From: Octopus vulgaris
Taxonomy: Eukaryota
Length of the DNA stretch: 64,000 nt
Assembly: GCA_951406725.2 (NCBI GenBank)
Contig: OX597820.1
Location: forward strand, 94,488,001 to 94,552,000
Direction of reading: 5' to 3'
The translations under genes were made by a program, and so were the position numbers. The notes under the pieces were generated by a model. It made no database searches, had not been told where the DNA came from, and saw only the letters and a list, made by a program, of their open reading frames with translations. Of the stretch, positions 1-64,000 are shown piece by piece; within the stretch, counting starts at the first letter, position 1, and each line of letters opens with the position of its first letter.

Positions 1-44
1 CTACTAACTCTATAGTAATGTTTCTGTTTTTCTGCTCTTCACAT

Positions 45-190
45 GCATGTGTATTTGCCAATCATCTGGTGGTGTTGTGTGTATCTGTATACATGCACAC
101 ATCCGTGCATACATGTACACATGCATACATGCATACACACATACAAACACACATTCATACATGCATACATAGGAGGTATGCGTGTACGTG
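45..190. repeat. Degenerate (TACA/CA)n microsatellite
   Basis: Imperfect catacat/acac runs. Confidence 0.8.
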
Positions 191-834
191 TTCAAACTTA
201 AGTTTAGTAATCTGTTTAAAGGACGAAAAAAATCACCAGGAAACCATCGAAAAATGTCAATCCACAGAGCTGTGTATAAAATAGAAATACAAATAATAAT
301 TAAGTTCTCTACTATTAATTCCGTTGTTACCGTATTGATAAATACGTTAGTTATTCACATAGATACAGAGCCACATGTGCAGTGGATTAATTTCAGCAGT
401 TCCCGTCTGGCATTTATTTTATTGACTCCAAAAAATGTAAGGCAAAATTAACATTGTTGGAATACAAAATCAGTACATTCAGAGGAATTTAACTAAATAC
501 TGTAAGGTACTTTGGCAAAACTTGTAACGATTGTGCTAAACCAAACGACTCTGCGTTAAGGATTATTATTAACTAAGGGTTTAACGATGAGTAAATAGAA
601 ATTATAGAGATCTTGGCTAAACATTGTATAGTGTTATACTACTTTTTCCTTTGTAGACATTGAACTCCATCCAAGATTTATTTCTGTGAAGTTCTCTAGC
701 AGAATGAAGCATATACCATTCAAGCAGATTAATTTTGGCTCACCATTGTATTAAGAAAACCAAATATAACACTAGTCACTCTTTCGAATCACAAAAATTA
801 CGTTCGGGAAAAATTACGTGCTGAAAAAGAGTTG

Positions 835-1445
835 GGATGAGGAAGAGGGGAAGGAGGAGGGGGAGGGGGAAAGTAGAAGGTGGAGTAGGGGAAGGAGGGG
901 GAGCTGTAGCAACAGCAGCAGGAGAAATAGGAGGATGAGAAGAAAGAAAATGAAGGGGAGGAGGAAGAGAAGAAAGATGAAGAGGAACAGAAGAAAGATG
1001 AAGAAGAAGGGGAGGAAGTGGAGGAAGAAAACGAAAAACAAGAATTGGTGGAGGAAGAGGAGAAAGAAGCTGAAGGGAAGGAGGAGGAGGAGAAAGAAGA
1101 AGAGGAGACGACGGAGAAGGAAGAAGAAGGGTTGGAGAGGAGTAGAAGGATGAAGAAGAACGAGAGGAAGAGGGGAAGAAGAGAGAGAAGAAGGAAGAAT
1201 TGAAGGAGGGGAAGAAGAAAATGGAAGGAGGAAGGGAGAAGATGAAGAAGGGGAAGAGGAGGAGGAGGAAGAAGAAGAAGGGATAGGAGGAAGAAGGGGA
1301 GTAGGTGGGGGAAGAAGCGAGGAGGAGGAAGTTGAGGAGGGAGGAGGAAAGGGATGGGAGGAGGTAGAGGAGGAGGAGGATGAAGAGGGAGTAGGGTGGA
1401 GGAGGAATGACGAGGAAGAGAAGATTTAATGAACGTGGAGGATGA
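835..1445. repeat. Purine-rich low-complexity (GAA/GAG/GGA)n tract
   Basis: About 600 bp almost only G and A; produces spurious poly-E/K/R and poly-S/P/L ORFs. Confidence 0.95.
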
Positions 1446-1792
1446 AGACCAATATTTAAAGGTTTATTGGCTAATGTTGAATGCACAAATTGGCCAGTAG
1501 TGAATCCCAAAATTTGGAATGCCTTCTTACGGTTGTTTTGAGGGGTCGAATCATTTGTAGTGATTAATAAAAGTTCTCGTAGATTCTGTCTCTTCCATAT
1601 ATATATAAATATATATATATATATATTACGGAGGACCTGAATGAAAACAATTGCAGCGCGGAAGGTGTTTCTAAGCCATTTAAAACACACAAAAACCCTT
1701 AGATTCATTTCAACATTTAAATTTAATTTGCCAAAATAGTTTCGTTGCTTTGAGATCGCGACCTGTTCACTGTCAAAATTCCGTGTTATATA

Positions 1793-2028
1793 TATATATA
1801 TTTCTTTACTACCCACAAGGGGCTAAACATAGAGGGGACAAACAAGGACAGACAAAGAGACTAAGTCGATCACATCGACACCAGTGCGTAATTGGTACTT
1901 AATTTATCGACCCCGAAAGGATGAAAGGCAAAGTCGACCTCGGCGGAATTTGAACCCAGAACATTTAACGGCAGACGAAATACGGCTACGCATTTCGGCC
2001 GACGTGCTAACGTTTCTGCCAACTCGCC
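1793..2028 (-). mobile_element. tRNA-derived SINE (family A, Deu/Nin-domain-like) with target-site duplication
   Basis: Minus strand has a tRNA-like head and the core gcctttcatcctttcggggtcgataaattaagtacca; flanked by ccgtgttatata at 1781-1792 and 2027-2038. Confidence 0.9.
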
Positions 2029-2196
2029 GTGTTATATAGATATATTCAAATGAATATGGTACTTAAGTTGAGACACCAGAATTTAGTACGGTATTATCCA
2101 TACAATTTCAAAGTAAGGTGATTTAAATCAAAATAAGCAACAAGGATATCAAAGATATCGTACTGCATTACCTCTCGATATACTTGTTGCTTATTT

Positions 2197-2234
<38 letters not shown>

Positions 2235-3319
2235 AAAAAATGAAGTTCGAAAATGCTGCTATATTATACAATTTTTAATTTTTATATATACATTATAACA
2301 TGTTTCAGTTCCTGAATTATATATATATATATATATAATTTTAACAAAGATAATTTCAGATTGAGCAGTGGACGACTTTTTCTTATTTTCCCGGTTCAAT
2401 AAAATAAGAACTCGACAAGAATTGGCGTCGTCAATTCAGTCGATGATCTTTCCCCTCGATCCAGTTTGTTACCTTCTGCCAATGTATGATATCACCATTA
2501 ACAGATGTTAATGCAATAATCGGCAGGAAATGGTATTGTATCGGACTAAATATTGCTTTGTTTCATTCCCCTACGCTTCCAGTCGAAATCCAGCCACCTT
2601 TCAGTTTGACAATCAATAACGGTAGCTATATACTCTTCGTGTTACAATAAGTCCCAGTAAAATACTGGTTTCACCTGAATATACATTTCTTCCTATCTTC
2701 CAATCTTCAAACATGTGGCGTTGTATTAAAATTAACCCAAACGTATAAACTATTTTTGCAACTTGTTTAGTTCTTTTTTAATATAAAAAAATATTGGGAG
2801 CTAGCGTGTTCTCATACTTTAATTTTGATCATTATTACAAGCAACAGAGATTCCTTAATTAAAGAGAAAACTGTAGCAAATTTTTCTGCAGAATTTTACA
2901 CGAACATTAAGAATGTTTAGCAGTTGTACAACGTTCACGATTCGTTTTATTTTTTTAAAGGTTCGTTTTGTAACACTGCATTTTATCTTAATAATACTCA
3001 AAATTAAATCACGATCTGGTGGTTTGCTTGAAGTATTGGATATATAAGCGAGTGAGAATGAAAGAATTATTTCTGGTTTTGATATGCCTAAATCATGAAA
3101 TGAAAGCGAGAAAATAAGTATCAAAATTGTTTTTTTATTTGTCACACTTCTTTACCTATATGAAGAAATTAAATCAAATTAATCACAAATTACTTTGAAC
3201 AAAAGTAAGGGACATCGTGTTCTATTTCATACATATATGGGTGCAGTCTCTACTTGTGGAGATTTTAATTGGCTCGTTTGAGAGTTAAGTATCTTGACCG
3301 AGGTTTTGTATTTATAATA

Positions 3320-3640
3320 GCACGATACAAAGAAAGGCAACTGTTGTGACATTTTTCAAGACTTCGGAGATGGGCGAGAGTAGGGTAGAAATCTATCCAT
3401 AAACTGGAGACTGCATGCGAATAATTGTGAAAGAGAACTTCTGATAAAAGTACCCAAATGGTAAAAGTGATGTTAAACCGAGTGGCAGATATGTAAATAC
3501 GGGAATTACTTCGCCAACACACTTCTACAGAGAATTTCAACACAGGCTTTGATTGCTCCGTTGGTAGAGTATACATATACAATGTAATATATAGGAAGAT
3601 CGGACAGTGTGAAGGAGATTTCCTAACCACAAGACCATTC
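3320..3640 (+). mobile_element. Possible highly decayed mariner transposase N-terminal fossil
   Basis: Broken frames give IQRKATVVTFF..EI, KW, TSTENF and SVGRVYIYNVIYRKIG, loosely matching the mariner HTH region. Confidence 0.3.
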
Positions 3641-3987
3641 CTGTACCTATTATGCTATTGAGAGAGCACTGGAAAAAGCTGACGTATCGATTATTTAAAT
3701 GATTTTCTATTAACGCGAAATTCTCAAGGTGATAGAAAACTATTTAACTGGGTTTAATGCGATCTTGTTCATTTCCACAGCTTTATCAATTACAGTCGCA
3801 TATCCCAATAGCCTGCTCAATTTCTACAGCCCCTTTAATGACTTCCACATCTCTACAGTCCTTTCTCTCAATACCATGCATCTCCACCGTCTTTAACAAC
3901 TATCACCACAACATCAAAATCCAATCAATAACTGCTACACATCTAGTCTTTTCACTCTTTGTCACCCATTTTCACAATTACTTCAAT

Positions 3988-4218
3988 CAGTCATCTATCT
4001 ATCTATCCGTTCAGTCGAAGTCGACTCTCGGTTACTCGATGGATCAGTGTCCTGCAGTCAGTTCTATCCTGGGCCGCTTCTTTCAGATTGGCTATGTCCA
4101 TTCCGATATCACTATTGATGATGTCAAGCCAGCGGGTTCTTGGTCGGCCTCTTCCTCTCTTGCCACTGACCATTCCGAGCATGATGTCCTTCTCCAGGGA
4201 TTTTCTCCGCATAATATG
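3988..4218 (-). mobile_element. 3' fragment of RTE-clade LINE
   Basis: ORF 4003-4212 (LEKDIMLGMVSGKRGRGRPRTRWLD...RLRLNG) is a typical RTE/BovB C-terminus, followed by a (GATA)n tail. Confidence 0.9.
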
Positions 4219-5104
4219 ACTGTGGCTTCTACCACAAAATAGAACTTAACTATTATGAAGTGTAAATCAGGACAAAGCAAAGTTTGAAGGGTAAAAATTA
4301 CAGCAACAAAAAAGAAAGAATACACTCGTGAAGTGAAATAAAATGTTTATTTTAATAATTATTACAACAATCATTAATTTTTAGTTCATTTAGAAATTTA
4401 GAATTATTTGACATTTTATAATTTAGTCAAATAAAATTTTCCGATCGTTGAAAAAAATATATCAAAATCAAAAGAATTGAATATACTTAATAATTTGTAG
4501 GTATTGCTTTTTTTATTAATAGCTTCATTTGAAGAAGTGTAGTGGGAAGCCGTGACATTCATTCAAAGGATAGTGACGCGAGGAAAATGAAATAACCACA
4601 GCAGATGATTCAAACTAAATCGCAGAAACGTATTTGGTTTTTACTGTGAAGAAATAAAATAAATGAGGGAAACTCTACGGGACTGCTAGAAATAGCAGAC
4701 CAAATCAAACTCAGACCACTTTGTAATGTCTTTAGAAAAAAGGAAGGCTACATTGAACAACATTCTTTACTTCCTTTGTTTGTTTTTGTCAGCATTACCA
4801 AGGAGATGCCAAAGAACCGCTATCATGATTCACCGGTATTCAAAAAGTTGAGTGGTAATCTTTGGAACACATTTGACCATATGTCTTTTCCCAGCTTATC
4901 CCAGAATAGTGTGAGGGAAGTAAAATAGATTCAACCGGTTCCGTTCAGTCAAAACCTATTTACAACTGATTTACTACAAGGTTACACATTGAGAGGGAAA
5001 GAGTAGAGTTCAAACTTTTAATATGTATTAAGTGTGGATGGATGATTGTTAAACTTGATGCGCGTGCGTGTGTGAGAACAATACTTATCCATTATTAGTA
5101 GAAA

Positions 5105-5310
5105 AAGAAGGGCAATGGATTGACAGAATCGTCAATGCGTCGAACAAATCCTTTGCAGGATTTGTTCCGATTTTTTATGTCTGTAACCAAGGCAAACTTG
5201 TCTTTTCATTCCTCTAAAGTAGATAAAATAAAGAATATGTCATGTACTGACGTAATCGACTAACCTCCTTCTCTCGAAATTGCTGGCCTTGTACCTAAAT
5301 TTGAAATTAA
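5105..5310 (+). mobile_element. Decayed SINE family A copy
   Basis: tttcattcctctaaagtagataaaata...taatcgac...aaattgctggccttgtacctaaatttga resembles the family A body and tail. Confidence 0.6.
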
Positions 5311-6404
5311 TTTAGTAGATAGGAAAAACGCACCCTTGTGTTTGTAAGTGTGTCTAGTGATCAATATTAAGTTGTTGTTTCACTCCAGTTTAGAAATGAC
5401 TGAGCAGACATATGATGAAAGACGTTCCAATCTTGACCACTTAGTATAGAACCTCATTATATAATGGGTTTTGTAAGACAGTGGAACATGAAAAAACTTG
5501 GTTGCTATTTCCAGCAAATCAAGTGACCACATAGAGTTCCCCTTTCGCCGCTGGCTCCAAAATTTGTAGTAAAAGGAACATGTTTGAGAGTAGGTCACAG
5601 TAAACACCGAACTGGATGTTTTATTCTATATAGTTCGGTATCTCATTTCTTTTAGTTCAAAACTCTGCTGCAATAAATTTCATTTATCCTTCAGTGAGTC
5701 TGTAAAAAAAACTATCAGTAATACACTGGAGTTACTTTTACTGACTCCCTCGTCACTTCAATTCATGTCTAGCCAAATAAAATCAATATTAGAAGTAGCA
5801 TATATTATTTTTTGAAAATCATAACTGATAGAAAATTAAGGATAAAATTTAAACAAAAGTTTTCTTAATGTTCTTGGTATTCTGTAAGTGTTCTTCAATT
5901 AAAAACCAAAATCGCCGAGGTCAACAAAGCCAGAAGACTTGTCAAAGGAATTTGCACATCTAAAATGAAATAAAATAAAATTTGATACAATAATTAAATA
6001 AAATAGAAGATATATTCATTCGCTTTACATGTAATTCAGTCAAAGCATAAAAAGGATCCGACGATAATTTATAAGATAGAGTGAGGTTTAATGAGTAAGC
6101 ATTGTATTATTCAGAAACAGTGCTTCATTTATTCATTTCAAACAACTCAGAGCAAGAAATGAGGAATATCTGGGATGTTGACTGGACAAAAGACTACTCC
6201 CAAATTACACTTTCCTTATTACAAAGCCAGAGACCTTGCTCTTGCCTGTTTCTAGAGTACTTGGCTTTGTAGGTGAGTCTTTGCGGTGTTGTGCAAGTTG
6301 TTATTGAATTTAATTTCAACACAGAAATTGCTGACATCCATTGTGCTTAAAGTCTAGGAACAAGATTAATTGTCGATGATGATCATACGACTTTACATCC
6401 ACCC

Positions 6405-6900
6405 TGTATGTATGTATGCATGTATGTATGTATGTATGTATGTATGTATGTATGTATGTATGTATGTATGTATGTATGGCTGGCTTGCTGGCTGACTGGA
6501 TGGATGGATGGATGAATGGATGGTTTGCATACATTCAATCGAAACGGGCTGGTAAATATATGAAGCATGTGAACTCTCTTTCTGAGAAGGGTACGAAACA
6601 AATATTTTTGCGTGACCAGCGCGGTCGTGTCAGCTTCTCAAAGGCAGGCCTACTCAATAACAAGTGGGATTATGAAGTTGGCCCGTCTACAAATCCATTA
6701 TGTTCTCTTGTGAACCGTCTTTAGTAGAATAAGTGGGTCAGCCAATGGAGGTAGGTAGGTAGGTAGGTAGGTAGGTCGGTCGGTAGGTAGGTAGGTAGGT
6801 AGGTAGGTAGGTAGGTAGGTAGGTAGGTAGGTAGGTAGGTAGGTAGGTAGGTAGGTAGGTAGGTAGGTAGGTAGGTAGGTAGGTAGAATGAATGAATGAA
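6405..6900. repeat. (TATG)n, (GGAT)n and (AGGT)n microsatellite cluster
   Basis: Tracts at about 6405-6477, 6497-6522 and 6749-6886. Confidence 0.95.
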
Positions 6901-7185
6901 TGATATATAGGTATGCATTATGTGTATAAATAAGCAAAAGAGTTTACTCTACGTAGTTCCTAATCATAATTTTCTCGACTCTCTGTTACCTGGTTTAGGA
7001 TAAACAGCATCAATCAACATGTTGAAAAATCCTTATAATTTCAACTGCGGGATATTATAGACTGTTTCAGTATCTAGAACTTTCAAGATAGACAAATCTT
7101 TGTTGAAATAAGTTGCAGTTGTATCAACAATATTCCAAGCTATGGTATAAATTGGTACCTGAGCCATCAGATGAACCATAATAAG

Positions 7186-7442
7186 TATTGGGTTGGTGCG
7201 TAATTATTGCGGGGTTTTTTTCAACAAATTTTATTCAACAAAAACAATAACAACATTTAACAAAAACATCTTTAAATGATTATTCCGGAGCATATTCACC
7301 ATCTACTTCAATTACTGCTTCCCGTTTGCTTGGCAGACGATCAGACCGTCATTTAAAGATGTTTTTGTTAAATATTGTTATTGTTTATGTTGAATAAAGT
7401 TTGTTGAAAAAAAAACCGCAATAATTATGCACCAACCCAATA
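7186..7442. mobile_element. Non-autonomous mariner element (MITE) with ~90-bp inverted ends
   Basis: TA-ttgggttggtgcgtaattattgcgg ... ccgcaataattatgcaccaacccaa-TA (Hsmar1/MADE1-like TIR); interior minus strand encodes RLPSKREAVIEVDGEY, a mariner transposase C-terminus. Confidence 0.9.
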
Positions 7443-7857
7443 GAATGTTTTTCTGTTTCTACACATAAAAGAGTAGAGGCTTGATTGTAATGCCTCTTGA
7501 AGCTGATAACGTTGAGCTAATTATATTTTCCTTAGATAAGTGCTTGTTAGATGGTATACCTGATGTTTAGAGTATTCACTCTGAAGAGTGAATTCACTTT
7601 GATTATTAATAAACAGATGCTGGGGATGTGTATATGTGCGTTTACGACTGTTTCCTGATGGAAATTATGCTGGTTAGGCAAGATTAGATCGCTTTAATAT
7701 CGTATGTATTGATGAGCTTTTTACGTTTCTACGGCGATATAAATATGGCATGTCCTTAAACAATGCAAATTCATATCTTCTATGAATGATGTTAATTTGT
7801 CTATCTATTCAATTTTGCATATTATGACTGCAATTTGCACTGATTAATAATATTATT

Positions 7858-8268
7858 ATTACTCTTTTACTCTTTTACTTGTTTCAGTCATTTGACTGCG
7901 GCCATGCTGGAGCACCGCCTTTAATCGAGCAACTCGACCCCGGGACTTATTCTTTGTAAGCCCAGTACTTATTCTATCGGTCTCTTTTGCCGAACCGCTA
8001 AGTAACGGGGACGTAAACACACCAGCATCGGTTGTCAAGCGATGGTGGGGGGGCAAACACAGACACACAAACATATACACACACATACATATATATATAC
8101 ACATATATACGACAGGCTTCTTTCAGTTTCCGTCTACCAAATCCACTCACAAGGCTTTGGTCGACCCGAGGCTATAGCAGAAGGTACTTGCCCAAGATGC
8201 CACGCAGTGGGACTGAACCCGGAACCATGTTGTTGGTAAACAAGCTACTTACCACACAGCCATCCTGC
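7858..8268 (-). mobile_element. Composite tRNA/CORE-like SINE (family B) with internal (TA)/(TG) microsatellite
   Basis: Minus strand: ggctgtgtggtaagtagcttg...gggttcagtccc...cttgggcaagt...ccagcatggccgcagtcaaatgactgaaacaagtaaaagag tail; several copies in the window. Confidence 0.9.
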
Positions 8269-9010
8269 GTAATTTTATTTTTATTTTCAAGAAATTACTA
8301 TACGAATGAAAGGAGTCGATCTAAATATACACACATACAAATTATTATATCAATTAAATAGTAATAAACAATTCATAATTTTAGTAAACTGATAATACAC
8401 TTATATTTCATAAGCCAGGATCTGCACTTCTTGTTATTTCTGGATGTGATATTTCCTTTGGCCTCTTAGTACTGACATATTAATATCCTAGTCCATTTTC
8501 ATTCACTTTAACATATCCTCAATGAAGGAGACTGATTTAAATGTTAAATTCAAGCTTATCGTCGACTGCTGACCAATTCATTCACCTTACTGCAAATTCC
8601 TTACTGTGTAAAATTTTTACAATGTCAGAAATAAGTGTCCTAGGTGTTGCGATAGTAGGTCCAATGACACTCCCCTGCATATTGTAATTGAATTTACTCT
8701 ATATCCTTGTTTACAATACATACTTTTTTTCACTAAATCAGTATTAGAATTAGGGGTATTAGATTGCATAGATTTTCCTAAAGCAATTTCATTAAAGAAA
8801 TAATAAAGCGTAATAATTTTTTGGACTATTTATTGATACTTACTAATACACACACACACACACATTTGTATTATATAAACTGAACTATTAAACATTAATA
8901 TATTGGAATATAGTGTGTTATCTACCCCTATAAAATTTATGCGACACTGTGAGTAATATATGGTAACATATCAAGATACATTTCCTGATATTTTTCTCTA
9001 AGACTATGTC

Positions 9011-9114
<104 letters not shown>

Positions 9115-9140
9115 AAGAAGAAGAAGAAGAAGAAGAAGAA

Positions 9141-9293
9141 GGGGGATATTCGACTACATCGACCTCTGTATTCAACTGGTACTTAATTTATCGACCCCGA
9201 AAGGATGAAAGTCAACCTCAACGGAATTTTGAGCTCAGAACGTGAGGACGGACGAAATACTGTGAAGTATTTCGCCCGGCATGTTAAGGATTG
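9141..9293 (-). mobile_element. SINE family A copy next to (AAT)n(AAG)n
   Basis: Contains ggtacttaatttatcgaccccgaaaggatgaaag. Confidence 0.85.
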
Positions 9294-9395
9294 TGTTTCA
9301 ATTAGTTAATTTTTATCTGGTGGGCCTTGTAACTGACACAACAAGCTGTTGTATCGTAAAACTAACCAAAACTATATGTGCAACAAAATACACAC

Positions 9396-9458
<63 letters not shown>

Positions 9459-9494
9459 CATTATTATTATTATTATTAATATTATTATTCAGAA

Positions 9495-9678
9495 GGTGAG
9501 CTAGCAAAATCCTTAGCATGCCGGGCGAAATACTTCACAGTATTTCGTCCGTCCTCATGTTCTGAGCTCAAATTCCACCGATGTTGACTTTCATCCTTTC
9601 GGGGTCGATAAATTAAGTACCAGTTGAATACAGAGGTCGATGCAGTCGACTATCACCCTTCCCCCAATTTCAGGCCTT
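9495..9678 (+). mobile_element. SINE family A copy, inverted twin of 9141-9293
   Basis: Contains ctttcatcctttcggggtcgataaattaagtaccag; flanked by (ATT)n. Confidence 0.85.
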
Positions 9679-9686
9679 TATTGTTG

Positions 9687-9747
<61 letters not shown>

Positions 9748-10408
9748 CATTATTATTATTATTATTGAATTAGAGAGCAGTGCATGCCAACAAAGTAACA
9801 ATGTGGTAGAATATACGAAGTCCAATATACCCATCATAAATCCCCGTCTGATAAGGGTACATGAGGCGCATGCATTACAACCATATGTCGTGCAGGTGGG
9901 GCCCAGTTAGAATGTTTATAATTCTTAAAATTTCCTTTTTATCTATTATGGAGTAAATGATTTCATTGGCATTTATAGTAAACGTAAATCAAATATATTA
10001 AATGTTTCATAGTTTGAAAGGTATTTTGAGAACAAAAATCATAGAATAAGATAGTACATTTGCTGAAATCCACATTACGACTATATGCTTATTGTTCTGA
10101 AGTTAAAACATTCATTTGACCTACTCACTCATAGACCACACTTTAAATTTTAGTGCATATGAATTATTTAAAAGCTATAGATTTCTATCTATTCTGTAGA
10201 CTATACTATAGGTTTACTGAATTTTAACACGATGTAGATGTCCGAAGTTAATATCTATTAGATTCAATGAGAGTAATGTGCAACTTCCACTATTTCATAT
10301 TGATATATTGCTTCAATCAATAATTCACTATCATGTCAAGAAATTATTCTCAAAATTCTACATAATATTTTCATCAAAGCAAGTTTCAACCACATGTATA
10401 TATAAATA

Positions 10409-10794
10409 GTGGAGGCGCAATGGCCCAGTGGTTAGGGCAGCGGACTCGCGGTCGTATGATCGCGGTTTCGATTCCCAGACCGGGCGTTGTGAGTGTTTAT
10501 TGAGCGAAAACACCTAAAGCTCCACGAGGCTCCGGCAGGGGATGGTGGTGATCTCTGCTGTACTCTTTCACCACAACTTTCTCTCACTCGTTCTTCTTGT
10601 TTCTGTTGTACCTGTAATTTCAAAGGGCCGGCCTTGTCACTCTCTGTGTCACGCTGAATATCCCCGAGAACTACGTTAAGGGTACACGTATCTGTGGAGT
10701 GCTCAGCCACTTACACGTTAATTTCACGAGCAGGCTGTTCCGTTGGTCGGATCAACCGGAACCCTCATCGTCGTAACCGACGGAGTGCTTCCAC
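10409..10794 (+). mobile_element. tRNA-derived SINE (family C), apparently full length, with TSD
   Basis: A box tggcccagtggttag, B box ggtttcgattccc; 10-bp direct repeat tatataaata at 10399-10408 and 10795-10804. Confidence 0.85.
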
Positions 10795-11882
10795 TATATA
10801 AATAAATAGCAATAGAAGTTTTTTGTAGCAGTTATATCTAATAACATCTGATATATTTTAGTATTATTATTCAAGATATTAATGAATCCATTAACGAAAT
10901 TATGAACAACACGACTGTAAGATATAAAGGATAATAGTACATGCATTTATAAGCATTACTTACATTTTGGGTTTTCAAAGCTTGCAGCAGCACTAGACCC
11001 TGGAAAATGCAGATACATGTTATGTTCAAACTATGAAACGCTATTTAATAAGACATATTACAAATATATATTTCTGTTTTGTCTCATAATGTTTCAGATT
11101 ATATATCATACGGTAAAATAATTAATTATAATATGTGGCAAATATACTCAAATAAGAACCATGAACAAAAACCCCGTAAATGTCCAGTCAATATTTCTAA
11201 AATGCAATATGTTACCATGAGGCCATGTACAATACGGATGATATTTAGTTTATCATATATCTAGGCGAAACACATAGAGTTAAAACAGACATGAAAATTG
11301 AGAAAGTATTGCTCGTTTCATAATTTTTCGACCTTAAACTATACGAAAGAAATGACACACTGGTTCACCGTAAACGTAACTACCGTGTCAACTCATGCCA
11401 TTATCATATGATGAATAATTCCTCAAAATATATGACAATCCTATTCAAGGAGGAGACAGCATGAGAACGATAGAAATTTCTGATATCTCGCAATCGATCT
11501 GCATAACATATGATGAATATTAAGACGTCCATTCGATACACAAAATATATTTAACTTGTAGTATAAATTCAATTCATCGATAGAAAGCATGTAACTTAAC
11601 ACATCTGAAGACTGTGCGTATAATGTTCCTATCATAATGTTTTGTATGACTGGATTGTAAGAATGACACTTCACACTGTTCATTCATAAACACATTTCAC
11701 CAAGTCCAGACATCAGCAAAAACTGTCACTAACGGCTGATGCATCCATCTTCATAAGTGATTTTGGAGGTATACCTAACTAATTCTCTTAAATTGTATTT
11801 TTGTAGTTTCAACGGAAACGTTTCGAGAAAAGCAACCAAAACTATTCTTCTAAATATGATTGTAAAATCCGTTTGATAATTC

Positions 11883-12085
11883 TTCCTACTATATACACAA
11901 GGTCTGAATTTTCGGGGTTAGGGGCTAATCGATTACATCGGCCCCAGTGCGTAACTGGTACTTATTTCATCGATCCCGAAATGGATGAAATGTAATGTCG
12001 ACCTTGGCGGTATTAGAGCTCAGGACGTAAGAAACACCGCTAAATATTTTCCCTGGCGTTCTAACGATTCTGCCAGCCGCCGCTT
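11883..12085 (-). mobile_element. SINE family A copy
   Basis: Contains cgattacatcggccccagtgcgtaactggtacttatttcatcgatcccg. Confidence 0.85.
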
Positions 12086-12369
12086 AAAATTCGCTTAATA
12101 ATAATATTTATGTCTATATAAAAACATCATTACCATAATCTGCTTTATAATAAATAGTATAATTGATATTAGATGTTTTATAGTTTGAAATAGATTTTTT
12201 CACAATCAAGTAAATATATACTACATTTTTAGACATCTATATTAATATTAAAGACCTTATGTTCAGCTGTTAAAAAATTCATTCCACCAACTAAATCCTT
12301 TCTAATATAGTTACAAGGCCTGAAATCACTTACTTTATAGAGTTCAAATGATAAGATATATAGATCAGA

Positions 12370-12672
12370 GATTTTGTGGTTTAAAGTAGTAGAAAGGTCT
12401 GGAGCCCCACAAAATCCCTGATCTGTAGAACTTATCCATTCAATAGGTCCCCATGTACGGAAAATAGTTGTATAGAATATTGGATGAGACCACAGGTTAA
12501 CTGCAAGTTTAGGAATATAGTATATGGCTTACGATATACTGAAGGACGGTGCAGAAACAAGACAACTACTTACATTGAAGAGACAGCATGTAGTATAGAT
12601 GAGCGGGAGCTCAAAGAAGAGAAAAGCTCATCAGTGCTCTATCAAAATGCTCAAGCAGACCATAGAGGTTCG
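12370..12672 (+). mobile_element. Penelope-like element GIY-YIG endonuclease fragment
   Basis: NIVYGLR...C....YIEETACSIDER...VLYQ aligns by eye with 55086-55286 (VVYNIGC...YIAETSRSIAER...ILYQH). Confidence 0.7.
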
Positions 12673-12679
12673 GTTAATA

Positions 12680-15600
12680 ACATAGAGGTTAAGGTCTATT
12701 ATCATTATTGGCTTTCTATTCCATTCGTTATACTATCTACTTCCAAAACTGAGACAGTATATCCATGTCAATAATAAATATTTATTTGAGGCAATGTTTG
12801 TGATGCATGTCATTTTCTACACCTCGAAGTATTCTCAAAGTTCAATCACTGGTTTACGATAAATTATACATCAATGTTCTGACCAATGCAACATGTAACA
12901 TTCTTTAAAGTAACTTTCAGACATGTATCAATATATAGCAATATACATCAAAACATATTGGTTGACAGCATTTCATATTTACATTTTTAAACATAAATAG
13001 TTTCGTATTTTTATAATAGTTCGTATTGAAACTATGAATTGCTTCAAATATGGGCACAGACACAGCAATTTTGTGGGATACCTGTTCAATCATTTACATG
13101 TAACCAAATAGTTGAGTACGACTTTATTTTACCGCCTGCGACAGGAGGTAATGCAATGATAATCTCAGCAGCATTTCAACGCATACCGAAGGGAACCAAA
13201 TGACGAGGAATCTTATACCTCTTAGGAATCTTATACGAGGAATCTTATACCTCTTAGGAATCTTATACATTTTAAAGATTCTGCCTCAGGAAATTATGAA
13301 TAAAAACACGAATATAATAATTACAAAATTTTTGGAGTATTAACGTAATTATATATAAGCATCCGTTACCTTTTTCAGTTGTAGTAGGATTGTTTGGGCC
13401 TAGAAATATATAAAATACATATTATTATACAACGAAAATCTGATTACAAAGTCATTTTCCATAATAGATACTATGGATACACAACATACCATTTTTATGT
13501 TTCCTCTAATAATAATTTCAATGGCATGCACACCGAATATATTATTAGCATTTAATATACAATAAATATTGCTACTTTTGTTTATTACATATTTCGGATT
13601 ATATGAAAGACACGACATCCAGTTTTAGCGTGAATTTATCAAAGTTATTTACCTTATACTACAAGGTAGATCGGTATAAGGATACACCAGTACCACTAAC
13701 TGACGGTTTACGTTATGCAGGATACTCATTGCATGACTTTATCAGATATATATCGGGATTCATTGCCATCTTCTTTGCTATTCATCATACAAAGGGTCTT
13801 AATAAACGAAGATTATAGCACTGAGATATAAAGCATGCTATTGGTATGCACAGTTTTGATGTTGTCACAGAAGGTTATGATTTGTTCAACTATTTCATAT
13901 TTCCCAAACTGATGTATAACTAACTATATCCTTTAAATTATAAAGCAATATAGTAAAACTAGGTTTTCTAAATGTAATTTTAAAAACACGTAAGTTTCAA
14001 TACTATTTTTAAATTCGTAACAATATCTAAACTTACATGCGTGTAATTTTCTAACTGCTTAAAATTCATGCGTTGAAACATTACAGTTTTCATTATAATC
14101 TCCTCTCTTGAAAAATATTTTATTGGTGATTACGGTAAGAGTTTTGATTCAATATATCGTTCATAAACGGGATTAGATTACATTACAATTTTCATTATAA
14201 TCTCCTCTCTTGAAAAATATTTTATTGGTGATTACGGTAAGAGTTTTGATTCAATATATCGTTCATAAACGGGATTAGATTTCTTCAAAGACTTTCCGGA
14301 ACATTCTATATTTTACGCTATTCATATGAACGTAAATACTTTATCATCAAAATTTCAATCAATCGTTTACTTGAAACTTTTTCGTTCTTACACAATTTCA
14401 TTTCAAGTTTTGATAAATTATCATAAATCTATTTTCATTATTGGCTTTCTATTCCATTCATTATAATAACCACTTCCGAAACTGAGACATCATATCCAGG
14501 TCAGTAATAAATATTTCTTAGAGACAATGTCCGTGAAGCACGTAATCGTCTGTTCCACGTAAATTTCCCAAAAGTTAAAACACTGATTTACAATAAGTTA
14601 TACTTCAGTGTTTTAACAAAGCAACAGGTAACAGTCTTTAAAGTATGTTACAAATATGTATCAATATATAGGGAATTACAACAAATTATTTTGTAATATT
14701 TACAAAATATCAGAACATAAATATTTTCGTATTTTAATAATAGTTCGTAATGGACACATGAAGTGTTTCAAATATGAGCAGAGGTCGTGCTATTTAGTCG
14801 GAGACAAATTAAATCGATTACATTACATATGTTTTTATCAGATATTTCTAGATATTCATTTCCATATTGTGTGCTATTTATCATACAAAAGTTATTAATA
14901 ATCCAACATTAGAGCACCCAGATATAAAGAATGGTTTGATTCATAGCGATCATGTTGTCACTGAATGATACATTATTTCAACTGTTTCATATTCCTCCAA
15001 GCCAAGCATAACTATATCTATTTCTTTTACATTATGAAACTATATACTAAAACTATGTTTGCTAACTGTAATTTATAAACACTTAAGTTTCAATACTCTT
15101 TCAAAATGTGCGACGATATCTACAATCTACACGTATATGCGTGCAACTTTCTAATTACTTAAAATTCATAATTTCTAACATTGTGATATTCATTAATATC
15201 ACATCTCTTGAAAATGATATCATTGAGGATTTTTATATTTCATGTAATTCATATAATCACAGCATTTCAACGCATACCGAAGGGAACCAAATGACGAGCT
15301 GCTTAGGAATCTTATACCTATTAAACATTCTGTCATGTTTTTACATCAGGAAATTATGAATAAAAAGATGAATATTTCAATTATAAAACTTTTTGAGTGT
15401 TAACGTAATTATATATAAGAATCCCTTAGCTGTTGAACTTGCTGAAGGATTGATTGCAGCTAGAAATATATAAAATACATATTATTATACAAAGAATATC
15501 TGATGACAATATCATTTTCCGTAATAGATATTATGGATACACAACATATCTGTTTTATGTTTCCTCTAATAATAACATCAATAGCTCTCGATAAAATATA

Positions 15601-18600
15601 CCTTTCACAAACTCCATCAGATTTTTTCACTCAGAATGTTCCTGGAAATTTCTATATTTCATGTCATTCATATAATCGTAAATACTGCATCATTTTCAGA
15701 ATCCTTTTTACATCCTACACATTTTCATTTCCTGCTCGGCTTAATTGACTAAACTCTATTATTATTTCTGGCTTTCTCTTCTGTTCATTATACTAACTAC
15801 ATTCGAAACCGAGACATCATATCCATGTCAGAAGCAAATATTTATTAGAGGTAATATTTGTAATGCATGTCATCTTTTGTTCCATAAAGTTTTACCAAAG
15901 TTCAAACATTCTTACACAATAATTTATACTTCAGGTAAAGTAAGTTACAGATATGTATCAATATACAGCAACATACATCAATACTTATTGTTTCACATAA
16001 TTTTATGATAGTTACAACGTTTCAAAACATAAGTATATTCGTATCTTTATAATAGTTCGTAACGAAAATATGAAATGCTTCAAATATGGGCAGAGGTCGT
16101 GCAATTTTGTGGGAGATCAATTCAATCTTTTACGTTAGGCCAAATTGTTGAGCATGACCATAGTATTCTGCCTGGCACAAGAGCTAATTCATTGATAAAC
16201 TTGCCGGCATTTCAACGCATACCGAAAAGAGACAGATGATGCTCAACTCAGCATTTTGGCCACACGTTAAATATTCTGTCAGTTGCTTACCTCAAGAATC
16301 TATCAATAAAGCGATGAATATTTTAATTGTAAAATTCATTGAAAATTAACTTATTTATATATGAGAATCACTTACCTGTAGTCTTTTTGGTAGGGGCTGA
16401 AAATATTTAAAATACGTATTATTATACAAACGAATCTAATTGCAAATTCATATTCCGTAATAAATATTTGGAATATACTATATATCTTTTTATGATTACT
16501 CTTATAATTTCTGCAATCTCTTGCTATCGTTTATTTACAAACTAATTTACATAATATAATTGACATGGAGGACTATATATTAAGATGAAAAGATATGTGC
16601 TTTCCAATGAAAATCGTTTAATGCATTAGCACTACCAACACCAATTGAAATGCACTGACATAACTATGATAAGTCTATTTACCTCACCGTAAATATCGAA
16701 GAAAGGAACACGGCATATAATATACGCATTTCATATCAAATACATATTATTCGTTTTGTTAATTACATATTTCGAATAATGTGAAAAACACGACTTCCAC
16801 ATTTTGCAGATTGTTATCTCAGTTATTTACGTCAAGACCATGGTAGATCGACATTGCAATATACAGTAACAGTAACATGCAGTTTAATTTATACAGAATT
16901 ACAATGTAATGCTTTTATCAGATATTTCTAGATATTCATTTCCATATTGTGTGCTATTTATCATACAAAAGTTATTAATAATCCAACATTAGAGCACCCA
17001 GAGATAAAGAATGGTCTGATTCATAGCGTGCACGTTGTCACTGATTGATACAATACTTCAACTGTTTCATTTTCGTTCAAGCGAAGTATAACTATAACTA
17101 TTTCTTTTACATTATGAAACTATATACTAAATCTATGTTTGCTAACTGTAATTTATAAACACTTAAATTTTAATACAATTTCAAAATGTACGACGATATG
17201 CACAATCTACACGTATGTGCGTGCAATTTTCTAATTACTTAATATTCATACTTTCTAACATTGTAATTTTCATTAATTTCACATCACCTAAAAATGATAT
17301 CATTGATGATTACGGTAAGAGCTATCTATAAAATATATCTTTCACAAACTCGATCAGATTTCATCACTCAAAATGTTTCTGGAAATTTCTATATTTCATG
17401 TCATTCATATAACCGTAAATACTGCATCATTTTCTGAATCCTTTTTACATCCTACACATTTTCAGTTCCTGCTCGGATTAATTGACTAAACTCTATTATT
17501 ATTTCTGTCATTATCTTCCGTTTATTATGCTAACCACATTCGAAACTACGACATCATTTCCATGTCAGCAGCAAATATTTAATAGAGGTAATATTTGTAA
17601 TGCATGTCATGTTTTCTTCCATAATGTTTTACCAAAGTTCAAACATTCTTACACAATAATTTATACTTCAGTGTTTGACCAATGCAACAGGTAAAGTAAA
17701 TTACAGATATGTATCAATATACAGCAACATACATCAATACTTATTGTTTCACATAATTTTATGATAGTTACAACGTTTCAAAACATAAGTATATTCGTAT
17801 CTTTATAATAGTTCGTAACGAAAATATGAAATGCTTCAAATATGGGCAGAGCTCGTGCAATTTTGTGGGAGATCAATTCAATCTTTTACTTTAGGCCAAA
17901 TTGTTGAGCGTGACTATATTTTTCCGCCTGGCACGTGAGCTAATGCATTGATAAACTTGCCGGCATTTCAACGCATACCGAAAAGAGACAGGTGATGCTC
18001 AACTCAGCTTTTTGGTGACACGTTAAATATTCTGTCAGTTGCTTACCTCAAGAATCTATCAATAAAGCGATGAATATTTTAATTGTAAAATTTATTGAAA
18101 ATTAACTTATTTATATATGAGAATCACTTACCTGTAGTACTTGTGGTAGGAACTGGAAATATTTAAAATACGTATTATTATACAAACGAATCTGATTGCA
18201 AATTCATATTCCGTAATAGATATTTGGAATGTACTATATATCTTTTTATGATTACTCTTATAATTTCTGCAATCTCTTGCTATCGTTTATTTACAAACTA
18301 ATTTACATAATATAATTGACATGGACGACTACGTATTAAGATGAAAAGATATGTGCTTTCCAATGAAAATCGTTTAATGCATTACCACTACCAAAAGCAA
18401 TTGAAATGCAATGAAATAACTATGATAAGTCTATTTACCTCACCGTAAACATCGAAGAAAGGAACCCGGCATATAATATTGGCATTTCATATCAAACAAA
18501 TATTATTCGCTTTGTTAATTACATATTTCGAATTATGTGAAAAACACCACTTCCACATTGTTCAGAATGTTATCTCAGTTATTTACTTTAGAGACCATGG

Positions 18601-21600
18601 TAGGTCGCTATTGGAATATACTGTAACAGTAACATCCAGTTTACTTTATACAGAAGTACAATGTCATGCTTTTATCAGATATTTCTAGAACTTCATTTCC
18701 ATATTGTGTGCTATTTATCATACAAAAGTTATTAATGATCCAACATTAGAGCAGCCAGATATAAAGAATGTTGTGATTCATAGCGTTCATGTTGTCACTG
18801 AATGACATGTTACTTCAACCGTTTCATATTCCTTCAAGCCAAGCATTACTATAACTATTTCTTTTACATTATGAAACTATATACTAAAACTATGGTTGCA
18901 AATTGTAATTTATAAACACTTAAATTTCAATACTATTTCAAAATATACGACGATATGAACAATCTACACGTATGTGCGTGCAACTTTCTAATTACTTAAA
19001 ATTCATGCTTTCTAACATTGTACTTTTCATTAATATCACCTAAAAATGATATCATTGATGATTAGTTACGAGCTCTCGATAAAACATACCTTTCACAAAC
19101 TCGATCAGATTTCAACACCGAGAAAGTTTCTGGAAATGTCTATATCTCATGTCATTCATATAACCGCAAATATTGCATCGTTACCTGAATACTTTTTACA
19201 TCCTACACCTTTTCAGTTCCAGCTCGGCTTAATTGACTAAACTCTATTATTATTTCTGGTTTTCTCTTCTGTTCATTATACTAACCACATTCGAAACTGT
19301 GACATTATATTCATGTCAGAAGCAAATATTTATTAGAGGTAATATTTGTAATGCATGTCATCTTTTGTTCCATAAAGTTTTACCAAAGTTCAAATATTGA
19401 TTTACAATGCCTCATTCTTCAGTGTTTCACCAAAGCAACAGGTAAAGTAAATTACAGATATGTATCAATATATAGCAACATACATCAATACTTATTGTTT
19501 CACGTAATTTTATAATATTTACAACGTTTCAAAACATAAATATTTTCGTATCTTTATAATAGTTCGTAACGAAAATATGAAGTGCTTCAAAGAATCTATC
19601 AATAAAGCGATGAATATTTTAATTTAAAAATTCTTTGAAAATTAACTTTAATTTAACTTCCAGGAAGTTTGCCAGTGCCTGGAAATATTAAAAATATTTA
19701 TTATTATATAAACATATCTGATTGCAAATTGATATTCGTAATATAAATTTGGAATATACTATATATCTTTTTATGATTGCTCTAATAATATCTTCAATCG
19801 CTTGCTATCCCTTGTTTCCGTACTACTTTATATATTATAATCGACATGGACGATATATATTAAGATGAAAAGATATGTGGTTTCCAATGAAAATCGTTTA
19901 ATGCATAAGCACTACCAACACCAAACTGGATGAGATTTCTTCACTTAAATCCATACTTTGTAACTTTGTAATTTTCATTATTATCTCCTCTCTTGAAAAT
20001 AAATTTATTGATGATTACAATAAGTCTTCTTGATGAAATATATCTTTCACATACTGGATGAGATTACTTCACTTACAATCTTTCTGGAAAACTCTATATT
20101 TCATGCCATTCGCATGACCGTAAATACTTTATCATCAGCATTTCAATCAATCATTCACCTGAATATTATTACTCTTTACACAATTTCAGTTCTCGCTCTG
20201 CTTAATTATCTTAAATCTATTATTATTATTATTGGCTTTCTATTCTATTCGTTACACCGACCAATTCCGAAACTGGGAAATCATGAGGATTCTGATGTCA
20301 GTAATAAATATTCATTAGAGACAATATTTGTGATATATGTCATCGTTTCCACATAGTTTTCCCAAAGCTCAAAAAATTGTTTTACAATAATTTATTCTTC
20401 AGTGTTTTTACCAAATCAACACGTAACATTTTTTGTAGTTAATTTCATATCTGTATCAATATATAGCAACATACATCAATACTTATTGTTTGACTCCATT
20501 TTATAATATTTAAAACATTTCAAAACATAAATATTTTCGTATTTTTATAATAGGTCTTAATGAAAGTATGAATTGCTTGAAATATGTGCACAGGTCCAAC
20601 AATTTTGTGGAAGATACTGTTCAGTCGTTTACATTAGCCCATATATTTAAGTGTAACTTTATTTTACCCCCTGGGACATGAGTTATTGCAATGATAATCT
20701 CGGCGGCATACAGAAAAGTGACAGAACACGAACTGCTAAGTATTTTGTTCGACGCGTTCAATATTCCGTCAGGTAGTTACCTCAAGAATTTATCAATTAA
20801 ACGATGAAGATTTTAATTATAAATTTCTTTGATTATTAACATATTTATATAAGAACATAATTTATCTTTTGCAGAGGTTTTATTAGCAGCAATGCTAGAA
20901 ATATATAAAATATATATTATCATAGAAAGAAAATATGATAGCAAAGACATATTTGATAACGTATATTATAATATACAATATATCATTTTATGTTTACTAT
21001 AATAATATTTTCAATGACATGCTATCATTTCATTCAATACGAATTTATATAATATCATTGTCATGGAAGGCTATCTCTCAAGATGAGAAAATATGGAATT
21101 CCCAATGAAAATCGTTATAATGAACGAGTGATTTTATAAGCAATATTTCCATGGCAATCTCTTAGGTATGGTAATGTTATTTACGTTATCTTAATTGTGT
21201 AGTTTCCTATGAAAATTGTTCTTATGTGCAATTGATTCTATAAGCACTAAGGAATGTATATGATTGTTATTTTATATAGAAGAAATTTTGTTAGTTTTTT
21301 TAATTATTTATTTCTGTTTAAATTAAAGTTAGTTTTTTAATTACATATTTCGCATTATAAGAAAACACGACATCCGGTTTTATCATGAAGCTTTCTCAGT
21401 AATTTACCATATAAAACAAGACAGATCGGTATTGGGACATACCAGTAACACTAACATCCAGTTTACTTTATACGGAATTATCATTTAATGACTTTATCAG
21501 ATATATCTCGGAATTCATTGCCAGTTTGGTTACTATTCATCATATAATAGCTATTAATAATGCAACATTAGAGCTCTGACATATAACAATACTGTGAGGC

Positions 21601-23695
21601 ATAGCTTTAATCTTGTCACAGAATGGTATGATTTGTTCAACTGCTCCATATTCTCCAAAACCATGCATAACTATAATTATTTGCTTTTCAATTATAAACC
21701 AATATAATAAAACTAGGTTTGCTAAAAGCAATCTATAAACACAAGTTTCAATATTATTTTAATATTTGCGACAATGTGCAAAATCTACACTTACGTGCGT
21801 GAAATTTTGTAACTACTTAAATTCATACTTTGTAACTTTGTAATTTTTATTATTATTTACTCTCTTGAAAATAATTTCATTGATGATTACAATAAGAGTT
21901 CTTGATGAAATAAATCTTTCACAAACTGGATGAGATTACTTCACTTACAATCTTTCTGGAAAACTCTATATTTCATGCCATTCGCATGACCGTAAATGCT
22001 TTATCATCAGCATTTCAATCAATCATTCACCTGAATCTTACTTCTTCCACAATTTTCAGTTCTCCCTCTGCTTAATTACCGTAAATATATTATCATTATC
22101 GGGTTTCTGTTCTATTTATTATACTAACCACTTCTGAAACTAAGACAGTATATCCATGCCAGTTATAAATATTTTTTGAAGGCTATGTTTGTGATGCATG
22201 TAATCTTCTATAGCTCGAAGTTCAATCATTGATTTACAATAAATTATACATCAATATTTTCCCTAAAGTAACATATAACATTCTTTAAAATAACTTTCAG
22301 ATATGTATCAATATATAGCAGCATAAATCAATATTTATTGCCTGACAACATTTCATAATATTTACATTTTAAACCATAAATAATTTCGTATTTTATAATA
22401 GTTCGTAATGAAACTATAAATTGCTGCAAATATGGTCACAGCAATTTTGTGGGGGATCTACTCCATCGTTTACATGAACTCAGATATTTTAACGTCTACG
22501 ACAGGAGGTAATGCAATGATAATCTCGGCAGCATTTCAACGCATACCGAAGGGGAGAGATGACGACCTGCTTAAGAATTTGATAGACCTGTTAAAGATTC
22601 TGCCAGGTTGTTAGCCCTAAGAACTATGAATAAAACGATGAATATTATAATTATAAGAATCTTTGAATATTAACATAATTATATATAAGCATTATTTACC
22701 GTTTTTAACTCCATTAGTACTGGTTACGCCTAGAAATATATAAAATACATATTATTATAGAAAGTATATCGGATTGCAAAGTCATTTTTCATAATAGATA
22801 TTATGAATATACAATATATCCTTTAATGCTTGCTCTAATAACATCTTCAATGGCATGCTTTCCTTTCATCTCGAGATGAGAAAATATCTGGTTTCCAATG
22901 AAAATCTTTTTAATGAATTAATGATCCTATCAGCACTATTTCAATGGCAAGGACATAGGTTTTTTAAGGTTATTTACCTTATCTTAAACATCGCAAAAAA
23001 TACACACGCAATATATTATAGTTATTTAATATAGAATAAATATTATTAGATTTGTAATTACTTAATTTGGATTATATGGAAGACATGACATCAATACCTA
23101 TTGGTTGGCAATATTTCATAATATTTACATTTTAAAACAAATATTTTCGTATTAGCATAATAGTTCGTAATGAAATTGAGAATTGCTTTAAATATCACAG
23201 CCCACCAGACTCAAGACACAAGAAATATTTTCTCAAATTGCTGCAGGATTTTCTTTCTTTCTTTTTTTAAATATCATTGAGTGAATGACTGCTTCCCACA
23301 CATTGTGCGACGCTAGATTCATGAGAAATATTTAAACCTTTCACCAAAATCCAATGAGTGTGAGAACACACCTTGCTGCCATGCTCCTGTACTAGAAATA
23401 GAAATGCTTGCATTCGGAAACGCCATTCTTAATACCAAAGGATAGACAGTGTTTACAGAGTGCAGTTTTTCTTCCTTTCAGAGACATGATGTCAATGTAA
23501 ATAATAGATATTATTAAAGACAACGTGTGTAATGTACGTAATTTACTGTTCCACGTAGTTTTCCCTAATTTCAAATATTGATTTATAATAAATTGCACTT
23601 CAGTGCTCTAACCAAAACGCCAGTTAACTTTCTTTTAAAGTAATTTTCAGCTAGGTATTAATATATAGCAACATACATTGATACTAATTGTTTGG
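12680..23695. repeat. Degenerate tandem array of a ~1.75-kb unit (about 8 full or partial copies)
   Basis: The marker gaaactgagacatcatatccatgtca recurs near 12748, 14481, 15808, 17547, 19297, 20270, 22138 and ~23480; intact periods are about 1733, 1739 and 1750 bp. Confidence 0.92.
14078..14281. repeat. Near-perfect 102-bp tandem duplication inside an array unit
   Basis: acattaca..gggattagatt starts at 14078 and again at 14180. Confidence 0.9.
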
Positions 23696-24304
23696 TATTG
23701 CTTAAAATAATTCCGTACAAGGCCAGGAAGAATGAGAGGTAGCGACGTGAGACAGAGTACAGAGAAATAGAGCTCGTTTGAATGGATAATTTTAATGTTG
23801 TGAGAGAACGAACATTTTTTTCATTTTCCTGCAAGTTCTTTCTTCACAGATGCCACTGTGCGAATATCCGGTTCCAAATAGTACATTATGTCTTGTAGGA
23901 ATCATTAGAATATTTTGAGATTTTATATTAGCAAGAGTATGCTATCTTAATCCTCATAATGTTTTAAGGAACACACCTTGCTACTGCGTTTCTGTACAAA
24001 GTTTTTTTCCATGGATTCATTCCCTTCCTAACACCATCGGGTATACTAATTCATTTTATCACAATTTTTCTTGGCACCAGTGAAATAGTTTGCCTCGTCT
24101 TAGTCATACCTCAAAAGTCCTCGCATCCCTGCATGGTCTTTGCTCGAACTTTGAACATTTCGCAGCTGATACAGATTACACTTTTTACCTGTCACAAGCG
24201 CTTTGGAGTTTGTCTCACCTTCTGCAACACGATTCTGGCGTGTGTACTGGGTGCTTTCTCCCGTTGTGTGTGTTTGCTGAAATTGCTGAGCGGAGTGACA
24301 ATCA

Positions 24305-27130
24305 TGTCATGAAAAACTGCAAAAACTATGGAAAGAAGCCACAAAGCGGGAAGAAGAAAAATCCATAAAAATGTGGGAAAAACAACAAGAGTGAGTCACT
24401 AACTATGAAGAAAACCATGGAGACAAATGCATAATGAAAACGAAACCACAACAACACGAAGAAATCGAAAACAAACTTAGACACTAACCCCAGAAGAACC
24501 GAACTGAGGTAACGAACCTCTAATTACCCAAGAACATACGCGGAAATGACCCCTGTCTCACCCCAAGTACAGACCAGAAACCTATATTCTACAATGCATA
24601 ACACTGCAAATATCCAACACATGAAATATAGAAGACGACTATCAACCCATAAGTCCACACACCATAGATGGATAAATAAAAAGAAAAAAGGGCATGAAAG
24701 GCAAATAACATACAGACAACCACCAACCGGTAATAAAAGATGGAAGAGAGAGACAAATAAAATACAGACAGCACGGGTATTATAATAGGAATAATAATCA
24801 TCATCATAACTCAAGCAACCCACGATTTACGACCAAAATTTCCATATATCCTGAATGGCGAAAAGAGCATGGAGGAAGGGAAGAAAACAAAACTTATAAC
24901 CAGCGGAATTCATATAAAAGATATGAACCATCCTCCCACTTACATGGAAACCAGAACGCCGAGATCAGAAAACGGAGACATAGTGACAAAATTCCATTTT
25001 TAGGGAGGAAATACTAAAATAACACACCGGACCCGATAATACACAAAATTTAAATGAACACACACACAACATATAGACCCGAAGATCATAAATAAATTTG
25101 TCAAACGAGAATGAGATGATCCTCCTATTAAAATGTTTCAAGTTTACCCCGACACCTACACCTAATCTCATAGAACTGGAATCTGATACTGAACACTTCA
25201 ACCGCCACCTCCGACTTATAGAATTCTTCAACAACAAAGATTTAAATGATGAATAATAGTCAGAAATAAATCCCACTTCATCCGCTACAAGGGAAAGGAT
25301 AAATATTTAGACTTATATATAGGCACGATTTAAAAATTTCCCCTAAATACCCACAGATGCAAACAAAACCTTCGTGAAGAAGAAAAGGAAGCCTTACAAA
25401 CACTGAAGAATGACATCTCAGTCATCCTAAAAGAAAAAAACAATAATGAATAAAATCAGGAGACTAATCAATGAATTCCAAGATTCCTTCACAGACAAGG
25501 AGAAATATTATATATGCAGCCCTGTAATCAAAGAGAGTAATTTCTACGGATTACCCAAAATCCACAAAAGCTCCGAAATACAAAGTGCCATAAAGAAGAA
25601 GAACCAATACGTAAAAATACTAAGGCCTTCTGACCTCAAACTAAGACCAATAGTTGCTGGAAATCAAGCACCAACACAACAACTAAGTCATTTTTTGGAT
25701 ATACTCCTAAAACCTTTGTAGCTTTTAATACCCAATTATGTACATGATGGCATAGATTTCATCCAACACATCCCTTCCACTGTCGCAGAAGGTACTATAC
25801 TCACAAGTTTTGATGGCACCAATCTCTATACTAATATACCTCACACTTTAGGCCTAGAAGCAATCAAATACCGGGTAGAAGAACACAGAGAACGGATAAA
25901 TGAACGTTTCAACACTGACTTCATCACCAAGGCCACACACCTAGTACTAGAGGAAAATACCTTTAGATTCGACAATGAAACATATCGACAAAAAAGGGCA
26001 CGGCCATGGGTACGCGGTTTACGATCTCATATGCAAACTTAGTAATGGGATACTTGGAAGAAAAACTTTATGAGGAAGTAGAAAAAACTTTTGATCAGGA
26101 GTTCAAGAAATATATTAAAAAGTGGAAACGCTTCCTTGATGATTGCTTCATCTTCTGGGACAAATCGAATGAAGATCTAAATATATTTAACAATATACTG
26201 AACACACTTGACCCATTCATCTAATTCACGACAGAATCCATTTGCAATGAACTACCATTCCAGGATATCCATATAAAAATACAGAACTCCACAGTCACAA
26301 CAAACATATTTTATAAAACACCGACACCAACCAATATTTAAATTTCTACTCTTGCCATAGACGCATCTGTGCTATAATGACTGACCCCAAAATACGTGAG
26401 ATCCGACTCAACGAAATCAAAGGCTTCCCCACAACACAGAAATACCCCTTAGGATTAATTAATGAGGGGATTAAAAAAGCGATGGAACTGAATATCACAC
26501 ATCTACGGATACCTAAGGAAAAAGTTAATGAAAACACGATTCCGTTCATTAACACACACAGTCCTGGAATGACCATCTTCCACAAACTTACCTGTACTCC
26601 TACAAAGACCCAAAATGAAAAATCTGATTGAAAAAAAACACCTTACGGAATAGCAGATGCCAACCAAAAAATCTTGAACAACACCTCACAAGGGCAGAAT
26701 TCAAATCAGAGAATGAATCTGAATTCTTAGTAAAAGAATGTGGAGTTAGAAGATGTGGAACACGCAACATCAACAACTTCAAATACTTGGAAAGGGGTTC
26801 TTACATAAAATTCAAAAGCGGATCCCTTTTCAAAATGCAGACATGAACTGCAAAAGGCAAAACCTCATATACTGCATTACCTGCCCAAACTGCTAAGAAA
26901 ATTACATTGGTGAAACAAATAATTCCCTCTGCCAACGTGCAAGAATCCACAGGCAACATATCCGACAAGAGGAATTACGCAAGATTCCATTAAGTAAGCA
27001 TCTGGAAATATGCAGCCTCCAAAAGTTAAACATTTTTCCCTTTTACAAATGTGCACGGGACGATCTGCATTACTGAAAAGCAATGGAACTAGATTTCATC
27101 AAAAATTCTCTCCAAAATTGAATGTTTGAA
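24305..27130 (+). mobile_element. Decayed Penelope-like retroelement (RT + GIY-YIG)
   Basis: NFYGLPKIHK..LRPIVA, SFDGTNLYTNIP, GTAMGTRF..YANLVMG, WKRFLDDCFIFW and NLIYCITCPNC*ENYIGET, broken by stops and frameshifts. Confidence 0.93.
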
Positions 27131-27243
27131 GGTAAAGTCGAGAATTTGAATACTTTATACCAAATGTGGTACATCTCTACAAATGTTCAGATATATGTGT
27201 GTAGCATTGGGATGTTTTAGATTTACGTATATATATACATACA

Positions 27244-27297
<54 letters not shown>

Positions 27298-27298
<1 letters not shown>

Positions 27299-27570
27299 GA
27301 ATACAAAAATGGGGCATCCAGACAGTTAGATGATACAAAAAGAGACAAGAAAAAACAAGGAGGAGTCATTCCTCAGTCGAGTTCCAGATTATTTTTGCAG
27401 TTTCGTCGAGTATAACCAGCCGAAACTGAAAAGATAATCTGGAACTCGACTGACGAAAGAAAACTCCGAATGAACCGTTTTTGTTTTTCTCTTGTCCCTT
27501 TTTGTATCATCTAACTGTCTGGGTGTCTTGTTGTCGCCGGTTGCGTTCTTGTCCCATTTTTTTGTATTTT
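27298..27570. mobile_element. Foldback (palindromic) element; mirror at about 58260-58532
   Basis: ccagacagttagatgatacaaaaa / tttttgtatcatctaactgtctgg and tcagtcgagttccagattat..cagtttcg / cgaaactg..ataatctggaactcgactga around a centre near 27413. Confidence 0.8.
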
Positions 27571-27604
27571 TTATATAGCTATAGCGGCATGCGTGCACTT
27601 TGGG

Positions 27605-27651
<47 letters not shown>

Positions 27652-27717
27652 CTTAGTGTGTACCGTTGGCGATTTTTTTCCTCTGTCTTCCCTTCTCTGG
27701 ATCTTTCCTTCTCCTAT

Positions 27718-27752
27718 GTTTCCGACGAAGAGCTCCGCTCGAAACGTTAAAC
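27718..27752 (+). ncRNA. Minimal type-I hammerhead ribozyme-like motif in a ~200-bp element (27655-27852)
   Basis: gttt-CCGACGA-a-GAGC-tcc-GCTC-GAAAC-GTT-aaac: stem I gttt/aaac, stem II GAGC/GCTC, core differs from CUGANGA at position 4. Confidence 0.65.
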
Positions 27753-27852
27753 CCTCCTTCTTTCCTTCTTCCCTGAGCGTCCAATAATACTATATTTGTT
27801 CCACGTCCTCGCGTTGTTGTGTGTTTTTTTGTGCTTTCTTGTTTGGATTAAC

Positions 27853-27885
<33 letters not shown>

Positions 27886-28250
27886 TTTTTTAGCATATTT
27901 TATTTGTTGATTGATTTTTTAAATTGTTAATTTGCAAATATTATACTAATATTTTTTAATGCAGAACTACATTTCATCAAGAAATTCCCTCCAAAAATGA
28001 ATGTTTGGAAGGGGTAACAGGACATTTTGTATTCTAAATATAAATTTTATTTGACAAGTTCGAGAATAATGAACAAGCTGTTTTTCCAAAATTCTGACGA
28101 CTTTTTTCTCAAAACATATATATATATATAAGCAATAATAAATCTCTGAACGACACGACAATGTGAAGTATATTTGCCATTTAAATGTGGCTAACCACTA
28201 AGAGAGGATGCTACTGTAGCTTGTAGCCCCAGGAGAACATCTCCAGTTGG

Positions 28251-28338
<88 letters not shown>

Positions 28339-28499
28339 GAAGCAGATCATACTCAGTCCAACCAGGCACAAAAATGGCCAGGACCTCTGGACAGAACTGA
28401 CAATGTATGGCCCGGAATTAACTAAAGATAAACTCCGCACAGATGGCTAACCAAGGATCAGTATTAAGGAATGAGAGTCTGTTGTTAGGGTACGCATAT

Positions 28500-29386
28500 A
28501 TGTATATTATTTATATTATATGAGTGAACGCCACGCATCCATTTCCAAGTAAGTTTTATCTTAATAATCCTGATGCAACATTATTCTATCACTATCTCTA
28601 TTTCTCTCTCTCTCTTCCTCTTTCTATATTCTTTTTATCTTTCCTTTTTTCTCTCTCATCCTTTCTCTAATTCTTCTCCTCCTCCTTCACCTTTCTCTAT
28701 CTGCCCCTGTCTCTCCCTCACTCTTCCTCCTTGACTCTATCGTTGCTCACGCGTGACCAGCGGCCATCTTTCTTCTCCTAACTCGAATTTCTTTCTTTCT
28801 TCTCGTTCAGCTACAGGGATAGCATGAATTTTTGTCTGTCACTTGTCAAAGCTTGTTTCTCCAGCGTTCATCACTTTTCCTCATTATGGCTTAACAGCCC
28901 TTACCGTTTGTTTTTACTGTCCTGCTTTTGTTACCAATTTTGACCCTCCGCAAATCCCAAATTTTATTAAATTTGCTTTGCGGGAGCAACTGTTTTGACG
29001 AAGACGCATCTTGTCCTAATGCTCGAAATGCGAAGTAGAAAAAGCAGTGAACAACTGATGAAGGGATTGTTCTTTATGTTGCCTGTCTTGTTTTTCTATT
29101 TGTTTCTTTCGTTGTTCGCAAAAAAGTTCGTTTTCCATGTTTTTGTTTTTCATATTCTATCTCATGTTGTTTACGTTTTTTTTACGGCTTATGCATGTGT
29201 ATATATATATATATATAAGTATGTACAGGAGTGGCTGTGTGGTAAGTAGCTTGCTAACCAGCCACATGGTTCCGGGTTCAGTCCCACTGCGTGGCATCTT
29301 GGGCAAGTGTCTTCTGCTATAGCCCCGGGCCGACCAATGCCTTGTGAGTGGATTTGGTAGACGGAAACTGAAAGAAGCCTGTCGTA

Positions 29387-29418
<32 letters not shown>

Positions 29419-29690
29419 ATGCATGTGTGTGTGTGCTTGTGTGTCTGTTTGTCCCCTTAGCATTGCTTGACAACCGATGCTGGTGTGTTTACGTCCCCGT
29501 CACTTAGCGGTTCGGCAAAAAAGACCGATATAATAAGTACTGGGCTTACAAAGAATAAGTCACGAGGTCGATTTGCTCGACTAAACGCGGTGCTCCAGCA
29601 TGGCCGCAGTCAAATGACTGAAACAAGTAAAAGAGTAAAAAAAGTAAAGAGTATATGATTAAGCGCCCTACATCCATTTCCAAGATACTT
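28500..29690 (+). mobile_element. Pyrimidine-rich element with partial terminal direct repeat (pLTR-like); mirror at about 53655-54440
   Basis: tatatga...cgccacgcatccatttccaag occurs at ~28517-28548 and again, imperfectly, at ~29652-29684. Confidence 0.45.
29227..29651 (+). mobile_element. SINE family B, left arm only
   Basis: ggagtggctgtgtggtaagtagc...gaaacaagtaaaagag; absent from the mirror site at ~53690-53735. Confidence 0.9.
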
Positions 29691-29763
29691 TGGTGAATGG
29701 AGCTAGCTATGTACTGGATGATGATTGGTGATATTCCCCGTTCAGATGTGGTGGGGCAGAATA

Positions 29764-30502
29764 TACAGTGTTCCGAAATTAAGACAACATAAGTTTCAGG
29801 CTTCAATAGCTATCTTTAAATGTGATAAGATATGAAAATTATACATCATTATAAAAGCTTCGTGTGTTTTCTTTGTGTTTCAGTCAATATAAATTCACAC
29901 TTTGGAGTGTATCTGGTTCCGTCGAACTTTGGAGTGTATCTATCTGGCTCGTAAATCGACGTCAAAATCAAGTTAGTTATGGTTTGGGCGACTGTGACAG
30001 CCACTGAAAGGTCTTCCTTCGTTTTTTGTGCCATCGTGAGTTAAAATTAACAACTAGCGATTCATTAGTGATATTCTGGAAGCTGAACAGCTTCCATGGG
30101 TGAATGTACACTTTCAAGATGCACCTTGGCGCCTCCAATAGGACTCGGCACCATCCCACAGCTTCAAACAGACAAAACAATATTCCGTCGTTCATAGGCA
30201 AGGATGTATGGCCCTCAAAAAGCCCCGATCTCAATCCGTTGGATTTTTCTGTCTGGTTCATGCTCGACACTGCGCTAGGAATGGATTTCGATTCTGCAAG
30301 AACAGTTGCTTACCATATGTGAACCATTTGCACTTCGATTTAAGGCCGTGATTCGAAACAGAGGTGATCATATCGAATAAATGTGGTATTGTCATAATTG
30401 TGTTTCCTTTATGATTGTACTGCAATGCTAGATGCGAAATACAACAATATTTTACTTTGACAAAATTGAAAAAATTGGTTGCCTTAATTTTGGGTCACCC
30501 TA
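29764..30502 (+). mobile_element. Internally deleted Tc1/mariner (maT/DD37D-like) DNA transposon; mirror 52815-53556
   Basis: TIRs TAcagtgttccgaaattaagacaac / gttgccttaattttgggtcacccTA; transposase motif FIGKDVWPSKSPDLNPLDFSVW. Confidence 0.85.
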
Positions 30503-30779
30503 TGCTTGTGTATAGTTTGACCCCAAAGTCTCAGGCAGAGAAGCACAGCATCTGTAATGGACTAAGAAGAAAGATATTGAAAGGGTTCCAATCGGCAACG
30601 AAAGAACTTTGACAAACAAAAACAAAACCAATGTATCAATGTTTAACCAAATCAATCAAACAATCGATTAGTTTGTTGGATATGCAACCAATTGACTAAT
30701 AATAAATTGAACTAGTGGAATTGAACCAGTGAATGTGTTAATAGTATTAGCATAATGACTCTTCCTAGATACAACAATA

Positions 30780-30895
30780 TATACACACATACACACATAC
30801 ACACAAGCACACACACACACAAGCACACACACACACAAGCACACACACACAAGCACACACACACAAGCACACACACACACAAGCACACACACACA

Positions 30896-30945
<50 letters not shown>
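30780..30945. repeat. (CA)n/(CACAAG)n and (CT)n microsatellites
   Basis: Direct reading; shorter mirror at 52405-52530. Confidence 0.95.
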
Positions 30946-30946
<1 letters not shown>

Positions 30947-31075
30947 GCACACATATATACGCACACATGCATTCAAACATATATATCAAAACCTGGGAGA
31001 AGGTAGGCGTGGCTGGAACAAGGGACACTATGGAGGGTGTAATGGCGCTTCGGCATAGCGAAGCAGTTCCTTAAC

Positions 31076-31690
31076 AACTGTATGTGTAAGCTATGTCATG
31101 TTTCTGTGGAAGACATCACGCATGTGATTAGCAGCTGTCCTAAAATGTCATCACGATACTACCTCCCTATGCAGCACGATGTTGTTGCTAAAACAATTTA
31201 CAATGCCATCCGCAAAAAAGAATGTCCTGAAATAAACTTAGAAAATCCCTCTGTTATGGAATACATTCACAAACAACAACTTAAGGAAAACTGGTGGAAT
31301 ATTCCCATCAAAACTTCTGTCAAATGTAAACATTAACAGGTCAGATATTGTTGTTTGGGTATGTACCGTCATAGAAGTCAGATGCCCTGCAGATATAAAT
31401 ATTTCTCTGAAAATCAAAAGAAAAGAAGATATATATGGACATATATATCATCTAGCTCTATATTCATAATCATACCAATAATAATTGGAGCACTAGGAGA
31501 ATCTGAATAAACAGGGATTTTCAGAAAGAGAAATCGACCGGCTAATTCGTACATTACAAGTGCAACTTGTGACTGGAAGAGTAAAAATATGCAAGACTTT
31601 TCTCAAGTTCCAAATGTGAATTTATCTGTGTTAACTACACCCCAAAGATGGAGTCATGTATCTTTGTTGGAAACCGGCTACCTCCCCAAT
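31076..31690 (+). mobile_element. 3' fragment of RLE-type non-LTR retrotransposon (Dong/R4-like); mirror about 51500-52274
   Basis: CCHC knuckle CKLC...EDITHVISSC, HDVV, WWNIPI, SDIVVW..IEV; the mirror also keeps EGYAFAIQEQ. Confidence 0.85.
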
Positions 31691-32034
31691 GGAAGATTTA
31701 TGATAATTCAGAAATAGAAGAGACAGACATACATACATGCATACATGCATACGTACATACATTCTCAATATGGAAAATACTTAGCACTCAAATGATTTGA
31801 ATTTACACTCCGAAATTTTTATCAGGGACGGAGTCCACGAAGTAATGGGTGGCTATGAGAGAAATTCAGGTGAGCAGATAAGGATACAATGATGTATGTA
31901 TGCATGTATTTATGTATGTACGTACATATATAGATACATGTATATGCTAAACTGGTAACACGATCTCTCTTTTTCCATCTCTCTCTCTCCCTATATATAA
32001 ATATATGTATGTATGTATCTCCCTATATATATAA

Positions 32035-32067
<33 letters not shown>

Positions 32068-32080
32068 TGTATGTGTGTAC

Positions 32081-32111
<31 letters not shown>

Positions 32112-32440
32112 TGTATGTATGTATGTATGTATGTATCCATATCTGTAATAGAAAGTGCTAGTTTAGTGAAATAGTAAAAAAAATAGTATATCACACGATA
32201 CTCACATGAAACTATGGCCACAACGACGATGAGAAGATATATAGTCTTCATGATGTTTACTTAAGAAAGTCAACGATCACAATAAAGCGGAGACTAATTT
32301 TTTTCTTATATATATATGTTCAGTGTTATCAAAGTGTTGATATAACTAAGATTATTGCTATTGGTTACGTAAGTTCTTCTGTACGAAATACTTTCCGGGG
32401 GATACAGAATTAGTTATAAACAAACAAATAAATAGTGTTT

Positions 32441-32483
<43 letters not shown>

Positions 32484-32534
32484 AACTACTACTACTACGA
32501 CTACTACGACTACTACTACTACTCCTACTACTAC

Positions 32535-34670
<2,136 letters not shown>

Positions 34671-34681
34671 TTAGGTGATTA

Positions 34682-36330
34682 ATGAATAACTGGAATACAG
34701 ACTTATGTGGACAATTTTTAGTGAAGGTTAACTTTAAAATAGGCATATTTCAGGGAGAGGCTACCGTCATTGTTGTTTGCGATTTGCATAATACCCTTAC
34801 ACAGATACTACGGAAAGTGACAACGGAGTACACCTTGAAAAGTGGAGAAAAATTAAATCACCTGTTATATATGGATGATTTAAAGATTTTTGGAAAGAAC
34901 GAACGTGAAATAAATGGTCTAATTTCAACATTGCAAATATTCAGTCAGGATATCGAGATGGAATTTGGGATTAAAATGTGTGGTGTGCTTATCATAAAAA
35001 AGAGCAAAGTAGTGTCGTCCGATGGTGTAGGACTACCCAACGGTGAGAGAATCAAGGATGTTGAAATTGTAGGATATAAGTATCTGGGTATTTTGAAGTA
35101 TGACAAAATCAAGGAGAATGGGATAGTGAAATAAAGGAAAGCTTTAGGCGAGAATATCTAAGAACCAAATTAATTATGGGAAGTAGACTCAATGGAAAGT
35201 ACAAGATAAGGGTAATGAATACATGGGCTATTTCCTTAATGCGATACGGTGCAGGTGTTGTTAGGTGGACGAAGAATGAGCTTGAAGAGTGATGACAATG
35301 AACAAGGAACTGCACCCAATAAGTGATATCGATAGATTTAATGTGCCTAGAAAGAAGGGAGGAAGAGGTCTCATAGGGTGCAAGATCTAGGTTGTCAACG
35401 AGAACAGTCTGGGGCGGTGCATCAAACAGCAGAGTAAATCCTTGCTTGCCGCAGCTAGAAATAGCAACATGATAACTACCAAAAATGTGACGCGCTGAAA
35501 ATTATTTAAGAAACTAGATGAGGAAGAAAGAACAACTGGAAATGAATGTAGAGACATTACCTCAGAGAAATCTAAGATTAAGACAAGACTAACACATGAA
35601 GATGGATAAGGAAAAGTGATCTGAAAGGATGAACTGAGATATTGATATGCAACACCCAGGAACAAGCTCTGAGAACTAATAACACCAAGTTCCTAATAAC
35701 TAACAGCAGTTAATCGCACCCTTGTAGGATGTGTGGCAGTAAAAATGAAACAATCACACTTTGTGAGTTAAGGTAGCAAACTGGCACAGATTCACTTCAA
35801 AAGGCTGCACGATAACTGGCTAAGTTTGTTCACTGAAGACTGTGTGAAAAGTATGGCCTAGGAAGAGCACGGAAATGGTACGAACATGAACTGGAGGGTG
35901 TCACTGAGAATAATAAGTATAAGATCTTGTGGAATTTTTAGTTCAATGTGATTCCCCAGCTGATGCTCGGAAACCAGAAATTGTTGTGGTAGATAAAAGG
36001 AAAAAGGAAACTAAGATCATAGATATTGCCATACATGAGGATGCACGCGTAGTTGAGAAATAGTTGAAAAAGGTAGAGAAATACAAATTACTAAAAAAAA
36101 GGAGAATACAAAAATGTGAGCAATGAGGAAAGTAACCGTTATTCCAGTAGTTCGGAGCACTAACAACCAGATTCGAGAAATATGTCGGAGAAATTGGAAT
36201 TGACATGAGGGTAGAGCAGGCCCAAAACCAATTCTATTGGGGACAGCTAGGATTTTGAGATTGATGCTTGAGTGTCTTCAATGATAAATTAACAACCAAG
36301 TGCCAAGTTTTATAATTTGCCGAAAGAGAC
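34682..36330 (+). mobile_element. Decayed Dong/R4-like LINE (RT, zinc knuckle, RLE); deleted mirror about 47445-48712
   Basis: GIFQG, LNHLLYMDDLKIFG, FGIKMCG, YKYLG, PRKKGGRGL, ARKPEIVVVDK..IIDIA. Confidence 0.9.
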
Positions 36331-36454
36331 CTTGTGAGGCCTCTGATAACAAGTTGCTGTATACTTTCACATGATCAACCACAGAAAGTAAGACCGTGAG
36401 CTCCAAAGAGTATTGTAATAATACCAGGAAACCCAAAAATGGCATAAATTCAAA

Positions 36455-37270
36455 AGATAGTGCTCATGGAAACTGCTCATGTCCTACGCAAAATACTTTC
36501 TATGTAATCTCAAGGTTTAAAACAAACATAATTTTCGGTTTACAAAAAAAAAAAAAACTTTTTATAGACATTCATTAGTACAACCCCCCCTCCCAAATAT
36601 ATGGCACACTAGGCATAACAACAACATGAACTTCCAACCCTGTTGTCTCTTGAGGTCTCTGGGTGAGACTTGGAGCCAACTTGTACAAATATAAAGCAAA
36701 AGTCAAACATAGAATAATAATAATAATATTTTCTCAAAAAGAAGTGGAGAAACTGTCAATGTACAAAGATTTCGAAACTGAAGTATTCAATATTTGGAGC
36801 ATTAAGTCAAAAACAATACCAGTAATAGTTAGAGCATCTGGTATTATAAAAACATATCAAAAACGTAGACACCATATCTGGACCTTCAACAATGGACGCT
36901 ATCAAAAGGAATAATATTGTTAGGAACAGCAAACATCCTACGCAAGACACTATCAAGTCAATAATGCAACCCAAACAAGACAATCCATGAGCACTAGACA
37001 CTCTCTATAAAGTAAATGCCCAATAAAGCAAACATGTACTCTTCAAGTCGGATACCAAACAGGACATAACTCGCATTACTCACGAAACACAAAATACAAA
37101 TACTAATGCAACAAAAGATTCAAGCCAAACCCCATAAAAAATCAAATTGATGCAATAATGTGCTGGAAAGAGTCTGTTCTTCCCTAACTCCAACAAAACC
37201 AAGATAACCCCAAAATGCATACACTTCAAGTTGTTGAGCAGGTGATGCAGTAAAAGTTTAGTTGAAATTA
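36455..37270 (+). mobile_element. Two further Dong/R4-like 3' fragments
   Basis: tagtgctcatggaaactgctcat...gcaaaagtcaaacataga(aat)n repeats 32573-32830; KLSMYKDFETEV..TIPVIVRASG. Confidence 0.75.
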
Positions 37271-37549
37271 TTGAATATCTAAAATTAGTAATAATAATAG
37301 TAAATGGTTTTAAATTTTGGCACAAAACCAGAAATTTTGGGAAGGAGTTAAGTCAATTACATCGATTCCAGAACTTGACTGGTACTTAATTTATTGACCT
37401 CGAAAGGAGGAAAAACAAGGTTGACCTGAGCGGAATTTGAATTCTGGATATAAGAAAGGACGAAACACTGCTAAGCCGGTAAGGCGTGCGAACGAATCTA
37501 CTAGCTCCTAGCCTTACTGCTACTGCTTCTATTGCTGCTGCTGCTTCTG

Positions 37550-37611
<62 letters not shown>

Positions 37612-37619
37612 GCACCTCT

Positions 37620-38500
37620 CTACCGTCATCTTCACAAATCGCTAATGCAATTGAGCGATTTAGTGAAGGACGGTTTTGTCATCCTACATACATCTCAGAT
37701 ACACTCAGCATCTAGCGCTTCCATGCCTGAAGAGGTTGTCCCGAACAGGTTGTCGCGAACCAAACATCATTCTAGATGCAAAATGCTCAGTCTTGGTCTA
37801 CGCTTGGCCCATGACTGAAGCTCAACCAACGTGACGAGCAACAGAAAGACATCTTGCACAAAAGACATGCATACTAGTTTGCCCTCGTTTTCAGCGTCGT
37901 AATCTAGATATTTCTACAGGTGCATCAACCTCAGCACAGCCGGCACGTCATCAAGAACAGAAACCCGAGACCACCACAGAGTAAGTACTGACGACAGCTA
38001 GATTTTATGACTATTGCAACTTGACTCTTCCATAAGAATCGGAAAAGTAAGTGTTCTAATCTGGTTCGAGTTTTATTGGGACAAGCTACGACTGTCAAAC
38101 GGAAGTACACCACCGAAGCAATATACGCATTCACTGCTTCAGCTCAGCCTTCAGATACAGTTTCCTCGCAGCCAATCTCTAAATGAGACTAGCCACCCTA
38201 CTTGTAGCCGCATCCAAGTTCCTATCCACCTAGAGGTCTGGTCAGGACCAGACTCTGAGTACCTTCACCGGAACCTCGGCCCAGCAACGGAAATCGCTAC
38301 TGGTCAACATGAACTTGCGTAATTGCAAACCCACCAACTTGTCCTAGTTTATGCATACTCCTGTACATAATTGGTATTCTCTGAGGATAGTGTCGATTAC
38401 TTCTCTATCCGAAGACATACTTGACATCCGAAGACATATCTGACAGTGATGTCTTTCGCGTATGTGGACAAGACTCTCCTGTAACCCAAAAATGTATTAA
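37620..38500 (-). mobile_element. Decayed Tx1/L1-clade LINE RT fragment; mirror about 45523-46402
   Basis: STYAKDITV (degenerate YADD) and RLEHLLFRFLWKSQV..GGLG. Confidence 0.7.
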
Positions 38501-38795
38501 GGCGCAGGCTGTGTGATAAGAAGCGTGTTTCCCAACTGCATGGTTTCGGGTTCAGTCCTACTGCGTGGCACCTTGGGCAAGTGTCAACCTCGGGCTGACC
38601 AAAGGCTTGTAAGTGGATTTGGTAGACGAAAAGTGTGTTTACGTCCCCGAAATTTAGCGATTCAGTAAAAGACACCGATAAAATAAGTACTAGATTTACA
38701 AAGAATAAGTCCTGGGATTGATTTGTTCGACTGAAGGCGGTGCTCTAGCATGGTCGCAGTCAAATGACTGAAACAAGTAAAAGAATAAAAGAATA
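38500..38795 (+). mobile_element. SINE family B (internally deleted); mirror about 45228-45522
   Basis: ggcgcaggctgtgtgataag...gcaccttgggcaagtgtc...gactgaaacaagtaaaaga. Confidence 0.85.
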
Positions 38796-39008
38796 AATGA
38801 GTTTAATATAAAATAAAATAAAACAAAAAATAAACAAATAGTCAATTTGTATTTTATGCTATTAAAAAAAAAGACTTTTTCAGTGCACGAGTCATGTATC
38901 TACTTGTTTATTAGGAAACATGACATTTTAAAATACAGCATTTGATTAAAAGTGTTAAAACATCTTGGAGATTGGTTTTATCAGTAAAATCACAAACGCC
39001 CCGCCACC

Positions 39009-39039
<31 letters not shown>

Positions 39040-39569
39040 GCAACGACAACACTACAACTACCACCATAACCAGTAGCATCATCACTATCATCATTATTAT
39101 CGTCAACATCAGCTTCATCATCGGGTCATCGAGGTCATACTGAGACAGGGGTATTTCTCAGGATAGCAGATAGACACAGTCGTATAAGGAATTGCCCGAA
39201 CAAAATTGCAAAACTTTAAGAATTCTGGCGCAAAGCATCTATTAGATCAATGAAAAAAATAACGCATTAAATTATTCGCATAAAATTACGTGCACTTTCT
39301 TGCCGCTTAATATACCGCGCTTAGTTCACTCTGTAAATGAATTACCTAAAAAAATATCTACCGTAAGTGGACTTTAAAGAACTCAAAGCATTCACAGAGA
39401 ATATTTCTCAATATTCTTCAACCTTGCTAAAACTAAGAAATTCCATGAAATTAGACCTTTCTAAGGATGAATATATTGCTTTTTATTTGTTAACTACTGT
39501 GTCAATAATTTTTTCTGAGTTTCTTTTTTTTTTTTTTTGTATTACTGAATCAATATATTTTCCGTCAAA

Positions 39570-39672
39570 GGCGGCGAGCTGGCAGAGTCGTTAGCATGCC
39601 GGGCGAAATGCGTAGCCGTATTTCGTCTGCCGTTACGTTCTGAGTTCAAATTCCGCCGAGGTCAACTTTGCC
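39570..39672 (+). mobile_element. 5' half of SINE family A
   Basis: ggcggcgagctggcagagtcgttagc...gagttcaaattccgccgaggtcaactttgcc. Confidence 0.85.
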
Positions 39673-40062
39673 TGAAAGGAGTAAAACATATGCTAATTTT
39701 TAACGTGGAACGTAGCTGATAGACTTCAATACTGCAAGCATTTCTGAAATATGAATCATACTAAGATTAGAATAGCTGTATGAAGGGCTTAAAGACATAA
39801 ATCCTGAAATCGCTCAGAACATTCCAGTCCTCCGTGTCACAACTACAACTTTGATCTTTATGAGCCCCAATGCTGTTCACTGTTCACCAATGCATCAAGC
39901 TGTTCCCGACAAAAAAGGAGACATAAAATCCCCAATGTTGACCCCGAACGCCCTGAATATATGAAACGAAAATCATAATACGCACATTGAGTACTTTTCC
40001 AGTTAATGTTTTGGATCTCTTATGTATCACTATACATAAAAACACGCATATACATACTCAAA

Positions 40063-40495
40063 TAGGCGCAGGAGTGTCTGTGTGGTAAGTAGCTTGTTTA
40101 CCAACCACATGGTTCCGGGTTCAGTCCCACTGCGTGGCACCTTGGGCAAGTGTCTTCTACTATAGCCTCGGGCCGACCAAAGCCTTGTGAGTGGATTTGG
40201 TAAACGGAAACTGAAAGACACTCATCGTATATATGTATATATATATGTGTGTGTCTGTGTGTTTGTGTGTTTGTGTGTCTGTGTTTGTCCCCTAGCATTG
40301 CTTGACAACCGATGCTGGTGTGTTTGTGTCCCCGTTACTTAGCAGTTCGGCAAAAGAGACCGATAGAATAAGTACTGGGCTTACAAAGAATAAGTCCCGG
40401 GGTCGATTTGCTCGACTAAAGGCGGTGCTCCAGCATGGCCGCAGTCAAATGACTGAAACAAGTAAAAGAGTAAAAGAGTAAAGAGTAAAGAGTAA
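40063..40495 (+). mobile_element. SINE family B, full length; mirror about 44614-45037
   Basis: Complete head, internal microsatellite and (gtaaaaga)n tail. Confidence 0.9.
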
Positions 40496-41829
40496 ATACA
40501 TATGCATACATATATTCCTACACACATATATATGCATACATACATGAATGAATGTATGTATGTATAATACAATGTTCCACATAAACACTGAACAGTTTGC
40601 TTAGCACCAAATATAAACTAAACACGGATATTCGAAACTAAAGGATATCTAAATATATGTTAATATAAAATGACACTTAAATACAACTGTTCAAATGAAT
40701 AAATATTTATTGTTGTTTTCCCCATGGTATTTTTGAGCTTAGCAAGTCAAGGAGTGCTTACTTCTCACACCTCACACGTATGTATTCCGTCATTTGCAAT
40801 AAGTTTCAATTTCGTGTATAGATTTAACATCGATAAACACAGATTGCAATTGCTATTATCGCTTGATTTTTATTTGTGAGAAGAGAGCCTGGCTTATTGG
40901 ATTAAATTTTGATAAAGCAATTCAAAATATATGTAGTGATTGAATCGTCTCCTATACCTACTCTAAAACCTTGTAATATTGTGTTACTGCTCCTTATATC
41001 ATACTATGTTATTGTTGGAATTTCTATTGAAAACTAGTTTAGTTTGTTGCAGCATTTAGATGGTTTTTATATAATATATCGAGAAGTTTTCGCATTTTCT
41101 ATCACCTATTTGAAACGTTTCGCCAAACTTTGGGGGGTAACTTTAACAGAGTCCACCCTGTTGTAATCATTCAGAACTGGTCTCTGGCATAAAGAGCTCT
41201 CTTCCTTTCTTTACACCAGTCTCAGGAGTCTTGAAAACAATCTTGGCAATTGTACTTCTTCAGGAGACTAAACCAAAATAAAAGAAAACTTCAGAAAAAG
41301 TTTGTGATGGAGCGAGGAAGAGGGGAATTCTGACATTTAGAAACTTTAGAAAATATGAATTTTCTGTTTAATTCCGAAATGGAATCGGCAGCTTATATTT
41401 GCTGCCGATAAATTTGGCGCGAGTACGATGATTTGAAAATTTTTAGGTTAGATATAGTCGAGGCAGTAGTGGTGCTGCCTCGTGAAAATATCTCTCCCGT
41501 CTGGCCTACTTTACTGATGAATCTGTTGGCTTATGGAAGATTAGCTTGATTTAATTTAATCAGGCTGATTTACCATTAAAAAATAGATGAAACGATGCAT
41601 TGTATAAAGTATAACAGGGTAAATGTTTTTTAAAATTTTCTCCTGGTTTACGGAATTAATACTTTTTTGCGGTTGAAGCCTTGGCTGCTATTTCTAGTGG
41701 GTTGAACGGCCTATTATGGCCGTTCCTTAATTTTGCTGTTGAATTTATTAATAGTCTCTGACTATTTCCTTTTTCCCACTAGACCGCCGGTGGCAAATAA
41801 TTTCTGAATTTTTTGCTACCCTATATTGA

Positions 41830-41888
<59 letters not shown>

Positions 41889-42142
41889 CAATGTATATAT
41901 ATGTATATTATACACATATATACGTACATATGTTTCATTACTGAAAATCCTTCTCTTATTCCTTTAGTAACATAATTTTCTTGCGACACATTGTGACGTA
42001 GCTAAGCAAGAAACATTAATAAATAAATAAAACCAGTCATATATTAATCCTACGAAAACAAACGGCTTTCTGAATCACGATAACTGATATTAATTGAAAC
42101 AGCATGTTAGAACCTATTTCTTATAAGCAAAGACTCAAGCAA

Positions 42143-42470
42143 AGCTCAGTGGTTAGAGCAGCGGGCTCACAATCAAGAAGTAGTGAGTTCGAATCTCGTC
42201 TGGGCTGTGAGTTGTGTTCTTGACACTTTTTTTCACGTTGCACCAGTTCACTGAGCTGTAGAAATGAGTTGCGACGTCACAGGTGTCAAGCTGTATCGGC
42301 CTTTGCCTTTCCCTTGGATAACATCGGTGGCGTGGAGAGGGTAGGCAGGTATGCATGGGCGACTGTTGGTCTTTCATAAACAATCTTGCTTGGACTTGTG
42401 CCTCGGATGGTGGTGGTGGGAACTTTCTAAGTGCACACCCATGGTCATCTATGACCGAAGGGGATCTTTA
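42143..42470 (+). mobile_element. tRNA-derived CORE-like SINE (family D) in the spacer
   Basis: A box agctcagtggttagagc, B box gagttcgaatctc, ttgtgttcttga..cacttt core, 3' hairpin ggtcatctatgacc, then (TATC)n. Confidence 0.8.
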
Positions 42471-42473
42471 TGC

Positions 42474-42523
<50 letters not shown>

Positions 42524-45500
42524 ATAAAATGCCAAAGTGCTCAATACGCATTTGTAGCAAGTCATCTACCTTGTCCAGTCGCGACCCTTTAAACTAAAGG
42601 CGAATATCTATTTGATAAACGTAAACCGACTTGAAGCCAGAAGGCGATGTTTCAGCATAATCGCAGTCCAAAACTGAAACAAGTAAAAATATGTATAAGT
42701 GCACAATACAGAAGATTGGATAAGGAAATAGTTGAGGTAAGGTAGAGAAAAGGCAGTGCATTAAAGAGAGATTTAAAGAAAAGAGCAAGGAATTTTAGGG
42801 AACCAATTTAGAAATACATTAAAGAAAGATCTAGGCATACATCATTTCGAATTAGAAGGAAAATCCTTCATTGCTACTAAATGCACCTTATTCTTATAAT
42901 CGTGGTACCAAGTATAGAGATTAATAGCTTCACATAAGATCTGGGGTGTAAGTCGATACAACTGACCAAAAATTGGTCCACAGGAAAATTTGAAGTATAG
43001 AGATGCTGGATCATGTATTTGAAGAATCCCCAGGTGCTATTTCAAGCATCAAAGAGGTTTTACCAGGTTCGGTCATGCTGTTTTGATTATATACTGCACA
43101 TAGCAATATAGTTATTGTTTAACACCAGATCAGCCATAATCAAACAGCCCTCTGTTCAAAGACATTCAAATCATGACTATTCCATCTTTCGTTTCTGTAT
43201 CTTGAAATAAATCATCTAATGAGTGTTCTTCGATTTTTAAGACGGTTGTGTGATGTGGGCAAAATTTGTTCGTTATTTTTAGCAGATGTTGAAGAATAAC
43301 GTACAGCTGTTACTGTTCAGATCCAAGTTAGCCCAGATTGATCAAAAGTCATTCCAGCTATGACCATCCATCATTTCAAAGATTATTATATCTAGAACTA
43401 CATCATTATTCAATGTGTCCTTTGTTAAAACGTTTGGGCAAGGGTCAGAAACATCAGTTTCCTTACTGCTCATTGCAATATTCTCCTTTTCACTTACCGA
43501 ACACTTTGAACTCTGCTGTGTTTAAATTCACACTTATGTGCATGTGTATATGCGTACATATGGTCGAACATATATGAAAACATTTACTTGATCATTTTAA
43601 CTATCTACCTTTTTCATTGTCTCCCACTGTTTTTGCTTTGCCTTTCTTACTAATTTATTTTTAGCGACAACCCACCTCCTACTGATAATATTATTCCTTT
43701 TCATTGTCTATTAATAGTCATCCATCAATATTTATTAACCTTTCTAAAATTCATATTTTCTAAAGTTTCTAAATGTCAGAATTCCCCTCTTCCTCGCTCC
43801 ATCACAAACTTTTTCTGAAGTTTTCTTTTATTTTGGTTTAGTCTCCTGAAGAAGTACAATTGCCAAGATTGTTTTCAAGACTCCTGAGACTGGTGTAAAG
43901 AAAGGAAGAGAGCTCTTTATGCCAGAGACCAGTTCTGAATGATTACAACAGGGTGGACTCTGTTAAAGTTACCCCCCAAAGTTTGGCGAAACGTTTCAAA
44001 TAGGTGATAGAAAATGCGAAAACTTCTCGATATATTATATAAAAACCATCTAAATGCTGCAACAAACTAAACTAGTTTTCAATAGAAATTCCAACAATAA
44101 CATAGTATGATATAAGGAGCAGTAACACAATATTACAAGGTTTTAGAGTAGGTATAGGAGACGATTCAATCACTACATATATTTTGAATTGCTTTATCAA
44201 AATTTAATCCAATAAGCCAGGCTCTCTTCTCACAAATAAAAATCAAGCGATAATAGCAATTGCAATCTGTGTTTATCGATGTTAAATCTATACACGAAAT
44301 TGAAACTTATTGCAAATGACGGAATACATACGTGTGAGGTGTGAGAAGTAAGCACTCCTTGACTTGCTAAGCTCAAAAATACCATGGGGAAAACAACAAT
44401 AAATATTTATTCATTTGAACAGTTGTATTTAAGTGTCATTTTATATTAACATATATTTAGATATCCTTTAGTTTCGAATATCCGTGTTTAGTTTATATTT
44501 GGTGCTAAGCAAACTGTTCAGTGTTTATGTGGAACATTGTATTATACATACATACATTCATTCATGTATGTATGCATATATATGTGTGTAGGAATATATG
44601 TATGCATATGTATTTACTCTTTACTCTTTACTCTTTTACTCTTTTACTTGTTTCAGTCATTTGACTGCGGCCATGCTGGAGCACCGCCTTTAGTCGTGCA
44701 AATTGACCCCGGGACTTATTCTTTGTAAGCCCAGTACTTATTCTATCGGTCTCTTTTGCCGAACTGCTAAGTAACGGGGACACAAACACACCAGCATCGG
44801 TTGTCAAGCAATGCTAGGGGAAAAACACAGACACACAAGCACACAGACACACACATATATATATACATATATACGATGAGTGTCTTTCAGTTTCCGTTTA
44901 CCAAATCCACTCACAAGGCTTTGGTCGGCCCGAGGCTATAGTAGAAGACACTTGCCCAAGGTGCCACGCAGTGGGACTGAACCCGGAACCATGTGGTTGG
45001 TAAACAAGCTACTTACCACGCAGACACTCCTGCGCCTATTTGAGTATGTATATGCGTGTTTTTATGTATAGTGATACATAAAGAGATCCAAAACATTAAC
45101 TGGAAAATTACTCAAAGTGCATATTATGCTTTTCGTTTCATATATTCAGGGCGTTCGGGTTAGCATAAAATACAAATTGACTATTTGTTTATTTTTTGTT
45201 TTATTTTATTTTATATTAAACTCATTTATTCTTTTATTCTTTTACTTGTTTCAGTCATTTGACTGCGACCATGCTGGAGCACCGCCTTTAGTCGAACAAA
45301 TCAATCCCAGGACTTATTCTTTGTAAATCTAGTACTTATTTTATCAGTGTCTTTTACTGAATCGCTAAATTTCGGGGACGTAAACACACTTTTCGTCTAC
45401 CAAATCCACTTACAAGCCTTTGGTCAGCCCGAGGTTGACACTTGCCCAAGGTGCCACGCAGTAGGACTGAACCCGAAACCATGCAGTTGGGAAACAAGTT

Positions 45501-46410
45501 TCTTATCACACAGCCTGCGCCTTAATAAATTTTTGGGTTACAGGAGAGTCTTGTCCACATACGCGAAATACATCACTGTCAGATATGTCTTCGGATGTCA
45601 GGTATGTCTTCGGATAGAGAAGTAATCGACACTATCCTCAGAGAATACCAATTATGTACAGGAGTACGCATAAACTAGGACAAGTTGGTGGGTTTGCAAT
45701 TACGCAAGTTCATGTTGACCAGTAGCGATTTCCGTTGCTGGGCCGAGGTTCCGGTGAAGGTACTCGGAGTCTGGTCCTGACCAGACCTCTAGGTGGATAG
45801 GAACTTGGATGCGGCTACAAGTAGGGTGGCTAGTCTCATTTAGAGATTGGCTGCGAGGAAACTGTATCTGAAGGCTGAGCTGAAGCAGTGAATGCGTATA
45901 TTGCTTCGGTGGTGTACTTCCGTTTGACAGTCGTAGCTTGTCCCAATAAAACTCGAACCAGATTAGAACACTTACTTTTCCGATTCTTATGGAAGAGTCA
46001 AGTTGCAATAGTCATAAAATCAAGCTGTCGTCAGTACTCACTCTGTGGTGGTCTCGGGTTTCTGTTCTTGATGACGTGCCGGCTGTGCTGAGGTTGATGC
46101 ACCTGTAGAAATATCTAGATTACGACGCTGAAAACGAGGGCAAACTAGTATGCATTTCTTTTGTGCAAGATGTCTTTCTGTTGCTCGCCACATTGGTTGA
46201 GCTTCAATCATGGGCCAAGCGTAGACCAAGACTGAGCATTTTGCATCTAGAATGATGTTTGGTTCGCGACAACCTGTTCGGGACAACCTCTTCAGGCATG
46301 GAAGCGCCAGATGCTGAGTGTATCTGAGATGTATGTAGGATGACAAAACCGTCCTTCACTAAATCGCTCAATTGCATTAGCGATTTGTGAAGATGACGGT
46401 AGAGAGGTGC

Positions 46411-46448
<38 letters not shown>

Positions 46449-49444
46449 CAGAAGCAGCAGCAGCAATAGAAGCAGTAGCAGTAAGGCTAGGAGCTAGTAG
46501 ATTCGTTCGCACGCCTTACCGGCTTAGCAGTGTTTCTTCCTTTCTTATATCCAGAATTCAAATTCCGCTCAGGTCAACCTTGTTTTTCCTCCTTTCGAGG
46601 TCGATAAATTAAGTACCAGTCAAGTTCTGGAATCGATGTAATTGACTTAACCCCTTCCCAAAATTTCTGGTTTTGTGCCAAAATTTAAAACCATTTACTA
46701 TTATTATTACTAATTTTAGATATTCAATAATTTCAACTAAACTTTTACTGCATCACCTGCTCAACAACTTGAAGTATATGCATTTTGGGGTGTTCTTGGT
46801 TTTGTTGGAGTTAGGGAAGAACAGACTCTTTCCAGCACATTATTGCATCAATTTGATTTTTTATGGGGTTTGGCTTGAATCTTTTGTTGCATTAGTATTT
46901 GTATTTTGTGTTTCGTGAGTAATGCGAGTTATGTCCTGTTTGGTATCCGACTTGAAGAGTACATGTTTGCTTTATTGGGCATTTACTTTATAGAGAGTGT
47001 CTAGTGCTCATGGATTGTCTTGTTTGGGTTGCACTATTGACTTGATAGTGTCATGCGTAGGATGTTTGCTGTTCCTAACAGTATTATTCCTTTTGATAGC
47101 GTCCAGTGTTGAAGGTCCAGGTATGGTGTCTACGTTTTTGATATGTTTTTATCATACCAGATGCTCTAACTATTACTGGTATTGTTTTTGACTTAATGCT
47201 CCAAATATTGAATACTTCAGTTTCGAAATCTTTGTACATTGACAGTTTCTCCACTTCTTTTTGAGAAAATATTATTATTATTATTATTCTATGTTTGACT
47301 TTTGCTTTATATTTGTACAAGTTGGCTCCAAGTCTCACCCAGAGACCTCAAGAGACAACAGGGTTGGAAGTTCATGTTGTTGTTATGCCTAGTGTGCCAT
47401 ATAATTTGGGGGGGGGGGGTTGTACTAATGAATGTCTAAAAAAAGGTCTCTTTCGGCAAATTATAAAACTTGGCACTTGGTTGTTAATTTATCATTGAAG
47501 ACACTCAAGCATCAATCTCAATAGCTGTCCCCAATAGAATAGGTTTTGGGCCTGCTCTACCCTCATGTCAATTCCAATTTCTCCGACATATTTCTCGAAT
47601 CTGGTTGTTAGTGCTCCGAGGGCCCCTAGAACTACTGGAATAACGGTTACTTTCCTCATTGCTCACATTTTTGTATTTTCCTTTTTTTTAGTAATTTGTA
47701 TTTCTCTACCTTTTTCAACTCTTTCTCAACTACGCGTGCATCCTCATGTATGGCAATATCTATGATCTTAGTTTCCTTTTTCCTTTTATCTACCACAACA
47801 ATTTCTGGTTTCCGAGCATCAGCTAGGGAATCACATTGAACTAAAAATTCCACAAGATCTTATACTTATTGTTCTCAGTGACACCCTCCAGTTCATGTTC
47901 GTACCATTTCCATGCTCTTCCTAGGCCATACTTTTCACACAGTCTTCAGTGAACAAACTTAGCCAGTTATCGTGCAGCCTTTTGAAGTGAATCTGTGCCA
48001 GTTTGCTACCTTAACTCTCAAAGTGTGATTGTTTCGTTTTTACTGCCACACATCCTACAAGGGGGCGATTAACTGTTGTTATTTATTAGGAACTTGGTGT
48101 TATTAGTTCTCAGAGCTTGTTCCTGGGTGTTGCATATCAATATCTCAGTTCATCCTTTCAGATCACTTTTCCTTATCCATCTTCATGTGTTAGTCTTGTC
48201 TTAATCTTAGATTTCTCTGAGGTAATGTCTCTACATTCATTTCCAGTTGTTCTTTCTTCCTCATCTAGTTTCTTAAATAATTTTCAGCGCGTCACATTTT
48301 TGGTAGTTATCATGTTGCTATTTCTAGCTGCGGCAAGCAAGGATTTACTCTGCTGTTTGATGCACCGCCCCAGACTGTTCTCGTTGACAACCTAGATCTT
48401 GCACCCTATGAGGCTTCTTCTTCCCTTCTTTCTAGGCACATTAAATCTATCGATATCACATTAAATCTATCGATATCCTTGTTCATTGTCATCACTCTTC
48501 AAGCTCATACTTCCCATAATTAATTTGGTTCTTAGATATTCTCGCCTAAAGCTTTCCTTTATTTCACTCTCCATTCTCCTTCCATTCTCCATTCTCCTAT
48601 GCAAATCGCAAACAACAATGACGGTAGTCTCTCCCTGAAATATGCCACTTTTAAAGTTAACCTTCACTAAAATTTGTCCACATAAGTCTGTATTCCAGTT
48701 ATTCATTAATCACCTAATGAAATAAATATAAGAAATAATTGATAATTGGAGCATTGGGCATGATAAAAAAACCTACGAAGAAAAACGTTGAAGCTATATC
48801 TGGACTCTCAATACTACACATTGTACAAAATAGAGCACTGCTAGGAACAGCCTGCATCCTACGCAAGACACTATCAATTCGATTACACAACCTAAACAAA
48901 ACAATTCACAAACACAAGACACAGCAAATATCCAATGAAATAAACTGCAACCGATAGGCAATTTAACCAACGCACTACACGCACAACATACAATACAGAC
49001 ATTAATGCAACAAAAGATTGCACTACATCCCATAACAAAGGAACTGACGCAATACAATACTGTGAAGAGTTTGCACACTCCGAACAACAACAACAACAAT
49101 AACAAAATAGAACATACAATGCTGCACAGCCCAGCATCACAGAAGTGTAGCAGGTGATGCAGTATAATTTGCTTGAAACTACCAAATGTTGAACGATGAT
49201 AATAATAGTAATGGTTTCAAATTTTGGCACAAGGCCAGCAAGTTCGGTGGAGGGGGAAAGTCGATTACATCGATCCCATGGTTTAACTGGTACCTATATC
49301 ATGGACCATGAAAGAATGAAGGGCAAGGTAGACCTCGGCGGAATTTGGACTCTAGACGGACGAAATGCAGCTAATCATTTTGCATGGCATACTAACGATT
49401 GTAGCAGCTCGCTGCATTAATAACAATGATGATGATGATGATGC

Positions 49445-49478
<34 letters not shown>

Positions 49479-49926
49479 ACTAATAATAATAATAATAATA
49501 ATGTGTTCCCACTGATAAACTAAGAGATGTAAGTGTTTGGCAACTAAGTTAACGTAAGAACTTGGAAATTGAAATACGAAAGAAGCGGCATCTTAAAGCG
49601 AGAACTGTTCCTGTTATTGTAGGTGCCCTAGGTATGATACAAAAGGGATGTCAGAAACATCTAGATAAGATCTCAGAAGAACCATGTCTCAGAGAAATCC
49701 ATAAGTTTGTACTGACAAGTACTGTCCACATCCTTAGAAAAACCCTACGCATTTAAATGTCTCTGTTGCATTACCTGAATATGTTTCACTACTTCACCGC
49801 CCCACCAAGCTTTCAGTCATACTGTAACATGTAACATCTCTTATCTTTTACTCGCCCCATATTCTTCTTCTTCTTCTTCTTCTTCTTCTTCTTCTTCTTC
49901 TTCTTCTTCTTCTTCTTCTTCTTCTT

Positions 49927-50065
<139 letters not shown>

Positions 50066-50299
50066 TTGTTGTTGTTATTAAAATTGGCGAGCTGGCAGAA
50101 CAGCACGGTGGGAAAATGCTGAACGGCATTTCGTCCGTCCTTACGGTCTGAGTTCAAATTCTGTTGAGGTCAACTTTGCCTCTCGGGGTTGATAAATTAA
50201 GTATCTGTTACGTATTGGGGTCGATCTAATCGACTGCCCCTTCCCCTAAAATTTCAGGCTTTGTGCTTATAGTAGAAAGTATTATTATTATTATTATTA

Positions 50300-50365
<66 letters not shown>

Positions 50366-50661
50366 TATGTTTGACTTTTGCTTTATATTTGTACAAGTTG
50401 GCTCCAAGTCTCACCCAGAGACCTCAAGAGACAACAGGTTGGAAGTTCATGTTGTTGTTATGCCTAGTGTGCCATATATTTGGGGGGGGGGAGTTTTTGG
50501 TGTTGTTCTAATGAATGTCTAAAAAAAAAATTTTTTTTAAACCGAAAATTATGTTTGTTTTAAACATTGAGATTACATAGAAAGTATTTTGCGCAGGATA
50601 TGAGGAGTTCCCATGAGCACTAATATTATTATTATAGTAGTAGTAGTAGTAGTAGGAGGAG

Positions 50662-50787
<126 letters not shown>

Positions 50788-51135
50788 AAACATTATTTAT
50801 TTGTTTGTTTATAACTAATTCTGTATCCCCCGGAAAGTATTTCCTACAGAAGAACTTATGTAACCAATAGCAATAATCTTAGTTATATCAACACATACAT
50901 ACATACATACATACATACATACATACATACATACATACATAACATACATACATACATACATACATACATAACATACATACATACATATATTTATATATAT
51001 AGGGAGAGAGAGAGAAGGAAAAAGAGAGATCGTGTTACCAGTTTAGCATATACATGTATCTATATATGTACGTACATACATATATGTTTTTTTTTTTTTC
51101 TCTCCTTCTTTCTGTGTTTTTTTTCTCTCTGTGTA

Positions 51136-51173
51136 TCTTTCTGTTGAAGAGCGTAGGCTCGAAACGTTAAAGA
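51136..51173 (+). ncRNA. Minimal type-I hammerhead ribozyme-like motif in a ~190-bp element present only in the right arm
   Basis: tcttt-CTGTTGA-a-GAGC-gtag-GCTC-GAAAC-GTT-aaaga: 5-bp stem I, 4-bp stem II, core differs from CUGANGA at position 6. Confidence 0.65.
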
Positions 51174-52402
51174 CTTGTTTTATTTATATTTCCTGAGCGC
51201 CATACTAATACAATTGTTTGTTTGTTTTCCACCTGCCTTCGTCTTTTGTCTATTTTCATAAAGCTTCCCGTTACATAAATACATGCATACATACATCATG
51301 TATCCTTATCTGCTCACCTGAATTTCTCTCATAGCCACCCATTACTTCGTGGACTCCGTCCCTGATAAAAATTTCGGAGTGTAAATTCAAATCATTTGAG
51401 TGCTAAGTATTTTCCATATTGAGAATGTATGTACGTATGCATGTATGCATGTATGTATGTCTGTCTCTTCTATTTCTGAATTATCATAAATCTTCCATTG
51501 GGGAGGTCGCCGGTTTCCAACAAAGATACATGACTCCATCTTTGGGATGTAGTTAACACAGATAAATTCACATTTGTAACTTGAGAAAAGTTTGCATATT
51601 TTTACTCTTCCAGTCACAGGTTGCACTTGTAATGTACGAATTAGCCGGTCGATTTCTCTTTCTGAAAATCCCTGTTTATTCAGATTCTCCTAGTGCTCCA
51701 ATTATTATTGGTATGATTATGAATATAGAGCTAGATGATATATATGTCCATATATATCTTCTTTTCTTTTGATTTTCAGAGAGATATTTATATCTGCAGG
51801 GCAGCTGACCTCTATGACGGTACATACCTTTGCCCCTTTATCCCAAACAACAATATCTGACCTGTTAATGTTTACATTTGACAGAAGTTTTGATGGGAAT
51901 ATTCCACCAGTTTTCCTTAAGTTGTTGTTTGTGAATGTATTCCATAACAGGGATTTTCTAAGTTTATTTCAGGACAGTCTTTTTTGCGGATGGCATTGTA
52001 AATTGTTTTAGCAACAACATCGTGCTGCATAGGGAGGTAGTATCGTGATGACATTTTAGGACAGCTGCTAATCACATGCGTGATGTCTTCCACAGAAACA
52101 TGACATAGCTTACACATACAGTTGATCTTTGGGATTACAAGAGCGTCACTATCTCTCATGTTCACCAGATACTTTGTGGCAATATCCTGTTCCTGGATTG
52201 CAAACGCATAGCCTTCAAAGTGTGATGTGATGTTGAGGAGAGGACTGAACAACAACCTTCTGGCATTCTCCTTGTTAAGGAACTGCTTCGCTATGCCGAA
52301 GCGCCATTACACCCTCCATAGTGTCCCTTGTTCCAGCCACGCCTACCTTCTCCCAGGTTTTGTTATATATGTTTGAATGTATGTGTGCGTATATATGTTT
52401 GC

Positions 52403-52435
<33 letters not shown>

Positions 52436-54494
52436 TGTGTGTGCTTGTGTGTGTGTGTGCTTGTGTGTGTGTGCTTGTGTGTGTGTGTGCTTGTGTGTGT
52501 GTGTGCTTGTGTGTGTGTGTGAGTGTATGTGTGTATATATTGTTGTATCTAGGAAGAGTCATTATGCTAATACTATTAACACACTCACTGGTTCAATTCC
52601 ACTAGTTCAATTTATTATTAGTCAATTGGTTGCATATCCAACAAACCAATCGATTGTTTGATTGATTTGGTTAAACATTGATACATTGGTTTTGTTTTTG
52701 TTTGTCAAAGTTCTTTCGTTGCCGATTGGAACCCTTTCAATATCTTTCTTCTTAGTCCATTACAGATGCTGTGCTTCTCTGCCTGAGACTTTGGGGTCAA
52801 ACTATACACAAGCATAGGGTGACCCAAAATTAAGGCAACCAATTTTTTTTTCAATTTTGTCAAAGTAAAATATTGTTGTATTTCGCATCTAGCATTGCAG
52901 TACAATCATAAAGGAAACACAATTATGACAATACCACATTTATTCGATATGATCACCTCTGTTTCGAATCACGGCCTTAAATCGAAGTGCAAATGGTTCA
53001 CATATGGTAAGCAGCTGTTCTTGCAGAATCGAAATCCATTCCTAGCGCAGTGTCGAGCATGAACCAGACAGAAAAATCCAACGGATTGAGATCGGGGCTT
53101 TTTGAGGGCCATACATCCTTGCCTATGAACGACGGAATATTGTTGTGTCTGTTTGAAGCTGTGGGATGGTGCCGAGTCCTATTGGAGGCGCCAAGGTGCG
53201 TCTTGAAAGTGTACATTCACCCATGGAAGCTGTTCAGCTTCCAGAATATCCCCAATGAATCGCTAGTTGGTAATTTTAACCCACGATGGCACAAAAAACG
53301 AAGGAAGACCTTTTAGTGGCTGTCACAGTCGCCCAAACCATAACTAACTTGATGTTGACGTCGATTTACGAGCCAGATAGATACACTCCAAAGTTCGACG
53401 GAACCAGATACACTCCAAAGTGTGAATTTATATAGTCTGAAACACAAAGAAAACACACGAAGCTTTTATAATGATGTATAATTTTCATATCGTATCATAT
53501 TTAAAGATAGCTATTGAAGCCTGAAACTTCTGTTGCCTTAATTTCGGAACACTGTATATTCTGCCCCTACCACATCTGAACGGGGAAGATCACCAATCAT
53601 CATCCAGTACATAGCTAGCTCCATTCACCAAAGTATCAAGGTAACTATAGATTGAACTATCTTGGAAATGGATGCGTGGCGCTTAATCATATAATAATAT
53701 AAATAACATATATATGCATATATACATACATGTACATACTTACATATATATGTATATACACATGCATAAGCCGTAAAAAAAAACGTAAACAACATGAGAT
53801 AGAATATGAAAAACAAAAACATGGAAAACGAAAGAAACAAATAGAAAAACAAGACAGGCAACATAAAGAACAATCCCTTCATCAGTTGTTCACTGCTTTT
53901 TCTACTTCGCATTCCGAGCATTAGGACAAGATGCGTCTTCGTCAAAACAGTTGCTCCCGCAAAGCAAATTTAATAAAATTTGGGATTTGCGGAGGGTCAA
54001 AATTGGTAACAAAAGCAGGACAGTGAAAACAAACGGTAAGGGCTGTTAAGCCATAATGAGGTAAAGTGATGAACGTTGGAGAAACAAGCTTTGACAGGTG
54101 ACAGACAAAAATTCATGCTATCCCTGTAGCTGAACGAGAAGAAAGAAAGAAATTCGAGTTAGGAGAAGAAAGATGGCCGCTGGTCACGCGTGAGCAACGA
54201 TAGAGTCAAGGAGGAAGAGTGAGGGAGAGACAGGGGTAGATAGAGAAAGGTGAAGGAGGAGGAGAAGAATTAGAGAAAGGATGAGAGAGAAAAAAGGAAA
54301 GATAAAAAGAATATAGAAAGAGGAAGAGCGAGAGAAATAGAGATAGTGATAGAATAATGTTGCATCAGGATTATTAAGATAAAACTTACTTGGAAATAGA
54401 TGCGTGGCGTTCACTCATATAATATAGATAATATACATATATGCGTACCCTAACAACAGACTCTCATACCTTAATACTGATCCTTGGTTAGCGA

Positions 54495-55450
54495 CTGAAA
54501 AACAGCTAAGCACAGCTCCTCCACCCATAGCTTCAAAATATATTGTTCACAAGAACTCAACCTTGTCACACAATATGAAAATTAGTATACTAATCGTAGA
54601 CTTAGGATAAAGAATAATTTGTTCCCCCTATGCGAACCTTATGTAACAAAGAGACATGTACAGAACTTCATGCACAACATGCAATTCTCTGAATACAACC
54701 AGAAAGATGGGATTCGAATATACAGGGGAGTCAGTTAAGAAATTAGATATATGTAATGATACCAGTGGTACCTGTCGTAGATACCGAAATAAAGACTGGA
54801 ATAGTATACCGAGGATTTGTGACGAAGCAAACAGATTGAACATATTGTAAAAGGCTGATAAGTACAAAGTGTGATGTCTATAGAGGCTACACCTCATGGA
54901 GAATTAGCCCGTAGATTTAGGAAGGTTATGAAGGACACCAAATTCAACATTAAATCACTCAGAAACTAGGGAGCTGCATCAGATCATATTTATGTAGGGC
55001 GTACACCTTCGAGAATACCACATGCACTAATGAAAATTGTGCAGTATGTAACCTTAACCCCAGTATTAACTATAAAACTAGGAACGTGGTCTACAACATA
55101 GGGTGCATGGAAAGAGTTTGTAAGGACAGAAACACGGCATACATTGCGGAGACTTCTAGGAGTATAGCGGAGAGACTAAACATGCATTGGAGAGAGTATA
55201 ACGACAAGACACTGTCATTCATACTCTATCAACATGACAAAGACCAACACGGCGGCAACCTGGGCCGAATTGAAGTCCAGAATTGAATTCCGAATTGAAG
55301 TCCAGACACCCAAAGGACCAATCACTTATACAATTACAAGAATACGTCCTCATAAATGATGCATTACCTATACTTAACAGGAAATACACGTAGAAGGTAG
55401 GGATACCCCAATGCCACAGATATCACCCATACAGCGTAAATGCATAGGTA
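54495..55450 (+). mobile_element. Penelope-like element 3' fragment (GIY-YIG), right arm only
   Basis: VVYNIGC..C...YIAETSRSIAERLNMH; upstream LNIL*KADKY-like segment. Confidence 0.75.
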
Positions 55451-55599
55451 CATTCGTAAGTAGGCAGTCAAGTTGGTAATTAGTTTGGTTGGTAGTTAGG
55501 TAGGTAGGTAAGTAGGTAGGTAGGTAGGTGTAGGTAGGTGGGTAGGTAAGTAGGTTGGTGGGTAGCATGCACACACATCACGCAACAATATCTCAAGCA

Positions 55600-57530
55600 G
55601 AGAAAGGCCGCCTCCGTAACGGACTAAGAAAGTTATTGAAAAGTTTGAAAGTAGCAACGAAAAATCTTTGACAAACAAAAACAAATCAAGTTCCACAGTT
55701 TGTTTCACACTATCTGGGGACCATACTTAGGAGCAGTATTCCAAGCGGCTGAGAACGAAAGTCTTCCATAGGTGTAGCAGGGCCTTCCTTTTCCTGGTTC
55801 TGAATGTCCTCAGAGTCCAGCCAGTCAGCCACTCGCCTGCACAGTGTTGCCATCTTGGTAATATGCACATAGAATGTTGCATAATTGCTCATGTGAAGCC
55901 GCACCGACTCTGACTCTGGGATCGTATTACCTTCTGGCCCAGTGTATTCCGGTATTGGACCGATAGTGGAGTGCCTGAAATTTCATAGCATTGAATTGCA
56001 TACTATATTTGTTAGCCCATTTGTAGATTTCATTCAGGTATTTTTGAAGTTTTATGATGTCTTCTGGGTTCCTTATTACTTGCGATACTTTTGTGTCGTC
56101 AGCATAACCGGTCAGATTGGCTGATTGTACGGTGGAGAGTATGTCTGAGAGGGCTACCGTCAATAGTAGTGTCCCCAGTACAGTTCTCTGTGGGACTAAG
56201 CTGCAAATTGGCTACAACTGTCTGACTCCTGACTACAACTGTCTGACTCCTGCTCTTCAGAAAGTCATGAAGTCACTCTCCCAGTTTCTCGGCAATACCA
56301 AGGATTCGCAGCTTGTGACATATCATCCCATGATCAACCTGGTCGAAGACCTTGGTAAAGTCGAGGTATATCACGTCTAGAGCTAACTGGTTTAGCTATT
56401 GCTTCAGTATCCAGTCAAAGTGCTGCAGCAACTGTGTGAAACAGCTCCTCCCTGGACGGAAGCCATGTTACGTGTTTGTGAGAAGGTTGTTTTCTTCTAG
56501 GAATGTGATCAGCCTTTTTCTAACAATACGTTCCATTGTCTCGCTAACATGTGAGGACAAAGAGATGGGACTGTAGTTTTTAGCATCTGCTCTGCTCCCT
56601 ACCTCATGGACAGGACATATTAAACCCTCTTTGTTCATGTTGGGAAGTTTACCATATGCAAGGAAACTCTGAAAGAGTATCTGCAGTAGCTTTGCAAGAG
56701 CCTTTTTACATGTCTTTAAGAGAACAGACGGGAGTCCATCTGGGCCTGTTGCTGAGTTTGATCTCATCTCATCAATGGCCGATATTACATACTCTTGTGT
56801 TATGTCGATGTAATCAATGGTTGCCTCTTTTCCGAATATATTCATTACATAGAAAACTCCTTCGGCTTGTTTATTTGCATATTTTCCAGTGGAGGAGTGA
56901 AAACACTTCGGAATTGTTTATTTAGTGCTTAACTCATTCTCTGGGTCTGCGGTTAGTGAACCGTTCTTAGCAAATTGTGGTCCTAACTTATATCGTGCTG
57001 AGTCAGACTACTTTGACAACGTGTAGAAGACTTTAGGATTTCTTTTTATATTTTCGAATGTCCAGATATGTCTTTCTTCTCTTTCTTTTTCATGGGAAAT
57101 TTTGAGTTCATTTTCTATATCGAGGAGTTCCTCTGTCAAGTGAGATTTCACACGGTTATTAAGGTGTTTGTTTAAATGATTCGAGATCGTTATTCTCCGC
57201 CGCAGGTGTATTCTCCTGTTTCGGGGAATGATGTTTTTGTGTGTATTGGTTCCCCTCTCAGGGACATATTTAATGCGTATGACTCGCATAATTGACATTA
57301 ATTTATTGAGTTTCACATCTATGTCATGCATAGAGATGCTTTTAGTCCAGTCTTGCTGGAGTATTTGTTTTTCAACTTACTTCCAGTCAGCCTTATAGAA
57401 ATTTAGGCTCGATAGGGTTTGAGCGCCATCTGTGCGGAGTTTATCTTTAGTTAATTCCGGGCCATACATTGTCAGTTCTGTCCAGAGGTCCTGGACATTT
57501 TTGTGCCTGGTTGGACTGAGTATGATCTGC

Positions 57531-57535
<5 letters not shown>
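55600..57535 (-). mobile_element. Decayed CR1/L2/Jockey-group LINE ORF2 fragment, mostly right arm only
   Basis: SLNFYKADWK, NIKRNPKVFY, NSATGPDGLPSVLLK, NYSPISLSSHVSETMERIV, GYADDTKV. Confidence 0.88.
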
Positions 57536-57599
<64 letters not shown>

Positions 57600-58090
57600 A
57601 GCCAACTGGAGATGTTCTCCTGGGGCTACAAGCTACAGTAGCATCCTCTCTTAGTGGTTAGCCACATTTAAATGGCAAATATACTTCACATTGTCGTGTC
57701 GTTCAGAGATTTATTATTGCTTATATATATATATGTTTTGAGAAAAAAGTCGTTAGAATTTTGGAAAAACATCTTGTTCATAATTCTCGAACTTGTCAAA
57801 TAAAATTTATATTTAGAATATAAAATGTCCTGTTACTCCTTCCAAACATTCATTTTTGGAGGGAATTTCTTGATGAAATGTAGTTCTGCATTAAAAAATA
57901 TTAATATAATATTTGCAAATTAACAATTTAAAAAATCAATCAACAAATAAAATATACTAAAAGAATACATACATACATATATATATATAGTTAATCCAAA
58001 CAAGAATTCACAAAAAAAACACACAACAACGCGAGGACGTGGAACAAATATAGTATTATTGGACGCTCAGGAAAGAAGGAAAGAAGGAGG

Positions 58091-58125
58091 GTTTAACGTT
58101 TCGAGCGGAGCTCTTCGTCGGAAAC
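58091..58125 (-). ncRNA. Mirror copy of the hammerhead-like motif
   Basis: Exact reverse complement of 27718-27752. Confidence 0.65.
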
Positions 58126-58528
58126 ATAGGAGAAGGAAAGATCCAGAGAAGGGAAGACAGAGGAAAAAAATTGCCAACGGTACACACGAGGTCACACACA
58201 CACACATATATATATATATGAGAGTCCAAAGTGTACGCATGCCGCTATAGCTATATAAGAAATACAAAAAAAATGGGACAAGAACGCAACCGGCGACAAA
58301 AAGACATCCAGACAGTTAGATGATACAAAAAGGGACAAGAGAAAAACAAAAACGGTTCATTCGGAGTTTTCTTTCGTCAATCGAGTTCCAGATTATCTTT
58401 TCAGTTTCGGCTGGTTATACTCGACGAAACTGCAAAAATAATCTGGAACTCGACTGAGGAATGACTCCTCCTTGTTTTTTCTTGTCTCTTTTTGTATCAT
58501 CTAACTGTCTGGATGCCCCATTTTTGTA

Positions 58529-58583
<55 letters not shown>

Positions 58584-58697
58584 GAATGTATGTATATATA
58601 CGTAAATCTAAAACATCCCAATGCTACACACATATATCTGAACATTTGTAGAGATGTACCACATTTGGTATAAAGTATTCAAATTCTCGACTTTACC

Positions 58698-61600
58698 TTC
58701 AAACATTCAATTTTGGAGAGAATTTTTGATGAAATCTAGTTCCATTGCTTTTCAGTAATGCAGATCGTCCCGTGCACATTTGTAAAAGGGAAAAATGTTT
58801 AACTTTTGGAGGCTGCATATTTCCAGATGCTTACTTAATGGAATCTTGCGTAATTCCTCTTGTCGGATATGTTGCCTGTGGATTCTTGCACGTTGGCAGA
58901 GGGAATTATTTGTTTCACCAATGTAATTTTCTTAGCAGTTTGGGCAGGTAATGCAGTATATGAGGTTTTGCCTTTTGCAGTTCATGTCTGCATTTTGAAA
59001 AGGGATCCGCTTTTGAATTTTATGTAAGAACCCCTTTCCAAGTATTTGAAGTTGTTGATGTTGCGTGTTCCACATCTTCTAACTCCACATTCTTTTACTA
59101 AGAATTCAGATTCATTCTCTGATTTGAATTCTGCCCTTGTGAGGTGTTTTTTAAGATTTTTTGGTTGGCATCTGCTATTCCGTAAGGTGTTTTTTTTCAA
59201 TCAGATTTTTCATTTTGGGTCTTTGTAGGAGTACAGGTAAGTTCGTGGAAGATGGTAATTCCAGGACTATGTGTGTTTATGAACGGAATCGTGTTTTCAT
59301 TAACTTTTTCCTTAGGTATTCGTAGATGTGTGATATTCAGTTCCATCGCTTTTTTAATTCCCTCATTAATTAATCCTAAGGGGTATTTCTGTGTTGTGGG
59401 GAAGCCTTTGATTTCGTTGAGTCGGATTTCACGTATTTTGGGGTCAGTCATTATAGCACAGATGCGTCTATGGCAAGAGTAGAAATTTAAATATTGGTTG
59501 GTGTCGGTGTTTTATAAAATATGTTTGTTGTGACTGTGGAGTTCTGTATTTTTATATGGATATCCTGGAATGGTAGTTCATTGCAAATGGATTCTGTCGT
59601 GAATTTGAAGGATGGGTCAAGTGTGTTCAGTATATTGTTAAATATATTTAGATCTTCATTCGATTTGTCCCAGAAGATGAAGCAATCATCAAGGAAGCGT
59701 TTCCACTTTTTAATATATTTCTTGAACTCCTGATCAAAAGTTTTTTCTACTTCCTCATAAAGTTTTTCTTCCAAGTATCCCATTACTAAGTTTGCATATG
59801 AGATCGTAAACCGCGTACCCATGGCCGTGTCATTTTTTGTCGATATGTTTTATTGTCGAATCTAAAGGTATTTTCCTCTAGTACTAGGTGTGTGGCCTTG
59901 GTGATGAAGTCAGTGTTGAAACGTTCATTTATCCGTTCTCTGTGTTCCTCTACCCGGTATTTGATTGCTTCTAGGCCTAAAGTGTGAGGTATATTAGTAT
60001 AGAGATTGGTGCCATCAAAACGTGTGAGTATAGTACCTTCTGCGACAGTGGAAGGGATGTGTTGGATGAAATCTATACCATCATGTACATAATTGGGTAT
60101 TAAAAGCTACAAAGGTTTTAGGAGTATATCCAAAAAATGACTTAGTTGTTGTGTTGGTGTTTGATTTCCAGCAACTATTGGTCTTAGTTTGAGGTCAGAA
60201 GGCCTTATTATTTTTACGTATTGGTTCTTCTTATTTATGGCACTTTGTATTTCGGAGCTTTTGTGGGTTTTGGGTAATCCGTAGAAATTACTCTCTTTGA
60301 TTACAGAGCTGCATATATAATATTTCTCCTTGTCTGTGAAGGAATCTTGGAATTCATTGATTAGTCTCCTGATTTTATTCATTATTGTTTTTTTCTTTTA
60401 GGATGACTGAGATGTCATTCTTCAGTGTTTGTAAGGCTTCCTTTTCTTCTTCACGAAGGTTTTGTTTGCATCTGTGGGTATTTAGGGGAAATTTTTAAAT
60501 CGTGCCTATATATACGTCTAAATATTTGTCCTTTCCCTTGTAGCGGATGAAGTGGGATTTATTTCTGACTATTATTCATCATTTAAATCTTTATTGCTGA
60601 AGAATTCTATAAGTCGGAGGTGGCGGTTGAAGTGTTCAGTATCAGATTCCAGTTCTATGAGATTAGGTGTAGGTGTCGGGGTAAACTTGAAACCTTTTAA
60701 TAGGAGGATCATCTCATTCTCGTTTGACAAATTTATGATCTTCGGGTCTATATGTTGTGTGTGTGTTCATTTAAATTTTGTGTATTATCGGGTCTGGTGT
60801 GTGATTTTAGTATCTTCTCCATCAAAAAGGAATTGTGTCACCATGTCTCCGTTTTCTGATCTCGGCGTTCTGGTTTCCATGTAAGTGGGAGGATGGTTCA
60901 TATCTTTTATATGAATTCCGCTGGTTATAAGTTTTGTTTTCTTCCCTTCCTCCATGCTCTTTTCGCCATTCAGGATATATGGGATTTTTGGTCGTAAATC
61001 GTGGGTTGCTTGAGTTATCATGATGATTATTATTCCTATTATAGTACCCGTGCTGTCTGTATTTTATTTGTCTCTCTTCCTATGTATTCATCCATCTAGG
61101 GTACATGTTATTTTCGGTTGGTGGTTGTCTGTATGATATTTGCCTATCATGCCCTTTTTCTTTTTATTTATCCATCTATGGTGTGTTGATTTATGGGTTG
61201 ATGGTCGTCTTCTATATTTCATGTGTTGGTTATTTGCAGTGTTATGCATTGAAGAATATATATTTCTTTATTACCCACACGGGGCTAAACATAGAGAGGA
61301 CAATCAAGGACGGACAAAGGAATTAAGTCGATTGCACCGTCCCCAGTGCGTAACTGGTACTTAATTTATCGACCCCGAAAGGATGAAAGGTAAAGCCGAC
61401 CACGGCGGAATTTGAACTCAGAACGTAACGGCAGACGAAATACGGCAACGCATTTCGCCCGGCGTGCTAACGTTTCTGCCAGCTCGCCGCATTGTAGAAT
61501 ATAGGTTTCTAGTCTGTACTTGGGGTGAGACATGGGTCATTTCCGCGTATGTTCTTGGGTAATTAGAGGTTCGTTACCTCAGTTCGGTTCTTCTGGTGTT

Positions 61601-61792
61601 AGTGTCTAAGTTTGTTTTCGATTTCTTCGTATTTCTTCGTGTTGTTGTGGTTTCGTTTTCATTATGCATTTGTCTCCATGGTTTTCTTCATAGTTAGTGA
61701 CTCACTCTTGTTGTTTTTCCTACATTTTTATGGATTTTTCTTCTTCCCGCTTTGTGGCTTCTTTCCATAGTTTTTGCAGTTTTCATGACATT
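58698..61792 (-). mobile_element. Mirror copy of the Penelope-like element, interrupted by a SINE
   Basis: ORFs 60107-60382, 59487-59822, 59197-59451 and 58982-59200 mirror the left-arm frames. Confidence 0.93.
61261..61490 (-). mobile_element. Young SINE family A insertion with 15-bp TSD, right arm only
   Basis: Flanked by gcattgaagaatata (61246-61260) and gcattgtagaatata (61489-61503); the left arm has a single empty site near 24583-24597. Confidence 0.92.
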
Positions 61793-64000
61793 GATTGTCA
61801 CTCCGCTCAGCAATTTCAGCAAACACACACAACGGGAGAAAGCACCCAGTACACACGCCAGAATCGTGTTGCAAAAGGTGAGACAAACTCCAAAGCGCTT
61901 GTGACAGGTAAAAAGTGTAATCTGTATCAGCTGCAAAATGTTCAAAGTTCGAGCAAAGACCATGCAGGGATGCGAGGACTTTTGAGGCATGACTAAGACG
62001 AGGCAAACTATTACACTGGTGCCAAGAAAAATTGTGATAAAATGAATTAGTATACCCGATGGTGTTAGGAAGGGAATGAATCCATGGAAAAAACTTTGTA
62101 CAGAAACGCAGTAGCAAGGTGTGTTCCTTAAAACATTATGAGGATTAAGATAGCATACTCTTGCTAATATGAAATCTCAAAATATTCTAATGATTCCTAC
62201 AACACATAATGTACTATTTGGAACCGGATATTCGCACAGTGACATCTGTGAAGAAAGAACTTGCAGGAAAATGAAAAAAATGTTCGTTCTCTCACAACAT
62301 TAAAGTTATCCATTCAAACGAGCTCTATTTCTCTGTACTCTGTCTCACGTCGCTACCTCTCATTCTTCCTGACCTTGTACGGAATTATTTTAAGCAATAC
62401 CAAACAATTAGTATCAACGTATGTTGCTATATATTAATACCTAGCTGAAAATTACTTTATTAGGGAAAACTACATGGAACAGTAAATTACGTACATTACA
62501 CACGTTGTCTTTAATAATATCTATTATTTACATTGACATCATGTCTCTGAAAGGAAGAAAAACTGCACTCTGTAAACACTGTCTATCCTTTGGTATTAAG
62601 AATGGCGTTTACGAATGCAAGCATTTCTATTTCTAGTACAGGAGCATGGCAGCAAGGTGTGTTCTCACACTCATTGGATATTAGTGAACAGTTTAAATAT
62701 TTCTCATGAATCTAGCGTCGCACAATGTGTGGGAAGTAGTCATTCATTCAATGATATTTAAAAAAAAAAGAAAGAAAGAAAATCCTGCAGCAATTTGAGA
62801 AAATATTTCTTGTGTCTTGAGTCTGATGGGCTGTGATATTTAAAGCAATTCTCAATTTCATTACGAACTATTATGCTAATACGAAAATATTTGTTTTAAA
62901 ATGTAAATATTATGAAATATTGCCAACCAATAGGTATTGATGTCATGTCTTCCATATAATCCAAATTAAGTAATTACAAATCTAATAATATTTATTCTAT
63001 ATTAAATAACTATAATATATTGCGTGTGTATTTTTTGCGATGTTTAAGATAAGGTAAATAACCTTAAAAAACCTATGTCCTTGCCATTGAAATAGTGCTG
63101 GTAGGATCACTAATTCATTAAAAAGATTTTTATTGGAAACCAGATATTTTCTCATCTCGAGATGAAAGGAAAGCATGCCATTGAAGATGTTATTAGAGCA
63201 AGCATTAAAGGATATATTGTATATTCATAATATCTATTATGAAAAATGACTTTGCAATCCGATATACTTTCTATAATAATATGTATTTTATATATTTCTA
63301 GGCGTAACCAGTACTAATGGAGTTCAAAACGGTAAATAATGCTTATATATAATTATGTTAATATTCAAAGATTCTTATAATTATAATATTCATCGTTTTA
63401 TTCATAGTTCTTAGGGCTAACAACCTGGCAGAATCTTTAACAGGTCTATCAAATTCTTAAGCAGGTCGTCATCTCTCCCCCTTCGGTATGCGTTGAAATG
63501 CTGCCGAGATTATCATTGCATTACCTCCTGTCGTAGACGTTAAAATATCTGAGTTCATGTAAACGATGGAGTAGATCCCCCACAAAATTGCTGTGACCAT
63601 ATTTGCAGCAATTTATAGTTTCATTACGAACTATTATAAAATACGAAATTATTTATGGTTTAAAATGTAAATATAATGAAATGTTGTCAGGCAATAACTA
63701 TTGATTTATGCTGCTATATATTGATACGTATCTGAAAGTTATTTTAAAGAATGTTATATGTTGCTTTAGGGAAAACATTGATGTATAATTTATTGTAAAT
63801 CAATGATTGAACTTCGGGCTATAGAAGATTACATGCATCACAAACATAGCCTTCAAAAAATATTTATAACTGGCATGGATATACTGTCTTAGTTTCAGAA
63901 GTGGTTAGTATAATAAATAGAATAGAAAGCCGATAATGATAATATATTTACGATAATTAAGCAGAGGGAGAACTGAAAATTGTGGAAGAAGTAAGATTCA

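What the first reader, a model, noticed from the sequence alone, without database searches (positions are those of the whole stretch)
22032..64000. Giant (>42 kb) genomic palindrome with ~20-kb arms and a 2.4-kb spacer
Seen: 22032-41363 is the reverse complement of 43746-64000 and the match reaches the window edge. Substitutions and reciprocal indels (including a SINE with TSD in one arm only) argue for a real, aged duplication. Established: large palindromes are unstable unless maintained, as on mammalian sex chromosomes by arm-to-arm conversion. Inference: the arms hold fragments of at least five TE clades, so read-through would give a huge multi-TE hairpin RNA, a candidate endo-siRNA/piRNA or ADAR-substrate locus.
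Basis: partly seen in the sequence, partly recalled or inferred. Interest (0 to 1): 0.85.

Follow-up and report, generated by a model that had tools for sequence, protein, structure and literature searches.

The report
Transposon-bridged fold-back duplication in octopus
The giant palindrome is the centre of a 284-kb rearranged stretch of an octopus chromosome that holds three copies of one segment and two broken copies of a gene's tail; it likely arose when a DNA break at a small transposon folded back, and its arms are not kept identical, so it is probably an ordinary complex duplication rather than a maintained, functional palindrome.

Summary
The inverted repeat is real in the assembly but larger than reported: the arms run about 71 kb each (window -29,708..41,363 against 43,746..114,955) around a 2,382-bp spacer. 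A third, direct copy lies at about 137.6-216 kb, inside a gap-free 284-kb region with a 2-3-2 copy profile. The paired arms differ evenly by 1.56%, so they are not homogenised, except the inner 1.3 kb (0.27%). Arm A is 0.34% from the third copy. The centre is a fold-back junction: one 481-bp monomer of a young (TA)n-targeting repeat joins the arm through 10 bp of microhomology. The outer edge cuts an intron of a 7-CUB membrane-protein gene. Copy A is intact, and both extra copies carry only 3' exons with stop codons, which argues against mis-joined haplotypes. One short-read run shows arm:spacer depth 1.50 (1.49 predicted); it may be the source animal. No read across the junction was seen. The order of events is inferred, and part of the arrangement could be a mis-join. 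The hairpin-RNA idea is untested. Verdict: new member of a known kind, modest interest.

The parts
1..41363 (+). Window part of arm A (whole arm -29,708..41,363). It lies downstream of, and partly within, the intact 7-CUB gene, whose last exon ends at about -733.
12695..23693 (+). Degenerate tandem array of about 1.7-kb AT-rich units: about 11 kb here, about 9 kb in A', about 37 kb in the third copy. Found only at this locus; no protein match.
40060..41363 (+). Inner tract where A matches A' (3 differences in 1,127 sites) and the third copy is the outlier (15 in 1,127). The lineage switch lies between 39994 and 40080.
41354..41363 (.). Fold-back junction J1: 10-bp microhomology (AAAATTCATA on the minus strand) shared by the end of the repeat monomer and the arm.
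41352..41834 (-). One 481-bp monomer of a young (TA)n-associated repeat family; 5 mismatches in 481 to its nearest fetched copy; absent at the same (TA)n of the second spacer copy.
41835..41922 (.). (TA)n tract, the landing site of the monomer.
41923..43745 (.). Genomic part of the spacer, continuous with arm A' in three other runs. A second copy, 1.0% diverged and inverted, lies at 216,062-217,977.
43746..64000 (-). Window part of arm A' (whole arm 43,746..114,955), the inverted copy. Beyond the window it carries gene exons for aa 495-856 with two stop codons.
54493..57426 (-). Broken LINE with reverse-transcriptase remains, in A' but not in A.
58700..61200 (-). Broken Penelope-like element (RT motifs by eye, weak GIY-YIG hit), shared by both arms.
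61252..61494 (.). SINE-like insertion with an 8-bp target-site duplication, in A' only.

Best explanation
The palindrome is the centre of a 284-kb complex segmental duplication (copy profile 2-3-2, three gap-free junctions) that was likely built in several steps, its centre likely formed by a DNA break folding back through a small transposon. Shown: the order is U a b | TE s b' a' c' | b s' Y c D. Junction J2 (114,950) has 6 bp of microhomology, J1 has 10 bp, and J3 (about 137.6k) enters a (TG)n tract with 1 bp shared. The extra copies hold dead 3' gene fragments. Inferred: (1) an older tandem duplication of the roughly 110-kb unit made J2 and the lineage now 1.5-2.2% diverged; (2) a break at the (TA)n tract, at or after insertion of the repeat monomer, let the 3' end pair 1.9 kb back on its own strand and copy the arm in reverse; (3) an exchange near 40.0k between inverted copies swapped partners, so that A now faces the old copy while its near-twin lies about 150 kb away. 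The structure most likely does nothing and decays neutrally.
For: Block map and no N. Junction sequences. Three-way sites outside the array: 320 private to A', 40 to A and 44 to A'' of 23,781, with a reciprocal switch near 40.0k. A-A' 363 of 23,283 sites; A-A'' 100 of 29,052. All 7 A-only segments tested are also in A''. Copy A has no amino-acid difference from P0002 in 8 of 8 exon cores; A' has 2 stops among 8 changed codons of 347; A'' has 1 stop in 230 codons. In X1, spacer depth is 193.6 and arm depth 291.3, ratio 1.50, against 1.73:2.58 = 1.49 predicted from the assembly's k-mers. X2, X4 and X5 each have one contig across the spacer|A' join, which marks it as the ancestral join. Spacer size and microhomology resemble human fold-back duplications: spacers of 766-70,466 bp, median 3,428, with 2-8 bp microhomology (PMC3907307, passages).
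Against: No contig across J1 was listed in any of 4 runs; the tables were cut, so this is not absence. J2 and J3 were not tested in reads. X1 may be the source animal. The 3:2 ratio also fits one haplotype with two arms plus one haplotype with a single arm. The left 5 kb of A'' is about 1.4% from both A and A' (private sites 32, 33 and 19 of 3,694) and has its own stop, which a single young fold-back does not explain: J3 is probably older than J1, or A and A'' were homogenised later. A-A'' differences are patchy (variance/mean 3.67), as alleles or conversion tracts would be. The simple fold-back geometry also needs a spacer flip. In X4 the five outer-arm depths (10-17) are below the spacer contig (18.4), and in X5 they are about equal, so the extra arm may be absent there.
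Confidence: 0.62

Rival explanations
1. The duplications are real but the assembly has the arrangement partly wrong. The reciprocal switch near 40.0k (45.1k and 214.7k) is a mis-join between similar copies, or the middle 45 kb of the third copy comes from the other haplotype. The true palindrome would then pair A with its near-twin.
For: The switch is exactly reciprocal and falls at the edge of a SINE. A-A'' divergence of about 0.3% is patchy and similar to the 0-0.3% between the window and the X2, X4 and X5 contigs at 42531-44537 (0, 3 and 6 differences in about 2,007 bases).
Against: A real crossover between inverted repeats gives the same reciprocal pattern. A'' has its own stop codon and an independent left end. 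There is no gap near either switch.
Confidence: 0.2
2. An old palindrome kept by selection and arm-to-arm conversion, which makes a long hairpin RNA (endo-siRNA, piRNA or ADAR substrate).
For: The intact gene and the A' fragment both point towards the centre, so any read-through across the spacer would be self-complementary. The inner 1.3 kb is near-identical. Patchy A-A'' identity could be conversion between former partners.
Against: The arms differ evenly by 1.56% with many TE-sized indels, against more than 99.9% identity in Y palindromes (PMC3723533, abstract). The second gene copy is a dead fragment. Read-through of about 44 kb past AATAAA sites at -700 and -619 would be needed. No Rfam match reached its gathering score at 39.5-45.5k (0 of 22 weak matches).
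Confidence: 0.08
3. A pure artefact: the two haplotypes of a single-copy region were placed side by side and partly inverted.
For: Segments a, c and the spacer are each present twice, as two haplotypes would be.
Against: Segment b is present three times in three distinct versions. Both extra copies lack the gene's 5' half and carry nonsense codons. J2 has 6 bp of microhomology and no gap. X1 depth shows an extra arm.
Confidence: 0.05
4. A single replication accident with serial template switches between homologues made all the junctions at once (a DUP-TRP/INV-DUP-like event).
For: The 2-3-2 profile with an inverted middle copy; microhomology at the junctions; a 12-bp tandem duplication about 25 bp from J3.
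Against: The copies differ by unequal amounts: 0.3%, 1.0-1.6% and 2.2%. A' has gathered two stops and several TE insertions since its split. There are three junctions, not two.
Confidence: 0.05

Closest known systems
Fold-back inverted duplications with a spacer (Hermetz et al. 2014, PMC3907307; passages read)
   Same: Inverted copies separated by a spacer of a few kb, with short inverted microhomology at the junction; some junctions carry inserted DNA.
   Different: This one is interstitial and sits in an assembled animal chromosome, not beside a terminal deletion. The microhomology comes from a transposon monomer. The arms have since diverged or swapped partners.
DUP-TRP/INV-DUP rearrangements (Grochowski et al. 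2024, PMC11293582; passages read)
   Same: Duplication-triplication-duplication profile with inverted segments and several possible haplotype orders.
   Different: Three microhomology-type junctions instead of one junction in an inverted low-copy repeat pair plus one microhomology junction; unequal ages point to several events.
L1-bridged fold-back inversions in tumours (Rodriguez-Martin et al. 2020, PMC7058536; passages read)
   Same: A mobile-element piece bridges two head-to-head copies whose ends lie a few kb apart (5.5 kb there, 1.9 kb here).
   Different: The bridge is a non-coding 481-bp (TA)n-associated monomer, not L1. No breakage-fusion-bridge amplification is seen, and it is likely germline.
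Mammalian sex-chromosome palindromes (Hallast et al. 2013, PMC3723533; abstract read)
   Same: Arms of tens of kb around a short spacer; spacer inversions are possible.
   Different: Arm identity is 98.4%, not above 99.9%; there is no intact gene pair; sex linkage was not tested.
Foldback and TA-targeting transposons: Tetris, Galileo, MuTAnT (PMC4079207, PMC2775673, PMC4486113; search listing and start of abstract only)
   Same: Inverted arms, insertion in TA microsatellites (MuTAnT), a link to chromosome inversions (Galileo).
   Different: The octopus element has two fixed but different outer ends (monomer positions 1 and about 97) and a strand switch at a different place in each copy. No transposase or partner element was identified.

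Membership tests
Sex-chromosome-type maintained palindrome | Arms longer than 10 kb around a short spacer | tested here: met
   About 71-kb arms and a 2,382-bp spacer
Sex-chromosome-type maintained palindrome | Arm-to-arm identity above 99% | tested here: not met
   688 differences in 40,208 sites (1.71%) over the outer arm, and 363 in 23,283 (1.56%) over -4.9k..40k
Sex-chromosome-type maintained palindrome | Ongoing arm-to-arm gene conversion | tested here: inconclusive
   Even divergence between A and A' except the inner 1.3 kb; patchy near-identity between A and the third copy
Sex-chromosome-type maintained palindrome | Intact gene copies in both arms | tested here: not met
   A' holds only aa 495-856, with two stops
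Sex-chromosome-type maintained palindrome | Location on a sex chromosome | not tested
   Contig C7 (128.55 Mb) is unnamed; no male-female depth data were used
Fold-back inverted duplication | Unpaired spacer of about 1-70 kb, continuous with one arm | tested here: met
   2.38 kb; contigs of X2, X4 and X5 cross the spacer|A' join. A second spacer copy lies about 170 kb away
Fold-back inverted duplication | Inverted microhomology between spacer end and start of the inverted copy | tested here: met
   10 bp
Fold-back inverted duplication | Adjacent deletion | tested here: inconclusive
   About 410 bp (Y) next to the second spacer copy has no counterpart at the centre; no large deletion is visible
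Fold-back inverted duplication | Origin from a resected double-strand break | not testable with these tools
   Inferred from junction anatomy only
DUP-TRP/INV-DUP | 2-3-2 copy profile with an inverted middle copy | tested here: met
   a twice, b three times, c twice
DUP-TRP/INV-DUP | Two junctions made in one event, the first inside a pre-existing inverted repeat pair | tested here: not met
   Three junctions with 10, 6 and 1 bp shared; unequal divergences
Retrotransposon-bridged fold-back inversion (L1 type) | Mobile element between head-to-head copies | tested here: met
   481-bp monomer of a genome-wide family at J1
Retrotransposon-bridged fold-back inversion (L1 type) | L1 sequence or poly(A)-tailed insertion | tested here: not met
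   The monomer is flanked by (TA)n and shows no poly(A) tail; its class is unknown
Hairpin-RNA / endo-siRNA locus | One transcript through both arms, with small RNAs or editing | not testable with these tools
   No RNA run could be laid on arm-unique sequence
Tolloid/BMP1 proteases (the name a source gives P0002) | Astacin protease domain | tested here: not met
   Pfam finds 7 CUB stretches and no astacin domain in the 856-aa P0002. The C-terminal membrane span is read by eye. The isoform may be incomplete at its N end

The most novel reading that the evidence does not exclude
An undescribed, young octopus mobile element, made of 481-bp monomers that land in (TA)n tracts and usually switch strand during insertion, can let its nascent strand jump onto nearby chromosomal DNA instead of onto itself. 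It thereby seeds heritable fold-back duplications of tens of kb: a germline, non-L1 counterpart of L1-bridged fold-back inversions, caught here after copying the tail of a CUB-domain gene.
Probability: 0.3. Interest if true: 0.55.

Novelty: new member of a known kind. Interest (0 to 1): 0.3.

Why it matters
The case shows that a large diverged palindrome in an assembly need not be an old, maintained palindrome: divergence between the arms can predate their pairing. It gives a base-resolved complex duplication in a cephalopod with three PCR-testable junctions. If the junction monomer caused the fold-back, it points to a small (TA)n-targeting element as a source of structural variation in a TE-rich genome; only 1 of 11 copies examined sits at such a centre, so the effect is rare at best. 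The gene and its inverted fragment both point towards the centre, which makes the locus a cheap place to look for read-through double-stranded RNA in animals with heavy A-to-I editing (recalled, from no call). Nothing here shows such RNA.

Tried and rejected
RNA: no RNA holder listed among 24 runs; this says nothing about expression.

J1 in independent data: no bridging contig appeared in the cut tables of 4 laid runs, out of 20 holders. Inconclusive.

The 1.7-kb array as a gene cluster: 0 Pfam families in 18 frames. No copy outside this locus by DNA or by two protein pieces. No codon-phase signal: lag-3 0.069 against 0.057-0.067 for other lags; indel lengths mod 3 were 39, 111 and 17 for remainders 0, 1 and 2. 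0 hits in 1.84 billion proteins with a 6-sequence, 88-position profile.

Other genes: I scanned 149 frames against Pfam, 145 of them from the 311 candidates plus 4 added. Five had hits: four TE domains and one CUB exon. Most candidates in segment c (L021-L025) and in L013 were not scanned.

The element as a recurrent cause of inverted duplications: 0 of 10 other copies had inverted flanks within 10 kb, apart from one 246-bp repeat-sized match; the window control gave 7,317 bp.

Known structured RNA at the centre: 22 weak Rfam matches, none at gathering score.

An older paralogue of the spacer at 239.7-242.4k: set aside, because much of the match is the same repeat families.

Earlier findings of the scan: none near this place.

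Literature: searches listed no paper on this locus or this element. The library is partial, and no supplements or repeat databases were examined, so the element may already be catalogued.
Full report
Observation. The window is G000:C7:94,488,001-94,552,000 in a 2.80-Gb, 227-contig genome. Self-BLAST and a global alignment confirm that 22032-41363 is the reverse complement of 43746-64000, with a 2,382-bp spacer and indels in both directions. The SINE-like insertion with an 8-bp target-site duplication in one arm is at 61252-61494. Pfam supports a LINE reverse transcriptase and, below cut-off, GIY-YIG, RVT_1 and zf-RVT remains.

Extent. I added 200 kb upstream and 400 kb downstream; the 664 kb hold no N. 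In window coordinates arm A is -29,708..41,363 and arm A' is 43,746..114,955. A third copy, A'', lies in direct orientation at about 137.6k-216,061 and is followed by an inverted second copy of the spacer. Segment 114,950-137.6k is repeated, inverted, at 218.4k-254,552. Let a be -29.7k..-10.6k, b be -10.6k..41.4k, s the genomic spacer and c 218.4k-254.6k. The order is then U a b | TE s b' a' c' | b s' Y c D, so a and c are present twice and b three times.

Junctions. J2 (114,950) joins the start of a to the end of c with 6 bp of microhomology. An old LINE runs across the U|a boundary, so that side is ancestral. J3 (about 137.6k) joins the start of c to a (TG)n tract at -10.6k with 1 bp shared and a 12-bp tandem duplication about 25 bp away. 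J1 is the palindrome centre. Window 41352-41834 is one 481-bp monomer of a genome-wide repeat, 5 mismatches in 481 from its nearest fetched copy. One end sits in a (TA)n tract; the other meets the arm through 10 bp shared by monomer and arm. The second spacer copy has the (TA)n but no monomer. Of 22 family copies fetched from the best-scoring loci, 17 switch strand internally. None of 10 copies tested has inverted flanks within 10 kb.

Relationships among copies. Outside the tandem array and simple repeats, 23,781 sites align in all three copies: 320 changes are private to A', 40 to A and 44 to A''. A and A' differ at 363 of 23,283 sites (1.56%), evenly (variance/mean 1.24 per kb); A and A'' differ at 100 of 29,052 (0.34%), patchily. 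All 7 A-only segments tested are present in A''. Of 4 A'-only segments, 2 are absent from A'', 1 is mostly absent and 1 was not resolved. Near 40.0k the pattern flips: in 40,060-41,363 A differs from A' at 3 of 1,127 sites and from A'' at 15. The two spacer copies differ at 18 of 1,779 sites and the two c copies at 258 of 11,679. The left 5 kb of A'' is about equally far from both other copies. So the visible partners are not homogenised, and A' and A'' look like reciprocal recombinants at about 40.0k.

Gene content. A Pfam scan of 149 frames found one non-TE hit, a CUB exon at -4,413..-4,171. It is 98% identical to P0002, named by its source a tolloid-like protein 2 of Octopus sinensis; the animal is therefore an octopus, and I did not determine the species. 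P0002 has 7 CUB stretches and no astacin domain. Its exons run from -70k to -733 on the + strand, and the duplication edge lies in an intron at about aa 495. Copy A matches P0002 without an amino-acid change in 8 of 8 exon cores. A' carries aa 495-856 in inverted orientation with 8 changed codons of 347 (4 silent, 2 missense, 2 stops); A'' carries aa 614-856 with 1 stop in 230 codons. Both extra copies are thus dead fragments, which is hard to square with their being the other allele. The 1.7-kb array inside the arms is confined to this locus and shows no coding signal or homologue.

Independent data. Twenty-four runs were listed, 20 of them holders; I laid 4 on 40000-48500. In X1 the spacer contig has depth 193.6 and the inner-arm contig 291.3. 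The assembly's k-mers predict 1.73 and 2.58 copies, giving about 112 per copy for both. X1 thus has one extra arm per two spacers. X1 may be the source animal, and the ratio does not say how the copies are spread over haplotypes. X2, X4 and X5 each have one contig across the spacer|A' join. At 27 listed variant sites checked, 22 carry the letter of A and A'', 4 the letter of A'' in the spacer or inner arm, and 1 neither; 115 variant rows were not shown. X4 and X5 are mosaics of the two types, and their depths show no clear arm excess. No contig across J1 was listed, but the tables were cut.

Mechanism. Shown: the copy profile, the junction sequences, the unequal divergences and the dead gene fragments. 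Inferred: an older tandem duplication made J2. A break at the (TA)n tract, with the monomer at its end, then folded back on 10 bp of microhomology 1.9 kb away and copied the arm in reverse, as in the fold-back model (PMC3907307, passages) and in L1-bridged fold-back inversions (PMC7058536, passages). A later exchange between inverted copies, or an assembly mis-join, swapped partners. This history needs a spacer flip and does not explain the older left end of A'', so I give it 0.62. The rivals are a partly mis-ordered assembly (0.2), a maintained hairpin locus (0.08), a pure haplotype artefact (0.05) and a single template-switching event (0.05).

Comparison and verdict. It works like a fold-back inverted duplication inside a DUP-TRP-DUP-like region (PMC11293582, passages), but it fails strict DUP-TRP/INV-DUP membership. 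It also fails the sex-chromosome palindrome tests of arm identity and intact gene pairs (PMC3723533, abstract). Four paper searches listed nothing on this locus or element; supplements and repeat databases were not seen. It is a new member of a known kind, interest 0.3. The boldest reading not excluded is a (TA)n-targeting, strand-switching element that seeds germline fold-back duplications (probability 0.3, interest 0.55).

Noticed in passing
window 41352-41834; L095-L116: A young repeat family of 481-bp monomers (1,778 first-look candidates, 40 scored). Of 22 copies fetched from the best-scoring loci, 17 switch strand at a different place each. By eye all 22 touch (TA)n at one end and 19 at both; 3 end at the monomer end as ours does. 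Class unknown.
   Followed up: partly
window -70k..-733 (L039-L045): An intact-looking gene for a protein with 7 CUB domains and a hydrophobic C-terminal stretch, matching P0002. Weaker relatives lie on C13, C5 and C4. Its 5' exons were only located, not checked one by one.
   Followed up: partly
window 94.6k, 100.4k, 141.6k (L009, L013): 3 of the 9 changed codons in the duplicated exons are nonsense, all to TAG. That is more than neutral change would usually give, but the sample is tiny.
   Followed up: no
window 12.7-23.7k, 62.4-71.6k, 161.5-198.2k: A locus-specific 1.7-kb tandem array whose length differs about fourfold between copies, with 4.5-kb higher-order repeats in the third copy. The units read like a long-dead secreted or membrane protein but have no homologue.
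   Followed up: yes
window 164,306-165,531 (L016): A helicase-like open frame resembling a Helitron by eye, inside the third copy's array only.
   Followed up: no
window 389,074-390,135, minus strand (L058): A 354-aa open frame that looks like a single-exon class A GPCR (adenosine-receptor-like by eye), outside the duplication.
   Followed up: no
window about 218,000 and 87,529: A short piece next to the (TA)n of the second spacer copy resembles the edge of the 6.2-kb insertion in A', suggesting a second (TA)n-seeking element.
   Followed up: no
window 232.7-236.1k (L022/L023): A 3.4-kb local inverted repeat of simple sequence within segment c.
   Followed up: no

What the first reader, a model, noticed from the sequence alone, without database searches (positions are those of the whole stretch)
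51083..51271. Arm-specific ~190-bp ribozyme-bearing mini-element
Seen: a T-rich non-coding insert in a (TACA)n tract, flanked by tacata on both sides and absent from the mirror site (~31910-31920). It holds tcttt-CTGTTGA-a-GAGC-gtag-GCTC-GAAAC-GTT-aaaga. Against the 27655-27852 element it shares GAGC/GCTC, GAAACGTT and downstream cctgagcg..taatac, but stem I changes compensatorily (gttt/aaac vs cttt/aaag) and loop II differs. Inference: a family of tiny non-autonomous hammerhead retroelements, probably moved by Penelope machinery, targeting microsatellites and active after the palindrome formed. This is the best candidate here for an undescribed mobile RNA system.
Basis: partly seen in the sequence, partly recalled or inferred. 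Interest (0 to 1): 0.8.

Follow-up and report, generated by a model that had tools for sequence, protein, structure and literature searches.

The report
Penelope retroelement tail with minimal hammerhead
This 189-base insert, present in only one arm of a large inverted duplication, carries a known type of small hammerhead RNA motif and is likely the broken-off tail of a very abundant Penelope-like jumping gene of what is likely an octopus, so it is real but of a kind already described.

Summary
51083-51271 is in the right arm only, lies between two TACATA hexamers, and carries a type I minimal hammerhead with an extra base at 9/10.1 and a palindromic ACGU helix III. That is the form described in 2014 for Penelope-like element (PLE) pseudo-LTRs. 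Public contigs suggest tens of thousands of copies in two related species, and only a sister subfamily in a third (rough estimate). The relative at 27650 sits in both arms, in sense, 593 nt behind a decayed Neptune-like PLE ORF. Another animal contig shows the same motif 674 nt behind an RT/GIY-YIG ORF, with short solo tails elsewhere. Best reading (0.62): a 5'-truncated PLE 3' end copied into a TA/TACA tract after the arms diverged. A self-propagating ~190-nt unit is not excluded (0.28) because 5' ends could not be measured, but that too is a described kind. This copy has U at core position 6 and no dimer partner, so it likely cleaves poorly. Junctions, polarity, cleavage and a Dfam match are untested. 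The scan reached similar verdicts earlier in other genomes (unchecked notes). New member of a known kind.

The parts
51083..51271 (+). E1: arm-specific 189-bp insert, likely the 3' end (pseudo-LTR piece) of a Penelope-like element; 86 nt before and 103 nt after the predicted cut
   Evidence: family depth
51136..51173 (+). Type I minimal hammerhead motif: stem I 5 bp, core CUGUUGA (U at position 6), extra A, stem II 4 bp, GAAA, ACGU palindrome, predicted cut after 51168
   Evidence: anatomy as in PMC4209133
51192..51211 (+). Motif CCTGAGCG...TAATAC shared with E2 and with the sister subfamily seen as loose ends; function unknown, possibly an RT-recognition signal (speculation)
   Evidence: (table 7)
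51077..51082 (+). TACATA, left copy of the putative 6-bp target-site duplication
51272..51277 (+). TACATA, right copy of the putative 6-bp target-site duplication
31911..31916 (-). Empty mirror site in the left arm (single TACATA in a degenerate TA/TACA tract)
27650..27852 (+). E2: related element between (TA)n arrays; hammerhead 27718-27752 with core CCGACGA, cut after 27748, 104 nt to the 3' end
57990..58193 (-). Mirror copy of E2 in the right arm (predates the duplication)
25092..27130 (+). Decayed Neptune-like PLE ORF (RT, Cys linker, C-terminal GIY-YIG; many stops and frameshifts); its stop lies 593 nt upstream of the E2 core
58700..60763 (-). Mirror copy of the decayed PLE ORF
27300..27530 (.). 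About 230-bp inverted-repeat unit between (TA)n arrays with a decayed hammerhead-like core; likely an independent head-to-head pair of PLE ends (inferred)
   Evidence: similar tail-outward pairs in L041 and L043
27964..28012 (+). Second fragment matching the last 47 nt of the PLE ORF (90%), part of another truncated 3' end just behind E2
22032..64000 (.). Large inverted duplication (centre about 41363-43746; arms 0.6-2% mismatched, several arm-specific indels)

Best explanation
The insert carries a minimal hammerhead motif and is likely the 5'-truncated 3' end (pseudo-LTR piece) of an abundant Neptune-type Penelope-like retroelement, likely copied into a TA/TACA simple repeat after the two arms diverged. 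Shown: the insert, the hexamer on both sides, the motif and its structure, a very large family of similar sequence, and a related copy in sense behind a PLE ORF. Inferred from PLE biology: a GIY-YIG endonuclease nicks AT-rich simple-repeat DNA; the RT starts at a fixed site about 100 nt behind the hammerhead; synthesis aborts after about 190 nt; staggered second-strand cleavage leaves a 6-bp duplication. The hammerhead would need a second copy to form helix III. This lone copy, with U at core position 6, is predicted to cleave poorly or not at all, so it is likely a passenger. In one tested PLE, cleavage was not needed for insertion in vitro (PMC11167929).
For: (1) The anatomy matches the published PLE minimal hammerhead: extra nucleotide at 9/10.1, G10.1-C11.1, palindromic 15.2-16.2, 4-5 bp helix I, and 'most motifs single, probably truncated PLEs' (PMC4209133). 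(2) A metagenome scan with only the stem II/GAAACGTT pattern gave 38 loci. 15 of 38 carry the unqueried CYGAN core upstream. Stem I covaries in a 16-row alignment (score 0.247, 0 of 500 shuffles; best slid control 0.119). (3) L009 holds an RT + CxxC + GIY-YIG ORF with the same motif 674 nt behind the stop and 82 nt before the family 3' end. Its relatives share that 3' end but start 8 nt (L022, L035) or at least 559 nt (L007, contig end) upstream of the motif, i.e. fixed 3' and variable 5' ends. (4) E2 lies in sense 593 nt behind a Neptune-like ORF in the window, next to a second truncated ORF end. (5) E1 and E2 end 103 and 104 nt after the cut. In PAc the RT starts 85-92 nt behind the cut (computed from PMC11167929). 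(6) Neptune/Naiad microsatellite bias and heavy 5' truncation are published (PMC8557442). (7) Summed contig depth of 1.9-3.1 million over 51140-51263, against single contigs of about 50-60x, gives roughly 35,000-59,000 copies in runs X1 and X3.
Against: No autonomous element carrying the E1 tail was seen, since no genome was held. E2 is separated from the ORF by two (TA)n arrays and an inverted-repeat unit, so it may be a nested insertion rather than that element's own end. Neither E1 nor E2 matches the 1.5 kb upstream of the window's PLE ORF, so no 5' pseudo-LTR was found. E1 and E2 have similar 5' lengths (86 and 99 nt), which fits a defined unit (n=2). The read-laying tool skipped 50985-51142 and 51270-51299, so 5' ends and junctions were not measured. 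The family looks about 11-13 times enriched in one run guessed to be RNA, more than expected of dead tails. The tool warns that summed depth is not a copy number.
Confidence: 0.62

Rival explanations
1. A non-autonomous unit of about 190-200 nt (solo-pLTR family or monomeric retrozyme) with its own fixed 5' end is transcribed and copied in trans by Neptune RT/EN, much as SINEs are by LINEs.
For: Similar lengths of E1 and E2 (189 and 203 nt). Very high apparent copy number with subfamily turnover: run X14 has the hammerhead at 1.9 million depth but the E1 3' half at about 1,000, plus a sister subfamily seen as loose ends at 51176. E1/neighbouring-repeat depth ratio is 93 in the RNA-guess run X15 versus 7.4 and 8.9 in DNA runs X1 and X3. 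Dispersed monomers and non-autonomous PLE derivatives exist elsewhere.
Against: The 5' parts of E1 and E2 are not alike beyond chance (175 of 1000 shuffles). There is no tandem copy and no terminal redundancy. The hammerhead is the minimal, dimer-dependent type, not the canonical type of retrozymes (PMC7229834 passages), and the core is non-canonical. In the L009 family, equally short solo tails coexist with the full element. X15 is contigs only and RNA only by guess.
Confidence: 0.28
2. E1 was in both arms and was lost from the left arm by deletion between the two TACATA hexamers, so it shows no activity after the duplication.
For: Microhomology deletions occur in this duplication: 52125-52271, part of an RT-type ORF, is missing from the left arm at a short TTG overlap. 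TACATA is frequent in this tract. The outgroup junction test failed because those bases were skipped.
Against: The 3' boundary coincides with the family end: depth falls from 2.1 million to 38,000 in the bin starting at 51264, partly masked. It also coincides with E2's end (103 versus 104 nt). A random deletion would not do that, and a precise excision between duplicated ends is expected to be rare (own knowledge).
Confidence: 0.06
3. The two arms are two haplotypes mis-joined by the assembly, and E1 is a segregating insertion polymorphism. The element is the same as in the best explanation, but the dating by the palindrome falls away.
For: Arm divergence of 0.6-2% with many presence/absence indels is what two haplotypes could look like.
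Against: There is no N gap at the centre and a unique 2.4-kb spacer. Not testable from contigs.
Confidence: 0.04

Closest known systems
Minimal hammerheads (min-HHR) in pseudo-LTRs of metazoan Penelope-like elements (Cervera and De la Pena 2014, PMC4209133; parts 1-2 of 4 read)
   Same: Type I, no helix III loop, palindromic 15.2-16.2, extra nucleotide at 9/10.1, G10.1-C11.1, 4-5 bp helix I; mostly single dispersed motifs; thousands per genome.
   Different: Helix II is 4 bp here (7-8 bp in the Schistosoma families). E1 has U6 and E2 has C4. The apparent copy number (tens of thousands, rough) exceeds the 2,000-9,000 per genome reported there. No octopus example was seen in the parts read or in the two supplement files searched (a third file was not searchable).
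Neptune-clade endonuclease-bearing PLEs (PMC8557442, passages)
   Same: RT, Cys-rich linker and C-terminal GIY-YIG in the window ORF; microsatellite targets; 5' truncation; inverted and partial-tandem ends.
   Different: No intact parent with the E1 tail seen. The clade was assigned from domain order and linker, not from a tree.
Animal non-LTR retrozymes (PMC7229834, passages; Li, Clavereau and Pollet 2026, bioRxiv 10.64898/2026.07.22.740005, parts 1-3 of 5 read)
   Same: Short, non-coding, type I hammerhead, related to PLE pLTRs; monomers dispersed across chromosomes.
   Different: Defined by tandem repeats of two or more hammerhead units and by circular RNAs. E1 is a lone copy, and tandem forms and circles were not seen or not testable.
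Non-autonomous Chlamys PLEs such as MRC1 (PMC8557442, passage)
   Same: Non-coding PLE derivatives sharing 3' ends with autonomous families.
   Different: Green algal; most Chlamys lack canonical hammerheads; often multicopy head-to-tail.

Membership tests
PLE minimal hammerhead (min-HHR) | Type I topology: helix I - core - helix II - GAAA - NUH - helix I | tested here: met
PLE minimal hammerhead (min-HHR) | Extra nucleotide between 9 and 10.1, and G10.1-C11.1 | tested here: met
   A51148; G51149-C51160
PLE minimal hammerhead (min-HHR) | Palindromic 15.2-16.2 with no helix III loop | tested here: met
   ACGT at 51164-51167
PLE minimal hammerhead (min-HHR) | Canonical core CUGANGA | tested here: not met
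   E1 is CUGUUGA and E2 is CCGACGA. I read this as copy or subfamily decay of a member of the family. Whether U6 is family-wide was not determined.
PLE minimal hammerhead (min-HHR) | Self-cleavage as a dimer | not testable with these tools
   Unconstrained cofolding did not give the catalytic dimer, which is uninformative
3' end of an endonuclease-bearing PLE (Neptune type) | Hammerhead in sense in the terminal repeat behind an RT-GIY-YIG ORF | tested here: inconclusive
   Met for the same motif in L009 and by position for E2 (593 nt, with nested pieces between). Not seen for E1 itself.
3' end of an endonuclease-bearing PLE (Neptune type) | Fixed 3' end, variable 5' truncation | tested here: inconclusive
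   3' ends agree (103 and 104 nt; depth drop). 5' ends were masked.
3' end of an endonuclease-bearing PLE (Neptune type) | Insertion in simple repeats, variable target-site duplication | tested here: met
   2 of 2 independent sites in runs covering 3.2% of the window; 6-bp duplication
3' end of an endonuclease-bearing PLE (Neptune type) | Match to a Dfam/Repbase PLE consensus | not testable with these tools
   No such library is held
Non-LTR retrozyme | Tandem repeat of two or more hammerhead-bearing units | tested here: not met
   Single copy at this locus, no terminal redundancy. Other loci in the genome were not testable.
Non-LTR retrozyme | Monomeric linear and circular RNA | not testable with these tools
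   Only contigs of one RNA-guess run were laid

The most novel reading that the evidence does not exclude
A roughly 190-nt hammerhead-bearing unit with a fixed 5' end has amplified to tens of thousands of dispersed monomers in octopus genomes as a SINE-like parasite of Neptune elements. It turns over by subfamily between species, is abundantly transcribed, and carries a family-wide U6 core. That would mean either a new active core variant, or mobility that no longer needs cleavage.
Probability: 0.2. Interest if true: 0.55.

Novelty: new member of a known kind. Interest (0 to 1): 0.27.

Why it matters
If the best reading holds, this is a useful annotation: probably one of the more abundant short repeats of this genome is a Penelope tail, with an empty/filled site pair that shows recent insertion into a simple repeat. 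It is not a new system. If the novel case holds, a huge, young, transcribed family with a damaged hammerhead core would be a natural test of an open question, namely whether PLE hammerheads matter for transposition or merely ride along (raised in PMC8557442 and PMC11167929).

Tried and rejected
No whole genome is held, so the genome-wide search was impossible.

Rfam: no hammerhead among 52 matches, almost all simple-repeat noise. Monomer folding is not significant (z -1.3 and -1.1), as expected for a minimal motif.

Viral contigs: 0 hits for three patterns and no relative of P0001.

Outgroup polarity and head-to-tail joints: the single read-laying run skipped both junctions, and 89 variant rows, 33 joints and 1,185 loose ends were not shown. 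No listed holder run is on record as RNA.

Translating E1 to read position 6 and upstream sequence from spuriously predicted proteins found nothing.

G001, a MAG holding an animal-like contig, has no E1, E2 or window-SINE match. It has 5 other minimal hammerheads.

A candidate at 43960 and its mirror at 41149 has no stem I and was rejected. The covariance model found no further copies in the window beyond the 3 it was built from; the next best was E=0.57.

One search used a mis-registered structure string and is void; one search replaces it. Alignment A4 holds 13 of the 38 metagenome loci, chosen by me mostly for having the core, so its position-6 conservation is not evidence. Its stem II is fixed by the search pattern; only stem I is a test, and related rows inflate it.

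Reading the T-rich 5' end as a poly(A) tail of a minus-strand SINE was considered and rejected: the hammerhead and the PLE ORF context are on the plus strand.

Literature searches for an octopus description, for A6U and for short non-autonomous PLE families listed none for this family. Subscription papers, Dfam and Repbase were not searched, Lunse et al. 2017 is not held, the supplement of PMC13282606 was listed but not read, and bioRxiv supplements are closed. Any of these may already name it.

Full report
1. Observation. The window holds an inverted duplication from about 22032 to 64000, whose arms differ by 0.6-2% and by several indels. The right arm has 195 bases that the left arm lacks: 51083-51271 (E1) plus one of two flanking TACATA hexamers. 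The left arm has one hexamer at 31911-31916. Flanks differ by 8 of 823 and 1 of 84 bases. E1 contains a type I hammerhead-like fold with the predicted cut after 51168. A structural descriptor finds three such sites in the window: E1, E2 at 27722 and the E2 mirror at 58121. It finds 0.01 per shuffled window in 100 shuffles. Rfam does not detect it. E1 and E2 are related beyond chance (score 60, shuffle maximum 38 of 1000), through the hammerhead and weakly through a downstream motif, but not through their T-rich 5' parts. E2 is in both arms, so it predates the duplication.

2. Host and neighbourhood. The PLE ORF in the window is 82-86% identical to a protein named as Octopus bimaculoides, so the host is likely an octopus (inference). 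That ORF (25092-27130) aligns along residues 19-731 of a 753-aa RT/GIY-YIG protein, broken by stops and frameshifts (Pfam GIY-YIG E=4e-4, below the curated cut-off). It has the Cys-rich linker that PMC8557442 gives for Neptune and Nematis (passages). E2 lies in sense 593 nt behind its stop. Between them are two (TA)n arrays and a ~230-bp inverted-repeat unit with a decayed hammerhead-like core. A second truncated ORF end follows E2. The region is therefore a pile of PLE ends in TA arrays. Whether E2 is that ORF's own end cannot be decided, and no copy of E1 or E2 was found upstream of the ORF.

3. Family size. The window stretch is held by 20 runs under five organism labels. I laid 4 of them. 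Summed contig depth over 51140-51263 is 1.9-3.1 million in X1 (organism A) and X3 (organism B), against about 50-60x for single contigs of the neighbouring repeat. That gives roughly 35,000-59,000 copies. The tool warns that this is not a true copy number, and a factor of two or more is possible. In X14 (organism E) the hammerhead bin is as deep (1.9 million) but the 3' half drops to about 1,000. Loose ends at 51176 in all four runs show a sister subfamily that keeps the hammerhead and the downstream motif. So the family is large and turns over between species. In X15, RNA only by guess, E1 is 93 times deeper than the neighbouring repeat, versus 7.4 and 8.9 times in DNA. This is a weak hint of transcription with no strand, size or ends. 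The tool skipped 50985-51142 and 51270-51299, so neither junction, the 5' ends nor position 6 could be read.

4. Relatives elsewhere. A scan of metagenome contigs with the stem II and GAAACGTT part alone returned 38 loci. 15 of 38 have the unqueried CYGAN core immediately upstream; most of the rest are GC-rich, bacterial-looking chance hits. In an alignment of E1, E2, the E2 mirror and 13 selected loci, stem I covaries (0.247; 0 of 500 shuffles; slid controls at most 0.119, with the caveats under Tried and rejected). L009 holds an RT, CxxC-linker and GIY-YIG ORF with this motif 674 nt behind the stop and 82 nt before the family's 3' end. Its relatives share the 3' end and start 8 nt (L022, L035) or at least 559 nt (L007, contig end) upstream of the motif. 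This is the anatomy of E1 arising by plain 5' truncation. An animal-like contig in G001 holds five other minimal hammerheads, four of them as tail-outward pairs.

5. Mechanism. Shown: insert, duplication, motif, family, PLE context. Inferred: Neptune endonuclease nicks AT-rich simple repeats. E1 and E2 both lie in runs covering 3.2% of the window, and the bias is published. RT starts at a fixed site about 100 nt behind the hammerhead: E1 and E2 end 103 and 104 nt after the cut, and the one PLE studied in vitro initiates 85-92 nt behind it (PMC11167929, parts 1-2 of 4). Early abortion leaves a ~190-bp tail. The ribozyme would need a partner copy, and minimal hammerheads showed no cleavage as monomers and little as dimers (PMC4209133). 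E1 has U at position 6. A6C strongly lowers activity in Mg (PMC3088659 and PMC7151607 passages). My search for A6U in hammerheads listed only a twister paper. E2 has U4C, a known low-activity natural variant also seen in 3 of the 38 loci. So E1 is likely catalytically poor. I give 0.62 to truncated PLE tail, 0.28 to a defined non-autonomous unit, 0.06 to deletion from the left arm and 0.04 to a haplotype mis-join.

6. Comparison with what is known. It works like a PLE pseudo-LTR end and meets the structural tests for the minimal hammerhead, except for the canonical core. It fails the tandem criterion for a retrozyme at this locus. Both leading readings are described kinds: single minimal hammerheads from truncated PLEs (2014) and non-autonomous PLE derivatives with dispersed monomers (2021, 2026 preprint). 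A 2026 O. vulgaris repeat annotation lists 31 recently active Penelope-like families and does not use the word ribozyme in its main text (PMC13282606, part 1 of 3 and passages). My searches listed no paper describing this octopus family, but Dfam, Repbase, closed supplements and subscription papers were not seen. Earlier unchecked notes of this scan reached similar verdicts in other genomes; my reading was stated before seeing them. No look-alike of this sequence is in the scan's index.

7. Verdict. A real, likely recent insertion of a very abundant hammerhead-bearing Penelope end. New member of a known kind, interest 0.27. The open points worth one genome-wide alignment are the 5' end distribution, the U6 core and the apparent RNA enrichment.

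Noticed in passing
L039 / G001 contig C16 (539 kb): A contig in a record titled as a Rhodospirillales MAG is microsatellite-rich, AT-rich, and holds decayed PLE and LINE ORFs and five minimal hammerheads. It looks like animal DNA mis-binned into a bacterial genome.
   Followed up: partly
P0001: A complete 753-aa Neptune-like PLE protein is named as from a bivalve gill symbiont on a 3.2-kb contig; likely host contamination.
   Followed up: no
window 27300-27530 and mirror 58296-58515: A ~230-bp hairpin (76% self-complementary) between TA arrays with a decayed hammerhead-like core; likely a head-to-head pair of ends of another PLE family.
   Followed up: partly
window 22032-64000: An inverted duplication of at least 42 kb with a 2.4-kb spacer and many arm-specific indels (for example 61268-61489, 54493-57424, 52125-52271, 38862-39942). 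It could be a true duplication or joined haplotypes.
   Followed up: partly
window 52125-52271: A 147-bp stretch inside an RT-type ORF (zf-RVT, weak) that is missing from the left arm at a short microhomology; a deletion, not an insertion.
   Followed up: yes
window about 12600-24300: A decayed array of roughly 1.75-kb units (about 60-96% alike), not identified; no convincing Rfam match.
   Followed up: no
window 51480-51900: Another high-copy repeat (summed depth 200,000-450,000 in DNA runs), used here only as a control.
   Followed up: no
window 43960 (+) and 41149 (-): A GGCGAAACGTT-type motif near the palindrome centre without stem I; possibly a decayed hammerhead, not supported by the model.
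   Followed up: partly
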